Source: Thermodesulfobacteriota bacterium (lineage in GTDB: Bacteria > Desulfobacterota_D > UBA1144 > Nemesobacterales > UBA2774). From it: a stretch of DNA of 64,000 bases. The translations under genes and the position numbers were made by a program. The notes under the pieces were generated by a model. The model did not search any database. It was not told the origin of the DNA and saw only the letters and a program-made list of their open reading frames with translations. How positions within the stretch are numbered: the first letter of the stretch is position 1; every line of letters begins with the position of its first letter. Below, one piece after another: positions 1-64,000 of the stretch. The DNA is taken from assembly GCA_965216785.1 (NCBI GenBank), contig OZ244197.1, forward strand, positions 2,080,001 through 2,144,000. The letters are read 5' to 3'.

Positions 1-206
1 AAGACTGCGGATCAAGAGTTGGGGGTACAAATCCGAGCGAGCGAGGATTTGGTCCAATTTGAGAGAAGTATCGGAATTACAAGACTTGGAAATTTGACGG
101 GTATTAAAGAGAGCGAGGACTTGGTCCATGCTCTTAGAATTGAAAAATTTGCAATACTTGGCAAGTGCGGATGGATCGAAGTTTAACACTCCCTCCGGGC
201 GCGCCA
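1..206 (+). other. Putative interrupted or degenerate tRNA-Arg (5' end outside window): anticodon and T-arm 5' half at 1-32, 3' T-stem and acceptor strand with CCA at 191-206
   Basis: GA-CT-GCG-GA-TC loop then GGGGG-TACAAAT at 21-32; CCCTCCGGGCGCGCCA at 191-206 is a typical tRNA-Arg 3' end and CCCTC pairs with GGGGG. Anticodon stem pairs poorly in the visible part. Confidence 0.5.
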
Positions 207-257
207 GGAAATCACATTTTAAACATATCTTGCGACATAAGGGAGTAGTCAAGACCG

Positions 258-890
258 ATGACAGGTAAAGAAAGCTTAGAGCAGAAGCTGGACAAAGAGG
301 TAGAGGATTACTTAGAAGTGGTAGAGGGGACGGAGGAGATCACATCGCTTATGGGGGACGGTATATCCCGTGAGGACTATGTGAGGCTACTTAAGACCTG
401 CTACGTTATTGAGCACGTAAGCCGGAGTGCGGTGCTGCTCGCAAGTGACGTGACCGAGAATACCAACCCTTATCTAAGCAAGAGGTTCAAGTTCTGCGCT
501 AAAGGTGAGGAGGGGCACGCAGAGATGGCTCTTAGGGACTTAAAGGATATGGGCGTAAAGGGAGTTAAGCTTTCGGATTTGCCGCATGTTGAGGACTATG
601 GCTCTATGCTTATGGACACCGCCGAGAATTTCCCCCTCGGGATACTCGGCCATTCCTACCTTTTCGAGAACGCTTCGGGGATTATGTTCCCGAAACACAG
701 CGGCCACGACTATCCATCTGAATTTATCCGGGTCCACGCCAAGGAAGACCCCGGGCACTCGATTGCCATAAAGAGGACCGTGAGGCACCTTGAGAGTGAT
801 CTCTCGGAAGATGATATAGAGAACACCGCCAGGTTCGCGCGCGAGAGCGGGGAGTTTCTTCTGAGGATCTTCCAGGACATTCAGGGCTGA
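258..890 (+). CDS. Heme-oxygenase-like iron-containing redox enzyme (TenA/PqqC/CADD-like fold)
   Basis: Helical protein with EEGHxxxAxxDL and HxxEDxGH metal-ligand motifs; AGGGAG RBS. Confidence 0.65.
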   Translation: MTGKESLEQKLDKEVEDYLEVVEGTEEITSLMGDGISREDYVRLLKTCYVIEHVSRSAVLLASDVTENTNPYLSKRFKFCAKGEEGHAEMALRDLKDMGVKGVKLSDLPHVEDYGSMLMDTAENFPLGILGHSYLFENASGIMFPKHSGHDYPSEFIRVHAKEDPGHSIAIKRTVRHLESDLSEDDIENTARFARESGEFLLRIFQDIQG

Positions 891-928
891 GTACTGAATC
901 CATTATTGTGAAGTATTAAAGAAAGTTC

Positions 929-1092
929 TTCTCTTCTTTTGAATGATCAAAAGAAGCAAAAATCACCGCCTAGACATAAATTACGCTAAAAATTAATTAT
1001 TCCAGCTAAACCTTATAATTCCACCCCATCCCATATAAGGTTTTTAACGCTTCCATAATTCATTTTCTTAACGCTATTTATGTATGTCGGAA
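929..1092. repeat. Dispersed structured repeat family A, copy 1
   Basis: Aligns by eye with 27608-27771, 41189-41372 and 60470-60633; small hairpin followed by a long interrupted hairpin. Confidence 0.9.
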
Positions 1093-1132
1093 TCTTAAAA
1101 ACAATATTGTTGCCTTGTTCTCTGGCTTGGAA

Positions 1133-1226
1133 TGGCGGAGAGGGTGGGATTTGAACCCACGAAAGGGTATAAGCCCTTTACTCGCTTAGCAGGCGAGCGC
1201 CTTCGACCGTACTCGGCCACCTCTCC
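1133..1226 (-). tRNA. tRNA-Ser(GCT)
   Basis: Reverse complement GGAGAGGTGGCCGAG...CTCGC-CT-GCT-AA-GCGAG, long variable arm, GTGGGTTCAAATCCCAC, ends CTCTCCGCCA. Confidence 0.97.
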
Positions 1227-1272
1227 GTGCGTTGGTTTTTATCGTAGGGGTGAGATTATACCAGTATCATGA

Positions 1273-1482
1273 GAAAAAATCTAACTCGCCCAAAGATGCC
1301 GATGATGGGGGTTCCTTAGGAGGGTTAGTACACTTGTGTACTCACTTCCTTCGGGCGAGTTAGATGTATGTTACATAGGGGTCGTAGATAAGCCGATATC
1401 TTTAAATTTAGTAATGAAAAGTCCCGGGCGCGGAGGGTCAGGCCGCGCCCGGATGTAGATGGGGGACAAATAGGAATGCTGT
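1273..1482 (-). ncRNA. Two tandem structured units or terminators downstream of the hicAB fusion (candidate sRNAs)
   Basis: Stem ATCTAACTCGCCC/GGGCGAGTTAGAT followed by a T-run on the minus strand, and stem CCGGGCGCGG/CCGCGCCCGG followed by TTTT; both enclose CCCTCC. Confidence 0.4.
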
Positions 1483-1497
1483 GTTTAGTAGTATTCA

Positions 1498-1920
1498 TCA
1501 TGATGCCTGTCTTATGTCGAAAAATGTCGAAGTACTATCCGGCTCACAATGTATTATGCCGTCCTGTCTGAGTCCTTCTAAGTGAAGGCGCACAGAGCTC
1601 AGCATCAGTTCCTTGGTCTCGTCGAGCGTGTCGCCTACGGCAACGCATCCCGGAAGGTCGGGGCAGTAAGCCGAGTAGCAATTCTGCGATTTTTCTACTG
1701 TAATCTCATAGTGCTCGCGCTCCGTAACGGCTTCTGTATCGAAGCAGTGTTTCAGAGAGTAATAAAGAGCGCCTTCCGGTAGTTCTTTATCCATCATACA
1801 GTTGAGCGTCACTCTTTGCTTTCTGCTCCTTAGTTTGAACTGTCGGTGGCTGCCGCATATCCTGACCAGGTACCACCCGTTATTCTCGACCAAAAACTTG
1901 ATTACCTCTCTAACTTTCAT
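1498..1920 (-). CDS. HicA-HicB fusion protein (HicA-like N-terminus, HicB-like C-terminus)
   Basis: MKVREVIKFL..GWYLVR..GSHRQFK matches HicA; YSAYCPDLPGCVAVGDTLDE..HLEGL matches HicB; single ORF with GGAGAGG RBS. Confidence 0.85.
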   Translation of the reverse strand: MKVREVIKFLVENNGWYLVRICGSHRQFKLRSRKQRVTLNCMMDKELPEGALYYSLKHCFDTEAVTEREHYEITVEKSQNCYSAYCPDLPGCVAVGDTLDETKELMLSSVRLHLEGLRQDGIIHCEPDSTSTFFDIRQAS

Positions 1921-1960
1921 TTACCATCCTCTCCGTATGTGTTTTCGTTGAAAGCCAGCT

Positions 1961-2182
1961 TTAATCGTCTTCTTGTTTGAACATTGCTACATTCTTAAAT
2001 TCCTCACCGGTCATTGCATTATCGAGATACTGTGTAAGAGCCTCCTCTATGATCTTGGATTGGCTAGTTCTCGATACGAAAGAGTACAACCTGAGCCTTT
2101 CGTAAAGCATTGAGGGTATGTAAAGAGACCCTCTGTGCATCTTCTGCGGGTTAGCCCGCTGCTGTATAGTTGCCGCTGTCAC
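1961..2182 (-). CDS. Ribbon-helix-helix (CopG-like) DNA-binding protein
   Basis: SLYIPSMLYERLRLYS..SQSKIIEEALTQYL RHH pattern. Confidence 0.75.
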   Translation of the reverse strand: MTAATIQQRANPQKMHRGSLYIPSMLYERLRLYSFVSRTSQSKIIEEALTQYLDNAMTGEEFKNVAMFKQEDD

Positions 2183-2188
2183 AATCTA

Positions 2189-2217
2189 TTTATAGCATCA
2201 TTACGTAATGATGTCAA
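2189..2217 (-). promoter_or_regulatory. Sigma70 promoter with a perfect 18-bp palindromic operator in the spacer
   Basis: TTGACA-N17-TATAAA on the minus strand; CATCATTACGTAATGATG at 2196-2213. Confidence 0.85.
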
Positions 2218-2394
2218 TAGGGTATTTTATTAAGATCGCAAAATTCACCTGATATAACAGCACTTTCGGCGTTTTGGCCATATTTTAATTAGTTTTTGTG
2301 AATCGCAAGCAGTGTGTTATATGACACAATTTAGGGGAAAAACGGGTTTTTTTGGCAATTTTCTAAAGAGAATGAAAAGGGGTGGATTTCTGCC

Positions 2395-2545
2395 TTCCCG
2401 GCATCGGCTGGAATAGGGACAGAGGCTGGGGGCAGCCACGATCCGGGGGAATAAAGTCAGAAAGTGTGATGCCGGGGTGGGTGATATAAAAAAACAGAGG
2501 CGACCCTTCGACTGCACACTGTGTATGCGCTCAGGGTATGCGGCT
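2395..2545 (-). repeat. Modular C-rich repeat family B, degenerate inverted copy
   Basis: Reverse complement contains CCCCGGCATC, GCTGCCCCCAGCCTCTGTCCC and TCGCCTCTGT modules also seen at 20205-20555. Confidence 0.7.
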
Positions 2546-2583
2546 TTAGTATTGTAGTGGTCATAGCATAGTGATGTCTATCT

Positions 2584-3888
2584 TTATGCTGTGCTTTTTC
2601 TTCTGACCGCGAGCAATCCAGCCATGCCCAGAATTACCGCTGCAGCGAACATACCCCACTGGCTCAGAGTCGGTATCGCGACCGGAAGACACCGGTATAA
2701 ATATACTTGTAGCTCATCGTTAGTAGTGTTCGGAAGTATGTTGCCCGTTGAGCTAAACGTAAGGAGCTCTCCCGTGGCGTCGAGCTTAGGGTTTTGATTA
2801 AAGCCTGTCGTAAGGTTAGTTATCTGCTCGAAAGTGTCATCGGCAATGTTAAAAGTAAATAACTGCTGTATTCCTAAAGGGTTTTGGCCCGTTAAATTGG
2901 CCGGCGATTGAAATACGATAATGTTGCCATTGGCGTTGACAAAGGGGTTTTGATTCTCGAGTCCTGTGAATGTGACCTGAGTAATAACACCTGTATCGTA
3001 AAAGTAAATCTCGCGGGCGTTTCCGGGGTTTCCGCCGTTAATATTTGAGGTGCTCTCAAATGAGATTATCGTGCCGGTTGAGTTAAGTGAAGGGTCGAAG
3101 CTGTTTCCGTTATCCTCCATCGTAATAGGAATGAATGTTGAAGAACCTATGTTGAAAGTATAAATCTCCTGGTTCTTGTTTGGGTTAGTGCCGTTTATGT
3201 CTGCAGAGCTTTCAAAGCCTATTATAGTACCGTTTAAGTTTATGAACGGATCTCTACTATTTTCCAAAGAATCGGTCACTTGTGTGATTATGCCGTTTGC
3301 AGGGGTTACGAAATATATTTCCGAGCTGAGGTCCCCGTTTCCGCCGTTTATGTCGGAGTCAGACTGAAAGGTGATAATGCCTCCGGCTCCGTCTATGGAT
3401 GGACTGAATATGTTCTTGCCGTCGTCTATATTGGTTAACTGCTGGAAGGTGCTCGTATTTACGTCAAAGAGTAAAAGTTGATTCTCGTTATTAGAGTTGC
3501 CGCCTGTAATGTCAGCTGTGGATAAAAACGCGATCTTCGAGCAATCGTTGTTAACATCAGCGGTATCGTTCTGACCGTCGATATTGCCTGGTGTAATTTG
3601 AGTGAGCTTCTTGCTCTCGATATCGTAATGAAATATTTGAAAATTGTTGTTAGGATTCTGACCTGTAAGATTTGAGCTTGATTCAAAAACAACACAGCTG
3701 CCGTCCGGGCTCAGCACGGGGTTTCTGCTAGTTTCTTCAGGATCGTTCGTTAAACGCTCGAAAATACATTTTTCCTGAGCCTCCACACTTGAGACTCCTA
3801 TCAAGACTGATATTACAATAAAGAAAATAGAGATTATGACTAAACTAAATGCTGGTTTTCTATATCTTGAATTATTGGCTCTGTCCAT
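2584..3888 (-). CDS. IPTL-CTERM surface protein with TolB/PD40-like beta-propeller repeats
   Basis: Signal peptide; repeated P.L..DG..I.F.S units; C-terminal IPTLSQWG, TM helix, RRK. Confidence 0.85.
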   Translation of the reverse strand: MDRANNSRYRKPAFSLVIISIFFIVISVLIGVSSVEAQEKCIFERLTNDPEETSRNPVLSPDGSCVVFESSSNLTGQNPNNNFQIFHYDIESKKLTQITPGNIDGQNDTADVNNDCSKIAFLSTADITGGNSNNENQLLLFDVNTSTFQQLTNIDDGKNIFSPSIDGAGGIITFQSDSDINGGNGDLSSEIYFVTPANGIITQVTDSLENSRDPFINLNGTIIGFESSADINGTNPNKNQEIYTFNIGSSTFIPITMEDNGNSFDPSLNSTGTIISFESTSNINGGNPGNAREIYFYDTGVITQVTFTGLENQNPFVNANGNIIVFQSPANLTGQNPLGIQQLFTFNIADDTFEQITNLTTGFNQNPKLDATGELLTFSSTGNILPNTTNDELQVYLYRCLPVAIPTLSQWGMFAAAVILGMAGLLAVRRKSTA

Positions 3889-3999
3889 CCACTTTCTCCC
3901 ATAAGCAATGTTGAATACAATATCGCACAATACTCAAGAATTATCAATACCTATAATTGGTAAGCTTAGTTCGTTAAAACTAGCAAGTCGGTCGCTTTT

Positions 4000-4512
4000 C
4001 TATATCCACCTTCGTGTGCGTTTTTTATAAGTGGTGTAATCAATGCCGAATTTGCCTTCCAGGTAGCGCTCCTCGCGCTCGATTACACCCTTTTGCATGA
4101 CTATTATGAACGGGAGAGTGAGGATTAATATCCATATGTTGCTTACGAGGACGGAAATGGCGATCATAAGGAGCGCCATCGAGAGATACATCGGGTTACG
4201 GGTGAAGCGGTATATGCCCTCGGTAACTACGCTCATGGAGGGTTTACGTACGTCTATGTTAGTGCCGGCTTTTCTCATCTGAAGCACAGCCAGGCTCATT
4301 ATGAGCACGGAATAAACGAGGAAAATCGCGCCCACTATAGTGCGCAGAGGGCCGTGGATAAAATGCATCGGGAAAAGATTGTGGAGAATTACGCCTACGC
4401 CTATAAATGCGATTAAAATTAGCGGAGGAAGGGCGATCACGCCCGGGTAGTCTTTCTGAGCCGGCGCTTTTTCCCCTGCGGGCCCGGTCTTTTTTTCTTG
4501 CTCGGCGCTCAC
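4000..4512 (-). CDS. Isoprenylcysteine carboxyl methyltransferase / PEMT family membrane protein
   Basis: GIYRFTRNPMYL and EERYLEGKFG..Y..Y...RRWI motifs. Confidence 0.9.
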   Translation of the reverse strand: MSAEQEKKTGPAGEKAPAQKDYPGVIALPPLILIAFIGVGVILHNLFPMHFIHGPLRTIVGAIFLVYSVLIMSLAVLQMRKAGTNIDVRKPSMSVVTEGIYRFTRNPMYLSMALLMIAISVLVSNIWILILTLPFIIVMQKGVIEREERYLEGKFGIDYTTYKKRTRRWI

Positions 4513-5034
4513 TTAATATCTCTCTCCCGGAGGGTGGGGCGGTCTCATTCCCTCATGCGGCGCTCCTGGCGGTCCCGGGGGTCCCATCCCAGGAGGGCCG
4601 TGGCGTCGGTGTCTTCGCATTTCTTCAATAAATTCGGAGAGGGCTTCGCGCTCTTCCTGGCTTAAGTTCTGAGCAAGCTCTGACACAGTGGATGCCATAT
4701 CCATTGTGAGTACACCCAGGAGATCGTGGAGCTCACGGGCCTCACCTTCAAACCGCTCGGGATCGAAATTCTCCGCCGTGAGTGTTTCGATAAGCTCTCT
4801 ACGTGTTTTCTCCAGCTCTATTTTAGCGCCTCTGGTCTCGCGTCTCAGCTCTTTCATGGCGCCGAGTATCATCTCCTTCTTTTCTTCTGGGAGGCTGCCT
4901 AGGGTCTCTTCCATATCTGCCCTCATTTTTCCCCAGTGGGCGGCCCGCTTTGAGAAATGGCCGATGGTAAGCCCTATGAACAGGAAATTTAATATAATTG
5001 AGATTATGAATACTGCCTTTAGTCCCTTACTCAT
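4513..5034 (-). CDS. Periplasmic heavy-metal-sensor / Spy-CpxP-like protein
   Basis: N-terminal TM ending SIILNFLFIG, helical body, LSQEER motif, Pro/Gly/His tail. Confidence 0.75.
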   Translation of the reverse strand: MSKGLKAVFIISIILNFLFIGLTIGHFSKRAAHWGKMRADMEETLGSLPEEKKEMILGAMKELRRETRGAKIELEKTRRELIETLTAENFDPERFEGEARELHDLLGVLTMDMASTVSELAQNLSQEEREALSEFIEEMRRHRRHGPPGMGPPGPPGAPHEGMRPPHPPGERY

Positions 5035-5452
5035 AAAGCCCTCCGTCGTTGTAAATGAGCTCGGCAATTTGAACGCCCTCGGGCTCTGAAGCCAGCTCGT
5101 TTGCCGGGTATAGGTATCCGGCTACAATCCCCACTACTAATATAATCGGTAGAGCGATTGCGGGGCTCGGGATCGGGAAGGTCGAAAATAATTCTTTTAA
5201 TGAACCGAATATGGAATTTTGTTTCTCTTGACCTATGGCGCTTGATATAATTCTATCGCTTAGTCCGTGCGAGCTTTCTTCAAACTCTCTTTGCATGAGA
5301 GCGTCCTCAAGCGATTTTTCGGCTTCGAGCAACTCCGCTAGCTCTGTTGAAGCTCTGAGCGCGCGGTTGGCGTCTTGCGCTAAGGCTTGTGGCCAACTGT
5401 CGATATCGGCGCCGTAGACGCTTAGATATTCTAAAAACTTTTCCCTATCGAT
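5027..5452 (-). CDS. Putative membrane anti-sigma factor (probable non-canonical ATC start at 5452)
   Basis: Frame stays open upstream of the called 5332 start and encodes DREKFLEYLSVYGADIDSWP; single TM; directly follows the ECF sigma gene. Confidence 0.7.
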   Translation of the reverse strand: MDREKFLEYLSVYGADIDSWPQALAQDANRALRASTELAELLEAEKSLEDALMQREFEESSHGLSDRIISSAIGQEKQNSIFGSLKELFSTFPIPSPAIALPIILVVGIVAGYLYPANELASEPEGVQIAELIYNDGGLYE

Positions 5453-6023
5453 TGTAAGCCACCTCCGTTTTTGGATTTGTGTTTAATTTTGCTCTTAAGC
5501 TGCCTTTAGCCCTCATAAGTAGTGATTCTAGTGCTTTTACGCTAATGTCCATTACTGACGCTGCCTCTTTTTGGCTCACTCCCTCGTAAAAACATAGCGC
5601 GAGCGCCGTCTGCTGGTTCTCGGGAAGCTCCCGTATTAGCGCTTCCACCTTGTCCTTAGCGCTCTTTAGCTCAGAAGCTTCTTCCTGCGAGCGCGCCTCG
5701 GATGTCAGCTCGTTAATATCGTTTGCTACAGTGTATTTTACTCTTTTTTTTACATCGAGACAGGCGTTTACTACCACCCTGTAGAACCACGTGGTGAACT
5801 TAACGTTCTTTGACGGGTCCCATTTCTCGGGCGAGTTCCACAACATAAGGAAAGAATCCTGCACTACGTCCTCGGCTCCTTCACGCTCTGAGAGCATGCG
5901 GTAAGAAAGAGCGTAGTACCTTTCTGTGTGGCGCCTTACTATTTCTGAGTACGCATCGCCGTTCTTTTCCATCACAAGCTTCATTAGTTCCTCGTCCGTA
6001 AGGTCTTTTGTGTCTTTTGCCAT
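5445..6023 (-). CDS. ECF-family RNA polymerase sigma factor
   Basis: AEDVVQDSFL, FTTWFYRVVVNACLD, region-4 LPENQQTALAL..EG.S..EAA. Confidence 0.95.
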   Translation of the reverse strand: MAKDTKDLTDEELMKLVMEKNGDAYSEIVRRHTERYYALSYRMLSEREGAEDVVQDSFLMLWNSPEKWDPSKNVKFTTWFYRVVVNACLDVKKRVKYTVANDINELTSEARSQEEASELKSAKDKVEALIRELPENQQTALALCFYEGVSQKEAASVMDISVKALESLLMRAKGSLRAKLNTNPKTEVAYNR

Positions 6024-6029
6024 GTTTCC

Positions 6030-6170
6030 ATTTTATCCTGCCCCGGCATCGCACTAAAACGCTCGCCTCCGTCCCCATATTTTATTCTGCCCCGGTATTG
6101 CCCGCTTATTTTTTATGCCTGCTCTCACTTACACACTATGTTCGCTCGCGGCCCCCAGCCTCCGTCCCCA
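6030..6170 (+). repeat. Modular C-rich repeat family B copy
   Basis: TTATCCTGCCCCGGCATCGC..CGCTCGCCTCCGTCCCCATA and CTGCTCTCACTTACACACTATGTTCGCTCGCGGCCCCCAGCCTC. Confidence 0.85.
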
Positions 6171-6254
6171 AAATAATAACATGTTAAGCATAATAAATAC
6201 GGAAGGGAGAGAGTTTAATCCCTCCCTCCCGCGAGAATGGAGGAGTGTAGGACG

Positions 6255-6716
6255 TTATTCGCTATCCGTGTTTCTGTCTTTCCCGAACCTTCCGTGCGGT
6301 CCGCCGGGTCCCTTGGGGCCCATCTGCGCGAGCACTTCCCTTTCTTCCTGTGTCAGCTCGGGCGCGAGCTTAGCCACGGCGTCCGTGAACGTGCTGAAAC
6401 GCTGGGCCATGAGAGTCTCTAGCTTCTCGGCATTGGCATTGAAAGCCTCGGCATCAAAAGTATCTGCCGTGAGGGCCTGCCTCATCGCTTCTCTAGTTTC
6501 CTTAACCTCTTCCCTGAGCCCTTCGTTCTGCTCTCTTACTTCCTTCATGGTCGAGAGTATCAGAGTCTGCGTATCGGGCGAGAGCTCCATAAGCGCTTCC
6601 ATGTTGGCCCTGCCGTGCCTTCCGTGTCCGCCGTGTCCCCAGTCGCCCGCGTAGGCTGCTATGGATGTGGTAAGTCCGATTCCGAGAATCGCCGCTGTCT
6701 TAATGTATTTGTTCAT
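6255..6716 (-). CDS. Periplasmic Spy/CpxP/ZraP-like protein
   Basis: Sec signal, GHGGHGRHG, LTQEER motif; paralog of 4513-5034. Confidence 0.8.
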   Translation of the reverse strand: MNKYIKTAAILGIGLTTSIAAYAGDWGHGGHGRHGRANMEALMELSPDTQTLILSTMKEVREQNEGLREEVKETREAMRQALTADTFDAEAFNANAEKLETLMAQRFSTFTDAVAKLAPELTQEEREVLAQMGPKGPGGPHGRFGKDRNTDSE

Positions 6717-6770
6717 TTCTGACCTCCTGGGTCGTGAATTTTTTTAGCCTTTTCGGCCTCTTTACTAATT

Positions 6771-6798
6771 GATACGAGCCGGCGAGGAAAACCCTTCG
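6771..6798 (-). promoter_or_regulatory. Candidate ECF promoter for the spy-sigma-antisigma operon
   Basis: GAAGGG-N15-CGTATC on the minus strand upstream of 6716; resembles bipartite ECF promoters. Confidence 0.4.
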
Positions 6799-6906
6799 GT
6801 GTTTTTTTTATGTTGTGAAAAAATATTCCGGTATTACGTCCGCATGGCTTGGCTGAGCTGTTTTCATGTTCTGTTTTTTCAGGATGTATGTGTTAATATT
6901 CGATAG

Positions 6907-7404
6907 ATGAGGTTATTACTTTTCACATTTCTGACACTGACAGTATTTATTGCGGCAAATACTCTTTATGCCCAGGAAACCCCGGAGCAGATAAGAGCCC
7001 AGGTGCAAGCGCTAATTGAAGAGACGCGTGAGTCTTCTGACTGGTTGTATATCGGCCAAACGGATCACGGCTATGTTGGCTTTATGGGTAAAGACCGTTT
7101 TCAGGTGAACGGACCCGAAAGGCGGGCGTGGACAAAAGTGTTCGTCCGCGGCGGAGAGACGGTAAAGACGAAAAACGGCAAAGAAAAAACTATGATATAC
7201 AGACTGACGCACAGAGTCTACGACTGCTCTCTCAACAGACTCTCGGACATCAAGTCCGTCGATTATTTCTCTGACGGTACGAACGAGAGTCTTGATTACG
7301 TGAGATTTTATCAGACTTATCCGGAGAAGAGGTGGACGGAGATCGTGCCGGGGAGCATCGGGGACGTGCTGCTTAAATTCGTATGCGAGTACGACCCTAA
7401 ATAA
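6907..7404 (+). CDS. Secreted protein, surface-adhesin-E-like
   Basis: Signal peptide; W.YIG, AWTKV, YDC, W..IVPGSIGD.L.KFVC pattern. Confidence 0.55.
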   Translation: MRLLLFTFLTLTVFIAANTLYAQETPEQIRAQVQALIEETRESSDWLYIGQTDHGYVGFMGKDRFQVNGPERRAWTKVFVRGGETVKTKNGKEKTMIYRLTHRVYDCSLNRLSDIKSVDYFSDGTNESLDYVRFYQTYPEKRWTEIVPGSIGDVLLKFVCEYDPK

Positions 7405-7450
7405 GCTTTCCCGGTCTGGAAATTCAAATCTTTTATATAGGAGCGCAACC

Positions 7451-8053
7451 ATGGCGGAGAGGAATATCAGCATTGTAGCTATAAAGGGGAGTGTGAGGCC
7501 CAATAACTACACGGAGATGGCGCTCGCGCTCGTGCTGGACGAATTTAAAAACCACAGCGGGGTAAATGTCCATCTTTTCGACCCGGCGGTGATGCACCTT
7601 TATCCCCCCGGACTTGGGGGCGACAACCCCGACCCAGGGAGGATGAGGGAGGCCGTTATAGAGTCAACGGGGATGGTGCTCGCTACACCGGAGTACCACG
7701 GCTCTTTCTCTAGCATCATGAAGCTCGCGATAGAAAACCTGGGGTTTCCCTCCGTAATGTCGGGTAAGCCGGTCGCGCTGCTGGGCGTAGCGGCGGGAGC
7801 CATAGGCGCTATCAAATCTCTTGAATCGCTAAGGGGCGTGTGCTCGCACGTAGGCGCTATAGTGCTGCCGGGACCTGTTTCCGTGGCCAACTGCACAGAG
7901 GTATTTAACGAGGACGGCACCTGTAACGACGAGAGGACGGAGAAGCGGATCCGGGGTGTTGCTACAAACATGATGCACTATATTGAAGACAACATCTGCC
8001 CTCGCGTATCGCTCGAAGCTATGGTTAGGGGAGAGGATCTGCCCGAGCGCTAA
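7451..8053 (+). CDS. NADPH-dependent FMN reductase
   Basis: GSVR, ATPEYHGSFSSIMKLAIE, GKPVALL. Confidence 0.92.
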   Translation: MAERNISIVAIKGSVRPNNYTEMALALVLDEFKNHSGVNVHLFDPAVMHLYPPGLGGDNPDPGRMREAVIESTGMVLATPEYHGSFSSIMKLAIENLGFPSVMSGKPVALLGVAAGAIGAIKSLESLRGVCSHVGAIVLPGPVSVANCTEVFNEDGTCNDERTEKRIRGVATNMMHYIEDNICPRVSLEAMVRGEDLPER

Positions 8054-8092
8054 CTTCTTCGTAATCTGATTTTTAATCTGATTGAACAGGGG

Positions 8093-8824
8093 TTAGGGTC
8101 TCTGTCCGCCAAAAAGCGCGAGCTCGAAGATCTTAAAGAAGCAGTCTACTTCGTTAAAACCGATTTCCCGAAGCCATTCGCACTGATCTTCCACACCGGC
8201 GAGTATATTTTCATCTTTATCGGGACGGGTCTTGAAATTATGCGCAATCACAGCCCTTTCTTTTTCTCCGTCATTTTTGACGTTGTATTTGTACAGGCTG
8301 TCAATGATGAGCTCATCGCTAAGGGATTCTATCCACTCGGACCTAGATGCCACATGCTCTAGGTTCAGAAAAAAGCCGCCGGGTTTAAGCAGGTTAAAAA
8401 TGTCGGTGTAAATTCTTTTCTTGTTCTCATCAGTCTGGTGGTGGATGGAATAGCCCGATACGACAAGATCGAAGGGGCCGTGCTCCGACGCGTCTTTCCA
8501 CCAGTTTACGTCTTCATAATCCGACTTTATAAAAGAAGCCCTATCACCTTGCACGCTTAACGATTTACGGGCCTCTTCCAACATGGGTCCCGAGTAATCT
8601 AAAAGCACTCCCTTGCTCTCAGGGAAGTTTGAGAGTATGACCGCGCCCAGGATCCCGTTTCCGCAGCCGACGTCAAGGAAACTGCGGACCGGGCGGTCGA
8701 GGGATTTTACTATGTGGACAATAACGTCGAGCTGCTCTTCGGCAAACGGAATAGCGCCCCTGATGTCCTTTAGAAATGTGCCTATAAATTCTTTATCTTT
8801 CCAGACTACGTCCTTAGCGTTCAT
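8093..8824 (-). CDS. Class I SAM-dependent methyltransferase
   Basis: LDVGCGNG, FDLVVSGYSIHH, LKPGG. Confidence 0.9.
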   Translation of the reverse strand: MNAKDVVWKDKEFIGTFLKDIRGAIPFAEEQLDVIVHIVKSLDRPVRSFLDVGCGNGILGAVILSNFPESKGVLLDYSGPMLEEARKSLSVQGDRASFIKSDYEDVNWWKDASEHGPFDLVVSGYSIHHQTDENKKRIYTDIFNLLKPGGFFLNLEHVASRSEWIESLSDELIIDSLYKYNVKNDGEKERAVIAHNFKTRPDKDENILAGVEDQCEWLREIGFNEVDCFFKIFELALFGGQRP

Positions 8825-9062
8825 CTGATCTCACCTGTGTAGATAGATCGATATTTAATATCCGTGTAGTGCCTATCTATGCTATCATCAATTTATATTA
8901 TTGCTAATTAAACAGTGAGGGTGAGTTAATATCTTTGATAAATCCAGCGCAAAGGATTTTCGGAGCTTTGTTACAGGTGGGACAGCGTATCTAATCCGGC
9001 TTATATGTATAGCCCCTGGAGTTGTCGAGGACCTGGATTTTGAACTCTGAATTTCCTATATC

Positions 9063-9110
9063 TTGACACTAATGGGAAGCACGGTATATTGATATTGATA
9101 TTGATTTTCA
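9063..9110 (+). promoter_or_regulatory. Sigma70 promoter overlapped by a Fur-box-like site
   Basis: TTGACA 9063-9068, TATATT 9085-9090; TGATATT-G-ATTTTCA 9096-9110 resembles the 7-1-7 Fur box; lies upstream of feoAB. Confidence 0.7.
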
Positions 9111-9159
9111 GGAAGCGGTAGAAATCACTTCCAAATTCACTTAGGACCGGGACGAAAAA

Positions 9160-9381
9160 ATGACATTATCAGAGTTAAAACAGGACGCGGAAGCAGAGCT
9201 TTTAGGGCCTTTTTCAAGCAATAACCCTCATCTGAATAAGGTTGAAGCAATGGGTCTTCGCTCCGGCGCTAAGATCGTTATACGTAAGATACACGGTAGA
9301 AACATAGTAGTGCAGGTGAAAGACCTAGGGGTTGACCTCGTAATAGATAAAGAGCTGGCGGGTATGCTGGAGGTAAGTTGA
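9160..9381 (+). CDS. feoA: Ferrous iron transport protein A
   Basis: AMGLRSGAKI SH3-like FeoA; overlaps the feoB start. Confidence 0.85.
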   Translation: MTLSELKQDAEAELLGPFSSNNPHLNKVEAMGLRSGAKIVIRKIHGRNIVVQVKDLGVDLVIDKELAGMLEVS

Positions 9382-11459
9382 AAAGAATTACCGTCGGGCT
9401 TGCTGGTAACCCGAATGTCGGCAAAACCACAATACTCAACAACATAGCGGGAAAGAACTTAAAGGTCGGCAACTGGGCCGGCGTCACCGTAGAAAAAGCC
9501 GAAGTAGAATTTACCTATAATAACTACACACTCCATATTATAGATATTCCCGGAATTTATAACCTTACCGCGACCTCAGACGCGGAAAAGGCAGCCGTGC
9601 AGTTCCTCGTAGACGGCGAGATCGATGTCGTCGTAAGCGTGCTCGATTCCTCGAACCTTGCCAGAAATCTGCTACTGACGGTAGAGCTGATGGAGCTCGA
9701 AAAACCAACCGTTCTGGCCTTGAATATGGCGGACGAAGCCAGAAGTAAAGGGCTGGAGCTGGATTTGGAGAAATTAAAAACTATTCTCCAGACGGACGCG
9801 TGCTTCACGGTAGCCAATTCAGGGGAAGGGATAAACGATCTTCTGGATAAGATAATTAACTGCTTTGAGGAAGGTCCCGACCCGGCGAAGCTAAAGTATG
9901 GCGAGAGTGTCGAGACGGCGCTCATTACAGCAGCCGAGAAATCGGGTATGTCCGCTCCCAGTAAGTATGAGGCTATAAGGGCGCTTGAAACAGGTGAGCA
10001 GGAAGCGGATGAAGCCGAGCGCTCGCTCGGAGTAAGTGTCACGAAAGCCTTAAACGAAGAGAGGTGGAAACTTGCTTCTTCAGTCGCCGAGAGCGTTAGC
10101 ACGTCATCAAAAGTAAAAGCGGAGAGCGTCTCGACTAAGCTCGACAGGGTACTTCTTCATCCCTTTATGGGTATTGCCATCTATATCGCGCTCTTTTATC
10201 TGATGTTCAAGATCTCCTTTGATTTTTCCGCTCCCTACATGGACTGGATAGACGGGTTTATGAACAATTTCCTGGCCACGGCCTCAAGCAAGCTATTACT
10301 TACGCTTGGGATACCGGATGTGGTTACAAGATTTGTGTCCGAGGCAGTGATAGGCGGCGTGGGATTTGTATTAACGTTTGTTCCCCTTGTGGCGATACTG
10401 TATTTTTTCATCACATTTTTCGAGATGTCGGGTTACCTGCCGAGGATCGTATTTATGATGGATAGGTTCATGCACCGTTTGGGGCTGCACGGGAACATGA
10501 TGACGCCTCTCTTGCTCGGGTTCGGCTGCAACGTTCCGGCCATTATGGCGACAAAGAATATGTCCAGCAAGACAGACAAAATGCTCGTTACCATGATGAT
10601 CCCTTTTATGAGCTGTCCGGCAAGGCTTGTAGTGTTCGCTTTCTTCGCCTTTATATTCTTTGACAATCCCGCTCTCGTAATAGTATCGCTCTATGGAATA
10701 GGCGTTATAGTGGCGCTGATTACGGCTCTTTTACTGAGAAGGTCGTATTTAAAAGGTAAAGCCGCAAATTTCCTTCTGGAGCTTCCGCCCTACAGGCTCC
10801 CTTCGCTAAAGACCGTATCTACGATTGTCTGGGCACACGTTAAGAGGTTTATATATAAGGCCGGGACGTTCATTTTTCTGGTATCGATAGTCGTGTGGGT
10901 GCTTCTGAATCTGCCCCCCAATATTAAAAGCCCCGACGAGAGCATAGCGGCTAGGATAGGTAAGACCATAACCCCCGTGTTCGAGCCGATCGGGCTTAGC
11001 GACTGGAGAGCCACGACTTCGCTGATACCGGGGTTTCTGGCAAGAGAAGTCGTGCTCAGCTCGATGGGGATAATCTATAAAACATCTACTGATGACTCGC
11101 TGGAGGGAAAGGACGAGGAGAGCCTCGCGCTCCTCTTAAAGGAGCAGGCAGTGGAATTCGGCGAAAGTGTAAAATCCTCCTTTCTCTCGATAGTCACGTT
11201 TGGATTTTCCACATTTGAGGTTGAAACGTCGGAAGAAGGTGAGGGGCTCCGCCAAACTATAAAGAAATCATTTACCGCTTCTTCGGCTTACTCGTTCATG
11301 ATACTATTACTCATATATAACTCGTGCGTCGCCACTGTGGCTATCATGATCCGTGAGATTGGGAGAAAGGCTTCTTTTTTATTTCTAGGCTACAGTTTTG
11401 TGGCCGCCTGGGTTCTCGCGTTCGTGTTTTACAACGTATCGAATCTTCTGTGGCCATAG
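9378..11459 (+). CDS. feoB: Ferrous iron transport protein B
   Basis: GNPNVGKT, VGNWAGVTVE, DIPGIY, GFGCNVPA, PFMSCPARL. Confidence 0.97.
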   Translation: MKRITVGLAGNPNVGKTTILNNIAGKNLKVGNWAGVTVEKAEVEFTYNNYTLHIIDIPGIYNLTATSDAEKAAVQFLVDGEIDVVVSVLDSSNLARNLLLTVELMELEKPTVLALNMADEARSKGLELDLEKLKTILQTDACFTVANSGEGINDLLDKIINCFEEGPDPAKLKYGESVETALITAAEKSGMSAPSKYEAIRALETGEQEADEAERSLGVSVTKALNEERWKLASSVAESVSTSSKVKAESVSTKLDRVLLHPFMGIAIYIALFYLMFKISFDFSAPYMDWIDGFMNNFLATASSKLLLTLGIPDVVTRFVSEAVIGGVGFVLTFVPLVAILYFFITFFEMSGYLPRIVFMMDRFMHRLGLHGNMMTPLLLGFGCNVPAIMATKNMSSKTDKMLVTMMIPFMSCPARLVVFAFFAFIFFDNPALVIVSLYGIGVIVALITALLLRRSYLKGKAANFLLELPPYRLPSLKTVSTIVWAHVKRFIYKAGTFIFLVSIVVWVLLNLPPNIKSPDESIAARIGKTITPVFEPIGLSDWRATTSLIPGFLAREVVLSSMGIIYKTSTDDSLEGKDEESLALLLKEQAVEFGESVKSSFLSIVTFGFSTFEVETSEEGEGLRQTIKKSFTASSAYSFMILLLIYNSCVATVAIMIREIGRKASFLFLGYSFVAAWVLAFVFYNVSNLLWP

Positions 11460-11494
11460 CAGCGCCCGTTAACTAAAAAAAGAGGTATCTCTAA

Positions 11495-12685
11495 ATGTTA
11501 AAAAGCTTCATCATATCGGCTGCTTTAATTCTTCTCGTCTCAGGCTGCGCTCAAAAGCAAGTGAATGTTTCAGATACGCCCGAGGCCGTGACTGAAACCG
11601 GGAATCCGAAGTTTGAACAACGCTGGACGTTTAGCCGCCAGTACTCAGAGGATAGCGGCATGAAGCCAAGGGGAGGCACCAGTACGGGAGCGCCCGTAGC
11701 GCTCGACAGTTCTCCTAACGAGGCGTATCTGTCTATAAGCGAGCCCGGTATTTCCAAGTTCGAGCGGGACCGAAGGGCGATACTCGCAATGGCAGGCACT
11801 TACAGAACATCATTCGATTTTGTTGAGACTGTGTCCCTTAAGCAAGGCTATGAGCTTGACCGCCCGTATCAGTCCTGGGCGACGGAGATCGTGGAGGTCA
11901 TAGAGGACAGGGGAGATTTCATAAGCCTCCAGCATATACTCGTGATGTACCTCATTGACGAGGAAGGAAGTAGACAGGGTCCTTTTGTCAGTAAGCACTG
12001 GCGGCAGGACTGGATGTATGAGGACGCGGACGTACTTACCTACAGAGGCAATAGTACATGGGAGAAAGTTGCCGTACCCGAAGATGAGTCCCGGGGCAGG
12101 TGGACACAGGCGGTGTACCAGGTGGACGATTCTCCCCGATACGAGTCGGTCGGCGAGTGGGAGCACGAGGGGAATTACTCGGGATGGACGAGCGCTGAGA
12201 CTTGGAGGCCCCTTCCGCGAAGGGAGTTTAGCGTGAGGGACGATTACGGCGTGCTCGAGGGGGTGAACCGGCATATTGTTATCCCCACAGGCTGGGTGCA
12301 TGAGCAGGATAATATAAAGCTCATAATTGATGAAAAAGGCATGCCTGCTCCTGTGAACCCGTATATCTCAAAAGAGGTCGGGCTGAACCGCTATGAGAGG
12401 ATAAGCGGCGAGGAGTACGCTCCGGGAGAGGAGTACTGGGAGGCGACGGGGGAGTTCTGGGGTGACGTACGGGACGCGTGGTCGGGGTATATAGAGGAAA
12501 ACAATACGATAAAACTAAAGAGTAATGTAGAGGGGAAAAAGCTGTATCAGTATCTTTTCGAATACGCCGCTCAGGTACAGGAAAGCGGAGCTTATGATAG
12601 CGAGGCCGGCTCAAAATTCGCCTCCAAAACCATAGGGAGCTTTATAGTCTCAGATGACGCAGAGCCCGTTAGCGGCGTCTATTAA
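11495..12685 (+). CDS. Lipoprotein, DUF6607-like
   Basis: Lipobox VSGC; DRRAILAMAG, KHWRQDW, QVDDSPRY, WRPLPRRE. Confidence 0.7.
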   Translation: MLKSFIISAALILLVSGCAQKQVNVSDTPEAVTETGNPKFEQRWTFSRQYSEDSGMKPRGGTSTGAPVALDSSPNEAYLSISEPGISKFERDRRAILAMAGTYRTSFDFVETVSLKQGYELDRPYQSWATEIVEVIEDRGDFISLQHILVMYLIDEEGSRQGPFVSKHWRQDWMYEDADVLTYRGNSTWEKVAVPEDESRGRWTQAVYQVDDSPRYESVGEWEHEGNYSGWTSAETWRPLPRREFSVRDDYGVLEGVNRHIVIPTGWVHEQDNIKLIIDEKGMPAPVNPYISKEVGLNRYERISGEEYAPGEEYWEATGEFWGDVRDAWSGYIEENNTIKLKSNVEGKKLYQYLFEYAAQVQESGAYDSEAGSKFASKTIGSFIVSDDAEPVSGVY

Positions 12686-12711
12686 TCATTGCTTAGTTAT
12701 AATTTACTTAC

Positions 12712-13539
12712 ATGCCCGAAGCCATTAATAAACATTCTAAAACGCCCCGGTTTATTAAAGCGCTATATATAATCATCATCTTGGCCGCGCTTAATATACT
12801 GCTCCATCTGGTATTTTCGATATTTACTCAAAACGCGGACGTATCGGCCCTCTCTCACAGGGGCGCCGCGGCGATCGCGCCCGAGAACACTCTTACCGGA
12901 GTAATGGCGGGCGTCGCAACAGGCGCGCCGTTCATAGAAGTGGATATCCGCATGACAAAGGACGGGGTGCTGGTGCTCATGCACGACAGCACTGTAGACA
13001 GGACCACGGATGGGAGCGGCAAAGTAGGTGATCTTTCATGGGGTTACTTAAACACTTTGGATGCCGGCGCCTGGTTCGGTGATGATTTCAAGGGAGAGCC
13101 CGTGCCCCGATTGGACAGCGTTCTTGAGTATATGAAGGGAAAACCGTCTACACTGGTAATTGAAGTTAAGTCGCCGGACAGCTATCCGGGTATAGAGACA
13201 AATCTGACAGGCGCTCTATTGCATTACGGCATGGAAGGGGAGGTCGTTTTAATCTCCTTTGACGGCGGTTGGGTCGAGCGGGCCGGGCGTCTGATGCCTG
13301 GTGCGACGCTCGGAGTGCTGTACGTCTATCCAATTACCTTTCCCCGTGCAGGTGAGGTTGAATATATAAACGTATTCTGGCCGAGCCTGGTCCTTGACCC
13401 TACGCTCGTATGGCGTTTAAAGAAAAAGGGATTTAAAGTTTGGGCGTGGAATATTGATAGCTCCCTCATCGCAAGGTTCCTCATATGGAAGGGTGTTGAC
13501 GGCCTTACGCTGGACAGAGCGGGGCTGATAGGCAATTAA
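12712..13539 (+). CDS. Glycerophosphodiester phosphodiesterase
   Basis: HRGA..APENT, EVDIRMTKDG..VLMHD..VDRTT. Confidence 0.92.
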   Translation: MPEAINKHSKTPRFIKALYIIIILAALNILLHLVFSIFTQNADVSALSHRGAAAIAPENTLTGVMAGVATGAPFIEVDIRMTKDGVLVLMHDSTVDRTTDGSGKVGDLSWGYLNTLDAGAWFGDDFKGEPVPRLDSVLEYMKGKPSTLVIEVKSPDSYPGIETNLTGALLHYGMEGEVVLISFDGGWVERAGRLMPGATLGVLYVYPITFPRAGEVEYINVFWPSLVLDPTLVWRLKKKGFKVWAWNIDSSLIARFLIWKGVDGLTLDRAGLIGN

Positions 13540-13568
13540 AATCTCAAAGTTTCATTCAAATTATAAGT

Positions 13569-15152
13569 CTACTTACTCTCTGAGAGTTCTTCTCTGCGCA
13601 GAAGCTTGCGTATATACAGTCCCCCTAGTAAGAGAACCAAAAACAGGGGTACTAGAGTCAGGAGGATTTTAGGACCGCTCATTTTCATAAATACTATAAA
13701 AGGTATAGACAGTAGTACTTGATTGATTTCTCCTTCGAAAAACCTGGGGATAAGTACGCTAGTAAGCATGTTGGAACCCTCTGTCAGGGTTATTATCTGA
13801 ACGCTTGCTGATACGAGAGAAGTAAAAAAACTGACTACAAAGAGTGCGGCCAGTCCCCGTTTCAGCCAGGGGCCGGCTTTTGTCCATAGCAGCGCGAAAG
13901 GCAAGCATATAAAAGGGAGTATCGGTACAAGGTGTCGAGGACCCGTTGCTAAACCGCCGTGCCAATAGAAGTAAGAGGCGTTCCATATGAGGTAGTAGGC
14001 CAAAATGGCGCATATGGTTATTACTTCTCCTTTTGATTCCGGAGCGCGCCAGTACACGTAAATGGCAAACGGCGTCAGGAGCAGTATCGGTGAGAACCAG
14101 AAAAGGCCCCTCTCTCCCCCGAATAAAATGCCGTAGAGTCTTTCTATACGAGGGTATGTGAGGCCGTGAAAACCCTCGTCCATTCCGGTAAATATGCCGA
14201 GATTGGTTACGTACTGATATCCGGTACTGAATGGTGAGTCAAAAGCGACATAGTTGTAAATAAGAAGCGGGAGAATGAACAGGACAGCGGCTGCTGCTGC
14301 TGTTAAAAGTGTGCGGGCCGTCTTGCCCCTTTCCCACCTGGCTACCTTCGACAGACCGTAAAGCGCGATAATTACTGAGGCTAATGCGGCGGGGTATTCG
14401 ACAACTACAGCCCAGGATAAAAGCGCCCCCGCCGTGAAAGCAAGAGTAATTTCTTTATATCGTGAAGGTTTAGAGAGATTATTCAGATAATAAAGGCTTG
14501 TAAATGCTATAAAAAGGCATGCTCCTGTAAGCACATGAGCGTGGAATGATGAGGACCATATAAACGCGGGTGTAGCAAGCCCATAGGTTAGAGTGGCAAA
14601 CACCGCTCCAGCGGTGCTCGCGCCGATTTTCAGGGCAAAGAAATAGATAATAAGCGCCGTAAGCGCAGAGATAAGCCCTGAAGCGAAATATGTGCCCAAT
14701 AGCTGGATGAAATCAAGCCCTCTACTCCCCGCTACTTCCCCCGGTACTCTTTTTTGGTAAGAGCTTAATTCCGAAGGCTCATCGGGCGTTATTACATAGG
14801 TGAGATTATTATTGTTGCAGGCTCTACTGATAAGCCTGTTTTTCGAATCTGAAAACCCCATGTCTTTACACAAAGAGGTGAAAATTTTATAACCTGTCCA
14901 GATTGCTGGCAGCGCGGTGAAACTATAGCCCGGGGCTTTATCAGCATAGTAATTATCCTTATATAATGCCTTGTCTACTGTGATTCGATGGTACTTGTTA
15001 ATATTAACCGTACCGCTCTCGACCATAGACAGCGCGAGTACGGCGCGGGTCCTGGAGTTTGGGCTCCAAGTGTTTCGCATGAAGTAAAAGAATGAGAACA
15101 CGAGTACTAAGAAGAGCGTTATAGCTATTTTGAGCCTTATGTTGTTTTTCAT
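13569..15152 (-). CDS. Multi-pass membrane protein, GT-C fold glycosyltransferase-like
   Basis: D..YYADKAPG loop, many TMs, YNY..F.SPF..GY, GPRHL. Confidence 0.6.
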   Translation of the reverse strand: MKNNIRLKIAITLFLVLVFSFFYFMRNTWSPNSRTRAVLALSMVESGTVNINKYHRITVDKALYKDNYYADKAPGYSFTALPAIWTGYKIFTSLCKDMGFSDSKNRLISRACNNNNLTYVITPDEPSELSSYQKRVPGEVAGSRGLDFIQLLGTYFASGLISALTALIIYFFALKIGASTAGAVFATLTYGLATPAFIWSSSFHAHVLTGACLFIAFTSLYYLNNLSKPSRYKEITLAFTAGALLSWAVVVEYPAALASVIIALYGLSKVARWERGKTARTLLTAAAAAVLFILPLLIYNYVAFDSPFSTGYQYVTNLGIFTGMDEGFHGLTYPRIERLYGILFGGERGLFWFSPILLLTPFAIYVYWRAPESKGEVITICAILAYYLIWNASYFYWHGGLATGPRHLVPILPFICLPFALLWTKAGPWLKRGLAALFVVSFFTSLVSASVQIITLTEGSNMLTSVLIPRFFEGEINQVLLSIPFIVFMKMSGPKILLTLVPLFLVLLLGGLYIRKLLRREELSESK

Positions 15153-15258
15153 TCTGTGTCCAGGATTATGATTTTCGCTGTCTTTTAATTAGGCTTATCG
15201 GGCATGAGCCTAATATAACTCTCTTGGGCAGTGGGGGCAAACACATAGTTTAATAGGC

Positions 15259-15702
15259 CTACTTCGTTACCGGATAACCTTCTTCTTCCCAGGCTACAAT
15301 GCCGCCCTGTATATCGTAAATATCAATAAACCCGAGCTCTTCTAACTGAGCTCCGGCTATTTCGCTCCTTCTGCCGGAGCGGCAATGTATAACGTAGGTT
15401 TTTCCGGGGTCGAGCTTTGCGGCGTCTTCTCTGAAAGATTGGGACTTCACGTCTAAATTTATAGCATTTTCTATGTGTCCCTGGGAAAATTCCTCAGGAG
15501 TTCTTACATCCAGTATTATAAAATCGGGATTGCTCTTATTCTCTTCTATTAGCGAAGCCGTGTCTTTAACGCTAATCTGCTTTACCGGTGCGGCGCTCTC
15601 TTTTTGCTTTTCATTATCCTTGGCCAATAGCATAGGGCCGGCTGCCACAAGAAGACAGAAGAAGATCAGGGTCCATGTAAATGCACTGCGGAATCGGCTC
15701 AT
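15259..15702 (-). CDS. Exported rhodanese-domain protein
   Basis: Signal peptide; LDVRTPEEF..GHI, CRSGRRS, GG..AW. Confidence 0.92.
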   Translation of the reverse strand: MSRFRSAFTWTLIFFCLLVAAGPMLLAKDNEKQKESAAPVKQISVKDTASLIEENKSNPDFIILDVRTPEEFSQGHIENAINLDVKSQSFREDAAKLDPGKTYVIHCRSGRRSEIAGAQLEELGFIDIYDIQGGIVAWEEEGYPVTK

Positions 15703-15851
15703 TTTATCAAATTACCCCCTTAGATATAATTTTATTGACTCTGCGTAACTTGGTTATTCTACCTTAATACCTCCATCCTAACATGTTAGATGTCGGTTTT
15801 TACTGTTAACTTGCACAAAATTCTAAAAGAAAAGTATAATTACTAAAGTAG

Positions 15852-18086
15852 ATGAATAATGTGAACAACTCCGGATCTAAAGATCCTTCGGGGACAATAG
15901 ACAAGAATTTAGGCGTTTTAATAAACATAGTTGAAGCTGTACATAAATCAAACGACCTAAATGAGATATACAACACCGCGCTCGACCTGGTGATTGAGCT
16001 CGAAAAGGTGGATATGGCCACTATTTACCTTGTCGACGAGTCAAAGAACGAAGCGGTGCTGCAGGCGCAGCGTAACTTCCCTGAAGACTATGTTAAGAAC
16101 GCCTCTCGTATACCCCGCGGGAGAGGGATTACCTGGCACGTCATTCAAACCGGGGAGATCTTAAACGTCGAGGACGTACACAAGCATCCCGTAGGTCCGG
16201 CCGGTAAAAGAGTGGGTTTTCACGGAGTTTTGGGCGTTCCCATTATGCTCGATCAAAAAGCGATCGGGGTTATCTACTTTGTAAGATACGAGGATGAGAA
16301 ATTTACGCAGAGCGAAGTCGAGTTACTAACGACTATCGGAGACCAAATTGCTATCGCTATCGCGAGAGCCAAACAGACGCAGGAGCTTGAACGGCGGAAT
16401 CAGAATCTATCGGTGCTTAGCGCTATTACCGAAAACGTGCATAAATCTGTCGACCTTGAGAACACTTATGAATCGTTTCTGAAAATGACTGAGGACATCG
16501 ATGTTTTTGATCTGATGGTGCTGTATCTTATTGAGGGCACAGGGCAAGATCAAGTGGCCGTGCTGCAGATACAGAGCGGGTTCCCGCAAGAGTATCTTGA
16601 TAGAGCCAGCAGGATACCGCGCGGGGTCGGGGTTACGTGGAAGGTTATCGAGTCGGGCGAGCATTCATACTATGAGAGCATGAACGACGAAGAGAACGTA
16701 GTAGGTCCCGCGGGAAGAGCTCTCGGGTCCCGTTCGATACTGTCGATTCCCCTTAAATCAGCCAGCCAGACCATAGGCGTTATTCATTTTATGAGCCTGG
16801 AAAAAAAGTCGTTCAGCAAAATAGAGATGGACATTTTGTTCTCGCTCGGAAACCAGATTGGTACCGCGATATCCAAAGCTAAGACTTTCAAGGAAGCGAG
16901 CGACAGGGCGCTTGAGCTGGAGAGTCTTTACGAGAACCTGCAGTCGGCGCAGAGCCAGTTAATACAGTCTGAAAAACTCGCATCGCTCGGGCAGCTTGTC
17001 TCGAGCATCGCGCATGAAATCAATAACCCCCTGACCCCGATACTCGGTTACTCGCAGTTGCTTATTTCCCAGTCATCCGTAGACCCGGTGAAACAAGACA
17101 AGTTCCTGGGAGTGATTCACGAATCCGCGGAAAAGGTAAAGAGAATTGTGGAAAACCTCCTGTCTTTCGCGAGGACCGACAAGCCCAACAGGGAATACAC
17201 GGACATAAATAAAATTGTGGAAAAAGCCGTTGAATTTAGAGAGTACCAGCTGGGTGTGGAAAATATCGAAATTCAAAGAGATTATGACTCTGAGCTTCCC
17301 AAGACCATGGCGGACGCAAACCAGATGCAGCAGGTGTTTACGAATATAATATTAAATGCCTACTACGCGATGGTAAACGGGGAAAACGGCAGCGGGAGAC
17401 TAACAGTCTCCACCTGCTCAGATGACGAGAAAGAGCTGAAAATCATGATATCGGACAATGGTCCCGGTATTGAAGAGGAGGTGCTAAAGAAAATTTTTGA
17501 CCCGTTCTTTACGACAAAACCACTGGGGATAGGCACTGGGCTTGGTCTTTCGGTGTCCTATGGGATTGTAAAAGAGCATCAGGGTGAAATAGTAGTTGAT
17601 ACAGAACTAGGCAAAGGCACGAAATTTACAGTCATACTACCTGTGATCGATTACAGTGAGTACATGTATATGCAGAGTATGACTCTGGAAGAGGAGCAAT
17701 TAAGCGATATGAGTAGCAATAAGGCAAATATAGAGAAAGTTCTAATTGTAGAGGACGAGGAGATTATTACTACCTTGATAAAGGGCATCCTGGAGAATGG
17801 GGGCTATAGCGTTGATCTGGCGTCAAACGGCGAGGACGCGCTCGCGAAGATAGACGGAAACAATTACGTCTTTATAGTGTGTGATATCAAGATGCCTCAG
17901 ATGGACGGTAAGGAGTTTTTTAGCAGAATTAGGGTATTAAATGAAGGACTCGCGTCAAAAATCCTGTTTATGACGGGTGACCCGAGCAAGGAAACACTCG
18001 ACTTTATTCGGGAGACCGGCAACAGTTACCTTGCCAAGCCGTTTAAGATTGAGGAGTTTATGGAGGCTATTACGGATTTGGGTTGA
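15852..18086 (+). CDS. Hybrid sensor histidine kinase (2x GAF, HisKA, HATPase, receiver)
   Basis: Duplicated GAF; [21 protein letters not shown]; [14 protein letters not shown]; C-terminal VEDE/DIKMP/KPF. Confidence 0.95.
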
Positions 18087-18244
18087 GCGCAAGCGCTGTG
18101 TGTCTCATGAGCCTTTATTGCTATGGGGCCGGGCGCGTACGCTCGTTCAAAACCGCTCCTGATTTTGTACGTTCCTGTTTAAACCCTGTAGAGGGAGACG
18201 TATAATTAATAGCGCGGGAGATTCTTTAGCGCCGGAGGCTAAGT

Positions 18245-18841
18245 ATGAGCAGTAGTAGAATTATGATCGCGCTGTTTTTGCTGGTCACACTCTCGGTATC
18301 AAGTGCCGAAGAGGTAAAGAACGACTCGGTGCCTGCGGGCACCGGTATCGGGCAGATTCCGGAGGTGAACGAGGTAACGAGGCTCGGCACGAGCTCGCTT
18401 GTTGCCGAGTATATGCCCATGGATAAGGGGAACGCCTGGACTTACAGTATTAAAAAAGACGGTAATATAAAAGAGCATACTCAGAGCGTAGTGTCGGAAA
18501 GCGGAGGCTGGTCGGTGTTCGATAACTATTTCGGAAAGGACGCTGTTTCGCTCAGGATTGCTCCCGGAGGCGAGCTGCTGGTGACAAGCGAAGGTGTGGT
18601 GAGCTCTTTTTACAACGATGAGGTTACTACGAGCTTTCCCGAGGAGGCCGTTGAGACACCGGGGGGCAAATTTGAGCAGGCCATGGTGGTAACCATCCCT
18701 GAGGACAAAGAATTCTGGTTCCGGGACGTATATGTAAAAGGGGTGGGCCTTGTCTTTCACGAGCATAAAACCCCAAAAGGCAGTACTTCCTATTCACTTC
18801 TGAAAGCCAATGTCGGCGGTAGCGTATATCCTGCGGAATGA
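18245..18841 (+). CDS. Secreted hypothetical protein
   Basis: Signal peptide; YMPM..GNAWTY, VETPGGKF, YVKGVGLV motifs. Confidence 0.7.
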   Translation: MSSSRIMIALFLLVTLSVSSAEEVKNDSVPAGTGIGQIPEVNEVTRLGTSSLVAEYMPMDKGNAWTYSIKKDGNIKEHTQSVVSESGGWSVFDNYFGKDAVSLRIAPGGELLVTSEGVVSSFYNDEVTTSFPEEAVETPGGKFEQAMVVTIPEDKEFWFRDVYVKGVGLVFHEHKTPKGSTSYSLLKANVGGSVYPAE

Positions 18842-19133
18842 CACTATAGATTAAGCGCGCACAAGGCTTACTAACCGCTCCGTTTACTTCCCTCAGGAAG
18901 AAAATTATCTCACTTGCCACGCGCCGTTCAATATAACTGCACTACATAATTACCCCATCAAAAATACATTGATTACCCGATTGATTATTCCCCCCGGATA
19001 AAAGATAATAAACTTATTCACTTTAAGCTGAGTGTTTATAAGATGAGACAGTGGATAAATATTTGTTCGGGCAGGATGAATACAAACTAAAAATGAGTAG
19101 GTTGGGATATGAATAAAAATAGCACCGGGGATA

Positions 19134-19583
19134 TTGCTGCCCTGTTATAAAATGCAGGCGAATGCCGTGAATGAGTACCGGGATATGCGTATGGAAAGCT
19201 CTGTATATACCACTAAAGGAAAAAGCAGTCAGATGGAGTTAGCCAAATTTGAGAATATAGACGCGATAATGATTCCGACCGAGGGGTGCCGGGAAGGGCT
19301 TATCGTGATTCAAAATAAAGGCGATTCGATGGAGAAGCTTATAATGGACGGCTCTAAGGTTGTAGTGGACACCTCAAGCACTGTCATCGTGTCGGGCTCT
19401 ATTTACGCGCTTTCCGTACCGTGGGAGGGATGTATCCTGCGGGAATGCCACGCGGAACCCGATAGGTTGATCCTTAGACCTCATAACAAGAATTATCCTC
19501 AGACTACGCTTAAATGGGACGAGTTTGACCCCGCTATGGTTATCGGAAAGGTGTTCTGTAGTGTCATTAACGTGTTCAGGTGA
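19134..19583 (+). CDS. Stand-alone peptidase S24 (LexA/CI C-terminal)-like protein, no HTH; start uncertain
   Basis: GDSME, GS.VVVD, L.P.NKNYP, VIGKV; paralog of the 63364 gene. Confidence 0.8.
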   Translation: MLPCYKMQANAVNEYRDMRMESSVYTTKGKSSQMELAKFENIDAIMIPTEGCREGLIVIQNKGDSMEKLIMDGSKVVVDTSSTVIVSGSIYALSVPWEGCILRECHAEPDRLILRPHNKNYPQTTLKWDEFDPAMVIGKVFCSVINVFR

Positions 19584-19655
19584 TTTGGAAAATATGTGTA
19601 ACTGACAGCGGAGAAAGGCAGTAGAATCGAATAATATTCTTGAAGGAGGGGATGT

Positions 19656-20189
19656 ATGAATACGAAGAATACGGCTATATTGCACGAAGTGCCGGACTGC
19701 GATTTCCGAAGCACGTTCTGGGGTATGAGCATAGAGGGGGTCAAACACTCCGAACCCAGTAAGCCAGAGAGCGAGAGCCCCTCGCACTTGAGCTACAAGG
19801 ACACCGTTTTAGAGCTTGACACCGTAGTGGGATATCATTTTATCGACAATTCCCTTGTAGAGGCGGGGTATGCCTTTCGTGAGCAGTATGAGCGTGAGGG
19901 GCTGTATATAGAGCAGTACGGAAAGTTAAAGGATTACCTCTCGGCCATTTACGGCTCGCCGATGCTGGATGAAGACATAAACACCTTCTGCCCTGACGCG
20001 GGCGGGGAGGGTGAGCAGGAGCCTGAAAGCCTGATGCTTCTTACCGAGTGGCTTACTGACCGCTCGATTATCAGAATGATCCTGATGGGTGATGTGCAAA
20101 GATGCGAGTTCGGTGTACTACACAGGAGCCGGGGGCACATTCACGTGATCGAGAGTACGGAGAAGTCGGTCAAGTGGGGGATAAATTAG
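19656..20189 (+). CDS. Hypothetical protein
   Basis: GGAGG RBS; FR...WGMS..V motif and Y..L...L..YG.P shared with 20650-21183. Confidence 0.7.
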   Translation: MNTKNTAILHEVPDCDFRSTFWGMSIEGVKHSEPSKPESESPSHLSYKDTVLELDTVVGYHFIDNSLVEAGYAFREQYEREGLYIEQYGKLKDYLSAIYGSPMLDEDINTFCPDAGGEGEQEPESLMLLTEWLTDRSIIRMILMGDVQRCEFGVLHRSRGHIHVIESTEKSVKWGIN

Positions 20190-20204
20190 ACTATCATCCG
20201 GGGC

Positions 20205-20555
20205 GCTTAATTTTGTTCCTGCCCCCGGTATTATTTTATCCTGCTCTCGCTCACACAATACGTTCACTCGCCGCCCCCACCGGCATCGCTGTGTTTTTAT
20301 TAATACCCCCGGATCGTGCTTCGCACTCCCGGCTGCCCCCAGTCTCTGTGCTCTTAAATTTATTCCTGCCCCGGCATCGCTGTGAGACGCTCGCCTCTGT
20401 CCCCATAATTTTATTCCAACCCCGGCATCGCTGTGAGTTTTATTTTATCCTGCTCTCACTCACACACTACGTTCACTCGCGGCCCCCAGCCTCTGTCCTC
20501 TTAATTTTATTCCAACCCCGGCATCGCTGTGAGACGCTCGCCTCTGTCCCCATAA
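20205..20555 (+). repeat. Modular tandem array of repeat family B
   Basis: CCCCGGCATCGCTGTGAG occurs three times plus a variant; ATCCTGCTCTC(G/A)CTCACAC..TACGTTCACTCGC twice. Confidence 0.9.
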
Positions 20556-20649
20556 ATAAAATTGTAATTTCACCCTTGCTTCGTTAAAATTTTTTTAAGC
20601 TTGAGTTGATTTGGAGTGGGAAAAACTAAAGAGGGAGGTTTTACCTGCT

Positions 20650-21183
20650 ATGAGGGTATCCATATTATTCCTAACGGGACTTTTGTTTTTAGCTGTCGCC
20701 GCAACTTCCGGCGCATACACAAAGCCAAGTGACGTTTATGGCTGGGAGAATCTCAAGTGGGGTATGCCCGCAAGTGAGGTCGAAAGCGTTTTGGGTAAAG
20801 GCGTTATAAAGAGGCAGGTCAAGCACGATAAACAGGACGGTGTGTATACCGATCTTGAAATGAAGGACATTAATATAGGCGGAAGCAAGTTCAGGGCAAG
20901 CATCTGGATGGATGAGGACACAAAGGAGCTCTCCAAGATCGTTTTTGTCCCTCAGGCTAAAGCAGATGGGTATAGCTTGGCCGAAACTTTCATAAAGCTC
21001 GAGGAGAGCCTGGCTGAAAAATACGGGGATCCGGACGTAGAGAAGACATCTAATGATCCGGGCACATCCGCAGAAAGGGTTTGGAATTTTCCCTCTACCG
21101 AAATTGAGCTGTCGTACCTGAAAATCGAGGACTCGGAGCTCCTCCTGCTTATATTCTCTGAAAGAGAGAAACTCCCGGAGTAA
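20650..21183 (+). CDS. Secreted hypothetical protein
   Basis: GGAGG RBS, signal peptide, GW.NLKWGM...EV, L.EKYG.P. Confidence 0.75.
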   Translation: MRVSILFLTGLLFLAVAATSGAYTKPSDVYGWENLKWGMPASEVESVLGKGVIKRQVKHDKQDGVYTDLEMKDINIGGSKFRASIWMDEDTKELSKIVFVPQAKADGYSLAETFIKLEESLAEKYGDPDVEKTSNDPGTSAERVWNFPSTEIELSYLKIEDSELLLLIFSEREKLPE

Positions 21184-21353
21184 GAGCGCTGCCGCTCCGT
21201 GACGCGCCAACGACTATAACAGCAACGGACGCGTTGGAAAAGATATCTCTATATCTTGCCGGACCTGCTCACTTAGCTATATAACCCTGAAAATAAACAC
21301 TGGAAGGCTATTCAGTACATGTTATGATTACAAAAAAATTTAGGAGGGAATTC

Positions 21354-21944
21354 ATGAATAGGATTTCACTGTTTTCAGTATTGGTTTTGATGCTCGTCTC
21401 ATTTGCCGCGGGAGCTTTTGCTCAGGAAGCGGCGGAAACTGAGATAGAGGCTGGTAAAAAGGGAATCGAAGTAGCCGGAGCAATACAGATGACGGCCACT
21501 GTGCAGGCTATCAACGTAAACGAGAGGGAAGTTGTGCTCGCGAACGACGCCGGTGACGTGAAGGTTATTGAAGCGGGTCCCGAAGTTAAAAACTTTGACC
21601 AGATCGAGGTAGGAGACAAAGTGGTAATCGAGTATTATGAGTCCGTCGCGCTTTTCCTGGGCAGCTCTGAGGACAAACCCGAAGGCGCGCAAGCTCAGGC
21701 GGTGATGACTGCGGAAAAAGGGGAAAAGCCCGCGCTGCTCACGGTTGACGTTCTTGACGCAGTGGCAGAGGTGGTTTCGATCGATAAAGAAAACAGAAAG
21801 GTGGAATTAAAAGGGCCAGAAGGAAAGGTTGTGACAGTTAATGTCGAGCCTGAGATCGGGGACCTGGAAAATATTAAGGTCGGAGACAAAATACGCGTCC
21901 AATATACAGAGGCTCTGGCGGTTTCGGTACAGAGCCCGGAATAA
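21354..21944 (+). CDS. Exported protein with two OB-fold-like repeats
   Basis: Signal peptide; duplicated A.V..I....R.V.L....G / I.VGDK. Confidence 0.75.
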   Translation: MNRISLFSVLVLMLVSFAAGAFAQEAAETEIEAGKKGIEVAGAIQMTATVQAINVNEREVVLANDAGDVKVIEAGPEVKNFDQIEVGDKVVIEYYESVALFLGSSEDKPEGAQAQAVMTAEKGEKPALLTVDVLDAVAEVVSIDKENRKVELKGPEGKVVTVNVEPEIGDLENIKVGDKIRVQYTEALAVSVQSPE

Positions 21945-22262
21945 CCCAAGATTAATAAAAGAATATAATTAGTCCCCACCTGTCCGGCGTTCTCGAAAAT
22001 GCGGGGCAGGCGGGGAGCTTTCCCTAATCTCTGGTGCGCTATAGTATTTATCTTGGCTGTAGCTAATTAAAATGGTACTCCACCATCTGTTCCTTAAATA
22101 GCGGTTATATCATATAATATTCCGTGCTATATTATTGTATTAAAGGGAATGTAACTGGGCCGCATCGCCGTTGGTCTCTTAATTTCTTTGCTTGAGAATT
22201 GTGAGCCGCGCCGCTATAGAGCCCAGAGGTGTGATGGGTTATTTTTTTTTACAGGAGAAGGA

Positions 22263-23987
22263 ATGATGAAGAGAGCTATCCAATCGATACCCCGTCTGGG
22301 TAAGTGCTTAGTTCTATTTGCTTTAACCCTTAGCTTTTCACCAGCATACGCACAAGTAATCGAGACCGAAGAGCGTTCCGTGTCGCCGCAGCTGAAGATA
22401 AACCACACCTCTGAGCGTGGGATGAGAAGAATGGGGAAGCGGGACGGCAGGGGATTTAAATTTAAAACCAGATCAATGGACGGGAGCGGGAATAATAAGA
22501 AAAACCCTGAAATGGGGGCAGCGTTTACCGAGCTCTCAAGACTCCTCCCGGCAGATTACGCTGACGGCGTATCCGCGCTTTCAGGGCAGAGCCGCCCGAG
22601 CGCGAGAGCCGTGAGCAACGCCGTTAGCGCGCAGACTGGCTCTGTGCCGAACTCGCTCAATACAAGCGATTACCTCTGGCAGTGGGGACAGTTCGTAGAC
22701 CATGATATAGACCTTACCGAAGGGGTAGATCCCCCAGAGCCGGCTGATATTGCGGTCCCGGCCGGTGATATGTATTTCGATCCGGATGCGACCGGGACGC
22801 AGGTGATCGAATTTAACCGTTCTATTTATATTGCGGATACAGGTACTTCAGCGGATAACCCAAGGCAGCAGATGAATGAGATCACGGCATGGGTAGACGC
22901 CTCGAACGTCTACGGATCTGACGATGAGAGGGCGAGCGCGCTCCGCACAAACGACGGCACCGGAAAGCTCAAGACTAGCGAAGGAGACTTGCTCCCCTTT
23001 AACATTGACGGATTCCCAAACGCCGGGGGAGATTCCGACGCTCTATTTTTCGCCGGTGACGTGAGAGCAAACGAGCAGGTCGGGCTTGCCACTCTCCACA
23101 CTCTGTTTGTCAGAGAGCACAACCGTATGGCAGAGGAGTTTAAGCGCGAGCACCCGAGATGGGACGGGGACAAGATATACGAGAAAACAAGGCGCATGGT
23201 GGGAGCCCAGATGCAGGTGATTACGTATAATGAATTCCTCCCTGCACTGCTGGGACCGGGCGCGATTTCTCCTTACCAAGGCTATGACAAAAAAGTTGAC
23301 AGTTCTATAATGAATATGTTCTCAACAGCGGCGTACAGGTTCGGGCACAGCGCGCTAAGCCCGACGCTCCTTCGGCTGGACGCTTCGGGCAGTGTGATCC
23401 CTGAAGGAAACCTGGAGCTGAGAGACGCTTTTTTCAACCCCGAGGCCCTGATTAACGAAGGCGGGATAGAGCCGGTTCTAAGAGGCCTTGCGGCTCAGGC
23501 TCACCAGAGGATCGATCCCCTTATAATAGACGACGTGCGGAATTTCCTGTTCGGCCCTCCCGGAGCGGGCGGGTTTGACCTGGCCTCGCTAAACATCCAA
23601 AGGGGCAGGGACCACGCTCTTCCGAGCTATAACGACGTAAGGGAAGGACTCGGGCTGACAAGGGCTCAGGATTTCTCCGACATAAGCTCTGATCAGGAAG
23701 TGGTGGATCGTCTTTCTTCTGTATACGATAGCGTGGACGATGTTGATTTGTGGGTAGGCGGGCTTTCCGAAGACCCGATGCCGGGCGCTCACGTGGGAGA
23801 GCTCTTTTACGAGATAATAACTATGCAGTTTGAGGCTCTTCGGGACGGAGACCGCATGTGGTACACCCGCATGCTGAATAGAAAAGAGATAAGAGAAATC
23901 GAGAATACTAAGCTCTCTGATATTATAAGAAGGAATACCGGTATCGAAGGGGAAATTCCCGACGACGTGTTCCGTGTGAGCAATTGA
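22263..23987 (+). CDS. Secreted animal-type heme peroxidase (peroxidase-cyclooxygenase superfamily)
   Basis: WGQFVDHDID, GDVRANEQ, FVREHN, AYRFGHS, NIQRGRDH, LRDGDR. Confidence 0.95.
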   Translation: MMKRAIQSIPRLGKCLVLFALTLSFSPAYAQVIETEERSVSPQLKINHTSERGMRRMGKRDGRGFKFKTRSMDGSGNNKKNPEMGAAFTELSRLLPADYADGVSALSGQSRPSARAVSNAVSAQTGSVPNSLNTSDYLWQWGQFVDHDIDLTEGVDPPEPADIAVPAGDMYFDPDATGTQVIEFNRSIYIADTGTSADNPRQQMNEITAWVDASNVYGSDDERASALRTNDGTGKLKTSEGDLLPFNIDGFPNAGGDSDALFFAGDVRANEQVGLATLHTLFVREHNRMAEEFKREHPRWDGDKIYEKTRRMVGAQMQVITYNEFLPALLGPGAISPYQGYDKKVDSSIMNMFSTAAYRFGHSALSPTLLRLDASGSVIPEGNLELRDAFFNPEALINEGGIEPVLRGLAAQAHQRIDPLIIDDVRNFLFGPPGAGGFDLASLNIQRGRDHALPSYNDVREGLGLTRAQDFSDISSDQEVVDRLSSVYDSVDDVDLWVGGLSEDPMPGAHVGELFYEIITMQFEALRDGDRMWYTRMLNRKEIREIENTKLSDIIRRNTGIEGEIPDDVFRVSN

Positions 23988-24017
23988 TTCTGCTGTTAAT
24001 TGAATGAAGGAGAGTGT

Positions 24018-24356
24018 ATGAAGACCGAGATTGTAATGAGGGTTTTGATGTGGCTTCTTTTCGCTCTATTTACTTTGGGCCCGTTTTACGCGGGTTTTAC
24101 GAGTGACTTTAATTATCAGGCTTTCGCACAGCCCGATGACGGCACAGCTGAGCCGCCTAGAGATGGACGCGGAGGGCCGCCCGAAGAAGCTGTCGCCGCA
24201 TGCCAAGGGCTTAATGAAGGTGAAGTGTGCTCGTTTGAGTCTCCGAGAGGAGATTTGATACTTGGTATCTGTAAGATGACAAGAGCAGAGGTAAAAGCGT
24301 GTGTTCCGGAAGGGGGTCCTCCGGGAGGGCCACCGCCGCCTAAAGAAAATGAGTAG
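24018..24356 (+). CDS. Small exported Cys/Pro-rich protein
   Basis: N-terminal TM or signal; GPPEEAVAAC..GE.CSF..G.C..CVP. Confidence 0.7.
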   Translation: MKTEIVMRVLMWLLFALFTLGPFYAGFTSDFNYQAFAQPDDGTAEPPRDGRGGPPEEAVAACQGLNEGEVCSFESPRGDLILGICKMTRAEVKACVPEGGPPGGPPPPKENE

Positions 24357-24436
24357 CTGTTAAAAAGTAAGTCCCTTGTAAATGAGCTGAGAGCGTAAGC
24401 TCATACGCCCTCAGCCGAACTGTTTAATATTTAATG

Positions 24437-25471
24437 TTATTCCGCCCAGGGCAAAAGCACTACGTTTCCGCCGACTTTATTACCCGCTATAAGTTTATGC
24501 GCCAGCGAAGCTTCCTTTAAAGGCAGGGTTTTCCCGACTACCGCTTTAATTTTGCCTTCTTTGACTTGTTCAAGGCCCCATTGCAGATCTTCTTTATCAC
24601 CTGATAATGTGCCTCTTAGCTGTTTCTGAGTGAAGAAGAAGTTTCGTATGTCAAACGTGGTCTCTGTTCCCGCGACGAACCCGAAAATAACTATAACTCC
24701 GAGCTGTTTAGCCGCGTCGATGCTCCTGGGGAGCACGTCGCCCCCGAGGTTGTCTATGACTACGTCCGCGCCTTGGCCTTCGGTCCACTCGATCACTTTC
24801 TCGACGAAATCTTCTTTCTCGGTGTTGATTATGAGATCAGCGCCTACTCGTTTCGCGAGCTCTCCTTTCTCGTCGCTCCTGACAGTGGTCGCGACCTGAG
24901 CTCCAAGGGCTTTGGCCACCTGAATCTGCATACTCCCGGAGCCTGAGGCGCCCGAATGTATCAGCACTTTATCTCCGGCTACTACGCCTCCGACTTTCTT
25001 AACCGCCCTTACACCTGAGGCGAGAACCACAGGGAGCGTGGCGGTCTCTTCGGGCGTGAGCCCGGTATCGTCTTTTACAATCCACTCTTCCGGGGTTTCT
25101 AAATACTGAGCGTAAGTGCCCGGTGTGCCGAGACCCTGAAGCGTAAAGCTGGGAGCTGTAGCCGCAGGACGCACGCCGTATTCATTCTTTTCAACTGGGA
25201 ATCCCGGAACCGTGATTACGCGATCTCCAACGGAAAAGCCTGTTACGTCTTCGCCTACTGCTTCGATTTCTCCTGACGCGTCGATTCCCAAAATGTGCGG
25301 GAAGGCAAGCTCAGGCGTTACCGAGCCTTCTCTTATATAGTGATCAAGCCTGTTTACCCCGGAAGCGAGTATTTTTACAAGAACATGCCCCGGACGTACA
25401 CCCGGCTTTGCAACGTCTTCGTATCTTAATACGTCAGCGTCGCCAAATCCGTGTATTACAGATGCTTTCAT
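24437..25471 (-). CDS. MDR-family NAD(P)H:quinone oxidoreductase / zinc-binding ADH-like
   Basis: MKA..IHGFG, PHILGIDASG, GASGSG nucleotide motif; start moved to the ATG after AAGGAG. Confidence 0.9.
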   Translation of the reverse strand: MKASVIHGFGDADVLRYEDVAKPGVRPGHVLVKILASGVNRLDHYIREGSVTPELAFPHILGIDASGEIEAVGEDVTGFSVGDRVITVPGFPVEKNEYGVRPAATAPSFTLQGLGTPGTYAQYLETPEEWIVKDDTGLTPEETATLPVVLASGVRAVKKVGGVVAGDKVLIHSGASGSGSMQIQVAKALGAQVATTVRSDEKGELAKRVGADLIINTEKEDFVEKVIEWTEGQGADVVIDNLGGDVLPRSIDAAKQLGVIVIFGFVAGTETTFDIRNFFFTQKQLRGTLSGDKEDLQWGLEQVKEGKIKAVVGKTLPLKEASLAHKLIAGNKVGGNVVLLPWAE

Positions 25472-25582
25472 GATATTTTTCTCCTTTTGAAATGATTTTG
25501 TCGAACCGATTGAAATAAAAAAACGGCGGAGGAGAACTGGTCTCATCCGCCGCTTTTTCCGGGCTTGCGTGCGCAAGCCATT

Positions 25583-25858
25583 TTATATCACCTGGTCGCC
25601 GCTTACGTTTATTCCGAATACCGTATAAACGTTCTCGTGCTCAGTCTCTTCAATCGTCTCTTTGGACTCTTTATTGTTGAGCTTCTGAACATTCAGAGTG
25701 TCCATAAGGCCCTGAGCAACGTAGCCGCCGCGGCTCGTATCGCTTACTTCTTTGTTCTCAAGAGGAAGACTAACGCCAAACGCGTTTACTTCCGCCTGAG
25801 AGGTGAGCGGGAAGCTGAGTCCCACTGCCAATGCACTTGCTAGAATTAACTTCTTCAT
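25583..25858 (-). CDS. Small secreted protein family X, paralog 1
   Basis: GGAGG RBS, signal peptide ending SQA, AFGV..P.E..EVS...RGGYVA....D...VQK shared with three other ORFs. Confidence 0.85.
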   Translation of the reverse strand: MKKLILASALAVGLSFPLTSQAEVNAFGVSLPLENKEVSDTSRGGYVAQGLMDTLNVQKLNNKESKETIEETEHENVYTVFGINVSGDQVI

Positions 25859-25916
25859 TTTACTGCCTCCTGTTTTAGCGGGTTTTGACCCGCCGTATTT
25901 TTTACATTCACTACAT

Positions 25917-25944
25917 TAGTTGCAACTGCAACTATAAAGGATTC
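25917..25944 (-). promoter_or_regulatory. GTTGCA-N2-TGCAAC operator with linked GAATCC element
   Basis: TAGTTGCAACTGCAACTA 25917-25934; GGATTC 25939-25944. Confidence 0.8.
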
Positions 25945-26084
25945 AAAATTATTCTTATGCTCGGTTTTACGTTTGCTGCGATAATTTATGAGTGCGCGGG
26001 GTAAGGTTAACAATCGACCGAATTAGTGTAGAATTCTCACATAAACAGCTCATATGGATAGAGCATTATTTTTACGGCGAGCGT

Positions 26085-26783
26085 ATGATAATTTCTCATA
26101 AATACAAGTTTATATTCATAAAAACCAGGAAAACCGCGGGCTCGAGCATACAGATATATCTCTCTGAGCAATGCGGCGAAGGGGATATAGTCAGCACGAT
26201 AGACCGCCCGGAGAGACCCTACAGGCCAAGGAACTACAGGGGTTTTTATAACCCCTTGCCCGAGCTTATGGAAAGGAATTCAGCCGGGGGCGTGATGAAG
26301 ACCCTTGGCAGGTTCATTGCGCTTAAGAAGTTTCAGTCTCACATAAAAGCCCGTGAGGTCAGGGAGCGCGTGCCCAAAGATATATGGGAGGGGTACTATA
26401 AATTCACGGTTGAGAGAAACCCCTGGGATAAGGTGCTCTCGCACTACCACTTCGCGCGTAAACGTTATGACAGATACGCTACAGATATCTCATTTGACGA
26501 GTACCTAAGGACCGCCGATCTGCCTTATAACTACAGGAAGTACACGGACCTAGAGGGGAATATTATGGTCGATCGGGTAGTGCACTACGAGAATTTGAAC
26601 GAGGAGCTGGGCGAGGTGTTCGGGCAGCTGGGAGTGCCGTTTGAGGGCTCGCTCGGCGCGCAGGAGAAATCGCACTACCGTAAGGACAGAAGACCGTATC
26701 AGGAAGTATATACAGAAGAGCAGAAGTCACTTGTCGCGGAGCTGTTCTCCACGGAAATAGATCTTCTGGGGTATAAGTTCTAA
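26085..26783 (+). CDS. Sulfotransferase family 2 protein
   Basis: MIISHKYKFIFIKTRKTAGSS, FTVERNPWDKVLS. Confidence 0.88.
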   Translation: MIISHKYKFIFIKTRKTAGSSIQIYLSEQCGEGDIVSTIDRPERPYRPRNYRGFYNPLPELMERNSAGGVMKTLGRFIALKKFQSHIKAREVRERVPKDIWEGYYKFTVERNPWDKVLSHYHFARKRYDRYATDISFDEYLRTADLPYNYRKYTDLEGNIMVDRVVHYENLNEELGEVFGQLGVPFEGSLGAQEKSHYRKDRRPYQEVYTEEQKSLVAELFSTEIDLLGYKF

Positions 26784-26798
26784 TCTCTTTAGACCGGT

Positions 26799-27497
26799 TT
26801 AAATTTTCTCCGCAATGTAGCCGTTTATCATCAAATTTTTCCAGAATAGCCGGATGTTTTTAAAGCCAGCTTCCTCCAGCATCGATATAGTCTGGGCTTC
26901 GGTTAGAATGGGCAGGTTCTGGCGTACCCTTTCAAGGGTTTTTTCTATTTCTTCCTCATCGTCGTCCCTGTGGGTTTTTTGAAACGCCTCCCACGCGAGC
27001 ATGAACGCAGTGAATCTTTCGTCGTCTCTACGGCCCGTGATGTCCGCTGTAAGGAGCGGCGCGCCCGGCTTTAGCCTCTTTGCTATACCGCTTAAATACG
27101 CGGGCTTGTCGTCATAGGGTATAAAGTGCTTAACAAGGATGGAAGTCGCGGCGTCAAATGATTCAGAAGGCGCGTCATCTATAGTGCCGTGAATGATCCG
27201 GACCCTTTCCCGCAGCCCCACGTAGGCGATCTTTGCCTTCGCTACGAGGACCATCTGATCGGAAGGGTCAAAGCCTGTAATATTCCATCCGGAGTTTTCG
27301 CTTGCGTACGATATGGCTTCGGTTCCCGTACCCGAGCCGCAAACGAGAAGATCGGCGGATTCGGGAAGGGATGTGCCGAGAATATGCCCCGCGGTTGAGT
27401 GAAGGGACTCGTAGCCCGGGATTATATTCGCGACCTCTTTGTCGTAAAGCTGCGCTCTATCGTTAAACCTTCTAACCGGATCAAATGGCTCTGGCAT
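26799..27497 (-). CDS. Class I SAM-dependent methyltransferase (CmoA-like)
   Basis: IPGY, LVCGSGTG, FDAATS, LKPGA. Confidence 0.85.
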   Translation of the reverse strand: MPEPFDPVRRFNDRAQLYDKEVANIIPGYESLHSTAGHILGTSLPESADLLVCGSGTGTEAISYASENSGWNITGFDPSDQMVLVAKAKIAYVGLRERVRIIHGTIDDAPSESFDAATSILVKHFIPYDDKPAYLSGIAKRLKPGAPLLTADITGRRDDERFTAFMLAWEAFQKTHRDDDEEEIEKTLERVRQNLPILTEAQTISMLEEAGFKNIRLFWKNLMINGYIAEKI

Positions 27498-27607
27498 TTC
27501 AATATGTTACATGATGCAACAATGAGTGTAAGGGTATATATAAATTTACCGACATAGAGGAGAAATGAATATTAGTATGCTGGAAGTGCAATATGGTTAA
27601 TTAAGAT

Positions 27608-27771
27608 TTCTTCTTTTGCATGATCAAAAGAAGCAAAAATCACCGACTGGACATAAATTACGCTAAAAATGAATTCTGTAAGCTAAACCTCCACAATTCC
27701 GCCCACACCCCGTGTGAGGTTTTTAACGCTTCCATAATTCATTTTCTTCACGCTATTTATGTATGTCGGAA
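27608..27771. repeat. Dispersed structured repeat family A, copy 2
   Basis: Colinear with 929-1092. Confidence 0.9.
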
Positions 27772-27882
27772 GCTTAAAAATTAAAGTGCAAAGTATTCAC
27801 TTCGTTTGGAAGCTTTAGAATTATTTGCTGTCTTGACGGATGCGGAGCCGGGAATATCTGGTATATTAATCAATTCCAAGTT

Positions 27883-28302
27883 ATGAATAAAACGCGAAGA
27901 GATATCAGAGACAGGGAAGATTTGGACAAACTGATGGCCCGGTTCTACGAGCGAATGATGGTAGACGATGTCATTGGGTACATCTTTACCCACTACGCCA
28001 AGATAAACCTTGACGAGCACCTGCCTATCCTTTCAGATTTTTGGGAGACGATTCTTTTCGAAAGGCCCGTGTACAAGAGGGGTCCTAAGGCTATGAACGT
28101 GCACATAGACCTAGCCAAAAAAGTGCCGCTGAGAAATCAGCATTTCAACCGCTGGCTGTACCTTTTCGACACAACTGTGGACGAGCTGTTCGCGGGCGAG
28201 CTTGCCCTTAAAGCCAAGGAGCGCGCGAGCTCAATCGCAAAGACAATGCAAAAGAGAATCGGCCCGCTTCCAGACTGCGGACTAGACGTTGTAGCCGTTT
28301 AG
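27883..28302 (+). CDS. Group III truncated hemoglobin
   Basis: FYERM..DD.IG.IF, EHLP..DFW, HFNRWL.LF..TVDE.F. Confidence 0.92.
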   Translation: MNKTRRDIRDREDLDKLMARFYERMMVDDVIGYIFTHYAKINLDEHLPILSDFWETILFERPVYKRGPKAMNVHIDLAKKVPLRNQHFNRWLYLFDTTVDELFAGELALKAKERASSIAKTMQKRIGPLPDCGLDVVAV

Positions 28303-28946
28303 CTTGTAAGCCCTTTTACCTTCGTATATATATACGCCCCGGCGGCAGAGCCGGCGAATCCGTCCAGAAAGCCCCAGAGAGTCCAGTAAAAAACTTCTGA
28401 ATAGGTTTTGGGAAATAAAAGGTACGACTGCCTCGCCTTATACAAAAACTCGTTTCTGAAAAACTCCTCAAGCTGTGTAAACAAAAGAAAAAGGGGTCTT
28501 ATGCTGAAGTCGAACATCCTGAGATTGAGCGCGTACTCTACGCTTATAACAGCCAGAACGCCCGTGCAGAGGCCGAAAACTATGCCGAAAGAGAGCGCAA
28601 AGCTGAGCACTGAAAATCCGGGAGCGGCTTGTTTGCTTTGAAAAAGTTTATATATGAGGGCGATGAGAGCCCCGCTTACAAATCCGTCCGCAAAGCCAAG
28701 GAGCGTTGATAGGATGATGTTAACAGGTGTGAGGGGCATGCCGTTTTCGGCATAGGAGATAATTCCCTCGAAATGAGAGCCTAGCCCAAGAGCATCAGCG
28801 GCTATGAGCGCCGATCCTGTGAGGGGCCTGAAATCCAGCTCGACCCATGAAAAAGCCTCTCCGTTGGCAATGGAGATGATTACCAGCAGGAGCGCGGCGC
28901 ATGCCCACACTATCCCTGAATATATTGCAAAGCGTATCGGCCTCAT
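28299..28946 (-). CDS. Hypothetical membrane protein with internal duplication
   Basis: Two halves each with DF/DFS.RPL and GF.DGF..G. Confidence 0.65.
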   Translation of the reverse strand: MRPIRFAIYSGIVWACAALLLVIISIANGEAFSWVELDFRPLTGSALIAADALGLGSHFEGIISYAENGMPLTPVNIILSTLLGFADGFVSGALIALIYKLFQSKQAAPGFSVLSFALSFGIVFGLCTGVLAVISVEYALNLRMFDFSIRPLFLLFTQLEEFFRNEFLYKARQSYLLFPKTYSEVFYWTLWGFLDGFAGSAAGAYIYTKVKGLTS

Positions 28947-29144
28947 TTATAAAACTTTACCTGCTACGGCTATATATTTAACCGCACCGGGAAAGACGCG
29001 CGGCACGGAACGGGTATGTCGTATAAACCGTATCGTATAAAAAGCATATATTACATATATACGCAGTAATATATATCAAACTACACTCCGGTTAAAAATT
29101 GCGTTACATTTATTTATAAAGAGTGAGATGGAAGGGTCTTTCTT

Positions 29145-30845
29145 GTGGATTTAAACGCCAAGCTGAGAAGTATTAAAATAAGCTGGATAAAAACGACTTC
29201 CGAGCGAAGAAAGCTTGTTGTCAGAGACGTAACGGCAGGCTCTGAGCCCGGGATAAGGTTTTATCTCCTGCTCTCTACCTCGGCGCTCATCGCGGCGTTC
29301 GGTCTGATCGCCAACAGCGCGGCTGTAATAATAGGCGCGATGCTTGTGTCACCTCTTATGACGCCGATCATTGGCAGCGCGCTCGGGCTTGTGATCGGAG
29401 ACGCGAGACTATTCGCTAACGCCCTTAGATCGGTCATAGTGGGGACGGTGCTCGCGATCCTGTTCTCCGCGTTACTGGGCATACTGCCGCTCGCGCTCGA
29501 AGCTACGCCCGAGATGCTGGCGCGCACGAGTCCAACGCTCCTTGACCTGTTCGTAGCCATCCTCGCCGGTTTTGCGGGCTCATACGCGATGATCGACGAG
29601 AAAGTCAGCCCCGCGCTTCCCGGTGTGGCGATCGCCGTTGCCATTGTGCCCCCGCTTTCAAACACGGGCATATGCCTTTCTCTCGGGTACTATGACGGCG
29701 CGTTCGGCTCATTCATGCTTTTCTTCGCGAATTTCCTGTCAATACTGCTCGTAGCGGCGGCAACGTTCATTGCCGCCGGCCTCACGCCCCAGTATCAGCT
29801 TAAAAAAGATAAGCACTTCGTAAGGAGTTTTGTTATCGCGGTCGTGGGTTTTGTAGTCGTAGCGGGATTCCTGACTATTTCTCTTGTAGAAATAGTAAAA
29901 GACAGAAAGCTAAAAGAGTCTATTGAGGGCGTTTTATATACCGAATTCAACAAGCTCCACTCTACATCCGTTGACAATTATATATATGACATTGAGGACG
30001 GGAAGCTATTTATACTGGCCTCCGTTAGGAGCCCTGTCATAATGACTCCAAAAGATGTAAAGAAGCTTGAGAACAGTTTCAGAGAAAAAATAGACATGCC
30101 TATAGAGCTGATTGTCAGGAGCATTATTTCAAAAGACGTGAGCGCCTTTGGGAGCGCAAGCGAGGTCATGGGCCAAAACCTGGACGGCTTCTTTATGAAT
30201 AAGGACCTTACAGAGGACCAAAAGATGATCAGGCTCTCCGAGCAGGTAATACTGGAAAAACTCGCGTACTGGCCGAGGATGAGGCTTCTGAACGCGGAGC
30301 TGATAAACCTGCCCAGGGGGCCAACGATATTGGCAACCGTAACAGGTTTCAGGGTGCTCACTGAAAATGAGATCAGAGGTCTTGAGAGGAGCATCAGGGA
30401 AACGCTTGAGAATGACGAGATACAACTGGTGGTCAGGACCATTAAGACCAATTTAACGGACAACCAAGGTGACGTGCTGTATGGATGGATATACGGACTG
30501 GATATGTCCGATGATAAGAAAGAGATTATCAAAAAAGCCGATCAGAGCATACGGGCTAAATTTAAAAGATATAAGAACATATTCCCTGTAAACATTCATA
30601 AAAGGTTTAAGGGCGATGAGCTGCTTGTCCTTGTCGAAGCCGTAGGCGCAAAGCCATTATCTCCTGCCGATATAGCCTCGATGGAGCTAGAGCTTAATGA
30701 GGAGTTCCACAGACCGGTTAACCTTGATGTTTGGTATAAAACCGATGCCGTAATCACCTCTGAAGGGTACAGATCGTTTGAAGACTATAACGAGCTCAAT
30801 ATAGCGGACCTTGAGCGAAGACTCAGGGAACAGAATCAAGACTGA
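29145..30845 (+). CDS. DUF389 / TIGR00341 family membrane protein with long C-terminal extension
   Basis: NSAAVIIGAMLVSPLMTPI, ARTSPTLLDL, LPGVAIAVAIVPPL. Confidence 0.88.
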   Translation: MDLNAKLRSIKISWIKTTSERRKLVVRDVTAGSEPGIRFYLLLSTSALIAAFGLIANSAAVIIGAMLVSPLMTPIIGSALGLVIGDARLFANALRSVIVGTVLAILFSALLGILPLALEATPEMLARTSPTLLDLFVAILAGFAGSYAMIDEKVSPALPGVAIAVAIVPPLSNTGICLSLGYYDGAFGSFMLFFANFLSILLVAAATFIAAGLTPQYQLKKDKHFVRSFVIAVVGFVVVAGFLTISLVEIVKDRKLKESIEGVLYTEFNKLHSTSVDNYIYDIEDGKLFILASVRSPVIMTPKDVKKLENSFREKIDMPIELIVRSIISKDVSAFGSASEVMGQNLDGFFMNKDLTEDQKMIRLSEQVILEKLAYWPRMRLLNAELINLPRGPTILATVTGFRVLTENEIRGLERSIRETLENDEIQLVVRTIKTNLTDNQGDVLYGWIYGLDMSDDKKEIIKKADQSIRAKFKRYKNIFPVNIHKRFKGDELLVLVEAVGAKPLSPADIASMELELNEEFHRPVNLDVWYKTDAVITSEGYRSFEDYNELNIADLERRLREQNQD

Positions 30846-31028
30846 GGGTTTACGCGAGCTACCGAATATCCTTAAAACCCCCGTTTAAAGATACTGCCTA
30901 TAAATTAGGACGATATGTTCACTAATTAGGCAATCGTCTTCAGTTCCGGATTCACTTTAATTACTCCCCCTCTCATAACCGCATACAAACAAAGGATAAT
31001 ATTAAAATAGTCCTGTGTTTCCCGGACT

Positions 31029-31043
31029 TGGCATGGCGTTTGC
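31029..31043 (+). promoter_or_regulatory. Sigma54 (-24/-12) promoter
   Basis: TGGCAT-GGCGT-TTGC matches TGGCAC-N5-TTGC. Confidence 0.75.
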
Positions 31044-31055
31044 TCTATATGTCTG

Positions 31056-31275
31056 TATGCCGATAAAGCATAAGAAATGGTGAGCTCATTTCTTCAAACC
31101 TCCTTACTATCCGGGGGTCGGAATTCATGGAAGTTCCCGTCCCCGGATATTTTTTACGGATGGTTTTTGATTGAATTTCTTTCTGACGTATTACTCTTGC
31201 AGCGAAAAAGCATTCTTGCACCTTTAGCTAAAGTCCCGGGCCGGATACTCGCACCTTCGGTCCGGGATTTTTTTG
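31056..31275 (+). ncRNA. Candidate sigma54-driven sRNA(s) or leader with two terminator hairpins
   Basis: ACCTCCTT then stem ATCCGGGG/CCCCGGAT with T-run; AGCATTC then stem TCCCGG/CCGGGA with T-run. Confidence 0.45.
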
Positions 31276-31336
31276 GTTTAGCGGATACGCTACCGCCGTA
31301 AACTGCTTTAATAATTTACGATGTTATAATAGATAA

Positions 31337-32782
31337 ATGGTCTCCTACTACGAGAACTACGACACCGAGGGATTTTACGACGAGTATTTTGAGCCCGGGG
31401 GTAAGCCCCGTACTGGCGCGCACGTGCTTTTAGAAAGGCTCGAGGCCCTGCCCACTGGCGAGCTGAAAAAGAGACAGAAGGCGACTGAGGCAAGACTGTT
31501 TCAGATGGGCGTCACGTTCACTGTCTACGGTGAGGACAAGGGGACCGAGAGGATATTCCCCTTTGACATCATACCCAGGGTGATTGAGTCGCGTGAGTGG
31601 GAAAAGATCGAAAAGGGGCTGAAACAAAGGGTTTACGCCCTTAATCTTTTTATCGACGATATCTATCACGACAAAAAAATAATTAAAGACGGGATTGTTC
31701 CTAAGGAGCTTCTTAATTCAAGCATGACCTACAGGCCCGAGTGTGAGGGCTTTAACCCGCAGCGGGGCATTTGGTGCCACATTTCAGGCACGGACCTAGT
31801 GCGGGACAGCGACGGAGAGTTCTATGTGCTCGAGGACAACCTTAGATGCCCCTCCGGGGTCTCATATGTTCTCGAGAACCGTCAGGTGCTGAAACGTACG
31901 TTCCCGAGGATATTTGAAAAATCCTACATTCGTCCCGTGGACGACTACCCAAACCGGCTAAAGGAAATGCTTCAGTACTTAGCTCCCGAGGCAGAGTTAA
32001 GCCCTACGGTAGTGCTGCTTACTCCCGGGTATTACAACTCGGCGTATTTCGAGCACTCTTTTCTGGCGCAGCAGATGGGTATTGAGCTTGTGGAGGGCAA
32101 TGATCTCGTGGTCTCGGACGGCTATGTGTACATGCGCACCACGAAGGGGTTTCAGAAGGTGGACGTCATCTACAGAAGGGTAGATGACGATTTTTTAGAT
32201 CCCGAGGTGTTTAGAAAGGACTCGATGCTGGGAGTGCCCGGGATTATGCAGGTTTATAAGTCGGGCAGAGTGGCTATTGTAAACGCAATCGGCACAGGGG
32301 TGGCGGACGATAAGATCATTTACGCATACGTGCCTGAGATTATTAAATATTACACGGGGGAAGACGCGGTGCTTCCGAACGTGCCCACTTACGTATGTTG
32401 GGACGAGAAACAGAGAGCGCACGTGCTCGAGAACCTTAAAGACCTGGTGGTAAAGCCCGCGAACGAGTCCGGGGGGTATGGGATAATGATCGGGCCCAAG
32501 GCGAGCCGGAGGGAAATAGAGAGCTTCCGTAAGAAGATCGAGGCTGACCCCAGGAACTATATCGCCCAGCCCACAGTGTCTCTTTCAAGGGTACCGGTGC
32601 TCGCGGGAGGGCGGTTCGAAGGAAGGCACGTGGACCTGCGTCCATACACGCTGTACGGTGAAGACATATACGTGATGCCGGGGGGGCTTACCAGGGTAGC
32701 TCTCAGGAAGGGGTCGCTGATAGTAAACTCCTCAAGGGGTGGAGGCTCTAAAGACACATGGGTTCTGGGGGATGAGCCCTAG
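31337..32782 (+). CDS. Circularly permuted type 2 ATP-grasp protein
   Basis: [57 protein letters not shown]. Confidence 0.95.
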
Positions 32783-32835
32783 GCGTTAAAATTTCGGTAA
32801 AATAAAACAAATCTAGCAATAATCAGAGTGAAAAA

Positions 32836-33816
32836 ATGCTGAGCAGAGTAGCAAATTCGATATACTGGATGAGCCGCTATATAGAGCGCGCGGAGAACGT
32901 GGCCAGGTTTATACGAGTAAACCTGAACCTGATGCTCGAGATGCCCATGGGCGAGTGGGAGCAGTGGGAGCCGCTCGTAATAACCTCAGGGGACCATGAT
33001 GATTTTAAGGAGCGCTACGGAGAGCCGACTAAGGAAAACGTGCTCCGCTTCCTGACCTTCGACATTGAGAACCCGAACTCCATACTCTCGACCCTGAACA
33101 AAGTAAGGGAGAACGCAAGATCTATCAGGGAAGTGATTACCTCTGAAATGTGGGAGCAGATAAATCATTTTTATCTGATGGTGCAGGACGCCTCTGTAAA
33201 CGGGGGAGCTACGGAGATGCCCGAGGACTTTTACTCACGCGTGATACAAGAGAGCCACCTGTTCGCGGGTATTTCGGACGCTACGATGAATAGGGGAGAG
33301 GACTGGCACTTCGCCCGCATGGGCAGACTCATAGAAAGGGCGGATAAAACTTCGAGGATAATAGATGTGAAATACTACATACTGCTTCCGGGGCCTGAGT
33401 ATGTGGGGACGCCGATAGACAACATAGAGTGGGCCGCGCTGCTTAAGTCCGCGAGCGCGCTCGATATGTACAGGAAAAAATTTCACCGCATATCGCCGGA
33501 GAACGTGACCTCGTTCCTTATTCTGGACAGGGACTTCCCACGCTCGATTCTATACTGTATTATTCGCTCCGAGCTATCGCTCCACGCAATAACGGGCTCG
33601 CCCATAGGCACGTTTCAGAACGAGGCCGAGAGGATGCTCGGCAGACTGCACGCGGAGCTCAACTACACAGTGATAGATGAGATAATATTGGACGGACTTC
33701 ACGAGTACCTGGACAATTTTCAAACCGAGCTGAACCTGGTCGGGGACTCGATTAGAGAAACGTTCTTTTCCATGCGCCCTATAGCACAGGCGCAGCAACG
33801 AGGAGGAAATGAATGA
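32836..33816 (+). CDS. Alpha-E domain protein
   Basis: MLSRVA..IYWM.RYIERAE, GR.IERAD.T.R, FPRS. Confidence 0.95.
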   Translation: MLSRVANSIYWMSRYIERAENVARFIRVNLNLMLEMPMGEWEQWEPLVITSGDHDDFKERYGEPTKENVLRFLTFDIENPNSILSTLNKVRENARSIREVITSEMWEQINHFYLMVQDASVNGGATEMPEDFYSRVIQESHLFAGISDATMNRGEDWHFARMGRLIERADKTSRIIDVKYYILLPGPEYVGTPIDNIEWAALLKSASALDMYRKKFHRISPENVTSFLILDRDFPRSILYCIIRSELSLHAITGSPIGTFQNEAERMLGRLHAELNYTVIDEIILDGLHEYLDNFQTELNLVGDSIRETFFSMRPIAQAQQRGGNE

Positions 33817-34556
33817 CTTTTTGCGCGGCAATGAAAGTGAAAAGCGGACTTGTGGGTATTGCCGATACCCTGGTGACCACGGGGACGGAGGGTATAACGG
33901 CAAGGAAGGTGACCATACACCAGTACGGGGACCGCTCTTTGTTTTTAATGACTTCGGGGCTCCGCTCTGTAAGGGACAAGGCGCTTACGTACTTTGACGA
34001 GGTGCTTGAGGAAAGTGAGGGGAAATTCGATAAGCTCTATAAGGCGGTAAACGCCTTCGCGGCCCAGGTGCGCCGAGTAGCGGAGGAGGACAAGGGAGCG
34101 CTTGAGGAAGCAGGGTTTCACTTTAACCTTTACTCCATTATAGGCGGCCAGTTGGAGAACGACACGGAGCACAAGCTCTACATGCTCTACCCTCAGGCCA
34201 ACTGGGTGGAGGTGAGCCAGGGCACCCCTTATTACCTGATCGGTGAATCGAGTTACGGAAAGCCGATAATGGACCGGGCGCTCGACTATAATTTGAATAT
34301 GGAGACCGCGCTCCAGATCGGCTACCTTGCTTTTGACGCCACCAGGACAAGCGCCATAGACGTCGACTATCCGATAGACGTCGTGCTGTACAAGGCTGAT
34401 ACCTATGATATTGTCGAGCACCGTTACGACAGCGACCAGCTGAGAGGAATCTCAAAATGGTGGCAGGACACGTTGAGGGAAGCAATACGCAATCTGCCCA
34501 ACGGTTGGGAAAAGGAAGTGTTCGGCAAGTTAAACGGGCATATAAACGATAAGTGA
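33813..34556 (+). CDS. Anbu proteasome-type protease (Ntn hydrolase)
   Basis: N-terminal Thr after Met (MTFC), GLV..AD, IGESSYGKPI.DR; operon context. Confidence 0.88.
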   Translation: MTFCAAMKVKSGLVGIADTLVTTGTEGITARKVTIHQYGDRSLFLMTSGLRSVRDKALTYFDEVLEESEGKFDKLYKAVNAFAAQVRRVAEEDKGALEEAGFHFNLYSIIGGQLENDTEHKLYMLYPQANWVEVSQGTPYYLIGESSYGKPIMDRALDYNLNMETALQIGYLAFDATRTSAIDVDYPIDVVLYKADTYDIVEHRYDSDQLRGISKWWQDTLREAIRNLPNGWEKEVFGKLNGHINDK

Positions 34557-34557
34557 T

Positions 34558-35403
34558 ATGAAATTTAAAATCAGACACCTGACCACATACACCTTTAGCG
34601 ATATGGTCTTTTTAGATCCGCACACAGTAAGGCTAAGGCCCAAGAGCGACAGCACTCAGCGCGTGGAGAGCTTCGATATCACCATTGACCCCGAGCCCAT
34701 AGGCATTACAAATTCAATTGACCTATCGGGGAACGATACGCTTTCTCTGTGGTTCAGAGGCCTCCACGACCATCTGACAATAACATCCTCCTCAGAGGTA
34801 CAGACGCTTAGAACAAACCCCTATGACTTCATTATAACGGATAACAGAGTGGCAGAGGTGCCGGCCCGTTACGGTAAATCATATGTTGAAGAGCTCAGGC
34901 CGTATAAGAAAAACTATGAGGAAATTGCCGATGTGCTCAGAAATTACATCACCGAGGTGATGAACGAGTCAGGAAGCGAGACGCTTTCGTTTCTGGCGCA
35001 GTTGTGCTCGTCTATACATAGGGATTTTAAACATATGCACAGGCCGGAGGGCCTGCCCAGAGACCCCAGGGAAACTTTTTATTTAAAGGAGGGGGCGTGC
35101 AGAGACCTGGCTGCTCTGTTCATGGAAGGAGCTAAATCGCAGGGGTTGGCCTCAAGGTTTGTCAGCGGGTATAAGGAGGATGAGTTTTTAGAGGGCGCGA
35201 GTCATCTCCATGCCTGGGCCGAAGTGTATCTGCCGGGCGGAGGTTGGCGTGGGTATGACCCGACCACGGGGCTGATGGTAGCGGACTCTCACGTTGCCCT
35301 TGCCTCGGGCGTGTCCGCGGCGGATGCCGCCCCGGTTACAGGCTCTTACCGAGGGGACGGAATCAGCTCGACCCTAAATTTCGAGATCGATATCACCACT
35401 TAA
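34558..35403 (+). CDS. Transglutaminase family protein
   Basis: I.H.T.Y, GACRDLA, RFVSGY, HAWAEVYLPGGGWRGYDPT. Confidence 0.95.
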   Translation: MKFKIRHLTTYTFSDMVFLDPHTVRLRPKSDSTQRVESFDITIDPEPIGITNSIDLSGNDTLSLWFRGLHDHLTITSSSEVQTLRTNPYDFIITDNRVAEVPARYGKSYVEELRPYKKNYEEIADVLRNYITEVMNESGSETLSFLAQLCSSIHRDFKHMHRPEGLPRDPRETFYLKEGACRDLAALFMEGAKSQGLASRFVSGYKEDEFLEGASHLHAWAEVYLPGGGWRGYDPTTGLMVADSHVALASGVSAADAAPVTGSYRGDGISSTLNFEIDITT

Positions 35404-35480
35404 ACACATATTGTATTTCAGCCCTTCAGGTTTTAAAATAGGGTCATAAAGACTTCGCATTTTATGTAGGAGGGTTTGAT

Positions 35481-35738
35481 ATGAGATACGTGTCCAGAGT
35501 TTTTGCTACCGTAATTATTACCTTTTCTGTTTTTCTCCTAAGCTCACCGCTTGCTTTAAATGCCGAGGAGATTGAGCAGGCGCCCGTAGACACTGATATT
35601 TCTAATATATGCACACTGAGCGACTGTAATCCCGCAAAACCCTGCGCCGAGAAGGGTGAGAGCTGCTATACGATAAACGGCGCATTTTACTGCTGTATAG
35701 AACCGCCTTCCGGCGGGGCCGAGGCAGTCGGGGATTAA
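35481..35738 (+). CDS. Small secreted six-cysteine protein
   Basis: AGGAGG RBS, signal peptide, C..C..C..C..CC. Confidence 0.7.
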   Translation: MRYVSRVFATVIITFSVFLLSSPLALNAEEIEQAPVDTDISNICTLSDCNPAKPCAEKGESCYTINGAFYCCIEPPSGGAEAVGD

Positions 35739-35779
35739 TGACTATGGGTGAGCGGGTTAAAATAGTGCCGGGATTGTTT

Positions 35780-35815
35780 GAGATTGCCGCGGCTCATTCG
35801 GAGCCTCGCAAAGAC
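35780..35815. repeat. REP-like element GATTGC...GCAATGAC family (also 40688-40716, 41430-41458, 47628-47655, 53571-53605)
   Basis: Recurrent imperfect palindrome GATTGCTTCGC..CTCGCAATGAC in intergenic regions. Confidence 0.75.
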
Positions 35816-35822
35816 AGGTTAT

Positions 35823-35868
35823 AAAAAAGCTCAAAAGCCCGGCAGTTGTTAGCCGCAGGGCTTTTGAG
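35823..35868 (-). terminator. Intrinsic terminator of family X paralog 2
   Basis: CTCAAAAGCCC/GGGCTTTTGAG stem with T-run on the minus strand. Confidence 0.75.
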
Positions 35869-35923
35869 TTAGAGGAGGATGGATGATTGGCGTATTTTTT
35901 TTCTTTCAACACGCTCTCACTCA

Positions 35924-36199
35924 TTAAGACTGAGGAGCTGAGTTGTTAAGCTTCTGTACGACAAAAGAGTCAGCAGCGCTCGATGCAACGTGACCGCCCT
36001 TGCTGCCCTTATCAGAGCTGAGCTTCTGTACTGCGAGTGAGTCGCCAGCACCGGTGGCTACGTAGCCGCCGCGGATATTGTCGCTAACTTCGTTTGATTC
36101 TACCGGAACACTTACACCAAAAGCGTTAATCTCTGCCTGTGAAGCAACCGGAAAACTAAGACCTACTGCTAAGATTGATGCTAAAAGTAACTTTGTCAT
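35924..36199 (-). CDS. Small secreted protein family X, paralog 2
   Basis: Signal peptide, AFGVSVP, internal repeat GGYVA..D...VQKL / GGHVA..D...VQKL. Confidence 0.85.
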   Translation of the reverse strand: MTKLLLASILAVGLSFPVASQAEINAFGVSVPVESNEVSDNIRGGYVATGAGDSLAVQKLSSDKGSKGGHVASSAADSFVVQKLNNSAPQS

Positions 36200-36230
36200 T
36201 TTACTGCCTCCTTAACTGTGTTTGTCTAGT

Positions 36231-36258
36231 TAGTTGCAGTTGCAACGAGAAAGGATTC
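36231..36258 (-). promoter_or_regulatory. GTTGCA-N2-TGCAAC operator with GAATCC element
   Basis: GTTGCAGTTGCAAC 36233-36246; GGATTC 36253-36258. Confidence 0.8.
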
Positions 36259-36456
36259 AGGAAAATAGGATAAATTTTTCAGAAAAGCGCAGATGATGTT
36301 GTAAGTGTGTCTAAATATTGGGGAATTATTTTTTTTCTGGAATGAAGAAATATGGATTCCCGATTAAGACTTTCGGGAATGACCATATTATCTCCCCCAC
36401 CTCAATCCTCCCCCGTCAAGGGGGAGGAAGCTAGTGTATCACCCTTCTACGGGTTT

Positions 36457-37734
36457 CTACCTGAGCTCTTGTCTGAACGTCTCCTTTGCTCCTACGACGG
36501 ATAGCAGCGATATGACTGCGGCAATCGATAGGTATATGCCGGGGGCGTTGATATTCCCGGTGGATGAAATTAGGTAGGAGGCGACTAGAGGGGCTGAGCC
36601 CCCGAATACTGAAAACCCTATGACATTACCCATGGAAATGCCGCTCATCCTGACATGGGTGGGGAAAGACTCTGCCATAAAGGGGGCGAAAGCGCCCGCG
36701 AAAACGACCATAAACAGCCCGCCCGCGAGCTGCACTACTATCTTTAGCGCCAGGCTGTCGCCTGCGAATACGTTGAATATTAAAATACCCACGAGTATCT
36801 CGCCCGCGCAGCCTATGATGAGCGAGGGCTTTCTGCCGATCCTGTCCGAAAGGTAGCCGCCAAACGGTATAAACACTGTGGTGATCGCGAGTATGGTGGT
36901 GTTTAAATTAAGTATAGTGGAGAGGTCCATGCCGCCGTAGCGCGTGCCGAACGTGATGATGTAGACGAAAATTAGATAGAAAGATACGGCGAACATGATA
37001 GTAGCGCCCAGGACTGTGAGTATGGGCCGCCAGTACAGTCTGAGCGATTCGCCGAGCGGGGAGCTTGTGACCCGGCCTTTTGTCTGAATCTCTTTGAATT
37101 TTTCTGATTCCTGTACGATTTTTCTCAAGAATATAGCTGCGAGTCCGGTTACGAGACCGAGAAGGAACGGTATGCGCCAGCCGTAGCTCATGAGCGCTTC
37201 TGTGGACATCGAGCTTGATACCAAACCGCAGACCGCCGAGGCAAGCAGTATTCCCGTAGTAGTGCTGAACAGCGACATGCTGCCGTAGAGGCCCCTTAGG
37301 TTAGGGGGCGCGATCTCCGCGAATAGCGATATGGTGGCCGAGCGCTCGCCCCCGACAGAGAGGGCCTGAGCGAAGCGGAGCACAATGAGCAGCACGGTAG
37401 CCGCTATTCCAATGTCGGCATAAGTTGGCAGTAGTCCAATTAAAACGGTTGGGAACGTCATCAACACGAGTGTGAGCAAGAAGGCGTTCTTGCGTCCGAA
37501 ACGATCGCCCAGGCTGGAAATCATCACAGAGCCCAGAGGCCGTACCAGGAAGCTGAGGGCGAAGATGAGGAAAGTCGAAAGAATAGACATCGTTTCGTCC
37601 GCAAACGGGAAGAAGAGCTTTGAGAGAATTACGGCGTAGAAACCGAAGATGGAAAAATCGAACCACTCGAGGATAATCGCGAGCGAACCTGCTATCAGGG
37701 TTCTTTTGTGTGGGAGTTTGTTTGGTTGGGACAT
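36457..37734 (-). CDS. MFS transporter, metabolite:H+ symporter (ProP-like)
   Basis: LEWFDF..FG, RPLG..GDRFGRK, GWRIPFL, SDRIGRK; start moved to MSQPNK. Confidence 0.92.
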   Translation of the reverse strand: MSQPNKLPHKRTLIAGSLAIILEWFDFSIFGFYAVILSKLFFPFADETMSILSTFLIFALSFLVRPLGSVMISSLGDRFGRKNAFLLTLVLMTFPTVLIGLLPTYADIGIAATVLLIVLRFAQALSVGGERSATISLFAEIAPPNLRGLYGSMSLFSTTTGILLASAVCGLVSSSMSTEALMSYGWRIPFLLGLVTGLAAIFLRKIVQESEKFKEIQTKGRVTSSPLGESLRLYWRPILTVLGATIMFAVSFYLIFVYIITFGTRYGGMDLSTILNLNTTILAITTVFIPFGGYLSDRIGRKPSLIIGCAGEILVGILIFNVFAGDSLALKIVVQLAGGLFMVVFAGAFAPFMAESFPTHVRMSGISMGNVIGFSVFGGSAPLVASYLISSTGNINAPGIYLSIAAVISLLSVVGAKETFRQELR

Positions 37735-37825
37735 GGGGGAATCGGGGAGCTTTTTGGGAAGTGAGTATAGTATGCGGGGTAAAAAGTTGCAACCTGATAC
37801 TGAGGGATTGACACGTATGGAGTAT

Positions 37826-37850
37826 TCACCCTTCGATATTCTCAGGGTGA
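37826..37850. repeat. REP-like hairpin TCACCCTT...AGGGTGA family (also 41378-41402, 47574-47599, 60639-60663)
   Basis: Four intergenic copies of the same short palindrome. Confidence 0.7.
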
Positions 37851-38000
37851 GCGGGTGTATTTCGTACCTTGATTGTGAGTGATTGCCTAGGCTACTTTGG
37901 AGCCTCAAAATGGCAGTAGCCGCGCTTGGTTGCAAATAGCTATGGGATTTTTTATAATTCAAGGAGCGTCTATAGCACGCACACTACTTTGGAGGGTGAG

Positions 38001-38408
38001 ATGCCTAATACAAAACTGATAATAAGTCTGGTAGCCGGGGTATTTATATTTATATCACTTGCGGGATGCGGCGGCGCTAAAGCGCCTGTGGTCGAGATAG
38101 ACCGTCCTGACTACATCGGCTGCTACAGAGACAAGGGCGACGCCGGCGGCGCGTGGGGAAGAGATCTGGACAAGTATTTCTACAACAGCAACAACATGAC
38201 AATACCCCAGTGCATACAGGACTGTAAGGCGCTCGGATATAAGTACGCAGGCCTGCAGTCGCAAAACCAGTGCTTTTGCGGAGACAGTTACGGCAAGTAC
38301 GGTCTGGCGGAAGGTGAGTGCACAAAGCGGTGTATTGGGGATAAGGAAATGATCTGCGGGGGTACGTGGGCGAATAGTATCTATGAGACAGGGTTTGTGG
38401 GGGAGTAG
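38001..38408 (+). CDS. WSC-domain lipoprotein
   Basis: Lipobox LAGC; YIGCY.D, MT..QC...C...GYKYAGLQ...QCFCG, C...C.GD....CGG..ANSIY. Confidence 0.9.
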   Translation: MPNTKLIISLVAGVFIFISLAGCGGAKAPVVEIDRPDYIGCYRDKGDAGGAWGRDLDKYFYNSNNMTIPQCIQDCKALGYKYAGLQSQNQCFCGDSYGKYGLAEGECTKRCIGDKEMICGGTWANSIYETGFVGE

Positions 38409-38561
38409 CTATTTTTAGGGATTGATGTATTCATACTCCCCCTTTCGCAAAGGGGAGGAATTGTTAAGGACAGAAAATAAAAAAAGGCGCTAAGGGTATC
38501 CTCCTTTTATCTCTAAAGAAACCCCCTAACGCCTTTACAAAACTTTTTGATTATATCTGAG

Positions 38562-40598
38562 CTATCTGTTTTGTCTTGTAATTCTCCTTACCAATATAAG
38601 AGCCGGTATTAATAGATATAGCGGTATAAACCCTGCTGGGCCTGCTCCGGCGGGGGCCAGGGAGCAGTTTCCGCTGCCGCCTCCGGATACGTCTAACTGG
38701 TTAGGGACGCCGTCATTGTCCGCGTCTTTTTCCTCAAGCGGGATGCCGCCTCTATTACCATCGAATATATCCAATAGACCGTCGTTATTTTCATCCAGAG
38801 TAGCATCGGGAAGACCGTCTCCGTCAGTTTCGAATCCGCCGTTTTCCTCAAAGTCCGTCCCGCCCTCGTTGTCTGAGTCCGTATCTACGAAGTCCTGAGT
38901 GCCGTCCCCGTCCGTGTCAGGAGACCTTAATTCAAGCCCTCCCTGATCTGGGTCCACGGCGTCGGCGAGACCGTCGCCGTCAGTATCGGTAGTGTCGTCC
39001 ACACGTCCGTCTCCGTCTTGATCGAGGTCTCCCGCTCTTGCTTCCACGATATCCGTGAGACCGTCGTTATCCGAGTCAAGATCGAACATGTTCGGCACAC
39101 CGTCCATGTCCGGGTCGTTAAGCGGCCCGGTCTCTCTGGTAGATGCCGTAACGCCGGAGAGTGTCTCGTTGTCGTTTGTTATGCCGTCACCGTCAGCGTC
39201 AGCATCGCCCTGGCTCTGGACGCCGTCGCCGTCAGAATCGTCGGGGCAGAAATTGACGGTATAGTTGGTTACAGATCCGGATTTGGCCTCACACATGAAT
39301 AGCTTTATCGCGTCGTCAAACGGGAACGCATATGACGTAGGGCTCGCTGTGTTGAACGGGTCTACTGCGGGCTCGGCGTTGGTGCCCCATAGTGAGTTGT
39401 TGCCCGCTATGCAAGCGCCCATGGAGCCACCGTTCGGATAACCGGGCGCCCACGACGGGCATCCGCAGCAGTTGGGGTCCGTAACCCCCGTAGTGAAACA
39501 AGAGCCTGCGTTAACACCCGTGCATCCCCAAAGGTCGCCTTTTGTGGTAGCGCTGTCCGAGCCGCTTGCCGGGACCGCGGTGTCGCAGTCGCCGCCCAGC
39601 ACGGCGCCGCCACTGTCTTCACAAAAACCTGAGTTCCCACAGTTAAAAGTATAGGGTGGTCCGCAGTCGCCGTCAGCGCTGCATGATTTCCTGCAGAATT
39701 TCTGGGGCGCGAAGCAGCCAACGTATGTAGACCCCTGGTTCTGATCGTTAGTTGCCTGGAGCTCGGATGAACAGCTGCTCTGTGAGACTGCCAATCCGCC
39801 GCTCGCCCAGGTTGAGTTTGCGAGAACCGACTGTGTTAATCCGACCGGGGCGCATCCCCCTGTGTCGGTACACCCGGGGCTCCCGCAGAAAAACGGGTTA
39901 ACACACTTATTGAGAGTAGGATCGCATTTCCATTTGTAGCCAAAGCCGAAAAGAGGGTAGCAGTCTGTGTCCTGTGAGCATGTAGAGGTAGATTTACCCG
40001 GCAGGTTGCCTGTGAATATGCAGTTGCCGTTACCCGTGCAATCATAGGTGGAAGAGTCTGGAATAATCTCGACGGATACGTTGCCGCCGTCTACCATGCT
40101 CACGTCGTAGCTGTCCTGACCGCTGGATACGACAGTGAGCTCTGCAAGGGTTGCGGGAGGCAAGCCCGTCTGCGTGCAGTCAAGGGCGAAAACTCCGCTG
40201 CCGTTAACACAGCCGCCTGTGTCGCAGCAGTTGGCGATCATATAATCATTGCCGTTTACTTTTACTGTCTGGTCGTCGCATACGTTTTTTGCGTTAAAGC
40301 TGCATCCTGTGCGAGCCCAGAACCTGCCGCTGGTCCAATTGAGAGGCACTAGTACCGTTGCCGACTGTCCCTGGGTCATCTCCCAGCCCCCGAGGGTCGT
40401 TACCGCCTGACCGCCTATGGTTACTGATTGAACCGTGGGGTTCGCGCCTACCCAGATCGTTTCCGAGCAGTTGTTATTAATGGTGATGGTGTGTGTACTT
40501 TGGGCGTGAACCTCGGCTCCGCCGGAGAAAAGCATGAGCGCCATGAATGAAGACAGGAACAGTAGTGAGCTCAGTCTGGTGATGTTTGTAAAGGTCAT
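38562..40598 (-). CDS. Thaumatin-domain surface protein with TSP3-like Ca-binding repeats and a Cys-type C-terminal sorting signal
   Basis: INNNCSETIW, SGRFWARTGC, PPATLAE, YDVSMVDG, SYAFPFDD, YTVNFCP; DxDxDG repeats; GGGSGNCSLA, TM helix, RR. Confidence 0.88.
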   Translation of the reverse strand: MTFTNITRLSSLLFLSSFMALMLFSGGAEVHAQSTHTITINNNCSETIWVGANPTVQSVTIGGQAVTTLGGWEMTQGQSATVLVPLNWTSGRFWARTGCSFNAKNVCDDQTVKVNGNDYMIANCCDTGGCVNGSGVFALDCTQTGLPPATLAELTVVSSGQDSYDVSMVDGGNVSVEIIPDSSTYDCTGNGNCIFTGNLPGKSTSTCSQDTDCYPLFGFGYKWKCDPTLNKCVNPFFCGSPGCTDTGGCAPVGLTQSVLANSTWASGGLAVSQSSCSSELQATNDQNQGSTYVGCFAPQKFCRKSCSADGDCGPPYTFNCGNSGFCEDSGGAVLGGDCDTAVPASGSDSATTKGDLWGCTGVNAGSCFTTGVTDPNCCGCPSWAPGYPNGGSMGACIAGNNSLWGTNAEPAVDPFNTASPTSYAFPFDDAIKLFMCEAKSGSVTNYTVNFCPDDSDGDGVQSQGDADADGDGITNDNETLSGVTASTRETGPLNDPDMDGVPNMFDLDSDNDGLTDIVEARAGDLDQDGDGRVDDTTDTDGDGLADAVDPDQGGLELRSPDTDGDGTQDFVDTDSDNEGGTDFEENGGFETDGDGLPDATLDENNDGLLDIFDGNRGGIPLEEKDADNDGVPNQLDVSGGGSGNCSLAPAGAGPAGFIPLYLLIPALILVRRITRQNR

Positions 40599-40788
40599 TA
40601 ACCCCCTCCTTATATGTTGTACTAGTTCATTATATTATAACCCCATATTTATTTATAGTACGTAAGAAGAGGGGGGAGTGGATTAACGGAGATTGCTTCG
40701 CTATGCTCGCAATGACAATATAGGCAAAAAGCCCGGGGGTGGTCAGCCGCCGGGCTTTTTGGGATGGAGGATGGATATATGGCTGTAT

Positions 40789-41064
40789 TTATATTAAATC
40801 TTCAAAATCAATGGGGACGCCGAGAGCGTAAAAATAGTCGCGGTCGTCCTGTGAGCGGACCTGGTCTAAGTAGCCGGGTTTACTCGTTTTCTGAACGGTG
40901 AATGTATCCAGAAAGTCTAGAGCTACATAGCCCCCGTTAATGTCCTCGGTGACTTGTGTTTTCTCAAGAGGCATATCTACCCCGAATACGCTGTCTTCCG
41001 CGTGTGAAGTGAAGTGAAAGCTAAGTACCGCTGCCAGTGCTGCTGATATAAGTAATGTTTTCAT
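40789..41064 (-). CDS. Small secreted protein family X, paralog 3 (divergent)
   Basis: GGAGG RBS, signal, VFGVDMPLEK..V...INGGYVA...DTF.VQK. Confidence 0.82.
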   Translation of the reverse strand: MKTLLISAALAAVLSFHFTSHAEDSVFGVDMPLEKTQVTEDINGGYVALDFLDTFTVQKTSKPGYLDQVRSQDDRDYFYALGVPIDFEDLI

Positions 41065-41097
41065 AATGCTGCCTCCCGAATTTCGTTTACGTAATAT

Positions 41098-41124
41098 TAG
41101 TTGTTATTGCAACGAAAAGGATTC
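41098..41124 (-). promoter_or_regulatory. Degenerate operator GTTGTT-AT-TGCAAC with GAATCC element
   Basis: 41100-41113; GGATTC 41119-41124. Confidence 0.65.
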
Positions 41125-41188
41125 GGGGATTTTTTTGGTTTACCTTAAGAAGAGAGTGTTATAGTGCTAGAATGGCTTAGTAATTTAT

Positions 41189-41372
41189 TTCTTCTTTTGT
41201 ATGATCACACACGAAGTGTGAATTACTAAAAGATTACAAAAATCACCGCCTTTACATAAATGACGCTAAAATGAATGTAGTTGTATGATCCTTATAATTC
41301 TGCCCACACCCCGTATAAGGTTTTTCACGCCATTCTAATTAACTTTCTTTACGCTATTTATGTATGTCGGAA
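41189..41372. repeat. Dispersed structured repeat family A, copy 3 (with small internal hairpin insertion)
   Basis: Colinear with the other copies; extra CACACGAAGTGTG in the first hairpin. Confidence 0.85.
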
Positions 41373-41464
41373 ACTATTCACTCTTCGATAGGCTCAGAGT
41401 GATTGGGGTTTATTAGTGCCAAGTTTGTCGGAGATTGCTTCGCTATGCTCGCAATGACTGCAAT

Positions 41465-41788
41465 TCAGTGTTTTATGACCGAGTCGTCCGGGATGGAGTG
41501 GGGAGATTCTTCCTCGGTCTGGGTGATTTCGATCTCGCCTTTTTCTCTTTCTATAAGCTCGAAGTTCCTGCCGAAGAACCTGTCGGCGAAATATAGTATC
41601 TCCTCTTCCGTCGCGTTGATAATGATCTTCGCCAGCGTTTCGGTCTCTCCGATCTCAAGGGGCTTGATGACGTAGGGGTTCTTTTTGTCCGGGAATACTC
41701 TTGTGATGTAGGAATTGAGCTTTCTCGTGTATTCGAGAAGCTCATCCTTTGGGACTGATATCACGAAGAAATAGTCTTTGGTTTCCAT
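41465..41788 (-). CDS. Hypothetical protein
   Basis: 107-aa ORF with natural composition and GGGGTG RBS. Confidence 0.6.
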   Translation of the reverse strand: METKDYFFVISVPKDELLEYTRKLNSYITRVFPDKKNPYVIKPLEIGETETLAKIIINATEEEILYFADRFFGRNFELIEREKGEIEITQTEEESPHSIPDDSVIKH

Positions 41789-41928
41789 ATAAACACCCCT
41801 ATATATGATTATACGGAATCCTATGCTATATCAAGAGCTTTTAGCTCGTACAAGAAAAAATTGGAATTATAAAGCCCCTTAGTTAGCTTATACATACTTT
41901 TCTTATGAAGGAGCGAGTATAACGGCTG

Positions 41929-42399
41929 ATGACCAAGCGTGAAGACATAGAGAGAGAATGGCTGGCGCAGCGGGAGAAATGGGGGCTCGAAGACTGGGAG
42001 CTTAAGCTTTCGTACCAGAGGCGTCACCTGGGATACTGCAGGCCCATGAGGAAAACCATATCCGTGTCTTTACGATATATGGAGAGAAACCCCTTTCACA
42101 TAATGAAGGACACGCTGCTGCACGAGATCGCGCACGCGGTGCATTTTCTCGAGACAGGGAAGACGGGCCACGATAACGGATGGAAAGAGGTGGCAACGAG
42201 GGTAGGGTGCGCTCCGCAGAGGTGCGCTTCAGTCAAAGGGCTGATAGTGCCCGAAGGCAAGTACACAGGGGAGTGCCGCTCCTGCGGCAAAACGGTACAG
42301 TTCTATAGAAAAGTCAAAAGGACCTATTCGTGCAGCTCATGCAGCCCGAGGCGCTACGACCCGAAATATAAGCTTCACATTACAGCAAATAACGTTTAG
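41929..42399 (+). CDS. SprT-like zinc metalloprotease domain protein
   Basis: DTLLHEIAHA, GHD..WK, C-terminal CxxC..CxxC. Confidence 0.9.
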   Translation: MTKREDIEREWLAQREKWGLEDWELKLSYQRRHLGYCRPMRKTISVSLRYMERNPFHIMKDTLLHEIAHAVHFLETGKTGHDNGWKEVATRVGCAPQRCASVKGLIVPEGKYTGECRSCGKTVQFYRKVKRTYSCSSCSPRRYDPKYKLHITANNV

Positions 42400-42539
42400 C
42401 GTACTTTCCTTTGGGTAATACACACAAAAACTAACCGGCAATAATCGCAATGGTGGTTAGATATGCTAACTAACTTGCTATAATAAATATAGACGGTTAT
42501 AATAAATCCTGCTAAACCATTTCTACAACGGAGTCTCGA

Positions 42540-43145
42540 TTGGCTGAGCGCGGGCCTAAATTTATATTTGAAGGCAACGACGTTTGCCTCGATTTTATAA
42601 ATACCAAGGGAAGAAGTATTGACCTATTGGGGAATTGCGGTGATCTGGCGGATTGGCTGGCCGAAGCGGGCTGTATTGACCCCGGAACGGCGGAGCGGAT
42701 ACTTTCGGTAACTGATAGTGAAGGCGTTGAGATGCTAGAGAAGGTCAGGGAATTCCGTAGTAAGCTAAAGGATGTGGTTCGGGTGATTTCAGAGGGGAAG
42801 CCTTTGCGTCGATCGCTCATCGAGCCAGTCAACGAGATACTGAAGAAAGATAGTGCCTATTCGAACCTGATTCTGATTGACGGGAAACCAAGACTGATCT
42901 CTCATTGCTCATCCGCGATATTAGATCCCCGGCTGCCCATAGCGCAAGCCGCGGCTGAGCTGCTGACAAATAAAGACCACTCGCTTATAAGGAAATGCTC
43001 TAATCCTGAATGTGTTTTATATTTTTATGATGAGAGTAAGAACCACGCCCGCAGGTGGTGCAGTATGCAAAGGTGTGGCAACCGAATGAAAGCGGCCCTT
43101 CATTACAGGAGGAATAAGAGCGGGGGTTCGGCAGGCCCGGTATGA
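42540..43145 (+). CDS. ABATE / CGNR zinc-finger protein
   Basis: CLDFINT, C..P.C..YF.D.SKN..RRWCSM..CGNRMK. Confidence 0.95.
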   Translation: MAERGPKFIFEGNDVCLDFINTKGRSIDLLGNCGDLADWLAEAGCIDPGTAERILSVTDSEGVEMLEKVREFRSKLKDVVRVISEGKPLRRSLIEPVNEILKKDSAYSNLILIDGKPRLISHCSSAILDPRLPIAQAAAELLTNKDHSLIRKCSNPECVLYFYDESKNHARRWCSMQRCGNRMKAALHYRRNKSGGSAGPV

Positions 43146-43171
43146 ATCTTAAGCTTGGTTTTAACGCTGGC

Positions 43172-44050
43172 TTATGAAATCATTTCAAGCCACTCAGAGA
43201 CGGCGCGGCCAATCTCTTCCGGGCAGTCTTCCTGAATGAAGTGAATGCCAGCAACGGAGACTTCTTTTTGATTTTTCCAGGTGCGTACATAGTCTTTGAG
43301 CTCGCCCCTGAGGAGCGCTCCGGGTTTTGCCTCGATGAAGAGCTTTGGAAGATCGTTTACCGCCATCCAGTCGCTGTACTCCTTTACAATTAAAGCAACA
43401 TCCGCGGGCACACCGTCAAATGGTATCTCGCGCGGCCAGGTGAGAGTGGGGCGGCGGTCCTCTCCGGGAGTCTGGTAAGGGCGGCGGTATACCGCCATTT
43501 CATTATCTGTGAGCTTGCGCATGATGGCCCCCGGCAGTATGTTCTCAATAAAAAAATTATTCTTAAGTATGATCTCTTCGCCCGCGGGGGACCTGAATGC
43601 TTCGAATATGGGGCGCACTTCCTGGGGGAATTGTGACCAGTCCAGCGGCAGAACGAACGCTTCCATATAGGCAATGCCGCGGACCTTGTCCGGACTGCGC
43701 CTGGCCCAGTCAAACCCGAGCGCCGAGCCCCAGTCGTGGATGACGAGAGTGACATTTCTCTCGACCCCCAATGAATCTAGGAAGCCGTCAAGATATTCTC
43801 TGTGCTCCACCAGCCGGTAGCTACCGGGACCGGGATTGTCGAGCTTGTCGGAATCGCCCATGCCAATGAGGTCCGGGGCGATACACCTGCCCTGAGCGCT
43901 TAGGAGCGGCATTACGTTGCGCCAAAGGTATGATGATGTCGGGTTACCGTGCAGAAATACTATAGGGTCTCCTTCCCCCATCTCCACATAGGCCATGGCT
44001 TTCCCTTTGACCTGAACCTTTTTCTTGGGGTGCTCTGTTTCTGAAATCAT
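43172..44050 (-). CDS. Haloalkane dehalogenase
   Basis: HGNPTSSYLWRN, APDLIGMG.SDK, HDWGSALGF, WPREIP, HFIQED. Confidence 0.95.
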   Translation of the reverse strand: MISETEHPKKKVQVKGKAMAYVEMGEGDPIVFLHGNPTSSYLWRNVMPLLSAQGRCIAPDLIGMGDSDKLDNPGPGSYRLVEHREYLDGFLDSLGVERNVTLVIHDWGSALGFDWARRSPDKVRGIAYMEAFVLPLDWSQFPQEVRPIFEAFRSPAGEEIILKNNFFIENILPGAIMRKLTDNEMAVYRRPYQTPGEDRRPTLTWPREIPFDGVPADVALIVKEYSDWMAVNDLPKLFIEAKPGALLRGELKDYVRTWKNQKEVSVAGIHFIQEDCPEEIGRAVSEWLEMIS

Positions 44051-44302
44051 AGTGCTTTTTGCCTCCAGACTGCCTCTCTTTGTGTTTATTGCTGAGATTA
44101 GCCTATAACACGGCGCATATCAATCATAAAATAAGCGACTTAAAGCGGGTTGTTCTGTTAGTATAGATGTTTAATACTAAGTGGGCGATGTAAATTATAT
44201 ACCTTATATTGTGCCCTATATTATTGACTTAAGGCTCTTAAAAGAGTAAAAATTTTATATGGATTCTCTTTTTATAGGTGGTTTTTAGACAGGCCCGGGC
44301 TA

Positions 44303-45097
44303 ATGTATAAAGAACTGAAAAAGAAAGTGCACCAGATTCTCGAGCCGCGTGATAAGGCTCCTTTGGCATCACAGATATTCGTCATATTCATTATGGCTTT
44401 GATTGTGCTCAATGTTATCGCGATTATTCTTGACACCGTCGAGAGCTTTCATTCCGTATACGGTCGTTTTTTCAGAGTGTTTAACTTTTTCTCGGTCATG
44501 GTATTTACGGTCGAGTATTTGCTTCGCGTATGGTCTTGTACCGAGGAAAAAAAGTACAGTAACCCCATTTGGGGGAGACTCCTTTTTATTGTCACCCCGC
44601 TCGCGCTGATTGACCTGATTGCGATACTGCCGTTTTACATACCGATGGTAACCAACGTTGACCTCAGGTTCTTAAGGGCGCTCCGCCTGTTCAGGATATT
44701 CAAGATGACCAGGTATTCCTCGAGGTTCAAGGTATTTATGGACGTCCTGAGGGATAAGAGGGAGGAGATATTAATATCTCTTATGCTCGTGATAGTACTT
44801 CTTATTATCTCGGCGAGCCTTATGTATTACGCGGAAAATAAAGTACAGCCTGAGGAGTTTTCGAACATACCAGAGGCCATGTGGTGGGCTGTGGTCACGC
44901 TTACCACCGTTGGGTACGGTGAAGTGATACCCGCTACCTCATTCGGAAGGGTGCTTGCGGGATGTGTGGCTGTGCTTGGAATATCTCTCTTCGCTATCCC
45001 CGCAGGTATTATCGCTTCAGGGTTTGTAGAGCAGTTTCAGAAAAGGCACAGGAAAAAAGCGGATTACTGCCCGCACTGCGGTAAGCCGATTGAGTAG
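44303..45097 (+). CDS. Voltage-gated potassium channel family ion transporter
   Basis: S4 LRFLRALRLFRIFK, pore TLTTVGYG, C-terminal CPHCG. Confidence 0.93.
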   Translation: MYKELKKKVHQILEPRDKAPLASQIFVIFIMALIVLNVIAIILDTVESFHSVYGRFFRVFNFFSVMVFTVEYLLRVWSCTEEKKYSNPIWGRLLFIVTPLALIDLIAILPFYIPMVTNVDLRFLRALRLFRIFKMTRYSSRFKVFMDVLRDKREEILISLMLVIVLLIISASLMYYAENKVQPEEFSNIPEAMWWAVVTLTTVGYGEVIPATSFGRVLAGCVAVLGISLFAIPAGIIASGFVEQFQKRHRKKADYCPHCGKPIE

Positions 45098-45101
45098 ATA
45101 T

Positions 45102-45126
45102 AAAAAAGGGAGCCGAAGCTCCCTTT
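45102..45126. terminator. Intrinsic terminator, same sequence as 46364-46389
   Basis: AAAAAAGGGAGCCGAAGCTCCCTTT. Confidence 0.8.
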
Positions 45127-45163
45127 GATGTATTTGATTTGTACTGTTTAAGTTAGTCTCTGG

Positions 45164-46222
45164 TTAAGCCGTTACCTTTCTTCTTCGGAGAGCTAGTAAT
45201 CCGATTATTCCCAGCACACCTGCCATGGCTATCAGTCCCCATTCCGAGAGGGTAGGTATGGGGTTAGGCTGGAGAAGCTCCAGTGCCAGTCCGTAGGGGT
45301 TGGTCAAGTTGGACAGCTCAACCCGCACATCAGAGCCGTCGAACCTGGCGCTTCGGATCTCCCCGCGCCCGTAATCGGTCCACCAGATTCGCTGACTGAT
45401 CGGGTCGATTTCGATGTCCCAGTAACCGGTGCTGGGATCGTTTATGAGCTGTGTCTCAACGTTGTTCACAATGTCATAGGAGAAGAGCGCCCCCCCTGTT
45501 CCAGGCGACCGGAAATCGTGTGAGGTTAAGAAGATTGTCTGGGTAACCGGATCGAGCGCGTAGCCCCGACCTCGCCCGTCGACGTGGGGTGTCAGCTGAG
45601 TTTGCGCCACCCCGGCGGTGGTCATCCTGTTCACTGACCCGTCCGGGGGAGTTGACATGACGCCGACGTCGCCCCAGTAGATTAAGTTATTTACTAAGTC
45701 GACTGCAATACCCGAGTAAAACCATCCCGGCCCGACGCCATTTCCTGAGAGAAAGATCGTGTAGTTACCGCCGGTATAATCCACGACGGAAACCTCGCGG
45801 CCATCGTAGCTTACCGCCCTTGTGAAGTAGATGAGTTGATTGGCCTGATCCAACGCTAGCTGGTGCACCGCGTCCCCCGTATTAAATACGGTCGCAAGAC
45901 CGGTCCCGTCACTGTTAACCTGATTTATCGAGCCACCACCCCCAACGCGAATGGGCCCCCAGTCGGCGAAATACAGAATGCCCGTGTTAGTGTCAAGATC
46001 GACGTCCTGGAGACGTGAAAAGTTTTGCGCCAGAACCTGGGTCGCACCGTTGCGCAGATTGGTTACCGAAAGCGTAGCGTTGTCCCGGTCGGTCCAGAAG
46101 ACCCTCTTTACGGCTGCCGTTGCACTCTGGGTCGCCAGCAAGGTTCCCGCAAGCACAGCGATAACAACTAGCAGTTTACAGATAACCTTATAACCAGGTA
46201 TTTTGCTCAGCTTATTTGCCAT
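45164..46222 (-). CDS. IPTL-CTERM surface protein with YWTD/LDLR-B-like beta-propeller
   Basis: FWTD, YFADW, YWGD, WWTD repeats; IPTLSEWG tail. Confidence 0.85.
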   Translation of the reverse strand: MANKLSKIPGYKVICKLLVVIAVLAGTLLATQSATAAVKRVFWTDRDNATLSVTNLRNGATQVLAQNFSRLQDVDLDTNTGILYFADWGPIRVGGGGSINQVNSDGTGLATVFNTGDAVHQLALDQANQLIYFTRAVSYDGREVSVVDYTGGNYTIFLSGNGVGPGWFYSGIAVDLVNNLIYWGDVGVMSTPPDGSVNRMTTAGVAQTQLTPHVDGRGRGYALDPVTQTIFLTSHDFRSPGTGGALFSYDIVNNVETQLINDPSTGYWDIEIDPISQRIWWTDYGRGEIRSARFDGSDVRVELSNLTNPYGLALELLQPNPIPTLSEWGLIAMAGVLGIIGLLALRRRKVTA

Positions 46223-46412
46223 CTGCTCTGTCCTCCTAAATAAGAAATTGTGGGTCTTATTATACTATAAGTAGAAAGAAACTAATAGTTGTACGCTATT
46301 GTTGTCCTGTACCCCTTTTGTCAAGCTCGGGTTAAGTTGGAGTTATTAATAGTAAATCCAAGCAAAAAAGGGAGCCGAAGCTCCCTTTTAGGTTATTTTT
46401 AATGCTTGTAAG

Positions 46413-47477
46413 CTATGCGAATATCTTTTTTCTGCGAGCCGCTAAAATACCCGCTATTCCTAAAATTCCAGCCATGGTTAAGAGCCCCCATTCTGACAGC
46501 GTTGGGATGGGGCGTGTAACTCTAACAGGTTGTAGGTCACATACGAAAAGTTCAAACTCGTTCCATTCATAAAGCAAGTTATTAATAGTGATTGAACCTT
46601 CTTCCGGATCCATGGCAAATATCTGAGAACATAGAAAGCCAGCCGCTTCCTCCGGCACGTCCATTTCGAATACCAGGGTATCATAGCCGTCCCCGCCGGA
46701 AATAATGCCCAGTATTTCAGCCCCTGTGCCAACTTTGACTGTGTCATTATCATCATGGGCATTGATAGCCTCTCTATTAGCCGCGTTTCTTCCATCAATG
46801 GTCGCATTACTTATAGATATAAGGTCATCATCTTCGTCAGTACGAATAGGCTGATCGATAGGTTCTGTTTGAGTAATTCTGCCGCCGGTTATGATTATAG
46901 TTTCATTACCTTCGTTTGTTTGAAGGCCGCCATCATCACATGTAAGCTCACCGCCGTTTATATATATCTCATCACTCCCATCCCTAGTATTTATACATTC
47001 GTCACTAGCTGTAATTATTCCATCGTCAATTGTAATCTTTGCTGCTCCCGGGTTAGAGTTTCTGACGCCGTGCTCGCACAGTAAGCTGCCTTTTACCATA
47101 TGGAACTCATCATTGCCGGACCCGAGCTCTATACAATCGGTGCCCGGATCGTTTCCGGATACAGTGCCTCCATTCATTTGAACCTTGTCGTCACCGTCGC
47201 GAGTATGTACAACTTCATCTCCTCCGGCTGAAATGTCCGAGCCGTCCTGAATAGTTACGTCATCAGCCAGGTCGGTTGTCTCAAGCCCATTGTTGTCGGT
47301 CCCGCTGCAACTCACTATCTCACCGCCAGAGGGTGTCATGCCTGTCACAACGCACTGGGCATATGCAGATTGACCGACAAGAAAAAATGATATTGAAAGA
47401 ATAATTGCTACTGCAAAAAGGTTAGATGTTTTAGGGTAAGACAATAGTACTCTAAAAAGAGTATTTATAGATTTCAT
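46413..47477 (-). CDS. IPTL-CTERM surface protein with RTX/beta-helix-like acidic repeats
   Basis: G.D.I.I.GG repeats; IPTLSEWG tail. Confidence 0.82.
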   Translation of the reverse strand: MKSINTLFRVLLSYPKTSNLFAVAIILSISFFLVGQSAYAQCVVTGMTPSGGEIVSCSGTDNNGLETTDLADDVTIQDGSDISAGGDEVVHTRDGDDKVQMNGGTVSGNDPGTDCIELGSGNDEFHMVKGSLLCEHGVRNSNPGAAKITIDDGIITASDECINTRDGSDEIYINGGELTCDDGGLQTNEGNETIIITGGRITQTEPIDQPIRTDEDDDLISISNATIDGRNAANREAINAHDDNDTVKVGTGAEILGIISGGDGYDTLVFEMDVPEEAAGFLCSQIFAMDPEEGSITINNLLYEWNEFELFVCDLQPVRVTRPIPTLSEWGLLTMAGILGIAGILAARRKKIFA

Positions 47478-47761
47478 CTGTGCTATCCTCCTTAAGGAAT
47501 GAATGCTTAACAAAATCTTACTATACATTAATCATTATTAATAGGGATTAGAGGAATTTCAAGTATATATAGTTCACCCTTATGACAGGCTCAGGGTGAG
47601 CGGGTTAAAATAACGCAAAGATTGTTTGAGGTTGCTTCGCTTTGCTCGCAATGACGGTAATAAAAAGCTCAAAAGCCGGGCAGGTGTTAACCGCTCGGCT
47701 TTTGAGTTAGAGGAGGATGGATGATTGGCGTATTTATTTACTTTCAACGCGCTCTCACTCA

Positions 47762-48037
47762 TTAAGACTGAGGAGCCGAGTTGTTAAGCTTCTGCACGAC
47801 AAAAGAGTCAGCAGCGCTTGATGCCACGTGTCCGCCCTTACTGTCTTTATCTGAGCTAAGGGTCTGGATTACAAGCGTGTCGCTTGCTCCGGTGGCTACG
47901 TAGCCGCCTCTGATATTGTCGCTAACTTCGTTTGATTCTACCGGAACACTTACACCAAAAGCGTTAATCTCTGCCTGTGAAGCAACCGGAAAACTAAGAC
48001 CTACTGCTAAGATTGATGCTAAAAGTAACTTTGTCAT
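47762..48037 (-). CDS. Small secreted protein family X, paralog 4
   Basis: Near-identical to 35924-36199. Confidence 0.85.
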   Translation of the reverse strand: MTKLLLASILAVGLSFPVASQAEINAFGVSVPVESNEVSDNIRGGYVATGASDTLVIQTLSSDKDSKGGHVASSAADSFVVQKLNNSAPQS

Positions 48038-48068
48038 TTTACTGCCTCCTTAACTGTGTTTGTCTAGT

Positions 48069-48096
48069 TAGTTGCAACTGCAACGAGAAAGGATTC
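48069..48096 (-). promoter_or_regulatory. GTTGCA-N2-TGCAAC operator with GAATCC element
   Basis: GTTGCAACTGCAAC 48071-48084; GGATTC 48091-48096. Confidence 0.8.
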
Positions 48097-48277
48097 AAAA
48101 ATTGTACGGGGATTTTGGAAATAATGGCTAATAATGTTGTAAGTGCCTCTAAATACAGAGGTATTATTTTTTTGGGGAAAGAAAAAAGATTTGGATTCCC
48201 GATTAAGACTTTCGGGAATGACCATATTATCTCCCCCACCTCAATCCTCCCCCGTCAAGGGGGAGGAAGCTAGTGTA

Positions 48278-49336
48278 TCACCCTTCGTCTTCGGGGTCGA
48301 ATTCGGGGTCTGGCGTGTCGGGCATCAAGTGAGCGTACTGGGCTTGCATGTCCTGATTCATGAAGGTTACTATCTTTTTAACAGCCATTGTCATCGGAAC
48401 GCCGAGGATGGCTCCTACAGCGCCAAGTACCCATCCCCAGAAAAGCAGGGATAAGAAAACAAGGAGCACAGACATATTGAACTCCTGGCCCAGATAGCGG
48501 GGTTTTATGACGTTATCGATAATGGAATTTATGACCACATAACCTACTATGACCAAGACGCTGTGTATCCAGCCGAACTCAATTAGAGCGATCAGGGCCG
48601 GGGGCAAGAGGCTCAATATGAACCCTAAATTTGGTATGAAGCTGAAGAAGAAGGATAGGAACGCCCAGATGACGGCAAAATCAACGCCTAGTATTAAGAG
48701 CAGTATGAAATTGCACACTGCCGCCATAAGACCTGTGACCGCGTTTATGGATACGTATTTTTTAAGATCGTTAGATATGTAGCTGAACCTGTTTTGCCAC
48801 GAGTCCTCGTCAAATTCGCCCTTGTCCGCTTTGATCGTTAGGTTAGCGATCTCGATGAGTATGAATATCATAAGGATTAGGACAAAGAATACGTTTCCGA
48901 GTGTTGAGAACAGGTTCTCTATAAAGCCTGTACCGAATGTGATGATCTTATCGGGGCTGAACATGTCGAGCTGCTTTATATCTCCAATTTTGATCCCGTG
49001 CGCTGCCAGTGTTTCGAGCGAGGACTGGTAGAGCTCTGTAATACGGGTCTGGTATTCGGGGGCTTTGTCGGCCATGTTGTTGCCGGCCACTCCCAGAACT
49101 GCCGAGAGCCCCGCCGCGACTATGAGCACTACGAGTATGGTAGCGATAAGCGATATGGCCTTGGGCCAGCCTCTCTTGATCTGCCATATGAGAATGGGCG
49201 AGATACTTACGGCCAGAAGGAGCGCCACTAGGAAAATATTCAGAACGGAGGCGATCTCGCGCATGCCCGCTACAATAACTACTATCGACGCCGCGGCCAG
49301 CAGCGGGTGGATTTTGTGTTTGTGTTCGGTTCTCAT
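48278..49336 (-). CDS. AI-2E family transporter
   Basis: FIPNLG, DNVIKPR.LG, LLFWGWVLG..GAILGVP. Confidence 0.92.
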   Translation of the reverse strand: MRTEHKHKIHPLLAAASIVVIVAGMREIASVLNIFLVALLLAVSISPILIWQIKRGWPKAISLIATILVVLIVAAGLSAVLGVAGNNMADKAPEYQTRITELYQSSLETLAAHGIKIGDIKQLDMFSPDKIITFGTGFIENLFSTLGNVFFVLILMIFILIEIANLTIKADKGEFDEDSWQNRFSYISNDLKKYVSINAVTGLMAAVCNFILLLILGVDFAVIWAFLSFFFSFIPNLGFILSLLPPALIALIEFGWIHSVLVIVGYVVINSIIDNVIKPRYLGQEFNMSVLLVFLSLLFWGWVLGAVGAILGVPMTMAVKKIVTFMNQDMQAQYAHLMPDTPDPEFDPEDEG

Positions 49337-49532
49337 ACTAAGTTTCTTTAAGCTCCACTCTTAACGGCCTTATCGTAGCACAATATTAGAGGAAATTAAA
49401 CCTGCGGGGCCGTTTTCGCGCCCAGGTACTACTCAAGTAATTCTACATCCGGTTCTGTATCCGTGGGTCCTCTAATTGCCCAAAGTGCCGGGCTTTACGA
49501 ACCCTTAATGATATTTCGGGTATCATTCGGGT

Positions 49533-51137
49533 ATGGCTAATTCGACTGAGCCTTCGGGAAGAGTTGCTTTGGGCGCGGTAGAGATCGAGAAGAAATCAAA
49601 AAAAGTTACGGGCCGCTGGGTTCTTACCGCAACCATACTGGGGGCGAGCATGGCCTATATCGACGGCACCGCTATAAACGTCGCTCTCCCGGCCCTGCAG
49701 GAGCATTTAGGCGCTTCACTGGTGGACGTTCAGTGGGTAATCGAGGCTTACTCGCTGTTTCTTGCCTCGCTCATACTCGTGGGAGGGGCGCTCGGGGACC
49801 GCTACGGCAGAAAGCTCATATACGGGATCGGCATTGTGCTGTTCGCCTGCTCTTCCATACTGTGCGGCATAGCGGAGGACGTGGGTCAGCTGATACTGTT
49901 CCGGGCCGTACAGGGCGTGGGCGGAGCGCTTCTGATTCCTGGGAGCCTGGCGATTATCACGGTGTATTTCGATGAGTCGGAGCGGGGAAGGGCTATAGGC
50001 ACGTGGTCTGCTTTCTCCGCGATTACCACGGCGCTCGGACCGGTGCTCGGCGGATGGCTGATCGAGAACGTTTCCTGGAGATGGATATTCTTCATTAACA
50101 TCCCGATTGCCGTCATAGTGGTGACGATACTTTTCCTCAGAGTGCCCGAGAGCAGAGGGGAGACGGCCAACTGCAAGATAGATTACTTTGGCGCGGTGCT
50201 CGCGACGCTCGGGCTCGGCGGGCTGGTATACGGTTTTATAGAGTCCTCTAACCTTGGGTTCGGTAGCCCCTTTGTCTACGGCTCGATAGCACTGGGCGCG
50301 GCCGCTCTGGTTGCGTTCATAGTTGTCGAAGGTATTGTGGACGCGCCGATGATGCCGCTTAAGATTTACAGATCTAATACGTTCAGCGGCGCTAACTTAG
50401 TTACGCTTCTTGTATATTTTGCACTCGGAGGCGGGTTCTTTTTTATGCCCTTTGCCCTAATACAGGTTTTCGGTTACACAGCTACCCAAGCTGGCGCCGC
50501 GTTTTTGCCGATTATTGCCGCTCTGTTTTTTCTCTCTCGCTGGTCAGGGAACCTTACCGACCGTTACGGACCGAGAATTCCTATTATTGTGGGCTCTGTC
50601 ATAGGCGCCGCGGGCTATGTGCTGACAATACTCTACGGCAGGGAAGGGAACTATTTTCTGACATTTTTCCCCGGGATACTGGTGGTCGGTATCGGCCTGG
50701 GTGTGAGTGTTACCCCGCTTACTACGGCTGTAATGAACGCAGTTGGAGTGAGCCTCTCGGGAACTGCTTCCGGGGTGAACAATACTGTATCCAGAGTCGC
50801 GAGCCTGCTGGCGATCGCGGTGCTGGGTATCGTAATACTCCATACTTTCAACGCCCATCTGGACGCTTCGATGGACGCAGGCTCGGTGCCCGAAGCGGCG
50901 CGGAGCGCAATTGACAGCGAGCGCATAAATATGGCCGCCGCCCAGGTGCCTGTGATAGTGGGTGAGGAAATGAAGACGGCTCTTGAAGAAATGATAAAGC
51001 AGTCCTACATCAAAGGATTTCACATGGTGCTTTACGTAGCGGCTGCTCTATCGCTGCTGGGCGCTCTGCTGGCGTGGCTTACGATCGGGGGCAGGGAGCC
51101 CGACGCTCTGATTGAAGCTGAAAAGTGCGAGACGTAA
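49533..51137 (+). CDS. MFS drug:H+ antiporter (DHA2, 14 TM)
   Basis: IDGTAINVALP, GALGDRYGRK, WRWIFFINIP. Confidence 0.93.
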   Translation: MANSTEPSGRVALGAVEIEKKSKKVTGRWVLTATILGASMAYIDGTAINVALPALQEHLGASLVDVQWVIEAYSLFLASLILVGGALGDRYGRKLIYGIGIVLFACSSILCGIAEDVGQLILFRAVQGVGGALLIPGSLAIITVYFDESERGRAIGTWSAFSAITTALGPVLGGWLIENVSWRWIFFINIPIAVIVVTILFLRVPESRGETANCKIDYFGAVLATLGLGGLVYGFIESSNLGFGSPFVYGSIALGAAALVAFIVVEGIVDAPMMPLKIYRSNTFSGANLVTLLVYFALGGGFFFMPFALIQVFGYTATQAGAAFLPIIAALFFLSRWSGNLTDRYGPRIPIIVGSVIGAAGYVLTILYGREGNYFLTFFPGILVVGIGLGVSVTPLTTAVMNAVGVSLSGTASGVNNTVSRVASLLAIAVLGIVILHTFNAHLDASMDAGSVPEAARSAIDSERINMAAAQVPVIVGEEMKTALEEMIKQSYIKGFHMVLYVAAALSLLGALLAWLTIGGREPDALIEAEKCET

Positions 51138-51208
51138 CGCGCGGCTCTATCGCGCCGTGGTATTATAAATAAACCGGAGTGAGCCGGAATAAATTTCAGG
51201 GGGATAAT

Positions 51209-51589
51209 ATGACAGACGTGGATAATGACAAAGTAAAACAGGAAGTGCTGGAGAGAAGCGGTAAGTTCATCGCAAGCTTTAACGACGGGGATGTGGACGC
51301 GTGCATAGGGGCTTATAAGAGCGACGCCGTTATGAACGCCAAGCCCTTCGGGACTTTTACGGGTATAGAGGAGATTGACGCGTTTTGGAGGCCTTTTATG
51401 GCTACAGGCCCGGGGGAGCTTGAGTACAGTAACGTCGAGCTTGATGTTATTGACCAGAATACAGTACACCTGTCGGCTGACTGGAAAATGAATGTTGGCA
51501 GAGGGATTATCACCAAAGAAAGGTGGGTCAGGATGCCCGAGGGCTGGTTCCTTGAGCAGGACGACTTTGAGCTGCAGGAGCAGTTCTAG
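51209..51589 (+). CDS. NTF2/SnoaL-like protein
   Basis: FN.GD...C...Y..DA.M, G.EEI.AFW, W.MN. Confidence 0.75.
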   Translation: MTDVDNDKVKQEVLERSGKFIASFNDGDVDACIGAYKSDAVMNAKPFGTFTGIEEIDAFWRPFMATGPGELEYSNVELDVIDQNTVHLSADWKMNVGRGIITKERWVRMPEGWFLEQDDFELQEQF

Positions 51590-51618
51590 GCGTCTTCTGA
51601 GGTTGTAGCTTTATTCAT

Positions 51619-53127
51619 ATGACAAAGAGAGCGGAAAAACGCGGCTCGGGGCGGGTCATATACGCTGCGATGGCTATAATCGCTGTATTGTGCGTTGTCG
51701 CCGCGGTCCTGCTGTACAATGTTTCAAAGTTTAAACACGAAGCGGCAGAAATCCCCCCGGCTGGGGAGATGGAAATAGATAAAGCCGGAGCGGCCGAGCG
51801 GCTCGCGGGCGCCCTCCGCTTTCAGACCGTATCTCATCAGGACCCGGAAAGATTTGCGCCAGAGGAGTTTCTGGCGCTTCAAAATTATCTTGAGCGGAAC
51901 TTCCCGCAGACCCATAAAACTCTATCAAAGGAAACAGTCAGCGACTACAGTCTTGTGTATAAATGGCAGGGCAGTGACGAGTCTAAAAAGCCCATTATGC
52001 TGATGGGTCATCAGGACGTTGTACCCGTGATCGAGGGTACGGAAGAGGAGTGGACGTACCCTCCGTTTCAGGGGGTAGTGGCTGACGGTTACATTTGGGG
52101 CAGGGGGGCGCTTGATAACAAGTCCGGCGTGACGGGGATACTGGAGGCGGTCGAGATGCTCGCCGGCGAGGGTTTTGCGCCTGAACGGACAGTTTACATC
52201 ACCTTCGGTCACGATGAGGAAGTGAGCGGTAAGAACGGGGCGATTAAGATGGCGGAGCTCTTTGCGTCCAGAGGAGTGGAGTTTGAATATGTACTGGACG
52301 AGGGCGGGTTCATAACGATCGACATGATATCCGGGGTACAGGGGCCTGTGGCGCTCATAGGGATTGCAGAAAAGGGCTACCTGACGCTAGAGCTTACGGT
52401 GGAGTCCGAGGGAGGGCACTCCTCTATACCCCCGCCGAACACGGCGGCGGGAATACTGAGCAGGGCAGTGGTGAAGCTCGAAGAAAACCCCTTTCCCCCG
52501 AGGCTCGACGGCGCGGCGTATGAGATGTTTATGAACGTAGCCCCAGCCATGCCTTTTGTTAACCGCATGGCGCTTGCGAATCTCTGGCTTACTAAGCCCC
52601 TGGTGATGGGGGAGATTACGGATAACAAATACTCAAACGCTATGGTACGCACAACTACAGCCGCCACAATGTTAAAGGGAAGTGATAAAGAGAACGTACT
52701 GCCTATACTCGCTACAGCGGTGGTGAATTTCCGCATCCTGCCCGGTGATAGCGCGGAGGGGGTAATTAGAAAAGTGGAGAGGATCATTGACGATCCGCGA
52801 GTTAAAGTACGTACGCTCGGGAAAGTGAGCGAGCCTTCCAAGGTGTCGGATACGGACACGCCGTTTTACAGAGCGCTTAAGAAATCTATCCTTCAGGCTT
52901 CGCCCGAAAACCCGCCCATAGTCGCGCCCTATCTTCTGATGGCCGCGACTGATTCGAGGCACTATAAAGCGCTCGCCGGCAACACGTACCGGTTCCTCGG
53001 ATATACCCTGCCCCCTGAAGACATGAAGGGGTTTCACGGGACGGACGAGAGGCTTGCAACAGATGAGTACGTGCGTGCAATTAAGACCTATTACCTACTA
53101 CTTAAGAATTTAAACAAAGGCTCTTAG
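51619..53127 (+). CDS. M20 family peptidase (carboxypeptidase S / PM20D1-like)
   Basis: HQDVVP, WGRGALDNK, GHDEE, EKG, GGHSS.PP, ATDSRH, HGTDER. Confidence 0.93.
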   Translation: MTKRAEKRGSGRVIYAAMAIIAVLCVVAAVLLYNVSKFKHEAAEIPPAGEMEIDKAGAAERLAGALRFQTVSHQDPERFAPEEFLALQNYLERNFPQTHKTLSKETVSDYSLVYKWQGSDESKKPIMLMGHQDVVPVIEGTEEEWTYPPFQGVVADGYIWGRGALDNKSGVTGILEAVEMLAGEGFAPERTVYITFGHDEEVSGKNGAIKMAELFASRGVEFEYVLDEGGFITIDMISGVQGPVALIGIAEKGYLTLELTVESEGGHSSIPPPNTAAGILSRAVVKLEENPFPPRLDGAAYEMFMNVAPAMPFVNRMALANLWLTKPLVMGEITDNKYSNAMVRTTTAATMLKGSDKENVLPILATAVVNFRILPGDSAEGVIRKVERIIDDPRVKVRTLGKVSEPSKVSDTDTPFYRALKKSILQASPENPPIVAPYLLMAATDSRHYKALAGNTYRFLGYTLPPEDMKGFHGTDERLATDEYVRAIKTYYLLLKNLNKGS

Positions 53128-53216
53128 ACTAAGAGACTTTCAAGATTCTATAAAAGCATTGGCACCTGGCTCCTTTCTATAGTACTATGGGAAGTACTAC
53201 TCAGGAGGTGCATGAT

Positions 53217-53546
53217 ATGAGGTCTCTAATGTTCTCTGTAATTTTATTACTCGTCGTGGCCGGTTTTCTGGGTTCTGCGTGCGGTAAAGACGAGCCTGAA
53301 ACTCTGAAGCCGGGAATTTGCGGCACGATTGCGGAAATCACATGTCCTGAGGGGCAGTTCTGTGAATTCGAGCAAGGTAATTGCGGCGTAGCCGACCTTG
53401 AGGGCTTTTGTTTAGAGAAGCCAGGGAATTGCACCCAGGATTACGTACCTGTTTGCGGCTGTGACGGTAAGACGTACGGGAACGACTGCAATAGGCAGAT
53501 TGCAGGTGTGCAGAAAGACCACGACGGTGAGTGCGCGAAGAAGTAG
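53217..53546 (+). CDS. Kazal-type serine protease inhibitor lipoprotein
   Basis: Lipobox GSAC; CTQDYVPVCGCDGKTYGNDC. Confidence 0.88.
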   Translation: MRSLMFSVILLLVVAGFLGSACGKDEPETLKPGICGTIAEITCPEGQFCEFEQGNCGVADLEGFCLEKPGNCTQDYVPVCGCDGKTYGNDCNRQIAGVQKDHDGECAKK

Positions 53547-53731
53547 GATAAAATTGTGCTGGGTTATTGGGGATTGCCGCAGTCGCTGTGCTCCTTCGCA
53601 ATGACAGCTTTTGACTAATTTCTCTCAATCTCCCTTTGCAAAAGGGAGAAGTCCGGTGTTTGACGCTTCGTTTTACCCGGGGTGTTTTGATTAAATAGTG
53701 CCTGGATTGCCGGAAATTATATTTCCATCAA

Positions 53732-54022
53732 TTACTGATATTCCGGCGGTAGCTGCTCATTCGCGAGGCATTCCACCGGGCATTTCGATAGTGAAAGCAG
53801 ATCCACGATCTCGGTTTCCTGGCAGGTGATGGGGTCGCTTGTGAACGTTACCTTGTCGGCAACCTGTATGTCGGCGCAATCGGCGAGCTTCTTATAGGGT
53901 TTTTGGCCTATGAGAATGTAGGGGCCTTTAATAGCTGTAACTGTATATTCTGACTGGTCTTGGGCAAAGGAGCTTACGGATAGGGCTGAAATCAGAAAAA
54001 GCGCTGCTAGTAATGTTTTCAC
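53732..54022 (-). CDS. Small secreted hypothetical protein
   Basis: GGAGG RBS, signal peptide, four Cys. Confidence 0.7.
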   Translation of the reverse strand: MKTLLAALFLISALSVSSFAQDQSEYTVTAIKGPYILIGQKPYKKLADCADIQVADKVTFTSDPITCQETEIVDLLSLSKCPVECLANEQLPPEYQ

Positions 54023-54144
54023 GTGCGTATCCTCCGGTTACTGAGCTTTTAGGGATTATACTCAAATCTCCGTACAAGCTCAATCTAATATTACCAAGCG
54101 CTATTATGTGGTACTAATGATATTGAGCCTATGGAAGCGCAGTG

Positions 54145-54618
54145 CTAAGCCGAGTCTCTAAGCCCGCTTGCCTGTATGCGCTCTATAAAATTCCTGAACT
54201 CGTTCAGCTCTTTTTTGTTGTACTTGCAGAGAAAATTCTCTCTTACCACTTTTTCATAGACCTGCCACATCTGCCGGCGGAGCTTTTTGCCCTTCTCCGT
54301 AATGCAGGCGAACACTCCCCTGCCGTCCATGGGGCATTGCGAGCGGCTTACCAGGCCTTCCTTCTCCAGTCTCTGGACCAGTCTGGTTACGTTGTGTTTG
54401 TCGAGAATAACTTTCTTGCCGATATCGTTCAGTCTCAGGCTCCCGTCCTCCGCGCTTTCGAGCTCCCAGAGTATGTCGTACCAGCTAAGCTGGGGGAATC
54501 CGGCTTTCTTTAGCTCTTCTTCCACTCTATCCAGTAAGTGCTGCTGGGCTTTTACGAGCCCAATCCACGCCTGTGTCTCAGTCTCCGTCCATTTTGCCGT
54601 GCTGCTTTTCTTCTTCAT
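54145..54618 (-). CDS. MarR family transcriptional regulator
   Basis: LSWYDILWEL, LRLNDIG..V.L.K.NVTRLV.RLEKEGLV.R..CP.DGRG...ITEKG; start moved to the ATG after AGGAGG. Confidence 0.93.
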   Translation of the reverse strand: MKKKSSTAKWTETETQAWIGLVKAQQHLLDRVEEELKKAGFPQLSWYDILWELESAEDGSLRLNDIGKKVILDKHNVTRLVQRLEKEGLVSRSQCPMDGRGVFACITEKGKKLRRQMWQVYEKVVRENFLCKYNKKELNEFRNFIERIQASGLRDSA

Positions 54619-54653
54619 GTACGCCCTCCTTACCGCTAATATAATACATCTAG

Positions 54654-54717
54654 GTTGCAATTGCAACTAGTTTGTGCTATTCTCCTATATAGTTGCACTT
54701 GCAACTAGTATGGATTC
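54654..54717. promoter_or_regulatory. Tandem palindromic operators in the marR / rhodanese divergent region
   Basis: GTTGCAATTGCAAC 54654-54667; GTTGCACTTGCAAC 54692-54705; GGATTC 54712-54717. Confidence 0.85.
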
Positions 54718-54744
54718 AAAAATATTCTAAGGAGGTTTTCTCAC

Positions 54745-55077
54745 ATGAGAAGAATTACAAGAGACGAGCTGAGGGACAAGCTTGAGAGCGGGCACGCGTT
54801 TACATTGGTAGAGGCGCTGCCCGAGAAATACTGGCAGAGCACTCACCTGCCGGGCGCGCTGCAGATGGACTATACGGAGGTAAGGGAGAGGGCGCAAAGC
54901 GTGCTGCCGGACAAAAACGCTCCGGTTGTTGTGTACTGCGCGAGCAGGGAGTGCAAAAACTCATCCAAGGCCGCACGCGCGCTAGAGTCGCTCGGGTACA
55001 GCGATGTTTATGAGTATGAAGAAGGTAAAGAGCACTGGATGCAGGCTGGATTGCCGGTAGAGTCGGAGGAGGGATAA
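54745..55077 (+). CDS. Single-domain rhodanese protein
   Basis: HLPGA, VVVYCAS.EC.NS..AA..L..LGY..V..YEEG. Confidence 0.9.
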   Translation: MRRITRDELRDKLESGHAFTLVEALPEKYWQSTHLPGALQMDYTEVRERAQSVLPDKNAPVVVYCASRECKNSSKAARALESLGYSDVYEYEEGKEHWMQAGLPVESEEG

Positions 55078-55533
55078 ATGTTAGAGAAACTTTTAAGTAC
55101 TAATCCAAGTAATACGGCCGCGCTCGCGGCCCGGGTGTTCCTCGGGGTTGTGATACTGCCGCACGGGCTTCAGAAGCTCCTCGGCATGTTCGGAGGGTAC
55201 GGGTTTTCGGCTACGGTGGAATATTTTTCGGGCATGGGTATCCCTAGTCTGATAGGGGCGCTAATCGTGCTGGGTGAGTCGCTTGGCGCGCTCTTTTTGA
55301 TCCTTGGGTTTCTGAGCCGGCTATCGGCAGCGGGCATCGGGATAATTATGATCGGGGCTATAGTGACGGTTCACGGGCAGAACGGGTTTTTTATGAACTG
55401 GTTCGGCACTCAGGCGGGGGAGGGGTATGAGTATCACCTGCTCGCTCTCGGGCTCGCGGCCTCGCTCGTAATAAGCGGAGGAGGCAGGTTGTCCTTTGAC
55501 AATCTCATAGCTGATCGGCTTGGGAGACAGTGA
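55078..55533 (+). CDS. DoxX family membrane protein
   Basis: PHGLQKL.G.FGGYG, GFFMNW.G...GEGYEYHLL. Confidence 0.93.
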   Translation: MLEKLLSTNPSNTAALAARVFLGVVILPHGLQKLLGMFGGYGFSATVEYFSGMGIPSLIGALIVLGESLGALFLILGFLSRLSAAGIGIIMIGAIVTVHGQNGFFMNWFGTQAGEGYEYHLLALGLAASLVISGGGRLSFDNLIADRLGRQ

Positions 55534-55559
55534 GCGGGAAAAAGGGTTGTATATAGAAT

Positions 55560-55664
55560 GTCATAATATCTGACAGCGCGGATTTTCCGGCCGGCTATCG
55601 GGTTTGATATTATCTATTAATATCAATGTCTTATAGATGACTTGCCTGCTGGCACAGGTGTTGC
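55560..55664 (+). promoter_or_regulatory. Sigma54 promoter with upstream TGT-N11-ACA enhancer-like palindrome
   Basis: TGGCAC-AGGTG-TTGC 55650-55664; TGTCATAATATCTGACA 55560-55576. Confidence 0.75.
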
Positions 55665-55723
55665 AATATATTAAAATAGGGTATCGGTAGGATACTCAAA
55701 TACAGGGTACGGGGGTATTTGAT

Positions 55724-56002
55724 ATGTCAAAATTTGTTGCGGTACATCCAGTAGATCCTCCGGTTAGAATGGAGGATGTAGGTCCAGTGGCGAAGAAAGC
55801 AAAAGCGGGACTTAGCACAGACGCTTACTGGGTAAAGAGCTGGCTTATGTTGAACGACTCGGGAGAGGTCACGGCTATTTACTGTGAGTGGGACGGTAAG
55901 GACAAAGAAGCCGTCAAGAACGCTCTCGAAACCACCATTCCCGAGCTGCCGTTCTCTGAGCTCTCGCAGATGGCGGAGATTCAAAGTGAAGACTTCAGGT
56001 AG
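55724..56002 (+). CDS. DUF4242-like small protein
   Basis: F.A.H, YWVKSW, IYCEWDG.D.EAV pattern. Confidence 0.55.
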   Translation: MSKFVAVHPVDPPVRMEDVGPVAKKAKAGLSTDAYWVKSWLMLNDSGEVTAIYCEWDGKDKEAVKNALETTIPELPFSELSQMAEIQSEDFR

Positions 56003-56056
56003 TTAACTCTAAGGGCGGGCGGCGTAAGCGCCGCCCGCCCGGTTATATCGATCCAA

Positions 56057-57484
56057 TCATTTAAATATTACGATCGCGGTCAGCGCCAGAAGGTATATGC
56101 CGATCGCAGCCTCAAAGCCTACGAATATCCTTGACCAGCCGACGGGTTTATACTGCACGGGGGTGAGTCTGAAAAACTCCAGCCACTGCCTTGGCTTGAT
56201 TGCGCCGTAGCCGAAGGTGGCCAGCGAGAGCAGACTGAAATAAACGCAGTTTACAAGCCCAGCGCCACTGTCGAATCCAAGCGGCTCCGGGCTGGCCGCG
56301 GCGCCGCCTATCTCTTCCATAATATATGATTTTCTCTCTGCCTTGGGATTACCAGTCTCGGTAACGTAATAAGTCTTTTTAGTCTCATCGCCCTTACTTA
56401 CAAGATAGATTCCCGAGCGTCCGGGAAGTACTGTCTGGAGTGTGTAAATGAGCCCGAATACCAGGATTACGCCGGCGCAGAAAGGGATGAGCCTGAGAGG
56501 TCTTGAGCCGTAGCCGTAAGTCCAGCCAAGGAAAACTTCCCTTAGCATTTTAATCGGCTGGGGGGAGAGCTTTGTTTTAACCACGTTTTCCCTGTAGTGG
56601 AACTCGCTTATGACCTCTTCGTGAAAATGCAGTTTGTAGAGGTTCTTAAGGTCTCTGTAGCGGATGAGCGCGTCTTCGAGGCGGCCATCGAGCTCGTCAT
56701 TAATAATGTAGGGGTTTTGGGCAAGCTCGCTGCCCCATATTATCTGTGACATGTTGCGTGTGCCCTTAAAGTCTATGTCCCACATCTGCCGGGGCTCGAG
56801 CACGGCTCCTGACAGATCGGCGCCGACTAGATTCGCCCCGCTAAGGACCGCGCCGTAGAGCTCCGCGCCTGTGAGATCCGTATAACTGAGATCAGCATCG
56901 GTAAAATTGCCCCCTGTGAGCACCGCGCCCCGCAGATCGGCATGAGCGAGGTTAGCTCCTTTAAGCCTCGCGCCCGTAAAGAGGGCGCCTCTCATATCGG
57001 ACGAGCGCAGATCGGCCTCGTCAAGCACGGCGTCCGCGAGCACAGCGTTTGTGAGGATGGACTCTGTGAGATCGGCTTTCCACAAATTTGTCAGGCTGAG
57101 CATAGCGCCCTGTAGATTGGTATCGGACAAATTGGCCTCCTCAAGGTCCGTACCGTCGAAATTTGCCCATTTTAGGTTCGCGTGGCTAAGGTCCGCTTTG
57201 TTAAGGTCTACATTGCTAAGATCGATCGCTCTCAGATCAAAGCGGTCAGTTGTATTGTCCCAGTCCTCGGTTTCCACGAAGTATGGCATTGGGAGATTAT
57301 TCTGGAGCGCGTAGATAACCTCGTTTACTTCTTCAATGCTCCATCGCCGGGCAAGCTCGAAAGCCTCTTTTACGGATTGCTCTTCCCCGCTGGCTTCTTT
57401 ACTTTCTTCCTGAGCGTGGGAGTGCGGGGTGAATAAGACAAATAGTATGGTAATGAGCAGAGGGAGGAGTTTTGCCGGTCTCAT
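56057..57484 (-). CDS. Pentapeptide-repeat protein fused to a potassium-channel-like membrane domain
   Basis: Signal peptide, A(D/N)Lxx repeats, GYG.RP.R, YFS..SLATFGYG, EAAIG. Confidence 0.85.
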   Translation of the reverse strand: MRPAKLLPLLITILFVLFTPHSHAQEESKEASGEEQSVKEAFELARRWSIEEVNEVIYALQNNLPMPYFVETEDWDNTTDRFDLRAIDLSNVDLNKADLSHANLKWANFDGTDLEEANLSDTNLQGAMLSLTNLWKADLTESILTNAVLADAVLDEADLRSSDMRGALFTGARLKGANLAHADLRGAVLTGGNFTDADLSYTDLTGAELYGAVLSGANLVGADLSGAVLEPRQMWDIDFKGTRNMSQIIWGSELAQNPYIINDELDGRLEDALIRYRDLKNLYKLHFHEEVISEFHYRENVVKTKLSPQPIKMLREVFLGWTYGYGSRPLRLIPFCAGVILVFGLIYTLQTVLPGRSGIYLVSKGDETKKTYYVTETGNPKAERKSYIMEEIGGAAASPEPLGFDSGAGLVNCVYFSLLSLATFGYGAIKPRQWLEFFRLTPVQYKPVGWSRIFVGFEAAIGIYLLALTAIVIFK

Positions 57485-57657
57485 GATATTAGGAGATTAT
57501 TTAACTCGGGTGAGTAATGCAAGGCGCGGCGCGCGGGAGAGAGCGGCGGTTTCAACTGAGCCGCTATTGTATAATCGCTGATTACTACGTGAATCCGGAT
57601 AGTTCCACTCTGAAATGTGTGCTACACTTTAATATAAACATGGTTCAAGGCGGATAT

Positions 57658-58119
57658 GTGAGATTTTCAAAGACAGGCCTATTCACATCATTCATACTAC
57701 TACTTTTATTCACCGCTATTTCTTTAGCTGAGGATTTTATTGAAGACCTGATCGATCCCCGTGACCGCATGGAGCGGAGACCTGAAGTCCCTATTGGATA
57801 TGATTTTGAAGACGTTATATTCAACAGGGATTACTTTTATACTGTAACGGAAGGGACAATACAGTTCCGAAACTCCAACAGCGGCCCCTGGAAGTCTCTC
57901 GACCTGAAACTCGGAGTGGCAAAGCCCGGCGACCAAACCCTTAAGGAAGTACCCGCGGAGGATTCCTGGGAGAATGAAGTCGCGCCGGCGACTGTGGAAG
58001 CCCGTCCGTCCGGGCAGTCTTCGGACGGTGTAAGAGAGCAGATAACCAAACCTGAGAAAAAGAAAACCAGGGAAGATGTGCTGCGTGAGCTTCAGCGTAA
58101 GGTTGAGGGCGGGGGGTAG
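57658..58119 (+). CDS. Secreted hypothetical protein
   Basis: Signal peptide from GTG 57658 ending SLA. Confidence 0.6.
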   Translation: MRFSKTGLFTSFILLLLFTAISLAEDFIEDLIDPRDRMERRPEVPIGYDFEDVIFNRDYFYTVTEGTIQFRNSNSGPWKSLDLKLGVAKPGDQTLKEVPAEDSWENEVAPATVEARPSGQSSDGVREQITKPEKKKTREDVLRELQRKVEGGG

Positions 58120-58300
58120 AGACCGGGATGACAAATACTGCAAGAGATAAAACAAAACCCGGCCACACAACATTTTGCGTGAACGGGTTTTTCATATGTT
58201 AGGAACTAGTAGTGCGCATCTGGGACAAACGTCATCTCTCAACCTGAGTATCTTAAACTTTAGAACACCAAATAAGCTTTTAGTAGTTCCGTTTATTTTA

Positions 58301-59011
58301 TTATAGCTGTTTAGAAGATTGTACCCTCGTAATAAGTTTTTTTCTATGGTCGCCGTGTTTTTTATCAACCGTCTTGGCGTGCCACTTGTTAAATTGCTCT
58401 TTGTCCTGAGCGCGCGCGAGCGGCTCGCGCCCTTTCCAGTCATCCGATATCTCGGAAGCTTCTAGAATTTCAATAAATTCCGTCCTTGCTTTTTCCGGGT
58501 CGTCCTCGTTCTTTAGGCTCACCAGCCTTCCGATGAGCTCGTACAGCCTCCAGTTCTCCGAGTTGCCCGGCTCTTTAACCGCTATTGTGAGTATCTCGAT
58601 GCTTTCATTCAGGCTGTCCGTCTTGAACGTAAGAGTCTCTTCGTCCTCGATCTCTATTTCCCTTAGCGCCAGGTGCTCGTAGATCGTTCCGCTCTTACCC
58701 TTATTGAATGTTACATTAGGGTTCTTTACGACAGTTTCCTGCCAGTCCTCCACCTTTAGAGTCTGCGAGTTGTGGGGGGCAACGCGGTAGCGGTGCTTAA
58801 ACACTTTGGGGTGGGGCCAGTGAACGACGCCCGAGTTCTTGTTAACTATCATATTGGTGTCTGACCATACCTCGGGCGAAGGCGTCGCGACTACCTTCTT
58901 GGCCTCTTTGTTGTCGGCAAAGGCAAACGGCGCCCCAGCGCTGTAGACCTTTATCAGACCTGCAGCTCCAACCGACTTTACCAATACGCTAAGAAATTGT
59001 CTTCTTTTCAT
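58301..59011 (-). CDS. Hypothetical protein with twin-arginine (Tat) signal
   Basis: MKRRQFL...AFA. Confidence 0.7.
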   Translation of the reverse strand: MKRRQFLSVLVKSVGAAGLIKVYSAGAPFAFADNKEAKKVVATPSPEVWSDTNMIVNKNSGVVHWPHPKVFKHRYRVAPHNSQTLKVEDWQETVVKNPNVTFNKGKSGTIYEHLALREIEIEDEETLTFKTDSLNESIEILTIAVKEPGNSENWRLYELIGRLVSLKNEDDPEKARTEFIEILEASEISDDWKGREPLARAQDKEQFNKWHAKTVDKKHGDHRKKLITRVQSSKQL

Positions 59012-59163
59012 CTGTCCACTCTAATATCCGCTAAACCCTTTTCATATATTAATATGATGAGAATTGTGAAGTCAAGAATTTTTTAAAATAGGGGATTTTA
59101 AGTTTTTACCGTTTAGTTAATTCTCACTATATCCGTGCGTACTATGAAGGGGAAGATTGTATT

Positions 59164-59301
59164 TGTGTAATATAACCCGAATGGGTTTGTTTATATTACA
59201 CAGAATCTGTAGTCAATCTTCTGTGTTTGATGAGTGTTTTATCGTAACCCTCCCAAAAGACTGGATAAAGCAAAATTAGATCAATTTGGCACGGGGGTTG
59301 C
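59164..59301 (+). promoter_or_regulatory. Sigma54 promoter with upstream inverted repeat
   Basis: TGGCAC-GGGGG-TTGC 59287-59301; TGTGTAATATAA...TTATATTACACA at about 59164-59202. Confidence 0.75.
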
Positions 59302-59315
59302 ATTATGAATTGCCA

Positions 59316-59360
59316 ACGGGGCAGAGGCAAGCGTTTTACAGCGATGCCCGCAGGTATAAA
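59316..59360 (-). repeat. Single inverted module of repeat family B
   Basis: Reverse complement TTTATACCTGCGGGCATCGCTGTAAAACGCTTGCCTCTGCCCC. Confidence 0.7.
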
Positions 59361-59401
59361 TACTTAATTCCCCGTAAAAAACAGCAGGAGGTAACAGCTT
59401 T

Positions 59402-59728
59402 ATGAGAATTTCAATTCTTTCATTATTTTTAGCTTTAGCAGTTGTGGTGGCGGGTCCTCTCGCGTTCGCCGGCTCAGACGTTATAGAAGAGCAGGTCACG
59501 GAGCAGGAAACAGCGCCAGGGCCAGAGGCTCTTGAAGAAGTAGCGGACACTACAGCTGAAGAAACACAGACTGTCGTTCAGGAAAAAGTAGACGAGACGC
59601 AGGAAGCGATCGTAGTGGAAGCCGCGGCTGAAGACTGCGCCAACGGGGCTGACGACGACGGCGATGAGAAAGTGGATTGCGACGACTCTGACTGCGCCGG
59701 AGACCCTGGATGTAAAAGCGGTTATTAA
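59402..59728 (+). CDS. Secreted acidic protein with a C-terminal putative metal-binding motif
   Basis: Signal peptide; EDCANGADDDGDEKVDCDDSDC. Confidence 0.8.
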   Translation: MRISILSLFLALAVVVAGPLAFAGSDVIEEQVTEQETAPGPEALEEVADTTAEETQTVVQEKVDETQEAIVVEAAAEDCANGADDDGDEKVDCDDSDCAGDPGCKSGY

Positions 59729-59878
59729 TACTCTTAATGTGATTTATTGCTGATACATGGAATAGAGTAGCAAAGGGATTGTCTGGTTAATGAAGCATTC
59801 CTACTCTTCCATCATCCTCAATACCCCGGGCCGCCTAAATGCGGTCCGGGGCTTTTTTTATCTACCCTAGTTTTTTCG

Positions 59879-60313
59879 TCAATCCATCTTAACTGTAACT
59901 CCGGAAGCCCCTAAAGAGACAGAGATACCTTCGCTTGTGGACTTAACTCTCATATAAACATTATTTTGGTTCTTCATGACCACGCCGCCTACGCCGCCGC
60001 CGAGTGTGATGCCGTAGTCCCCGGCTACGTATGTGCCGGCAAACTGCTCTATGTCAAAAAGGTCGTACACCTCTCCGACTGCCGAGACTTTTGATACCCC
60101 GACGCCGCCCACTTTAAGGCCGCTTATTTTGAACGGATAGTTCTCGCCCTCGAACTGAAGGTTACCTTTGCCCCAGCCGCCGCCGATGATGAGCGCGAAC
60201 TCCTTTTCCTCAATCTCTACCGTGCCCGAGGGGACTTTCTCTTCAGCGCCTGCCTGGAACGCTACGAGCGTGATGATTACCGCCAAGAAAAACTTAGTTG
60301 CTTCCCTGATCAT
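59879..60313 (-). CDS. Exported beta-rich Gly-rich hypothetical protein (DUF1134/EipA-like)
   Basis: Signal; IGGGWG.G.L.F.G..YPF.I.GL.VG..G, F.G.Y, MKNQNNV. Confidence 0.7.
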   Translation of the reverse strand: MIREATKFFLAVIITLVAFQAGAEEKVPSGTVEIEEKEFALIIGGGWGKGNLQFEGENYPFKISGLKVGGVGVSKVSAVGEVYDLFDIEQFAGTYVAGDYGITLGGGVGGVVMKNQNNVYMRVKSTSEGISVSLGASGVTVKMD

Positions 60314-60469
60314 GTAGTGCCTCCTTGTATTTGTTATCCGCAATTGTACACGGTTTAATCCGCCGCCAGCAAATCGCCTAGCGGTTGATATTATTTCTAA
60401 CATACAATTGGGGTGTTATGAGTGTGTTTTTCAGGAGAATGTCAAATTGTAGATGACTATTATTCTTCC

Positions 60470-60633
60470 TTCTCTTCTTTTGAGTGATCAAAAGAAGCAA
60501 AAATCACCGTCTAGGCAGAAATGACGCTAAAAATTAATTATTCTGGCTAAACCTTATAATTCCACCCCATCCCGTATAAGGTTTTTAACGCCATCCTAAT
60601 TAATTTTCTAAACGCTATTTCTGCATGCCGGAA
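60470..60633. repeat. Dispersed structured repeat family A, copy 4
   Basis: Colinear with copy 1, with paired substitutions. Confidence 0.9.
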
Positions 60634-60671
60634 ACAAGTCACCCTTCGCAGAGCTTCGGGTGATTAAGATA

Positions 60672-61562
60672 TCAAACCGGCCGGGCTTGTTTTCTCCTGA
60701 GAGCAACAAACGCGATTATGCCTATCACACCAGCCATAGCTATAAGTCCCCATTCGCTGAGCGTCGGTATCGGGCGCGGCGCGATCTGGTTTAGGAAAGT
60801 ACATTCGGCTACGGAATTGCCGTTAAGACAGGATATTGAGACGCCGTCCGCGAGTAAGCTCATGTCTACATCACCGGAGATGAGCTCGCAAGAGATTGAA
60901 AGCTCCCATCCGAGCGGTACGTCTTCTGTCACGGTAACGGTATTGCCCTCGGAGATAAATAGCTGCTCTAGAGGGTTCTGAGGATCCGATAGCGTGAATA
61001 CCCCGCTACCGTTTCCGCCGAGAGTGAACTCGAATAAAGTATTGTCCGGAGGCAGCGCGTCATTAACAATATCAATCTGGCAGGACGGCTCGTATTCAAT
61101 AATGCATGAACGGTTGGAATTGCAGCTTTCGTCATTCCACTCGTCGCTTGTCTCAAGACAGTTTTCACAACCCTCTTCACCGTTACAGCCGGAATCGTTG
61201 GGCTCGCCATCTGCCCAGGCGGTAAAGATAAACGGCTCGCCTGTTATCCATTCCCAATCTTCGTCGGGTTGGGCCGCGCCTTCTGCCTGCATTCCGCCTA
61301 ACCAACCGGAGCAGCCAAGATCTTGGTTAATGAAGTTTTGTTCCCCGGCATCGGTAACAGTTGCAAGGTGGCCCCGCATATTCATAAAGACCTGATCGGA
61401 CGCGAAGTCCCTCGCGTCAAACCAGTCGCCGCATCCATCAACACACTCGTAATAATGCCCGTTCGCGGGATTCAGTATAGGCGGCATATTGAAACCCGCA
61501 AATGCGGGCGCCGAGATAAGAAGAACAAATAAAAAGGTAAATATCTTAAATATTCTTTGCAT
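60672..61562 (-). CDS. IPTL-CTERM surface protein with a C-type lectin domain
   Basis: NGHYY, GHLATVT..EQ.FI, WLGG, WEWITGEP..F..W..GEPN, WND; IPTLSEWG tail. Confidence 0.9.
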   Translation of the reverse strand: MQRIFKIFTFLFVLLISAPAFAGFNMPPILNPANGHYYECVDGCGDWFDARDFASDQVFMNMRGHLATVTDAGEQNFINQDLGCSGWLGGMQAEGAAQPDEDWEWITGEPFIFTAWADGEPNDSGCNGEEGCENCLETSDEWNDESCNSNRSCIIEYEPSCQIDIVNDALPPDNTLFEFTLGGNGSGVFTLSDPQNPLEQLFISEGNTVTVTEDVPLGWELSISCELISGDVDMSLLADGVSISCLNGNSVAECTFLNQIAPRPIPTLSEWGLIAMAGVIGIIAFVALRRKQARPV

Positions 61563-61737
61563 TATATCCCCCTTCAAAATTAACGATATCTTTAAACACT
61601 ATACAACAATCTTAAATGTTTAGTCAAGACGTTAGGCATCTTTTGACGCGCCGCTTTATACTGTGGGGATAATGTTAAAATTTGGATTCTGAATAGATCG
61701 TGGAGCGGACTACGGCACAAGGTTCTGCTATGACATT

Positions 61738-61842
61738 TTATTTGCAGAGCTCTTTTGAGTAATCCTGATGCCTTCTTCCGGGTCGGCATTTGACCGTCTT
61801 GCCGGCGCTCGCTTCTGTCACGGACTTGTTGAAGGCTCCTGG
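61738..61842 (-). pseudogene. Internally deleted remnant of the 62863-63315 gene
   Basis: Translates PGAFNKSVTEASAGKTVKCRPGRRHQDYSKELCK*, matching two separated parts of the 62863 protein. Confidence 0.85.
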
Positions 61843-61848
61843 ATATAA

Positions 61849-62697
61849 TTAAGCTGTTACCTTTCTTCTTCGGATAGCCACTAGAGCTACTATTCCCAAT
61901 ACTACCGCCATAGCTATAAGACCCCATTCGGAAACCGTCGGAACATTTCTTGCCACAGGCTCAAGACAATTTATAGCGGCAACTTCCTGAGCCGAGAGCG
62001 CTATGTCGTAGACCTGTAAACAAGCGACCGATCCAGGTGAGTTTTCAGAATTATCTGTTACGTCATCGTCACGGAAAAAAATGAGAAAATCGTCATCGCT
62101 TATGACAGCAAAGTCCGAATCGTCTTGGAATGAAAACTGCTGTACACCATTTACATAGCCGACAACGGTTCCGCCAGCATCTCGAGTAAGAACGACCTGT
62201 ACATATACACCGTCGTTAAAAACAATGTCCGTACCAGATGCTTCATCATAAAATGTCAAAACGCCGTCAGTAATTGTAGTTTCTTCTTCGTCTTCTTCAG
62301 CATACAAACCCATGTCAATAACAAGGTTTTTAAAGTCTATAATCTTTTGAAAACTATCAAGAGATAAATCGCTGAACTCAAATAACGCAACTATTGTATA
62401 CACATTGTTAGATATGACTCCAGTGGTAGCCAATCTTAAACCTTCGCCGAAATTGAATCTGAAAACCTGCCGGTTTTCTCCGTTTACAGTGTCAAAAGCA
62501 AATTGACCGGCACCCAAGTCTACAAGGGGAGGGGCCGGGGGTGTAGAGCTTTGAAGTGTATTTTGAAATTGATAGTCACCCGTTAGCTCGGCATGGCTTG
62601 AAGATGTTAAGCCAACAAAAAATAATCCCATTGTAATTATAAATATGACTGACGTAGCTTTTGAAAGCTTCACAAAAAGCTTATTTAATCTAATCAT
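61849..62697 (-). CDS. IPTL-CTERM surface protein with a LamG/concanavalin-like domain
   Basis: YQF...L, YVQVVLTRD....GYVNG, VYD.ALSA.EV; VPTVSEWG tail. Confidence 0.85.
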   Translation of the reverse strand: MIRLNKLFVKLSKATSVIFIITMGLFFVGLTSSSHAELTGDYQFQNTLQSSTPPAPPLVDLGAGQFAFDTVNGENRQVFRFNFGEGLRLATTGVISNNVYTIVALFEFSDLSLDSFQKIIDFKNLVIDMGLYAEEDEEETTITDGVLTFYDEASGTDIVFNDGVYVQVVLTRDAGGTVVGYVNGVQQFSFQDDSDFAVISDDDFLIFFRDDDVTDNSENSPGSVACLQVYDIALSAQEVAAINCLEPVARNVPTVSEWGLIAMAVVLGIVALVAIRRRKVTA

Positions 62698-62862
62698 TTT
62701 TTCTCCTTAGAATGAAAGTATAACCATTCTTAAATAACAAGATTTTGAAGATTATTCTACTACAAGCTGAGAGAAATTAATAGATATTATCGTCAGGGCT
62801 GAGCGCGCGAAGAGTAATAGGAATTAAATAAAGAGATTCTTTACTTTGAAAAGAATGACAAT

Positions 62863-63315
62863 TTATTTGCAGGGTTTATTTGAGTAATCCTGATGTCCTC
62901 TTCCGGGCCAGCACTTGACCGTCTTTGCGGCGCTCTCGATGAGCCAAGCGCCTTGCTCTGCTCTTTTTAACTTAAGAAAAAATTTCTCACCCATTACCGA
63001 GTCGTCCAAAAGTCCCTCGTTTGTAATGGTAACTGCGGTCTTGTCAGGGGACTCAGCGCTGACATTTTTTCTCTCTATAGTTTGGGTAAGGCCCTCGAAG
63101 GGGCCTGTGAACCTGAGCGAGACAGCAACGGGGTCTGAAGTCCACTTCTCGGCGCCCGCTTCGGTCACGGACTTGTTGAAAGCGCCTGGGTCTAACGTAA
63201 TGTAGCTGGCTTGGGCGCTACCCGCTTTCCCGGTATCTTCGGCGAAGGCAATACTGTGGGAAATTAAAAGAATTAAGACCGCGGCTGCTACGCTCAAATA
63301 TCTGTTTGTCATCAC
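62863..63315 (-). CDS. Secreted hypothetical protein
   Basis: Signal peptide; GLLDDSV.G, KCWPGRGHQDYS..PC. Confidence 0.75.
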   Translation of the reverse strand: MMTNRYLSVAAAVLILLISHSIAFAEDTGKAGSAQASYITLDPGAFNKSVTEAGAEKWTSDPVAVSLRFTGPFEGLTQTIERKNVSAESPDKTAVTITNEGLLDDSVMGEKFFLKLKRAEQGAWLIESAAKTVKCWPGRGHQDYSNKPCK

Positions 63316-63363
63316 AATATAATAGCACAGATACTATATATAACCGCGTTGTCCCGAAGCTTT

Positions 63364-64000
63364 CTACCTGAACACGTTGAATACGCTGCAGGATACCTTG
63401 CCGATAACCATGTTGGGATCAAAGTCCTTCCACATGACTCTGGAGGTCGGGTAGTTCTTGTTATAGGGAATGAGGCTGAGGCCCTGGGGCTCAGAGTAGC
63501 ACTCCCTTACTATGTTTCCCTCGTGAGGGATCTTCAGGGCGTAAAGGCTCCCGGAAACGATGTTCTTCACGCCCGTGTCAATGACGGCTTTAGAGCCGTT
63601 CATAAGGAGCTTCTCCATAGAATCGCCGTTTACCTGCACTACGAGCGAGCTTTCGGTGTAGAGCTCTCTGGGGATGACCGCCGTGTCTACGGGCTCTGTC
63701 TTGGAGAGTTCTTCCGCGGAAGCCCCGGCAGCCAGAGAGAATACGTTTACCTTGATGAAATTACCGTGATGAGAGTCGTCTTTTTTCCCCGAGGAGTCGG
63801 TAATCTTAAGGGTTTGAGAAGACTGAAAGGGGTCGCGCTTAAGTATGTCGAGCGATATATTGTCTCTTTCGCACAGCACGGTAACCTGATCAAAGAACGG
63901 GAAGGCGTTTCGCTGTTTCGCGTTTGAGAGCGCGCCTCTTCCTACACCCAGCGCGTCTGCTACCTGATAGTCCTTTGTAAAACCCTTAATGGCTTTTATT
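63364..64000 (-). CDS. CI/LexA-like regulator (HTH plus S24 domain), 5' end outside the window
   Basis: Frame open to the window edge: DYQVADALGVGRGALSNAKQR HTH; AAG cleavage-type site; GDSME; VIGKV. Confidence 0.88.
   Translation of the reverse strand, partial: IKAIKGFTKDYQVADALGVGRGALSNAKQRNAFPFFDQVTVLCERDNISLDILKRDPFQSSQTLKITDSSGKKDDSHHGNFIKVNVFSLAAGASAEELSKTEPVDTAVIPRELYTESSLVVQVNGDSMEKLLMNGSKAVIDTGVKNIVSGSLYALKIPHEGNIVRECYSEPQGLSLIPYNKNYPTSRVMWKDFDPNMVIGKVSCSVFNVFR

Follow-up and report, generated by a model that had tools for sequence, protein, structure and literature searches.

GTAG REPs, REPINs and BIMEs, with their RAYT proteins, are non-autonomous hairpin DNA that is thought to move through single-stranded DNA (ssDNA) and to form mosaic arrays. 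Two further arrangements are found at tRNA genes. Integrative elements that target tRNAs leave att scars, in which the 3' end of an intact tRNA recurs downstream as an exact copy. In the tyrT-type repeats of E. coli, the tandem units downstream of a tRNA each close with a repeat of its 3' end; we know of no hairpin-headed nested element in these repeats. CGTC REPs, in the available portion of their description, lack a dedicated transposase, and some REP families are inserted in other small palindromes (Di Nocera, De Gregorio and Rocco, 2013, PMC3733652). Ssn proteins, again in the available portion of the report, cut ssDNA just 5' of their hairpin and on one strand only; cutting and an effect on transformation were demonstrated, and mobility was raised as a hypothesis only (Chenal et al., 2025, PMC11893778).

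The window, a stretch of 64,000 nucleotides from a Thermodesulfobacteriota bacterium (genome G000; contig OZ244197.1), opens just downstream of an intact tRNA-Arg(ACG) gene (G000:C1:2079882-2079958, window -118 to -42), the single Arg(ACG) call of a whole-genome ARAGORN run. Within the window, ARAGORN calls one tRNA, the tRNA-Ser(GCT) gene of Table 1. A first-pass annotation made from the window's letters alone had read positions 1-206 as a tRNA-Arg gene split in its T-loop by an insert. tRNA-Arg-like sequence does lie at both ends of the insert, but the gene itself is complete and stands upstream, and it is the edge of the window that makes a real scar look like a split tRNA. The locus is almost certainly composed of the intact tRNA-Arg(ACG) and, after it, a duplicated 3' half that carries two stacked, gene-less elements (E1 and E2) in its T-loop. 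The insertion would be harmless, because the intact tRNA gene remains upstream of the spare half.

Table 1. Features at the start of the window, in window coordinates.
Feature	Position	Strand	Description
Spacer end	1..2	+	Last 2 bases of the 44-nt spacer G000:C1:2079959-2080002, 3' of the intact tRNA-Arg(ACG)
Partial tRNA copy	3..26	+	tRNA-Arg nt 31-55 less one G; runs from the anticodon loop to the first base of the T-loop
E2 hairpin head	27..52	+	AC, 6-bp stem, 10-nt GA-rich loop, 6-bp stem, GG
E2 tail	53..110	+	E2 total 84 nt
E1 head, 3' remnant	111..124	+	Second copy of the 18-nt direct repeat
E1 tail	125..187	+	Homologous to the single element at the T-loop position of the tRNA-Arg sequence of G001 (alignment to L032)
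tRNA 3' copy	188..206	+	tRNA-Arg nt 59-77 including CCA, exact
Degenerate spacer copy	207..255	+	Older; same inverted anticodon-arm motif at its end
Heme-oxygenase-like ORF, 210 aa	258..890	+	PF14518 match weak, under its cut-off
tRNA-Ser(GCT)	1133..1226	-	Convergent

The size of the insert was well judged by the annotation at about 158 nt: the 161 nt at 27-187 stand in for tRNA nt 56-58 at the T-loop position, which gives a net insert of 158 nt. The direct repeat that it had seen at 39-56 and 111-128 is likewise real (18 nt, 17/18 identical). The 5' tRNA piece is 85% identical to tRNA nt 31-63, and positions 188-209 are a 22-nt exact copy of the end of the intact gene and its first flanking bases, placed 248 nt downstream. 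A longer, weaker match joins 188-255 to -60..5 (80% over 69 nt, E 1e-6). The 44-nt spacer ends in an inverted copy of anticodon-arm sequence, and tRNA nt 31-77 together with this spacer would form a 91-bp duplication unit, a size that is read from the alignments. Three oddities that had been listed lose their weight. The GCG anticodon is a strain-level substitution (A>G) in the fragment, since the sister species G002 and a contig of run X5 have ACG while contigs of runs X1 and X7 have the G. The T-loop TACAAAT is a mis-join, because positions 27-32 belong to the head of an element, and the poor pairing of the anticodon stem follows from partial copying, its 5' strand being represented by nt 31-32 alone.

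The layout suggests an order of events. E1 would have entered the T-loop of the 91-bp duplicate and replaced 3 nt; with its lost 8-nt arm restored, E1 would measure 89 nt, a net gain of 86. E2 would then have entered the head of E1 and replaced its 5' arm, adding 84 nt for a net gain of about 76. In G002 and in the X5 contig, the E1 head remnant is 4 nt longer. The E2 head is the best profile match in G000 (E 3.6e-05), where the profile search finds 3 copies of the head. The net values of 86 and 76 fit the two size groups of the element family described below.

An assembly artefact was considered for this arrangement and rejected. A contig of run X1, which is possibly the source sample, spans the locus with 0 differences; a second contig, from run X5 of a different study, also spans the locus, with 45 differences and 6 gaps in ~1470 nt; and the layout is common to G002. 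Among the 61 genomes searched, G002 is the one with a match to the whole trailer (88%), and its intact tRNA is the same at 76 of 77 nt. Between G000 and G002, the elements are identical at 144 of 161 positions (89%), as against 1452 of 2521 fourfold sites (58%). Special conservation of the locus was nevertheless rejected, as 13 neighboring intergenic regions give 75-94% over aligned positions and 89% falls within this ordinary range; function is therefore not claimed.

Relatives have elements at three places in tRNA-Arg(ACG) sequence, in some cases as tandem arrays: one position follows nt 12-13, another is a sense-strand insertion at the T-loop, and the third is an antisense insertion at the 3' T-stem. 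The locus at the start of the window is one example of this pattern. In G001 (L032/L312, G001:C327:1-156), the 5' part of a tRNA-Arg(ACG) with its promoter runs into one E1-like element at the T-loop, and the contig ends there. No intact tRNA-Arg(ACG) was found in this genome, which is 80% complete. The G001 fragment has the same 1-nt deletion as the G000 fragment, and the arrangement would fit a spare copy or a collapsed assembly. In genus g5 (L008-L011, L317), tRNA-Arg(ACG) is followed by 181-bp units, four of them in L011, and each unit consists of an incomplete copy of the tRNA whose T arm holds an element in antisense orientation. The orientation of the gene also varies when window 1-890 with its upstream sequence is compared with L004-L031, L072, L312 and L315. 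tRNA-Arg(ACG) is directed at the heme-oxygenase-like gene in G000, G002 and G004 and lies the opposite way in 21 other genomes (24 scorable, 8 unscorable); a local inversion has apparently taken place more than once.

The two elements belong to a family of gene-less repeats of ~87 nt, each made up of a 26-nt hairpin head and a variable tail of ~60 nt. A degenerate head pattern matches 27 of 61 genomes, namely G000 and 26 of the 32 other members of its family, with up to 94 copies per family genome. The same pattern is found in 0 of 28 genomes from seven other families of the order, and the reversed pattern, used as a control, gave 0 matches. Among the collection matches listed, many named head carriers are titled Candidatus Dadabacteria; matches titled Spirochaetia, Ectothiorhodospiraceae and Deltaproteobacteria also carry the head, and as these are placed by title, the spread is claimed for the family only. 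A search of the literature, largely without subscription papers, found no description of such repeats.

The head is a multi-copy extragenic hairpin whose stem covaries. In a set of 280 elements, which had been pre-filtered for pairing, the five strongest covarying pairs are the stem pairs. In 399 heads with unfiltered stems, 5.43 of 6 positions form Watson-Crick pairs, compared with 3.99 +/- 0.04 when partners are shuffled, an excess that is not to be read as a probability because related patterns were used to collect the loci and the copies are related to one another. Perfect stems occur in 198 of the 399 heads and comprise 21 stem types. A position profile of the 280 elements shows conservation at the 5' end only and no terminal inverted repeats. 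None of the top 45 covarying pairs joins the upstream flank to the tail in the manner of a guide, A-specific mutation of the kind found in DGRs was not seen, and the tails show no clear A-tract period of 10.5 nt.

According to a rough classifier, 435 unique copies are distributed over 176 GTC-type REPs, 127 CCCTC/CCCCT hairpins, 43 other element heads, 20 sites in three smaller repeats, 16 sites at tRNA sequence, and 53 'other' sites, most of which resemble variants of the named classes. The mini-element suggested by the first-pass annotation is thus real as a family, but it is not specific to tRNAs: most copies sit in other hairpin repeats and 16 of 435 lie beside tRNA sequence, where they occur in both orientations. 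The targets have no core sequence in common. In eight target classes of 6 to 43 filled sites each, the modal difference between filled and empty spacing is ~89, 85, 87-88, 87, 88-89, 86, 85-88 and 88 nt, with several empty lengths in classes B and G; class A has an additional shorter group at 69-76 nt. Over all kinds of target (hairpins, other copies, tRNA arms and a prophage gene), an insertion adds ~81-89 nt. Units that duplicate a tRNA 3' end measure 87-89 nt in 9 cases and 76 nt in 1, and seven further repeat spacings are 13 (three times), 82, 95, 124 and 127 nt. The prophage gene offers empty (L118, L334) and filled (L054, L057, L222, L319, L336) alleles of one site. The filled alleles are longer by 84, 84, 82, 165 and 246 nt and hold one to three element units; 4 of the 5 are in frame, and target codons are duplicated. 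The 5' junction is fixed at AC, preceded by an A in 252 of 306 elements. The 3' junction varies, with target sequence lost or duplicated by variable lengths, and at most sites 2-4 target nt are lost or changed.

Like the CGTC REPs, in the portion of their description at hand (PMC3733652), the elements are short, extragenic, multi-copy hairpins with no linked transposase, and the head has a loop similar to those of the CGTC-type repeats in these same genomes. Set against that portion, they differ in a head without the GTC tag, a tail of ~60 nt, and a near-fixed addition of ~87 nt, and in that they target CGTC repeats themselves along with other hairpins, tRNA arms and their own kind. A second likeness is to Ssn proteins and their SRM/NTS sequences as set out in the available portion of PMC11893778, for head-bearing genomes contain small GIY-YIG genes flanked by repeats, and both are hairpin systems that act on one strand. 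SRM-like repeats are among the main targets of the element, while the head itself fits the SRM pattern, as given in that portion, in 0 of 306 cases. With GTAG REPs and REPINs or BIMEs, as far as the available part of the REP paper (PMC3733652) goes, it shares the character of non-autonomous hairpin DNA in mosaic arrays; the GTAG tag is absent from the profile of 280 elements and a Y1 domain is present in 3 of 27 family genomes.

At the tRNA, the direct repeat of the tRNA 3' end past an intact gene is that of an att scar, and on this point the suggestion of a decayed att scar was half right: the tRNA piece is a scar-like duplicate, but the insert belongs to the mini-element family. Unlike an att scar, the unit is ~91 bp, there is no remnant of an integrase or island, and the interior is a repeat family found genome-wide. 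The E. coli tyrT-type repeats also have units that end in a tRNA 3'-end copy. MITEs differ by their terminal inverted repeats and fixed target duplication, both of which are absent here. IS110/IS1111-type elements that target hairpins differ as well, since their DEDD recombinase does not track the head (6 of 27 family genomes, none in G000). A group I or II intron of a tRNA is unlike the insert in that removal of the insert restores no tRNA and no catalytic core was matched in Rfam. An archaeal-type protein-spliced intron, with its bulge-helix-bulge boundaries, is likewise set aside, since a full tRNA cannot be rebuilt. The family is a variant of the REP-like mobile repeats, unusual in its fixed size and in the breadth of its hairpin targets. 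The element works like a non-autonomous hairpin of the REP/REPIN type that leaves att-like scars at tRNA ends.

The heads are unevenly distributed between strands. The C-rich strand carries them in 133 of 180 loci, and in 121 of 168 when third-codon skew is used; neighbor genes occur in both orientations, and gene orientation does not explain the bias. The head in the window is one of the minority on the opposite strand. As local skews call the replichore of G000 correctly in just 63-65%, the true bias is probably stronger. Empty target repeats are biased in the same way (36/46, 34/46, 16/25 and 38/48), so the bias of the heads may be inherited from their targets. These data point to replication-linked ssDNA, with the contributions of element and target not separated.

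The tails indicate how the copies multiplied. The nearest tail is found within the same target class in 160 of 183 comparisons, and because tails are mostly specific to a target class, copy number overstates the number of insertion events; much of it is likely to be amplification of composite units of repeat plus element. Left and right flanks are of unlike class in 19 of 202 elements, and in 16 of 18 of these the tail goes with the right flank. Such chimeric flanks were rejected as proof of site-specific exchange, as any crossover between heads yields the same pattern. The idea that a tail is an error-prone copy of its own flank was also rejected as a general rule (149 of 306 above control, p 0.58); it holds just for sites of the duplication type.

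Several proteins were considered as movers. Of the 28 family genomes scored, 20 of the 22 with heads have small stand-alone GIY-YIG genes, as against 0 of the 6 without heads (two short frames were set aside as pieces of UvrC). This co-occurrence has a Fisher p of 7e-5 among genomes that are kin and may reflect the target repeats alone. Many of these genes have inverted CGTC-type repeats on either side, which in turn contain elements; by this arrangement of gene and repeat, the proteins may be regarded as Ssn-like. Two genomes, G000 and G018, have the head with no intact small GIY-YIG gene, although G000 retains a C-terminal remnant of 24 codons beside a REP-like repeat (G000:C1:2399491-2399575). 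At least 7 of 18 head-free genomes of other families also have small GIY-YIG genes. At 23 inspected GIY-YIG loci, heads are found solely inside SRM-like repeats, and insertion points lie inside these repeats, not upstream where Ssn cuts. The published Ssn motif (SRM) matches 0 of 306 heads and does not occur in window -120..260. Two side observations concern these genes: in L267 (G027:C213), the tRNA-Pro gene and an interrupted 5' copy of it are separated by a small GIY-YIG gene of a different type, and another follows a tmRNA (L273). GIY-YIG units at tRNA-Pro and tmRNA genes may explain tRNA-fragment repeats.

Other enzymes fare less well. Among the ORFs near elements, 100 were scanned with Pfam (of 150 listed from 229 candidates) and contained one GIY-YIG protein and no transposase or integrase. 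Clustering of 433 nearby ORFs yielded no dedicated partner protein; in that set, the presence of GIY-YIG and DUF559 genes is biased, as their loci were fetched on purpose. No autonomous parent was found in 15 stretches with paired or repeated heads. RAYT/Y1 was rejected as a mover, the Y1 domain being missing from all 7 genomes of the head-rich genus g5 and from G000 in a survey that includes many incomplete genomes. IS110 was rejected on the counts given above, and DUF559, found in 13 of 27 family genomes, because it tracks the heads poorly. In L334 and L336, DUF559 nuclease genes seem to overlap hairpin repeats of the CCCTC type, and the two could possibly form a second pairing of nuclease and repeat, by analogy with Ssn and SRM.

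The favored reading, for which the case stands about evenly, is that the ~87-base element moves as ssDNA with the aid of a nuclease that cuts hairpins and is encoded elsewhere, the likeliest candidate being a small GIY-YIG protein of the Ssn type. The nuclease would nick a hairpin exposed during replication, and the nick would be joined precisely to the 5' end of the head. Host repair would resolve the far end, with 2-4 nt lost or 13-40 nt of target duplicated, and composite units of repeat plus element would then be amplified together. This reading is weakened because a nuclease alone explains neither the joining nor the fixed size. A bolder proposal, tentative and with the weight of probability against it, is that the family represents a new minimal class of mobile DNA that parasitizes Ssn-type nucleases, with a ruler-like step that adds ~87 (or 76) bases whatever the target. 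If true, it would be the first sign of Ssn proteins driving transposition, and it would give a way into the spread of CGTC-type repeats and the formation of their mosaic arrays; the mover of these repeats, a question raised in the available part of PMC3733652, would become testable should the Ssn link hold. For mobile DNA in general, the family is a clean test case: its 5' junction is fixed and its size nearly so, it has numerous natural targets, empty alleles can be matched with filled ones, and the candidate enzyme family is small and has a published ssDNA assay.

The fixed size could also be produced by a circle. A DNA minicircle of ~87 bp (or ~76 bp) might be excised and integrated in trans by a tyrosine or IS110/IS1111-type recombinase, and at tRNA ends the circle would bring the 3' end with it as a kind of minimal attP, although this is unlikely. 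A circle would keep the net size constant whether target is lost or duplicated, the two size classes are about one helical turn apart, and, like integrative elements, the units at tRNA 3' ends restore the gene. Tyrosine recombinases are encoded in 46 of 46 genomes, hence their presence is uninformative, and G000 has 15 matches. What speaks against a circle is that the targets share no core and mostly lose or change a few nucleotides, that IS110 does not follow head counts, and that the tails lack a clear 10.5-nt periodicity; no circle junction was seen in the contigs, which could hardly show one.

A doubtful alternative does away with a dedicated enzyme altogether, so that forks stalled at hairpins, template switching, and recombination among heads would copy blocks of head plus tail and build the tandem units. 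The lack of a linked enzyme among the scanned and clustered ORFs agrees with it, as do the mixed-class flanks with tails that track the right flank. In G000 and genus g5, short inverted copies of tRNA arms border the duplicated units, and in 3 of the 24 genomes that could be scored, the tRNA is inverted relative to the heme-oxygenase-like gene. On the other hand, slippage could hardly give a 5' junction precise to the nucleotide and a near-fixed size in eight unrelated targets and a coding gene, and the tails are not copies of their own flanks.

An explanation confined to this locus takes the 248-bp stretch as an eroded integrative element, with attL and attR preserved and the interior deleted. 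The exact 22-nt copy of the tRNA 3' end is what such an element would leave, and G000 has other tRNA-end repeats at island distances in addition to its tyrosine-recombinase matches. It is improbable all the same, for the interior consists of two copies of a dispersed repeat family that lies mostly far from tRNAs, and no integrase ORF is found between the repeats (nor any ORF of at least 60 aa inside 1-206). That the insert is an intron-like RNA, spliced from the T-loop to yield a working tRNA, draws some support from G001, where the 5' part and promoter run into a homologous element and no intact copy was found, but is refuted for practical purposes. Three alternative in-silico joins give no tRNA in G000 at three ARAGORN thresholds, no acceptor 5' strand or D arm is present in the 44 nt preceding position 3, and the gene is intact upstream. 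Rfam, intron models included, has zero matches in 1-206 at E values up to 5. Elements are found at tRNAs in either orientation, and the G001 contig ends at the element and has the same deletion, as a spare copy or collapsed assembly would. For tRNA biology, the result is a negative one, in that no T-loop intron is present and the edge of a window can make a tRNA trailer mimic a split gene.

A few other features were observed. In the window, 928-1101 is an AT-rich repeat of ~170 bp with 20 matches in G000 at E 1e-6, 17 of which are on the + strand and most of which lie at 2.08-2.25 Mb. HicA and HicB-like domains occur together in one ORF, which follows a ribbon-helix-helix ORF, at 1498-1920 and 1961-2182 on the - strand. 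In intron mode, ARAGORN calls a tRNA-Lys with a 98-nt intron at 49726-49919, a call that is probably false, as the stretch resembles coding sequence and a paralogue matches it at 66% over 235 nt. Elsewhere in G000, a tRNA-Leu(TAA) gene (G000:C1:1384385-1384612, - strand) has after it a tandem unit of 141 bp in which the 3' end of the gene recurs and one REP is nested in another.

Follow-up and report, generated by a model that had tools for sequence, protein, structure and literature searches.

The four repeat copies in the 64,000-nucleotide stretch of DNA analysed here (the window) are members of an uncatalogued family of non-coding repeats. What is new is their arrangement, i.e., in five genera of a Dadabacteria-like family copies are clustered against one conserved site and oriented with the local GC skew. 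This near-uniform facing beside a single site suggests a strand-specific way of spreading, and the single-strand fold of the repeat is predicted to be a long rod that ends in a 3' pseudoknot. A preliminary description of the window had located the four copies correctly, in one orientation and all intergenic, and REP-type hairpins do abut copies 3 and 4 (Table 1), but it did not recognise the pseudoknot, nor were the longer modular forms or the polarised clustering noticed. Its count of four holds within the window; genome-wide, 16 full copies are present in the source genome (G000).

Table 1. Positions of the repeat copies and of neighbouring hairpins in the window
Feature	Coordinates	Strand	Description
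Copy 1	931..1094	minus	Short form; rod first, pseudoknot at 3' end; 172 bits (model)
Copy 1, pseudoknot head	933..965	minus	Predicted 4-bp stem (UGAU/AUCA), U-rich 5-nt loop, 9-bp U-A-rich stem
Copy 1, rod	966..1090	minus	Stacked variable stems with two conserved GCGUUAA/UUUAGC asymmetric loops between them; G-rich apical loop (predicted)
Copy 2	27608..27773	minus	Short form; 178 bits
Copy 3	41190..41374	minus	22-nt hairpin module inserted in head; 94 bits
REP-like hairpin abutting copy 3	41378..41402		Separate repeat family, co-oriented
Second REP-like hairpin after copy 3	41431..41458		Separate family
Copy 4	60472..60635	minus	Short form; 174 bits
REP-like hairpin abutting copy 4	60639..60663

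Predicted fold and comparison with known families

The minus strand was taken as the better-folding strand, judged by the G-U and G-A pairs that it carries: its paired columns hold 152 G-U against 41 A-C, together with 171 A-G mismatches. Folding z-scores gave no distinction between the strands (-5.83 versus -5.93), and copy 1 folded far better than its shuffles on both (z of -5.7 for plus and -4.9 for minus, with 0/200 shuffles as good). The hairpin and rod described earlier had been folded on the wrong strand; the terminal hairpin is one half of a predicted H-type pseudoknot. Likewise, the supposedly unpaired ACGC loops read GCGU on the minus strand, with their GC paired, and the unpaired part is an asymmetric UUAA bulge. 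The U-rich loop of the modelled pseudoknot likely forms base triples, presumably as in the telomerase-type H-type knot with U-A-U triples. In copy 3 the head stem is degenerate, and its 22-nt head module recurs in the five long copies that the source genome carries outside the window.

Covariation of the element is strong. The paired changes quoted in the preliminary description are present in the sequence, and the four copies alone show two-sided change in 6 of 45 predicted pairs. Two-sided changes were found in 28 of 54 pairs of an unfitted alignment, a number that 0/500 shuffles reach, and in 42 of 50 pairs of a fitted one. When RNAalifold was run on a 54-sequence plus-strand MAFFT alignment, only the head hairpin was recovered; as the variable stems misalign there, minus-strand and model-fitted alignments were used. 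The covariation of both rod and pseudoknot supports the earlier view of a structure-selected element.

The comparison with Rfam proposed earlier matched no known family: in an Rfam 15 scan of short, long, Dadabacteria and Flavobacteriaceae copies, none reached the gathering score. Flavo-1 (RF01705) gave 0 matches at E<=10 in the source genome and none on the Flavobacteriaceae copies. The one pattern match from an Auribacterota MAG lacked the fold of the element. One trait, a long basal stem with a 3' pseudoknot in multicopy intergenic elements, is shared (as a predicted fold) with the extended TwoAYGGAY RNAs of Pseudomonadota (RF01731), a multicopy RNA family described by Li et al. (10.64898/2026.09.22.753630). 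The extended TwoAYGGAY RNAs occur as dispersed divergent doublets, whereas the repeats analysed here form co-oriented arrays anchored at one site, and each has one rod in which two asymmetric loops are conserved. The paired AYGGAY terminal loops that mark RF01731 are absent from our consensus (the motif occurs anywhere in 11 of 109 copies), the RF01731 model had matches in 0/5 carrier genomes, with 14 control genomes equally silent, and cmscan of the element loci gave no RF01731 match. Plasmid and phage collections yielded one weak full-length plasmid match (69.6%, E 4e-3), one 33-nt match and no phage match, so a role as plasmid single-strand origin is without support. In a literature search that covered few subscription papers, neither this family nor any transfer agent of Dadabacteria was found described.

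Site turnover and clustering at a conserved site

Among relatives, matches to the element model range from 0 to 109 per genome; some lack the element (G008, G029), and it is also present in Flavobacteriaceae. Together with filled and empty orthologous sites, this range supports the earlier proposal of a non-autonomous mobile element. The site of copy 1 is filled in G002 and lacking in G001 and G021 (the G002 sites orthologous to copies 2 and 4 stop at contig breaks), and at 10 of 14 syntenic G001/G002 loci the element is missing from the source genome. Two of these empty sites are nearly clean (10 versus 419 bp and 16 versus 361 bp), and the filled sites hold a block of element plus flanking DNA in place of 10-16 bases. 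No target duplication is visible at these two sites, the flanks of which are only about 80% identical; long flanking duplications occur at two Flavobacteriaceae loci (L305, L314). Terminal inverted repeats were not found, the best end-to-end complement being 3-6 nt in 109/109 copies. None of the assembled contigs of four DNA runs joins across a copy.

Copies most resemble others of their own genome or genus. The nearest neighbour of a copy lies in the same genome in 71 of 89 cases and in the same genus in 86 of 89, and where three genera share an occupied site, likeness between the copies is 64-73%, against 85-96% to their home-genome paralogues. At the four sites that the source genome shares, module sets differ inside common flanks, and internal modules are gained and lost in place.

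The conserved site is an ECF sigma gene next to a conserved phage-like head-tail-lysis cluster. Arrays start about 1-6 kb from the same sigma gene in G000, G007 and G013 and span the adjoining cluster in G005 and G021; in G004, G022 and G018 the arrays fall on a different contig from the sigma gene. Apparently undescribed and domesticated, the cluster has the gene content and fixed position expected of a gene transfer agent: its proteins are 66-73% identical across genera, its locus is fixed, and no integrase or replication family was found among the 65 of 78 G005 ORFs scanned. It has been deleted in blocks in G000, which keeps only a remnant, G007 and G013, and particle genes were not found in the high-copy genomes G013, G022 and G004. 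Conversely, two genomes with a tail-tube gene carry no element (G027, G033). In a phage operon that is intact and syntenic, copies stand between the genes and were therefore inserted into it; the folding strand there is antisense.

Strand polarity and the search for a mobilising enzyme

On 20-kb pieces of six genomes, which were picked around clusters and come from related, non-independent genomes, the folding strand coincided with the C-rich-skew strand for 115 of 116 copies; it did so at 65 of 79 separate 3-kb loci. This polarity fails in Flavobacteriaceae (12/24) and in G036 (6/10). On the complete chromosome of G005, 50 of 51 matches fall within 10% of its length, and orientation flips at the conserved site together with GC skew, with 8 copies facing one way to its left and 42 the opposite way to its right. 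Skew also flips at the conserved site in the source genome, where 4 of 16 copies oppose the replichore defined by KOPS-type motifs. The orientation flip of that chromosome lies at 2.233-2.247 Mb and its dif-like site at 2.551 Mb, a separation of about 310 kb that makes the chromosome notable in itself; for both reasons, "lagging strand" is read here from local skew and not from a known fork direction. In the G013 array, co-oriented copies stand every 1-3 kb over 140 kb, with 56/56 starts on one strand. Genes between copies run in both directions, in multi-gene blocks, and no link to gene direction was seen in 76 Dadabacteria loci (23/22/19/12). Unrelated REP-like families that flank the element have the same polarity. 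The polarity of the element would follow from selection against the other orientation just as it would from an insertion bias.

The Y1/RAYT partner envisaged in the preliminary description found no support. Y1 transposase (PF01797) occurs in 14 of 41 genomes and is absent from the source genome and four high-copy relatives (G007, G013, G019, G022), and reverse transcriptase (PF00078) occurs in 9 of 41 and is absent from G000, G005, G007, G013 and G022. No element was found in 50 loci around Y1, GIY-YIG or RT genes; the GIY-YIG search returned none whatsoever in the source genome, so under-calling is possible there. Integron integrase (TIGR02249) was found in 0/25 genomes of the family at E<=1e-30, RecT is absent from the source genome and most high-copy relatives, and ComEC, present in 5/5 genomes, does not discriminate. 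DUF559 nuclease genes occur in 12 of 26 carriers and 0 of 15 non-carriers, and are missing from G005, G007 and G021; around the four inspected stands either another hairpin family, rich in purines, or no such family. None of Y1, GIY-YIG, RT, integron integrase, RecT or DUF559 tracks with the element, and the 201 ORFs beside 172 copies fall into 148 clusters with no common partner.

Competing explanations and implications

The explanation that we favour, at even chances of being right, is that a modular non-coding repeat, for which a rod tipped by a 3' pseudoknot is predicted, spreads as a folded single strand that anneals into the chromosome in one strand orientation; its mobilising enzyme was not found. 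The folded strand would have the sense of the nascent lagging strand, and a single-stranded donor would then anneal to the exposed lagging-strand template. The donor (DNA, or RNA/cDNA) may anneal via short flanking homology and be patched in, and gene conversion and module swaps would arise by the same annealing route. The structure would persist through the copying itself: a copy would be propagated only if it folds and is recognised, via the conserved loops and triple-helix knot. The weakest step of this proposal concerns the location of the arrays, which may reflect a maximal supply of single-stranded or incoming DNA in that region, near the terminus and next to the domesticated phage-like particle cluster. 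A doubtful but possible alternative is a host-useful RNA module: copies would be transcribed from the minus strand and retained for an RNA function, with the 3' triple-helix pseudoknot shielding or marking the end of the RNA, and mobility would be secondary. The G-U excess and the A-G mismatches at paired columns, and a pseudoknot geometry compatible with U-A-U triples in an RNA H-type knot, would agree with this. In Flavobacteriaceae, moreover, the folding strand is the sense one at about 12 of the 15 loci that lie between co-directional genes (hand count), one of them inside the ATP synthase operon (L263). Dadabacteria, however, lack such a sense bias, the strand is antisense in the phage-like operon, and sites turn over between congeneric genomes. 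A similar function is proposed for extended TwoAYGGAY RNAs (10.64898/2026.09.22.753630). Single-stranded DNA can form G-T and G-A pairs and T-A-T triples too, as in the class IV (pyrimidine-motif) intrastrand triplex that the pseudoknot head fits; the BoxC/intrastrand-triplex repeats are likewise single-strand intergenic hairpin mosaics (PMC4666352).

An ordinary MITE- or REPIN-type derivative of a known transposase family, with its partner lost or missed, is quite improbable. The element does co-occur with REP-like families and DUF559 genes, but the inspected DUF559 genes lack element flanks, and neither inverted ends nor a target duplication were seen. REP/BIME/REPIN sequences with RAYT are also intergenic single-strand hairpin mosaics; the rod here is much longer and covaries, and Y1/RAYT is absent from most high-copy genomes. 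The behaviour of the family is like that of bcr1 of the Bacillus cereus group, which is a dispersed intergenic repeat (PMC3184786) of about 155 bp at non-conserved sites, with compensatory changes that keep its structure and no encoded enzyme; bcr1 differs in being a cruciform with 5-bp direct repeats that was shown to be transcribed, where the present family has a rod with pseudoknot, nested modules and no target duplication that could be seen. Polar replication barriers, i.e., two oppositely facing groups of folded repeats fixing termination at the orientation flip, would account for the arrangement in G005 and the skew flip in the source genome, but are the least probable reading: no opposite-facing group stands beside the site in G013, G007 or G021, relatives without any copy exist, sites turn over rapidly, and skew within the phage-like cluster is confounded by gene direction. 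It is also unlikely that the repeats are strand-specific, attC-like recombination sites that work without integron integrase and swap accessory gene blocks beside a gene-transfer-agent-like cluster supplying DNA. The dense G013 array, the shared anchor, and the conserved, integrase-free and block-deleted cluster point that way. The attC arrays of sedentary chromosomal integrons are also long rows of co-oriented, single-strand-folding sites, and in 25 of 30 sedentary integrons the strand that folds lies, as here, on what is presumed to be the leading-strand template (PMC5371416). Against this stand the two-directional, operonic gene blocks between copies, the insertions within an intact phage operon, and the mismatch between element and particle genes in both directions. 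Nor was an integron integrase found, and in a scan with the attC box consensus, 0/109 copies had both end boxes.

The mechanism of movement is testable because the constraints are unusually sharp (no end repeats, patch-like insertion with flanks, module swaps, near-complete polarity and a conserved anchor site next to a phage-like particle cluster), and since Flavobacterium and Capnocytophaga carriers are in culture, whether the folded molecule is RNA or DNA can be addressed experimentally. More ambitiously, and improbably in our estimate, the repeats may serve recombination in a gene-exchange array that needs no integrase and is tied to one site. It would be a polarised region of 150-300 kb that extends from one fixed position next to the domesticated phage particle cluster, and there an undescribed enzyme, directed by single strands with rod and pseudoknot, would insert, delete and convert accessory gene blocks. 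Integrons and Bartonella-type transfer agents are known adaptive platforms, and such an array, if real, would be a new kind parallel to them. We know of no way in which multicopy repeats with a rod and 3' pseudoknot, be it the extended TwoAYGGAY RNAs or the present family, are moved; the array would offer a first handle on the movement of a cross-phylum class of pseudoknot-tipped repeats.

Fold, covariation and strand

The four copies in the window, already located in the preliminary description, were confirmed with a mean column identity of 72% (flanks included) and lie clear of every ORF of at least 100 aa, as had been claimed. A neighbouring tRNA was the sole Rfam match in the window, with nothing returned for the element copies, and no description of the family came up in the literature searches. 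The claimed structure-keeping compensatory changes are also seen in wider alignments. With 22 sequences aligned without fitting to the model, pairing holds in 90% of cells and two-sided changes occur at 28 of 54 pairs; with 105 distinct copies fitted to the model, they occur at 42 of 50, although fitted alignments lean towards structure. None of 500 shuffles matched the result of the unfitted alignment, and relatedness among copies is accounted for in neither control. In an alignment-free test, for which 52 of 54 copies could be parsed, left arms paired more strongly with the right arm of their own copy than with right arms of other copies (-16.3 vs -10.0, -7.6 vs -2.9, and -7.6 vs -2.2 kcal/mol).

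The minus strand carries more G-U among its predicted pairs (274/3000 vs 47/2719 on the other strand), its paired columns hold 152 G-U vs 41 A-C, and its energy is lower in 52 of 54 copies folded as RNA and 47 of 54 folded as DNA; folding z-scores did not separate the two strands. On the minus strand, the predicted fold starts with a rod that is interrupted by two conserved asymmetric loops; after it comes an H-type pseudoknot (the head), formed between the four bases preceding a U-run and the loop of a U-A-rich hairpin. When left out of the model, the pseudoknot pairing is still 90% paired, with two-sided changes at 3/4 pairs, and its pairs rank among the top mutual-information pairs. This 4-mer pairing is complete in 176 of 225 heads and three-quarters complete in 42, while a control 4-mer paired completely in none. 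The U-run loop and U-A stem are near-invariant, which would fit a requirement for major-groove U-A-U (or T-A-T) triples. Longer copies have additional side modules, always at set positions and with as many as three levels of nesting.

Distribution and turnover of sites

BLAST and nhmmer searches of the window's genome, G000 (3.12 Mb, single contig), gave 16 full copies, namely, 11 short (164-184 nt) and five long (276-385 nt), besides two head-only remnants. A single region that makes up 10% of the chromosome (1.93-2.25 Mb) holds 12 of the 16 (binomial p about 2e-9). Copy 4 of the window adjoins a gene that encodes C-type lectin and IPTL-CTERM domains. Elsewhere in the window, one stretch has a second variant (26 differences over 236 bases) in contigs of three runs, representing either a diverged repeat or a strain allele.

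DNA searches matched the element in 26 of 41 related genomes (same family, 20/24). With a covariance model derived from 22 copies read on the minus strand, there were 109 matches in G013, 51 in the complete chromosome G005, 46 in G036, 36 in G007, 7-12 in each of three Flavobacteriaceae genomes, and zero in G008 and G029. A pattern scan of GTDB genomes yielded at least 141 matching stretches, 80 of them with titles; these 80 listed matches were mostly MAGs labelled Dadabacteria or Thermodesulfobacteriota, along with one Flavobacterium and two Capnocytophaga genomes, whose copies share the Dadabacteria architecture but differ in the apical loop. The element was present in 6 of 61 sampled Flavobacteriaceae and in 2 of 41 genomes of a class-wide sample that included G000. 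The family is cross-phylum and patchy.

Empty sites, which the preliminary description had suggested seeking in relatives, do exist. Among 23 loci of two congeneric genomes, 22 contain the element and 14 could be placed in G000 by both flanks; four of these are filled and ten (nine distinct sites) lack it. At the two cleanest, blocks of 361 and 419 bases, made up of the element, unique flank and REP-like hairpins, replace 16 and 10 bases, respectively, with no target duplication visible. Sites filled in both have common flanks and different module content. The nearest neighbour of a copy comes from the same genome in 71 of 89 cases and from the same genus in 86. At one site filled in three genera, copies are 64-73% alike across genera and 85-96% alike to paralogues of their own genome; since orthologous-site copies are less alike than home paralogues, conversion or repeated re-insertion is indicated. 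Neither terminal inverted repeats nor attC boxes were found in the copies searched, and element loci have no constant neighbour gene or gene direction.

Several individual loci are listed in the table. About 500 bases inside the rod of one copy resemble part of a nucleotidyltransferase gene, presumably AbiEii-like, a possible capture of host DNA. At a Flavobacterium locus, complete copies are surrounded by tandem partial left arms, partial right arms and additional pseudoknot heads, an arrangement that repeated template switching might produce. Direct duplications of flanking DNA (~70 bases) surround two Flavobacteriaceae copies.

Features and their coordinates
Feature	Location	Remark
Phage-like head-tail-lysis cluster	G005:C1:2263000-2336000 (L268-L271)	Fixed site beside ECF sigma gene, five genera
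Remnant of phage-like cluster	G000:C1:2230100-2232600	All that G000 keeps
Low-GC tandem array, tape-measure-like genes	L268:14679 to L270:1058 (G005:C1:2274700-2301100)	Similar N-termini
GC-skew flip	G000:C1:2233000	
Dif-like site and motif-polarity flip	G000, 2550772	
Tyrosine-recombinase-like genes	G000:C1:870935, 1163412, 1289416	208-213 aa
Lectin/IPTL-CTERM gene	window 60672-61577	
Second variant	window 35868-36103	
Gene-like insert	L195:16988-17762	
Partial arms and extra heads	L337 (G041:C12:57500-68500)	
Flank duplications	L305, L314	
DUF559 genes with hairpins	L192:9565-11539, L294:720-1034	Inside arrays

Mobilisation and comparison with known systems

In how it works, the element is likened to dispersed structured repeats of the bcr1 and extended TwoAYGGAY types. 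As a TwoAYGGAY (RF01731), MITE, REPIN/RAYT or integron, it fails in each case on the membership features tested. The Y1/RAYT transposase flanked by the element that had been suggested did not emerge: G000 and most high-copy relatives were negative in searches for Y1 transposase, reverse transcriptase (RT), integron integrase and RecT, and the element was absent from all 50 loci inspected around Y1, GIY-YIG or RT genes. DUF559 is confined to carriers (12/26 vs 0/15 non-carriers), is missing from carriers G005, G007 and G021, and is flanked by another hairpin family in three of four genes inspected. At two loci, DUF559 nuclease genes have inverted purine-rich (BoxC-like) hairpins on either side, a layout that resembles a REP-plus-enzyme unit. 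G000 also has three paralogous stand-alone tyrosine-recombinase-like genes distant from the array.

Single-strand annealing would most simply explain at once why insertions look like patches, why copies undergo conversion and swap modules, and why they are polarised: a folded single-stranded donor would anneal to the exposed lagging-strand template. That template is preferred for annealing in oligonucleotide recombineering. Selection against the opposite orientation, which has been argued to act on attC sites (PMC5371416), would produce the same polarity as insertion bias.

Polarity and the site beside the ECF sigma gene

In G013, all 56 element starts lie on one strand across 140 kb, spaced 1-3 kb apart and interspersed with ordinary accessory genes in both directions. 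Of 116 copies on 20-kb pieces of six genomes, picked around clusters, 115 fold on the strand opposite the G-rich one, and the same skew polarity holds in 65 of 79 shorter loci; several unrelated REP-like families have the same polarity as the element. No strand polarity was seen in Flavobacteriaceae (12/24) or G036 (6/10). In G005, 50 of 51 matches fall within 275 kb, 8 in one orientation and 42 in the other. The point at which orientation flips is orthologous in G005 and G000; it lies next to the gene for an ECF sigma factor, and GC skew reverses sign there too. Arrays start about 5 kb from this gene in G013 and 1 kb in G007, and in G021 the array covers the phage-like cluster adjoining it; none of these three has an opposite-facing group next to the site.

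In G000, a dif-like site and the flip of KOPS-type motifs both map to 2.551 Mb, which places them about 310 kb away from where the elements flip; a DnaA-type motif lies at 0.845 Mb. The GC-skew flip is likewise about 310 kb from the dif-like site, and the separation appears similar in G005. Candidate explanations for arrays abutting one site are nearness to the terminus, a fork trap, or DNA delivered by the phage-like particle cluster.

The tape-measure-like genes of the low-GC tandem array in G005 alternate with opposite-strand genes for small CxxC membrane proteins, and the whole looks like a polymorphic cargo/immunity array. Products of the phage-like cluster are terminase, portal, scaffold, capsid, neck, tail tube and tape-measure-like proteins and an endolysin, its portal and tube proteins being 66-73% identical across genera; no integrase or replication families were found among the 65 of 78 cluster ORFs scanned in G005. 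With this gene content and its conserved position at a fixed site in five genera, the cluster is a candidate gene transfer agent of the Dadabacteria-like family.

Follow-up and report, generated by a model that had tools for sequence, protein, structure and literature searches.

Introduction

The regulon of RosR in Corynebacterium glutamicum is dispersed and includes a secreted target. Small periplasmic stress proteins such as Asr, PcoE/SilE and DUF1471/BhsA are about 90 aa long, Sec-exported and stress-controlled, and they are often paralogous or disordered. RosR itself is presented, in the accessible text of PMC6536590, as a MarR-type, peroxide-sensitive regulator of oxidative-stress genes. 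Most MarR proteins are released by a ligand or by reactive oxygen species, and SCO3205 of Streptomyces coelicolor has, besides a few dispersed operators, two that lie between divergently transcribed genes (accessible sections of PMC3737563).

As for stress sigma factors, Rhodobacter RpoH regulons include thioredoxin and glutathione systems, and RpoH promoters carry a TTG motif (both from the accessible part of PMC3441632). The sequence TGATCC-N16-CGTA is given as the RpoE-ChrR oxidative-stress consensus in the available text of PMC5507510, and fasciclin appears among singlet-oxygen-responsive genes in that of PMC7074977.

Here we analyze a 64-kb stretch of a Dadabacteria genome (the window), in which a MarR gene and four scattered genes for small secreted proteins are preceded by the palindrome GTTGCA-N2-TGCAAC. 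The open-access papers searched yielded no description of this operator or regulon.

A rare palindrome marks the MarR locus

The perfect palindrome occurs six times in the whole 3.12-Mb genome, against an expectation of 0.03 derived from half-site counts, and the same half-sites set at any other distance from 0 to 8 yield only one site in total. Five of the six fall in the window (25919, 36233, 48071, 54654 and 54692) and the remaining one lies at a second marR–rhodanese locus. With up to two mismatches allowed, the window holds seven matches (shuffle mean 1.78; seven reached in 0 of 100 shuffles), which include a degenerate site with two mismatches at 41100 and a match at 61113 that sits within an ORF. 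All six palindromes named in the preliminary description are present where it had placed them, 41100 being the degenerate one, and the genome scan shows the motif to be rare and promoter-placed rather than common genome-wide.

Two palindromes occupy the divergent intergenic region of marR itself: operator 1 (54654..54667; predicted from window scan and locus comparison) and operator 2 (54692..54705), the latter inside a promoter-like TGAATCC...CAACTAT element that faces marR (54689..54718, reverse strand; motif scan). The regulator (54145..54618, reverse strand) has 157 aa, passes the PF01047 curated cut-off (44 bits vs 24.6) and finds its best solved relatives in SCO3205 and AbsC-like MarRs of S. 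coelicolor (PDB 3ZPL, 3ZMD; E about 1e-13); all 15 MarRs aligned keep Cys95, which lies in the wing. Divergently, on the forward strand, lie a single-domain rhodanese with the active-site loop CASREC (CxxxxC; 54745..55077; Pfam match, loop inspection) and a DoxX-family membrane protein (55078..55533; Pfam match). Together with the MDR-like gene discussed below, marR, rhodanese and doxX all match the Pfam families expected from their earlier annotation.

A site with at most two mismatches lies upstream of this marR subfamily at 23 of 24 Dadabacteria loci and at 29 of 54 loci elsewhere (27 of 54 with at most one mismatch), shuffles giving 0.4-0.45 in each case; since the genomes compared are kin, such counts of operators and loci overstate independence. 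The other 25 of the 54 lack such a site, many of them having an ATGCA-N2-TGCAT variant. Inspection by eye shows mostly rhodanese, GST or DoxX genes as the divergent neighbors of marR across lineages. An operator matrix trained solely on MarR-locus sites from other genomes and then applied to the host genome returned as its top eight exactly the sites of the four small genes, the two marR/rhodanese sites and two at the second marR–rhodanese locus. Its presence beside the subfamily's own gene at 23 of 24 and 29 of 54 loci makes it very likely that the palindrome serves this MarR subfamily as operator; the earlier assignment to MarR is thus borne out by own-locus conservation and matrix ranking, as a predicted operator. 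The operator consensus in the host dataset is ATAGTTGCAATTGCAACTAT, and across 26 genomes the sites are kept while central bases and flanks vary. These sites may also be used by another MarR paralog of the host, which has 49% identity.

No marR ortholog is seen in four of the 26 genomes with an operator-bearing copy (G011, 97% complete; G025, 86%; G027, 92%; G031, 83%), and G036 has marR, yet the three family copies examined there lack the operator. The assemblies of G011, G025, G027 and G031 are fragmented. For MarR biology, the palindrome offers a precise, testable operator for a subfamily that reaches cultured relatives in Caulobacter, Mycoplana and Thalassomonas.

Four secreted paralogs as single-gene units

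The four 91-aa paralogs reported earlier are real, sharing pairwise 27-85 of 91 residues without gaps; they, their promoter-like elements (motif scan) and their terminator-like hairpins all lie on the reverse strand. Copy 1 (25583..25858; dN/dS 0.10-0.19 among genus orthologs) consists of a 22-aa Sec-type signal peptide and a 69-aa acidic mature part, and its predicted operator (25919..25932; window and genome scan) overlaps the -10 box of a TGAATCC...CAACTAA element (25916..25945). In copy 2 (35924..36199) sequence comparison shows the third motif swapped for a second GGxVA...D..VQKL unit, and the operator (36233-36246) lies inside the promoter-like element (36230..36259). Copy 3 (40789..41064), the most diverged of the four by pairwise identity, has a promoter-like element at 41097..41124 with the degenerate operator (41100-41113), and copy 4 (47762..48037), a recent duplicate of copy 2, carries its operator (48071-48084) inside 48068..48097. 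Hairpins follow copy 1 (25517..25559, with a U-tract, z -5.8), copy 2 (35822..35868), copy 3 (40726..40761) and copy 4 (47661..47706), the last three from a hairpin scan. Copies 2 and 4 agree at 85 of 91 residues and, upstream, at 77 of 100 bases; they hence represent one duplicated unit, so that the four copies are not independent witnesses. The palindromes can be seen as passive by-products of gene duplication for these two copies only, the sites being kept in 26 genomes.

The MDR/quinone-oxidoreductase-like gene (24437..25471, reverse strand), noted earlier as following paralog 1, is not supported as a target. Pfam, hairpin and locus comparison describe a neighbor that is probably outside the copy-1 transcript and outside the regulon, because the terminator-like hairpin separates it from copy 1; in addition, only G000 and G002, among 30 loci compared, have it downstream of a small gene.

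A second, promoter-like element

Not noted in the preliminary description is a second element, TGAATC-N17-(C/T)A(A/T)CTAA, whose -10 box the palindrome overlaps. Counts of GAATC-Nx-[TA]CTA peak at x=18-19 (13 and 17 matches), other spacers from 12 to 26 giving 1-9, and a sigma-70 scan upstream of copy 1 found no promoter. A loosened form of the pattern is found at 35 of 35 operator-bearing loci, a co-occurrence that is partly built in because the -10 box overlaps the palindrome. The element also precedes trxA, trxB, grx, gshB, egtD, a GST gene, a moeB/moeZ-like gene and cofC; before trxB it is kept in 25 of 30 loci, as TTGAATC in most of these, and no palindrome accompanies it there.

The host genome encodes two RpoH-like sigma factors, and the gene of one, just 5' of a dnaK, has a similar motif upstream. 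A TTG-containing -35 at fixed spacing and RpoH-like genes in the genome fit an RpoH promoter, and an RpoH-type sigma factor probably recognizes the element. The reader could instead be an ECF sigma, since both groEL genes, dnaJ and two dnaK genes score low by the promoter matrix (ranks 193-2410 of 2878). The redox or thiol context proposed earlier gains indirect support from the presence of the element at trx, grx, gshB and egtD and from the invariant wing cysteine. These findings would provide the first stress-sigma promoter consensus, with a thiol regulon, for an uncultured phylum.

A lineage-specific family under several probable regulators

The family is restricted to Dadabacteria. In eight of nine pairs dN/dS is 0.10-0.46, the ninth being saturated, which points to purifying selection. 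Mature parts are acidic, V/S/G/E/D/N-rich, with 3% Pro and no Trp; only 3 of 58 contain Cys, and the four of the window contain none and few His and Met. Positions G22, G23, F59 and G60 are near-invariant, and the short motifs are shuffled, some paralogs repeating them two to three times (three tandem GGYVA...VQKL units or three FGV units) and one repeat variant, L062, being devoid of GG.

As the preliminary description had supposed, the proteins drew no match to a characterized domain in the profile and fold searches. Pfam gave no family for all four copies and NCBIfam none for the three scanned; DUF1471, PcoE, DUF2554 and YceI were not found in these scans or in a fold search at E<=0.001. 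AlphaFold2 models from 39 and 135 sequences reached pTM 0.17 and 0.19, with FG hairpins only, values that may reflect shallow alignments. Foldseek against the PDB gave no match at E<=0.001, with a query model too weak to show absence of a fold. The Atlas returned nothing at 0.9 or above and no usable named match for the mature part, PcoE and DUF2554 being weak leads at 0.78. Two long profile matches were set aside as driven by repeats: a butterfly repeat protein (E 7e-6), which looked cystatin-like by eye, and a bacterial protein of 1292 aa (E 9e-4). Charge-hydropathy places copies 1 and 3 on the boundary and assigns copies 2 and 4 to the ordered side; the models suggest that the exported proteins are probably disordered.

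The operator is present at 35 of 56 family loci, and three of the loci without it hold the second gene of a tandem pair. A sister clade (17 rows) has no operators, nor does a fifth member elsewhere in the host genome. Three sister-clade members belong to clusters with ECF and ChrR-cupin, fasciclin, MsrB or DUF4331 genes, two of them directly 3' of TGATCC-N16-CGTA; seven sister-clade copies, like the host's fifth member, have sigma-54 promoters and methyltransferase neighbors, and nothing there evidently points to redox. The idea of the family as the regulon's output therefore holds in that the small genes are a conserved target, not an exclusive one. The TTGCA half as a sigma-54 element is ruled out for the four window copies, which lack TGGCAC, and applies to the sister clade. 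Two separate regulatory contexts connect this orphan secreted family with oxidative stress.

Model and alternative explanations

We lean toward a model in which a MarR repressor would hold marR, rhodanese-doxX and the four single-gene miniprotein units off until stress releases them. Its first step, a rare, promoter-placed and conserved palindrome, is visible in the sequence. A MarR dimer on this site would, with good confidence, block the -10 box. The promoter itself is probably a stress-sigma promoter common to thioredoxin, glutathione and ergothioneine genes, and with the operator overlapping it the small genes would need both sigma activation and MarR release. The signal is, on balance, expected to be oxidation, persulfidation or alkylation of Cys95. 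Since the palindrome is common to marR, its sulfur-handling neighbors and the four exported-protein genes, the repressor likely releases the miniproteins under oxidative or thiol stress, where they would likely be protective. How they would protect is a tentative suggestion: largely disordered chains with two or three short hydrophobic motifs (FGV hairpins, GGxVA..D..VQKL) might act in bulk as non-enzymatic binders or holdases that guard envelope proteins.

The same wiring could serve xenobiotic detoxification, with MarR freed by a small aromatic, quinone or antibiotic-like ligand. GSTs among the neighbors across lineages, a G046 site with an SDR behind a YHS-domain gene and the Streptomyces MarRs as closest solved relatives fit such a function, which we nevertheless regard as unlikely in view of the invariant Cys95, the promoter that the targets share with thiol-redox genes and the conserved rhodanese CxxxxC loop. 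Cys95 alone does not decide between ligand and cysteine chemistry, because the Streptomyces matches have the same cysteine.

A reactive-sulfur regulon, in which rhodanese and DoxX feed sulfane sulfur into the quinone pool and the miniproteins bind or coat extracytoplasmic sulfur like sulfur-globule proteins, is improbable. Rhodanese and DoxX (a weak DoxD match) are indeed the most constant targets, and the miniproteins are secreted, almost Cys-free and repetitive; however, globule proteins are Gly/Pro/Tyr-rich, a composition unlike the one found here, the miniproteins have no Pfam or NCBIfam match, and the sister clade is linked to RpoE-ChrR/MsrB instead of sulfur genes.

Also improbable are precursors of exported peptides or self-assembling fibers, with GG-led repeats excised or stacked, which the tandem repeats of some paralogs and the near-invariant G22, G23, F59 and G60 would fit. 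No modifying enzyme or peptidase is a conserved neighbor among the loci read, DoxX scores far under the cut-off of the HvfX RiPP-maturation family (46.7 vs 80 bits), and L062 dispenses with GG. Bufferin/Hvf-type RiPP precursors combine a Cys-containing core with an adjacent DUF692 enzyme; the four mature parts have no Cys, and no DUF692 enzyme occurs among the 32 window proteins scanned.

Least credible is another regulator, for instance a MerR/SoxR-like activator with marR merely a target: the site does fall on the spacer and -10 region of a promoter with a long spacer, and marR was not seen in four of the 26 genomes with operator-bearing copies, but the site tracks the MarR subfamily across several phyla and the host's second marR locus, trxB uses the same spacer without a palindrome, and the four marR-less assemblies are fragmented.

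Returning to the stress-released MarR model, its broadest extension is speculative: Dadabacteria might possess a class of exported stress proteins of their own, modular and largely disordered, made by shuffling two short motifs, wired lineage by lineage to MarR plus RpoH-type, RpoE-ChrR-type or sigma-54 control and guarding the envelope against oxidative or sulfur damage without cysteines or metals, alongside an undescribed MarR-rhodanese/DoxX/GST regulon with operator TTGCA-N2-TGCAA in several phyla.

Comparison with known systems

Like RosR, the host regulator is MarR-type, and it has a conserved cysteine (Cys95), as expected of a redox-sensing MarR; it differs in its targets, rhodanese-DoxX together with a miniprotein family confined to the lineage. 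SCO3205, as far as the accessible sections of its description go, resembles the host MarR in its two divergent-intergenic operators and some dispersed sites. The consensus given there, TTnAAnnnTCAA, differs from GTTGCA-N2-TGCAAC and was not found as the host operator, and the gene divergent from SCO3205 is dioxygenase-like, whereas that divergent from the host marR is a rhodanese.

Features that the accessible sources assign to the RpoHI/RpoHII and RpoE-ChrR regulons of Rhodobacter and Pseudomonas (thioredoxin/glutathione genes, TGATCC-N16-CGTA, fasciclin) recur around the host family. Unlike in those systems, the host -10 box is overlaid by a predicted MarR operator and one miniprotein family would stand under three regulators; unlike in classical RpoH regulons, host chaperone genes are mostly without the promoter motif. 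The miniproteins resemble Asr, PcoE/SilE and DUF1471/BhsA in being about 90 aa, Sec-exported and paralogous, and differ from them in having no Pfam match, few His or Met and no Cys. The regulatory logic proposed here is a familiar one.

Results

All six palindromes GTTGCA-N2-TGCAAC reported in the preliminary description were recovered, two (54654-54667 and 54692-54705) between marR (54145..54618, -) and the rhodanese-doxX genes (54745..55533, +), and one upstream of each of four small genes (25919-25932, 36233-36246, 41100-41113, which is degenerate, and 48071-48084). With up to two mismatches the window holds seven matches, against a shuffle mean of 1.78. Across the genome (3.12 Mb, one contig) the site is rare: only six copies are perfect where half-site counts predict 0.03, and half-sites at other spacings from 0 to 8 yield one site altogether. 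The sixth perfect one lies 5' of a rhodanese gene at a second locus, beside a further MarR gene whose product is 49% identical and which has a one-mismatch site of its own. When a matrix trained on sites taken only from MarR loci of other genomes is run on this genome, its eight best sites are those of the four small genes, both in the marR/rhodanese region and both at the second locus; below these the score falls and the majority of matches lie inside ORFs. The second locus (G000:C1:3008468-3011023, read as L120 and L060) carries these two operator sites, and its marR and rhodanese genes share one strand with genes of metallo-beta-lactamase-fold and Rieske-like type; a transposase-like ORF about 1.5 kb away suggests that the copy may have been acquired.

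An ortholog of marR is present in 29 of 61 related genomes, usually with adjoining sites and rhodanese-doxX close by. Among the best 80 of 389 relatives in a genome collection (2 dropped for short upstream DNA), a site with at most two mismatches lies within 250 bases 5' of marR in 23 of 24 loci of Dadabacteria (Candidatus Dadabacteria being the lineage to which named relatives assign the organism) and in 29 of 54 other loci (27 with at most one mismatch), against a shuffle expectation of about 0.4; the scan seeds, being the helix-turn-helix region, favour like operators. The site tracks this MarR. In an unbiased count of spaced palindromes at the same 54 loci, GTTGC-N4/TTGCA-N2 came first (20 loci) and ATGCA-N2 second (15). 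Read by eye, the divergent genes are mostly rhodanese, GST or DoxX; a sulfur-specific role is a rival reading of the regulon. A SCO4226-like small protein is encoded 3' of doxX (55724-56002), a position in which, among the marR loci, it was seen only in L031 and L032. The window also has a gene for an animal-type haem peroxidase (22188-23987), and a related peroxidase adjoins marR in genus g2.

The four 91-aa ORFs (25583..25858, 35924..36199, 40789..41064 and 47762..48037, all -) are indeed paralogs, copies 2 and 4 being a recent duplicate that includes upstream DNA. A terminator-like hairpin follows every copy (z -3.0 to -6.2). The quinone-oxidoreductase-like MDR gene (24437..25471, -) had been associated with copy 1 but probably lies outside the regulon: the hairpin of copy 1 stands between the two, and the arrangement occurs in only two of 30 loci compared (G000, the genome itself, and G002). 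Elsewhere in the window, a bacterial WSC-domain lipoprotein-like gene adjoins one for a secreted thaumatin-domain protein, which has acidic repeats of Ca-binding-like type and a C-terminal tail containing Cys (37926-40598; thaumatin gene syntenic in L244-L246), two IPTL-CTERM surface proteins lie side by side (45164-47528), and a four-gene cluster (31337-35403) resembles, by eye, a circularly permuted ATP-grasp/alpha-E/proteasome-like/transglutaminase system.

The family had been called unknown, and no match was found in Pfam (four of four copies) or NCBIfam (three of three scanned). A word search gave 68 homologs, and a profile search of 1.84 billion representatives gave 71 matches, including two long ones excluded as repeat-driven. 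Named true members (10 clusters looked up) belong to Dadabacteria or bacterium HR37, every one "hypothetical". Of 120 genomes from the phylum, 46 have members (as many as nine matches in one genome), and none were found in two taxonomic families (0/6 and 0/19 genomes). Judged from sequence and hydropathy, the window copies all begin with a Sec-type signal peptide; their mature parts are acidic (pI 4.1-5.0) and lack Cys. The dN/dS values are 0.10-0.46 in eight of nine pairs. Three short motifs are conserved (FGV, GGxVA..D..VQKL and a second FGV) and are exchanged or tripled among paralogs. An AlphaFold model (pTM 0.19) shows a pair of FG hairpins but lacks a global fold, and a fold search with it gave zero matches; with charge-hydropathy borderline, disorder is no more than likely. 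In G046, from another family, further operators lie 5' of three genes (L061, L062, L063): one for a secreted protein with a YHS domain (seleno-type family), accompanied by an SDR, one for a miniprotein made purely of three repeats, and one for a small secreted protein of more distant relationship.

At the small genes GAATCC lies 5-6 bases 5' of the palindrome, whose end makes CAACTAA. When the DNA upstream of 2878 genes, called crudely, was searched for GAATC-Nx-[TA]CTA, the spacers x=18 and x=19 stood out with 13 and 17 hits, the others giving 1-9. The 19 loci selected for annotation include trxB, trxA, glutaredoxin, glutathione synthase, egtD, a GST-type oxidoreductase, a moeB/moeZ-like gene, cofC and cofG, together with unrelated genes, among them pstS, one for a phosphoglycerate mutase and one resembling tolQ. 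The motif is kept 5' of trxB in 25 of 30 loci (x=19 in 24). Two RpoH-like sigmas are encoded, one directly 5' of a dnaK (G000:C1:2483984-2486840) and preceded by a similar motif, possibly for autoregulation; scores are low, though, for dnaJ, the two groEL genes and the dnaK genes.

Of 58 family loci, 56 have at least 100 upstream bases. The operator occurs in 35 of these, all with the promoter-like element, an agreement that their overlap in part guarantees; the element stands without operator in five and a sigma-54 promoter occurs in seven. The operator is found in none of a 17-row sister clade (support 100/99, from only 92 columns), in which GGxVE..F.SFY takes the place of GGxVA..D..VQKL. 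Three of its members are flanked on one side by an ECF sigma together with a ChrR-cupin anti-sigma and on the other by genes for fasciclin, MsrB and DUF4331 (Pfam check at L232). TGATCC-N16-CGTA, the RpoE-ChrR consensus of Pseudomonas (PMC5507510), lies immediately 5' of two of the three, and 5' of fasciclin in the third. In L231-L233 and L236 a sister-clade miniprotein sits in a cluster with several ECF sigmas, anti-sigmas of the ChrR-cupin or RskA type, fasciclin, MsrB and DUF4331. A fifth copy in the genome (G000:698091-698351) lacks the operator and lies behind a sigma-54 promoter; it follows a gene like the sigma-54 activator of L234 and precedes two methyltransferase-like genes, and in G004 the equivalent neighbour is a sigma-54 activator.

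Discussion

The positions and conservation of the palindromes, the gene families and purifying selection are observed features, from which a mechanism can be proposed. MarR would very probably bind the palindrome and repress. Another regulator at the palindrome is the rival here. Two observations count against MarR: of 26 genomes in which a copy bears the operator, four (fragmented, 83-97% complete) yielded no marR, and in G036, where marR is present, the three copies examined lack the operator. The sequence points to a stress promoter of RpoH type with a -10 box that MarR would cover, and a stress sigma would likely drive transcription; an ECF sigma could serve the element instead. As the signal, Cys95 chemistry, the residue being the same in all 15 proteins aligned, seems slightly favoured, with ligand sensing as its rival. 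That the miniproteins would act as disordered, motif-bearing envelope protectants is doubtful; the rival is that they are precursors of peptides or fibres.

No description of the operator or regulon was found in a search of openly available papers. The miniproteins are an undescribed, lineage-specific effector family. The best solved relatives of this MarR are Streptomyces MarRs, of which SCO3205 recognises a different consensus (PMC3737563). The proposed regulon would work similarly to peroxide-sensing MarR regulons such as that of RosR (PMC6536590). It would be overlaid on an RpoH-like thiol regulon; in Rhodobacter, according to PMC3441632, RpoH paralogs with a -35 TTG govern thioredoxin and glutathione systems.
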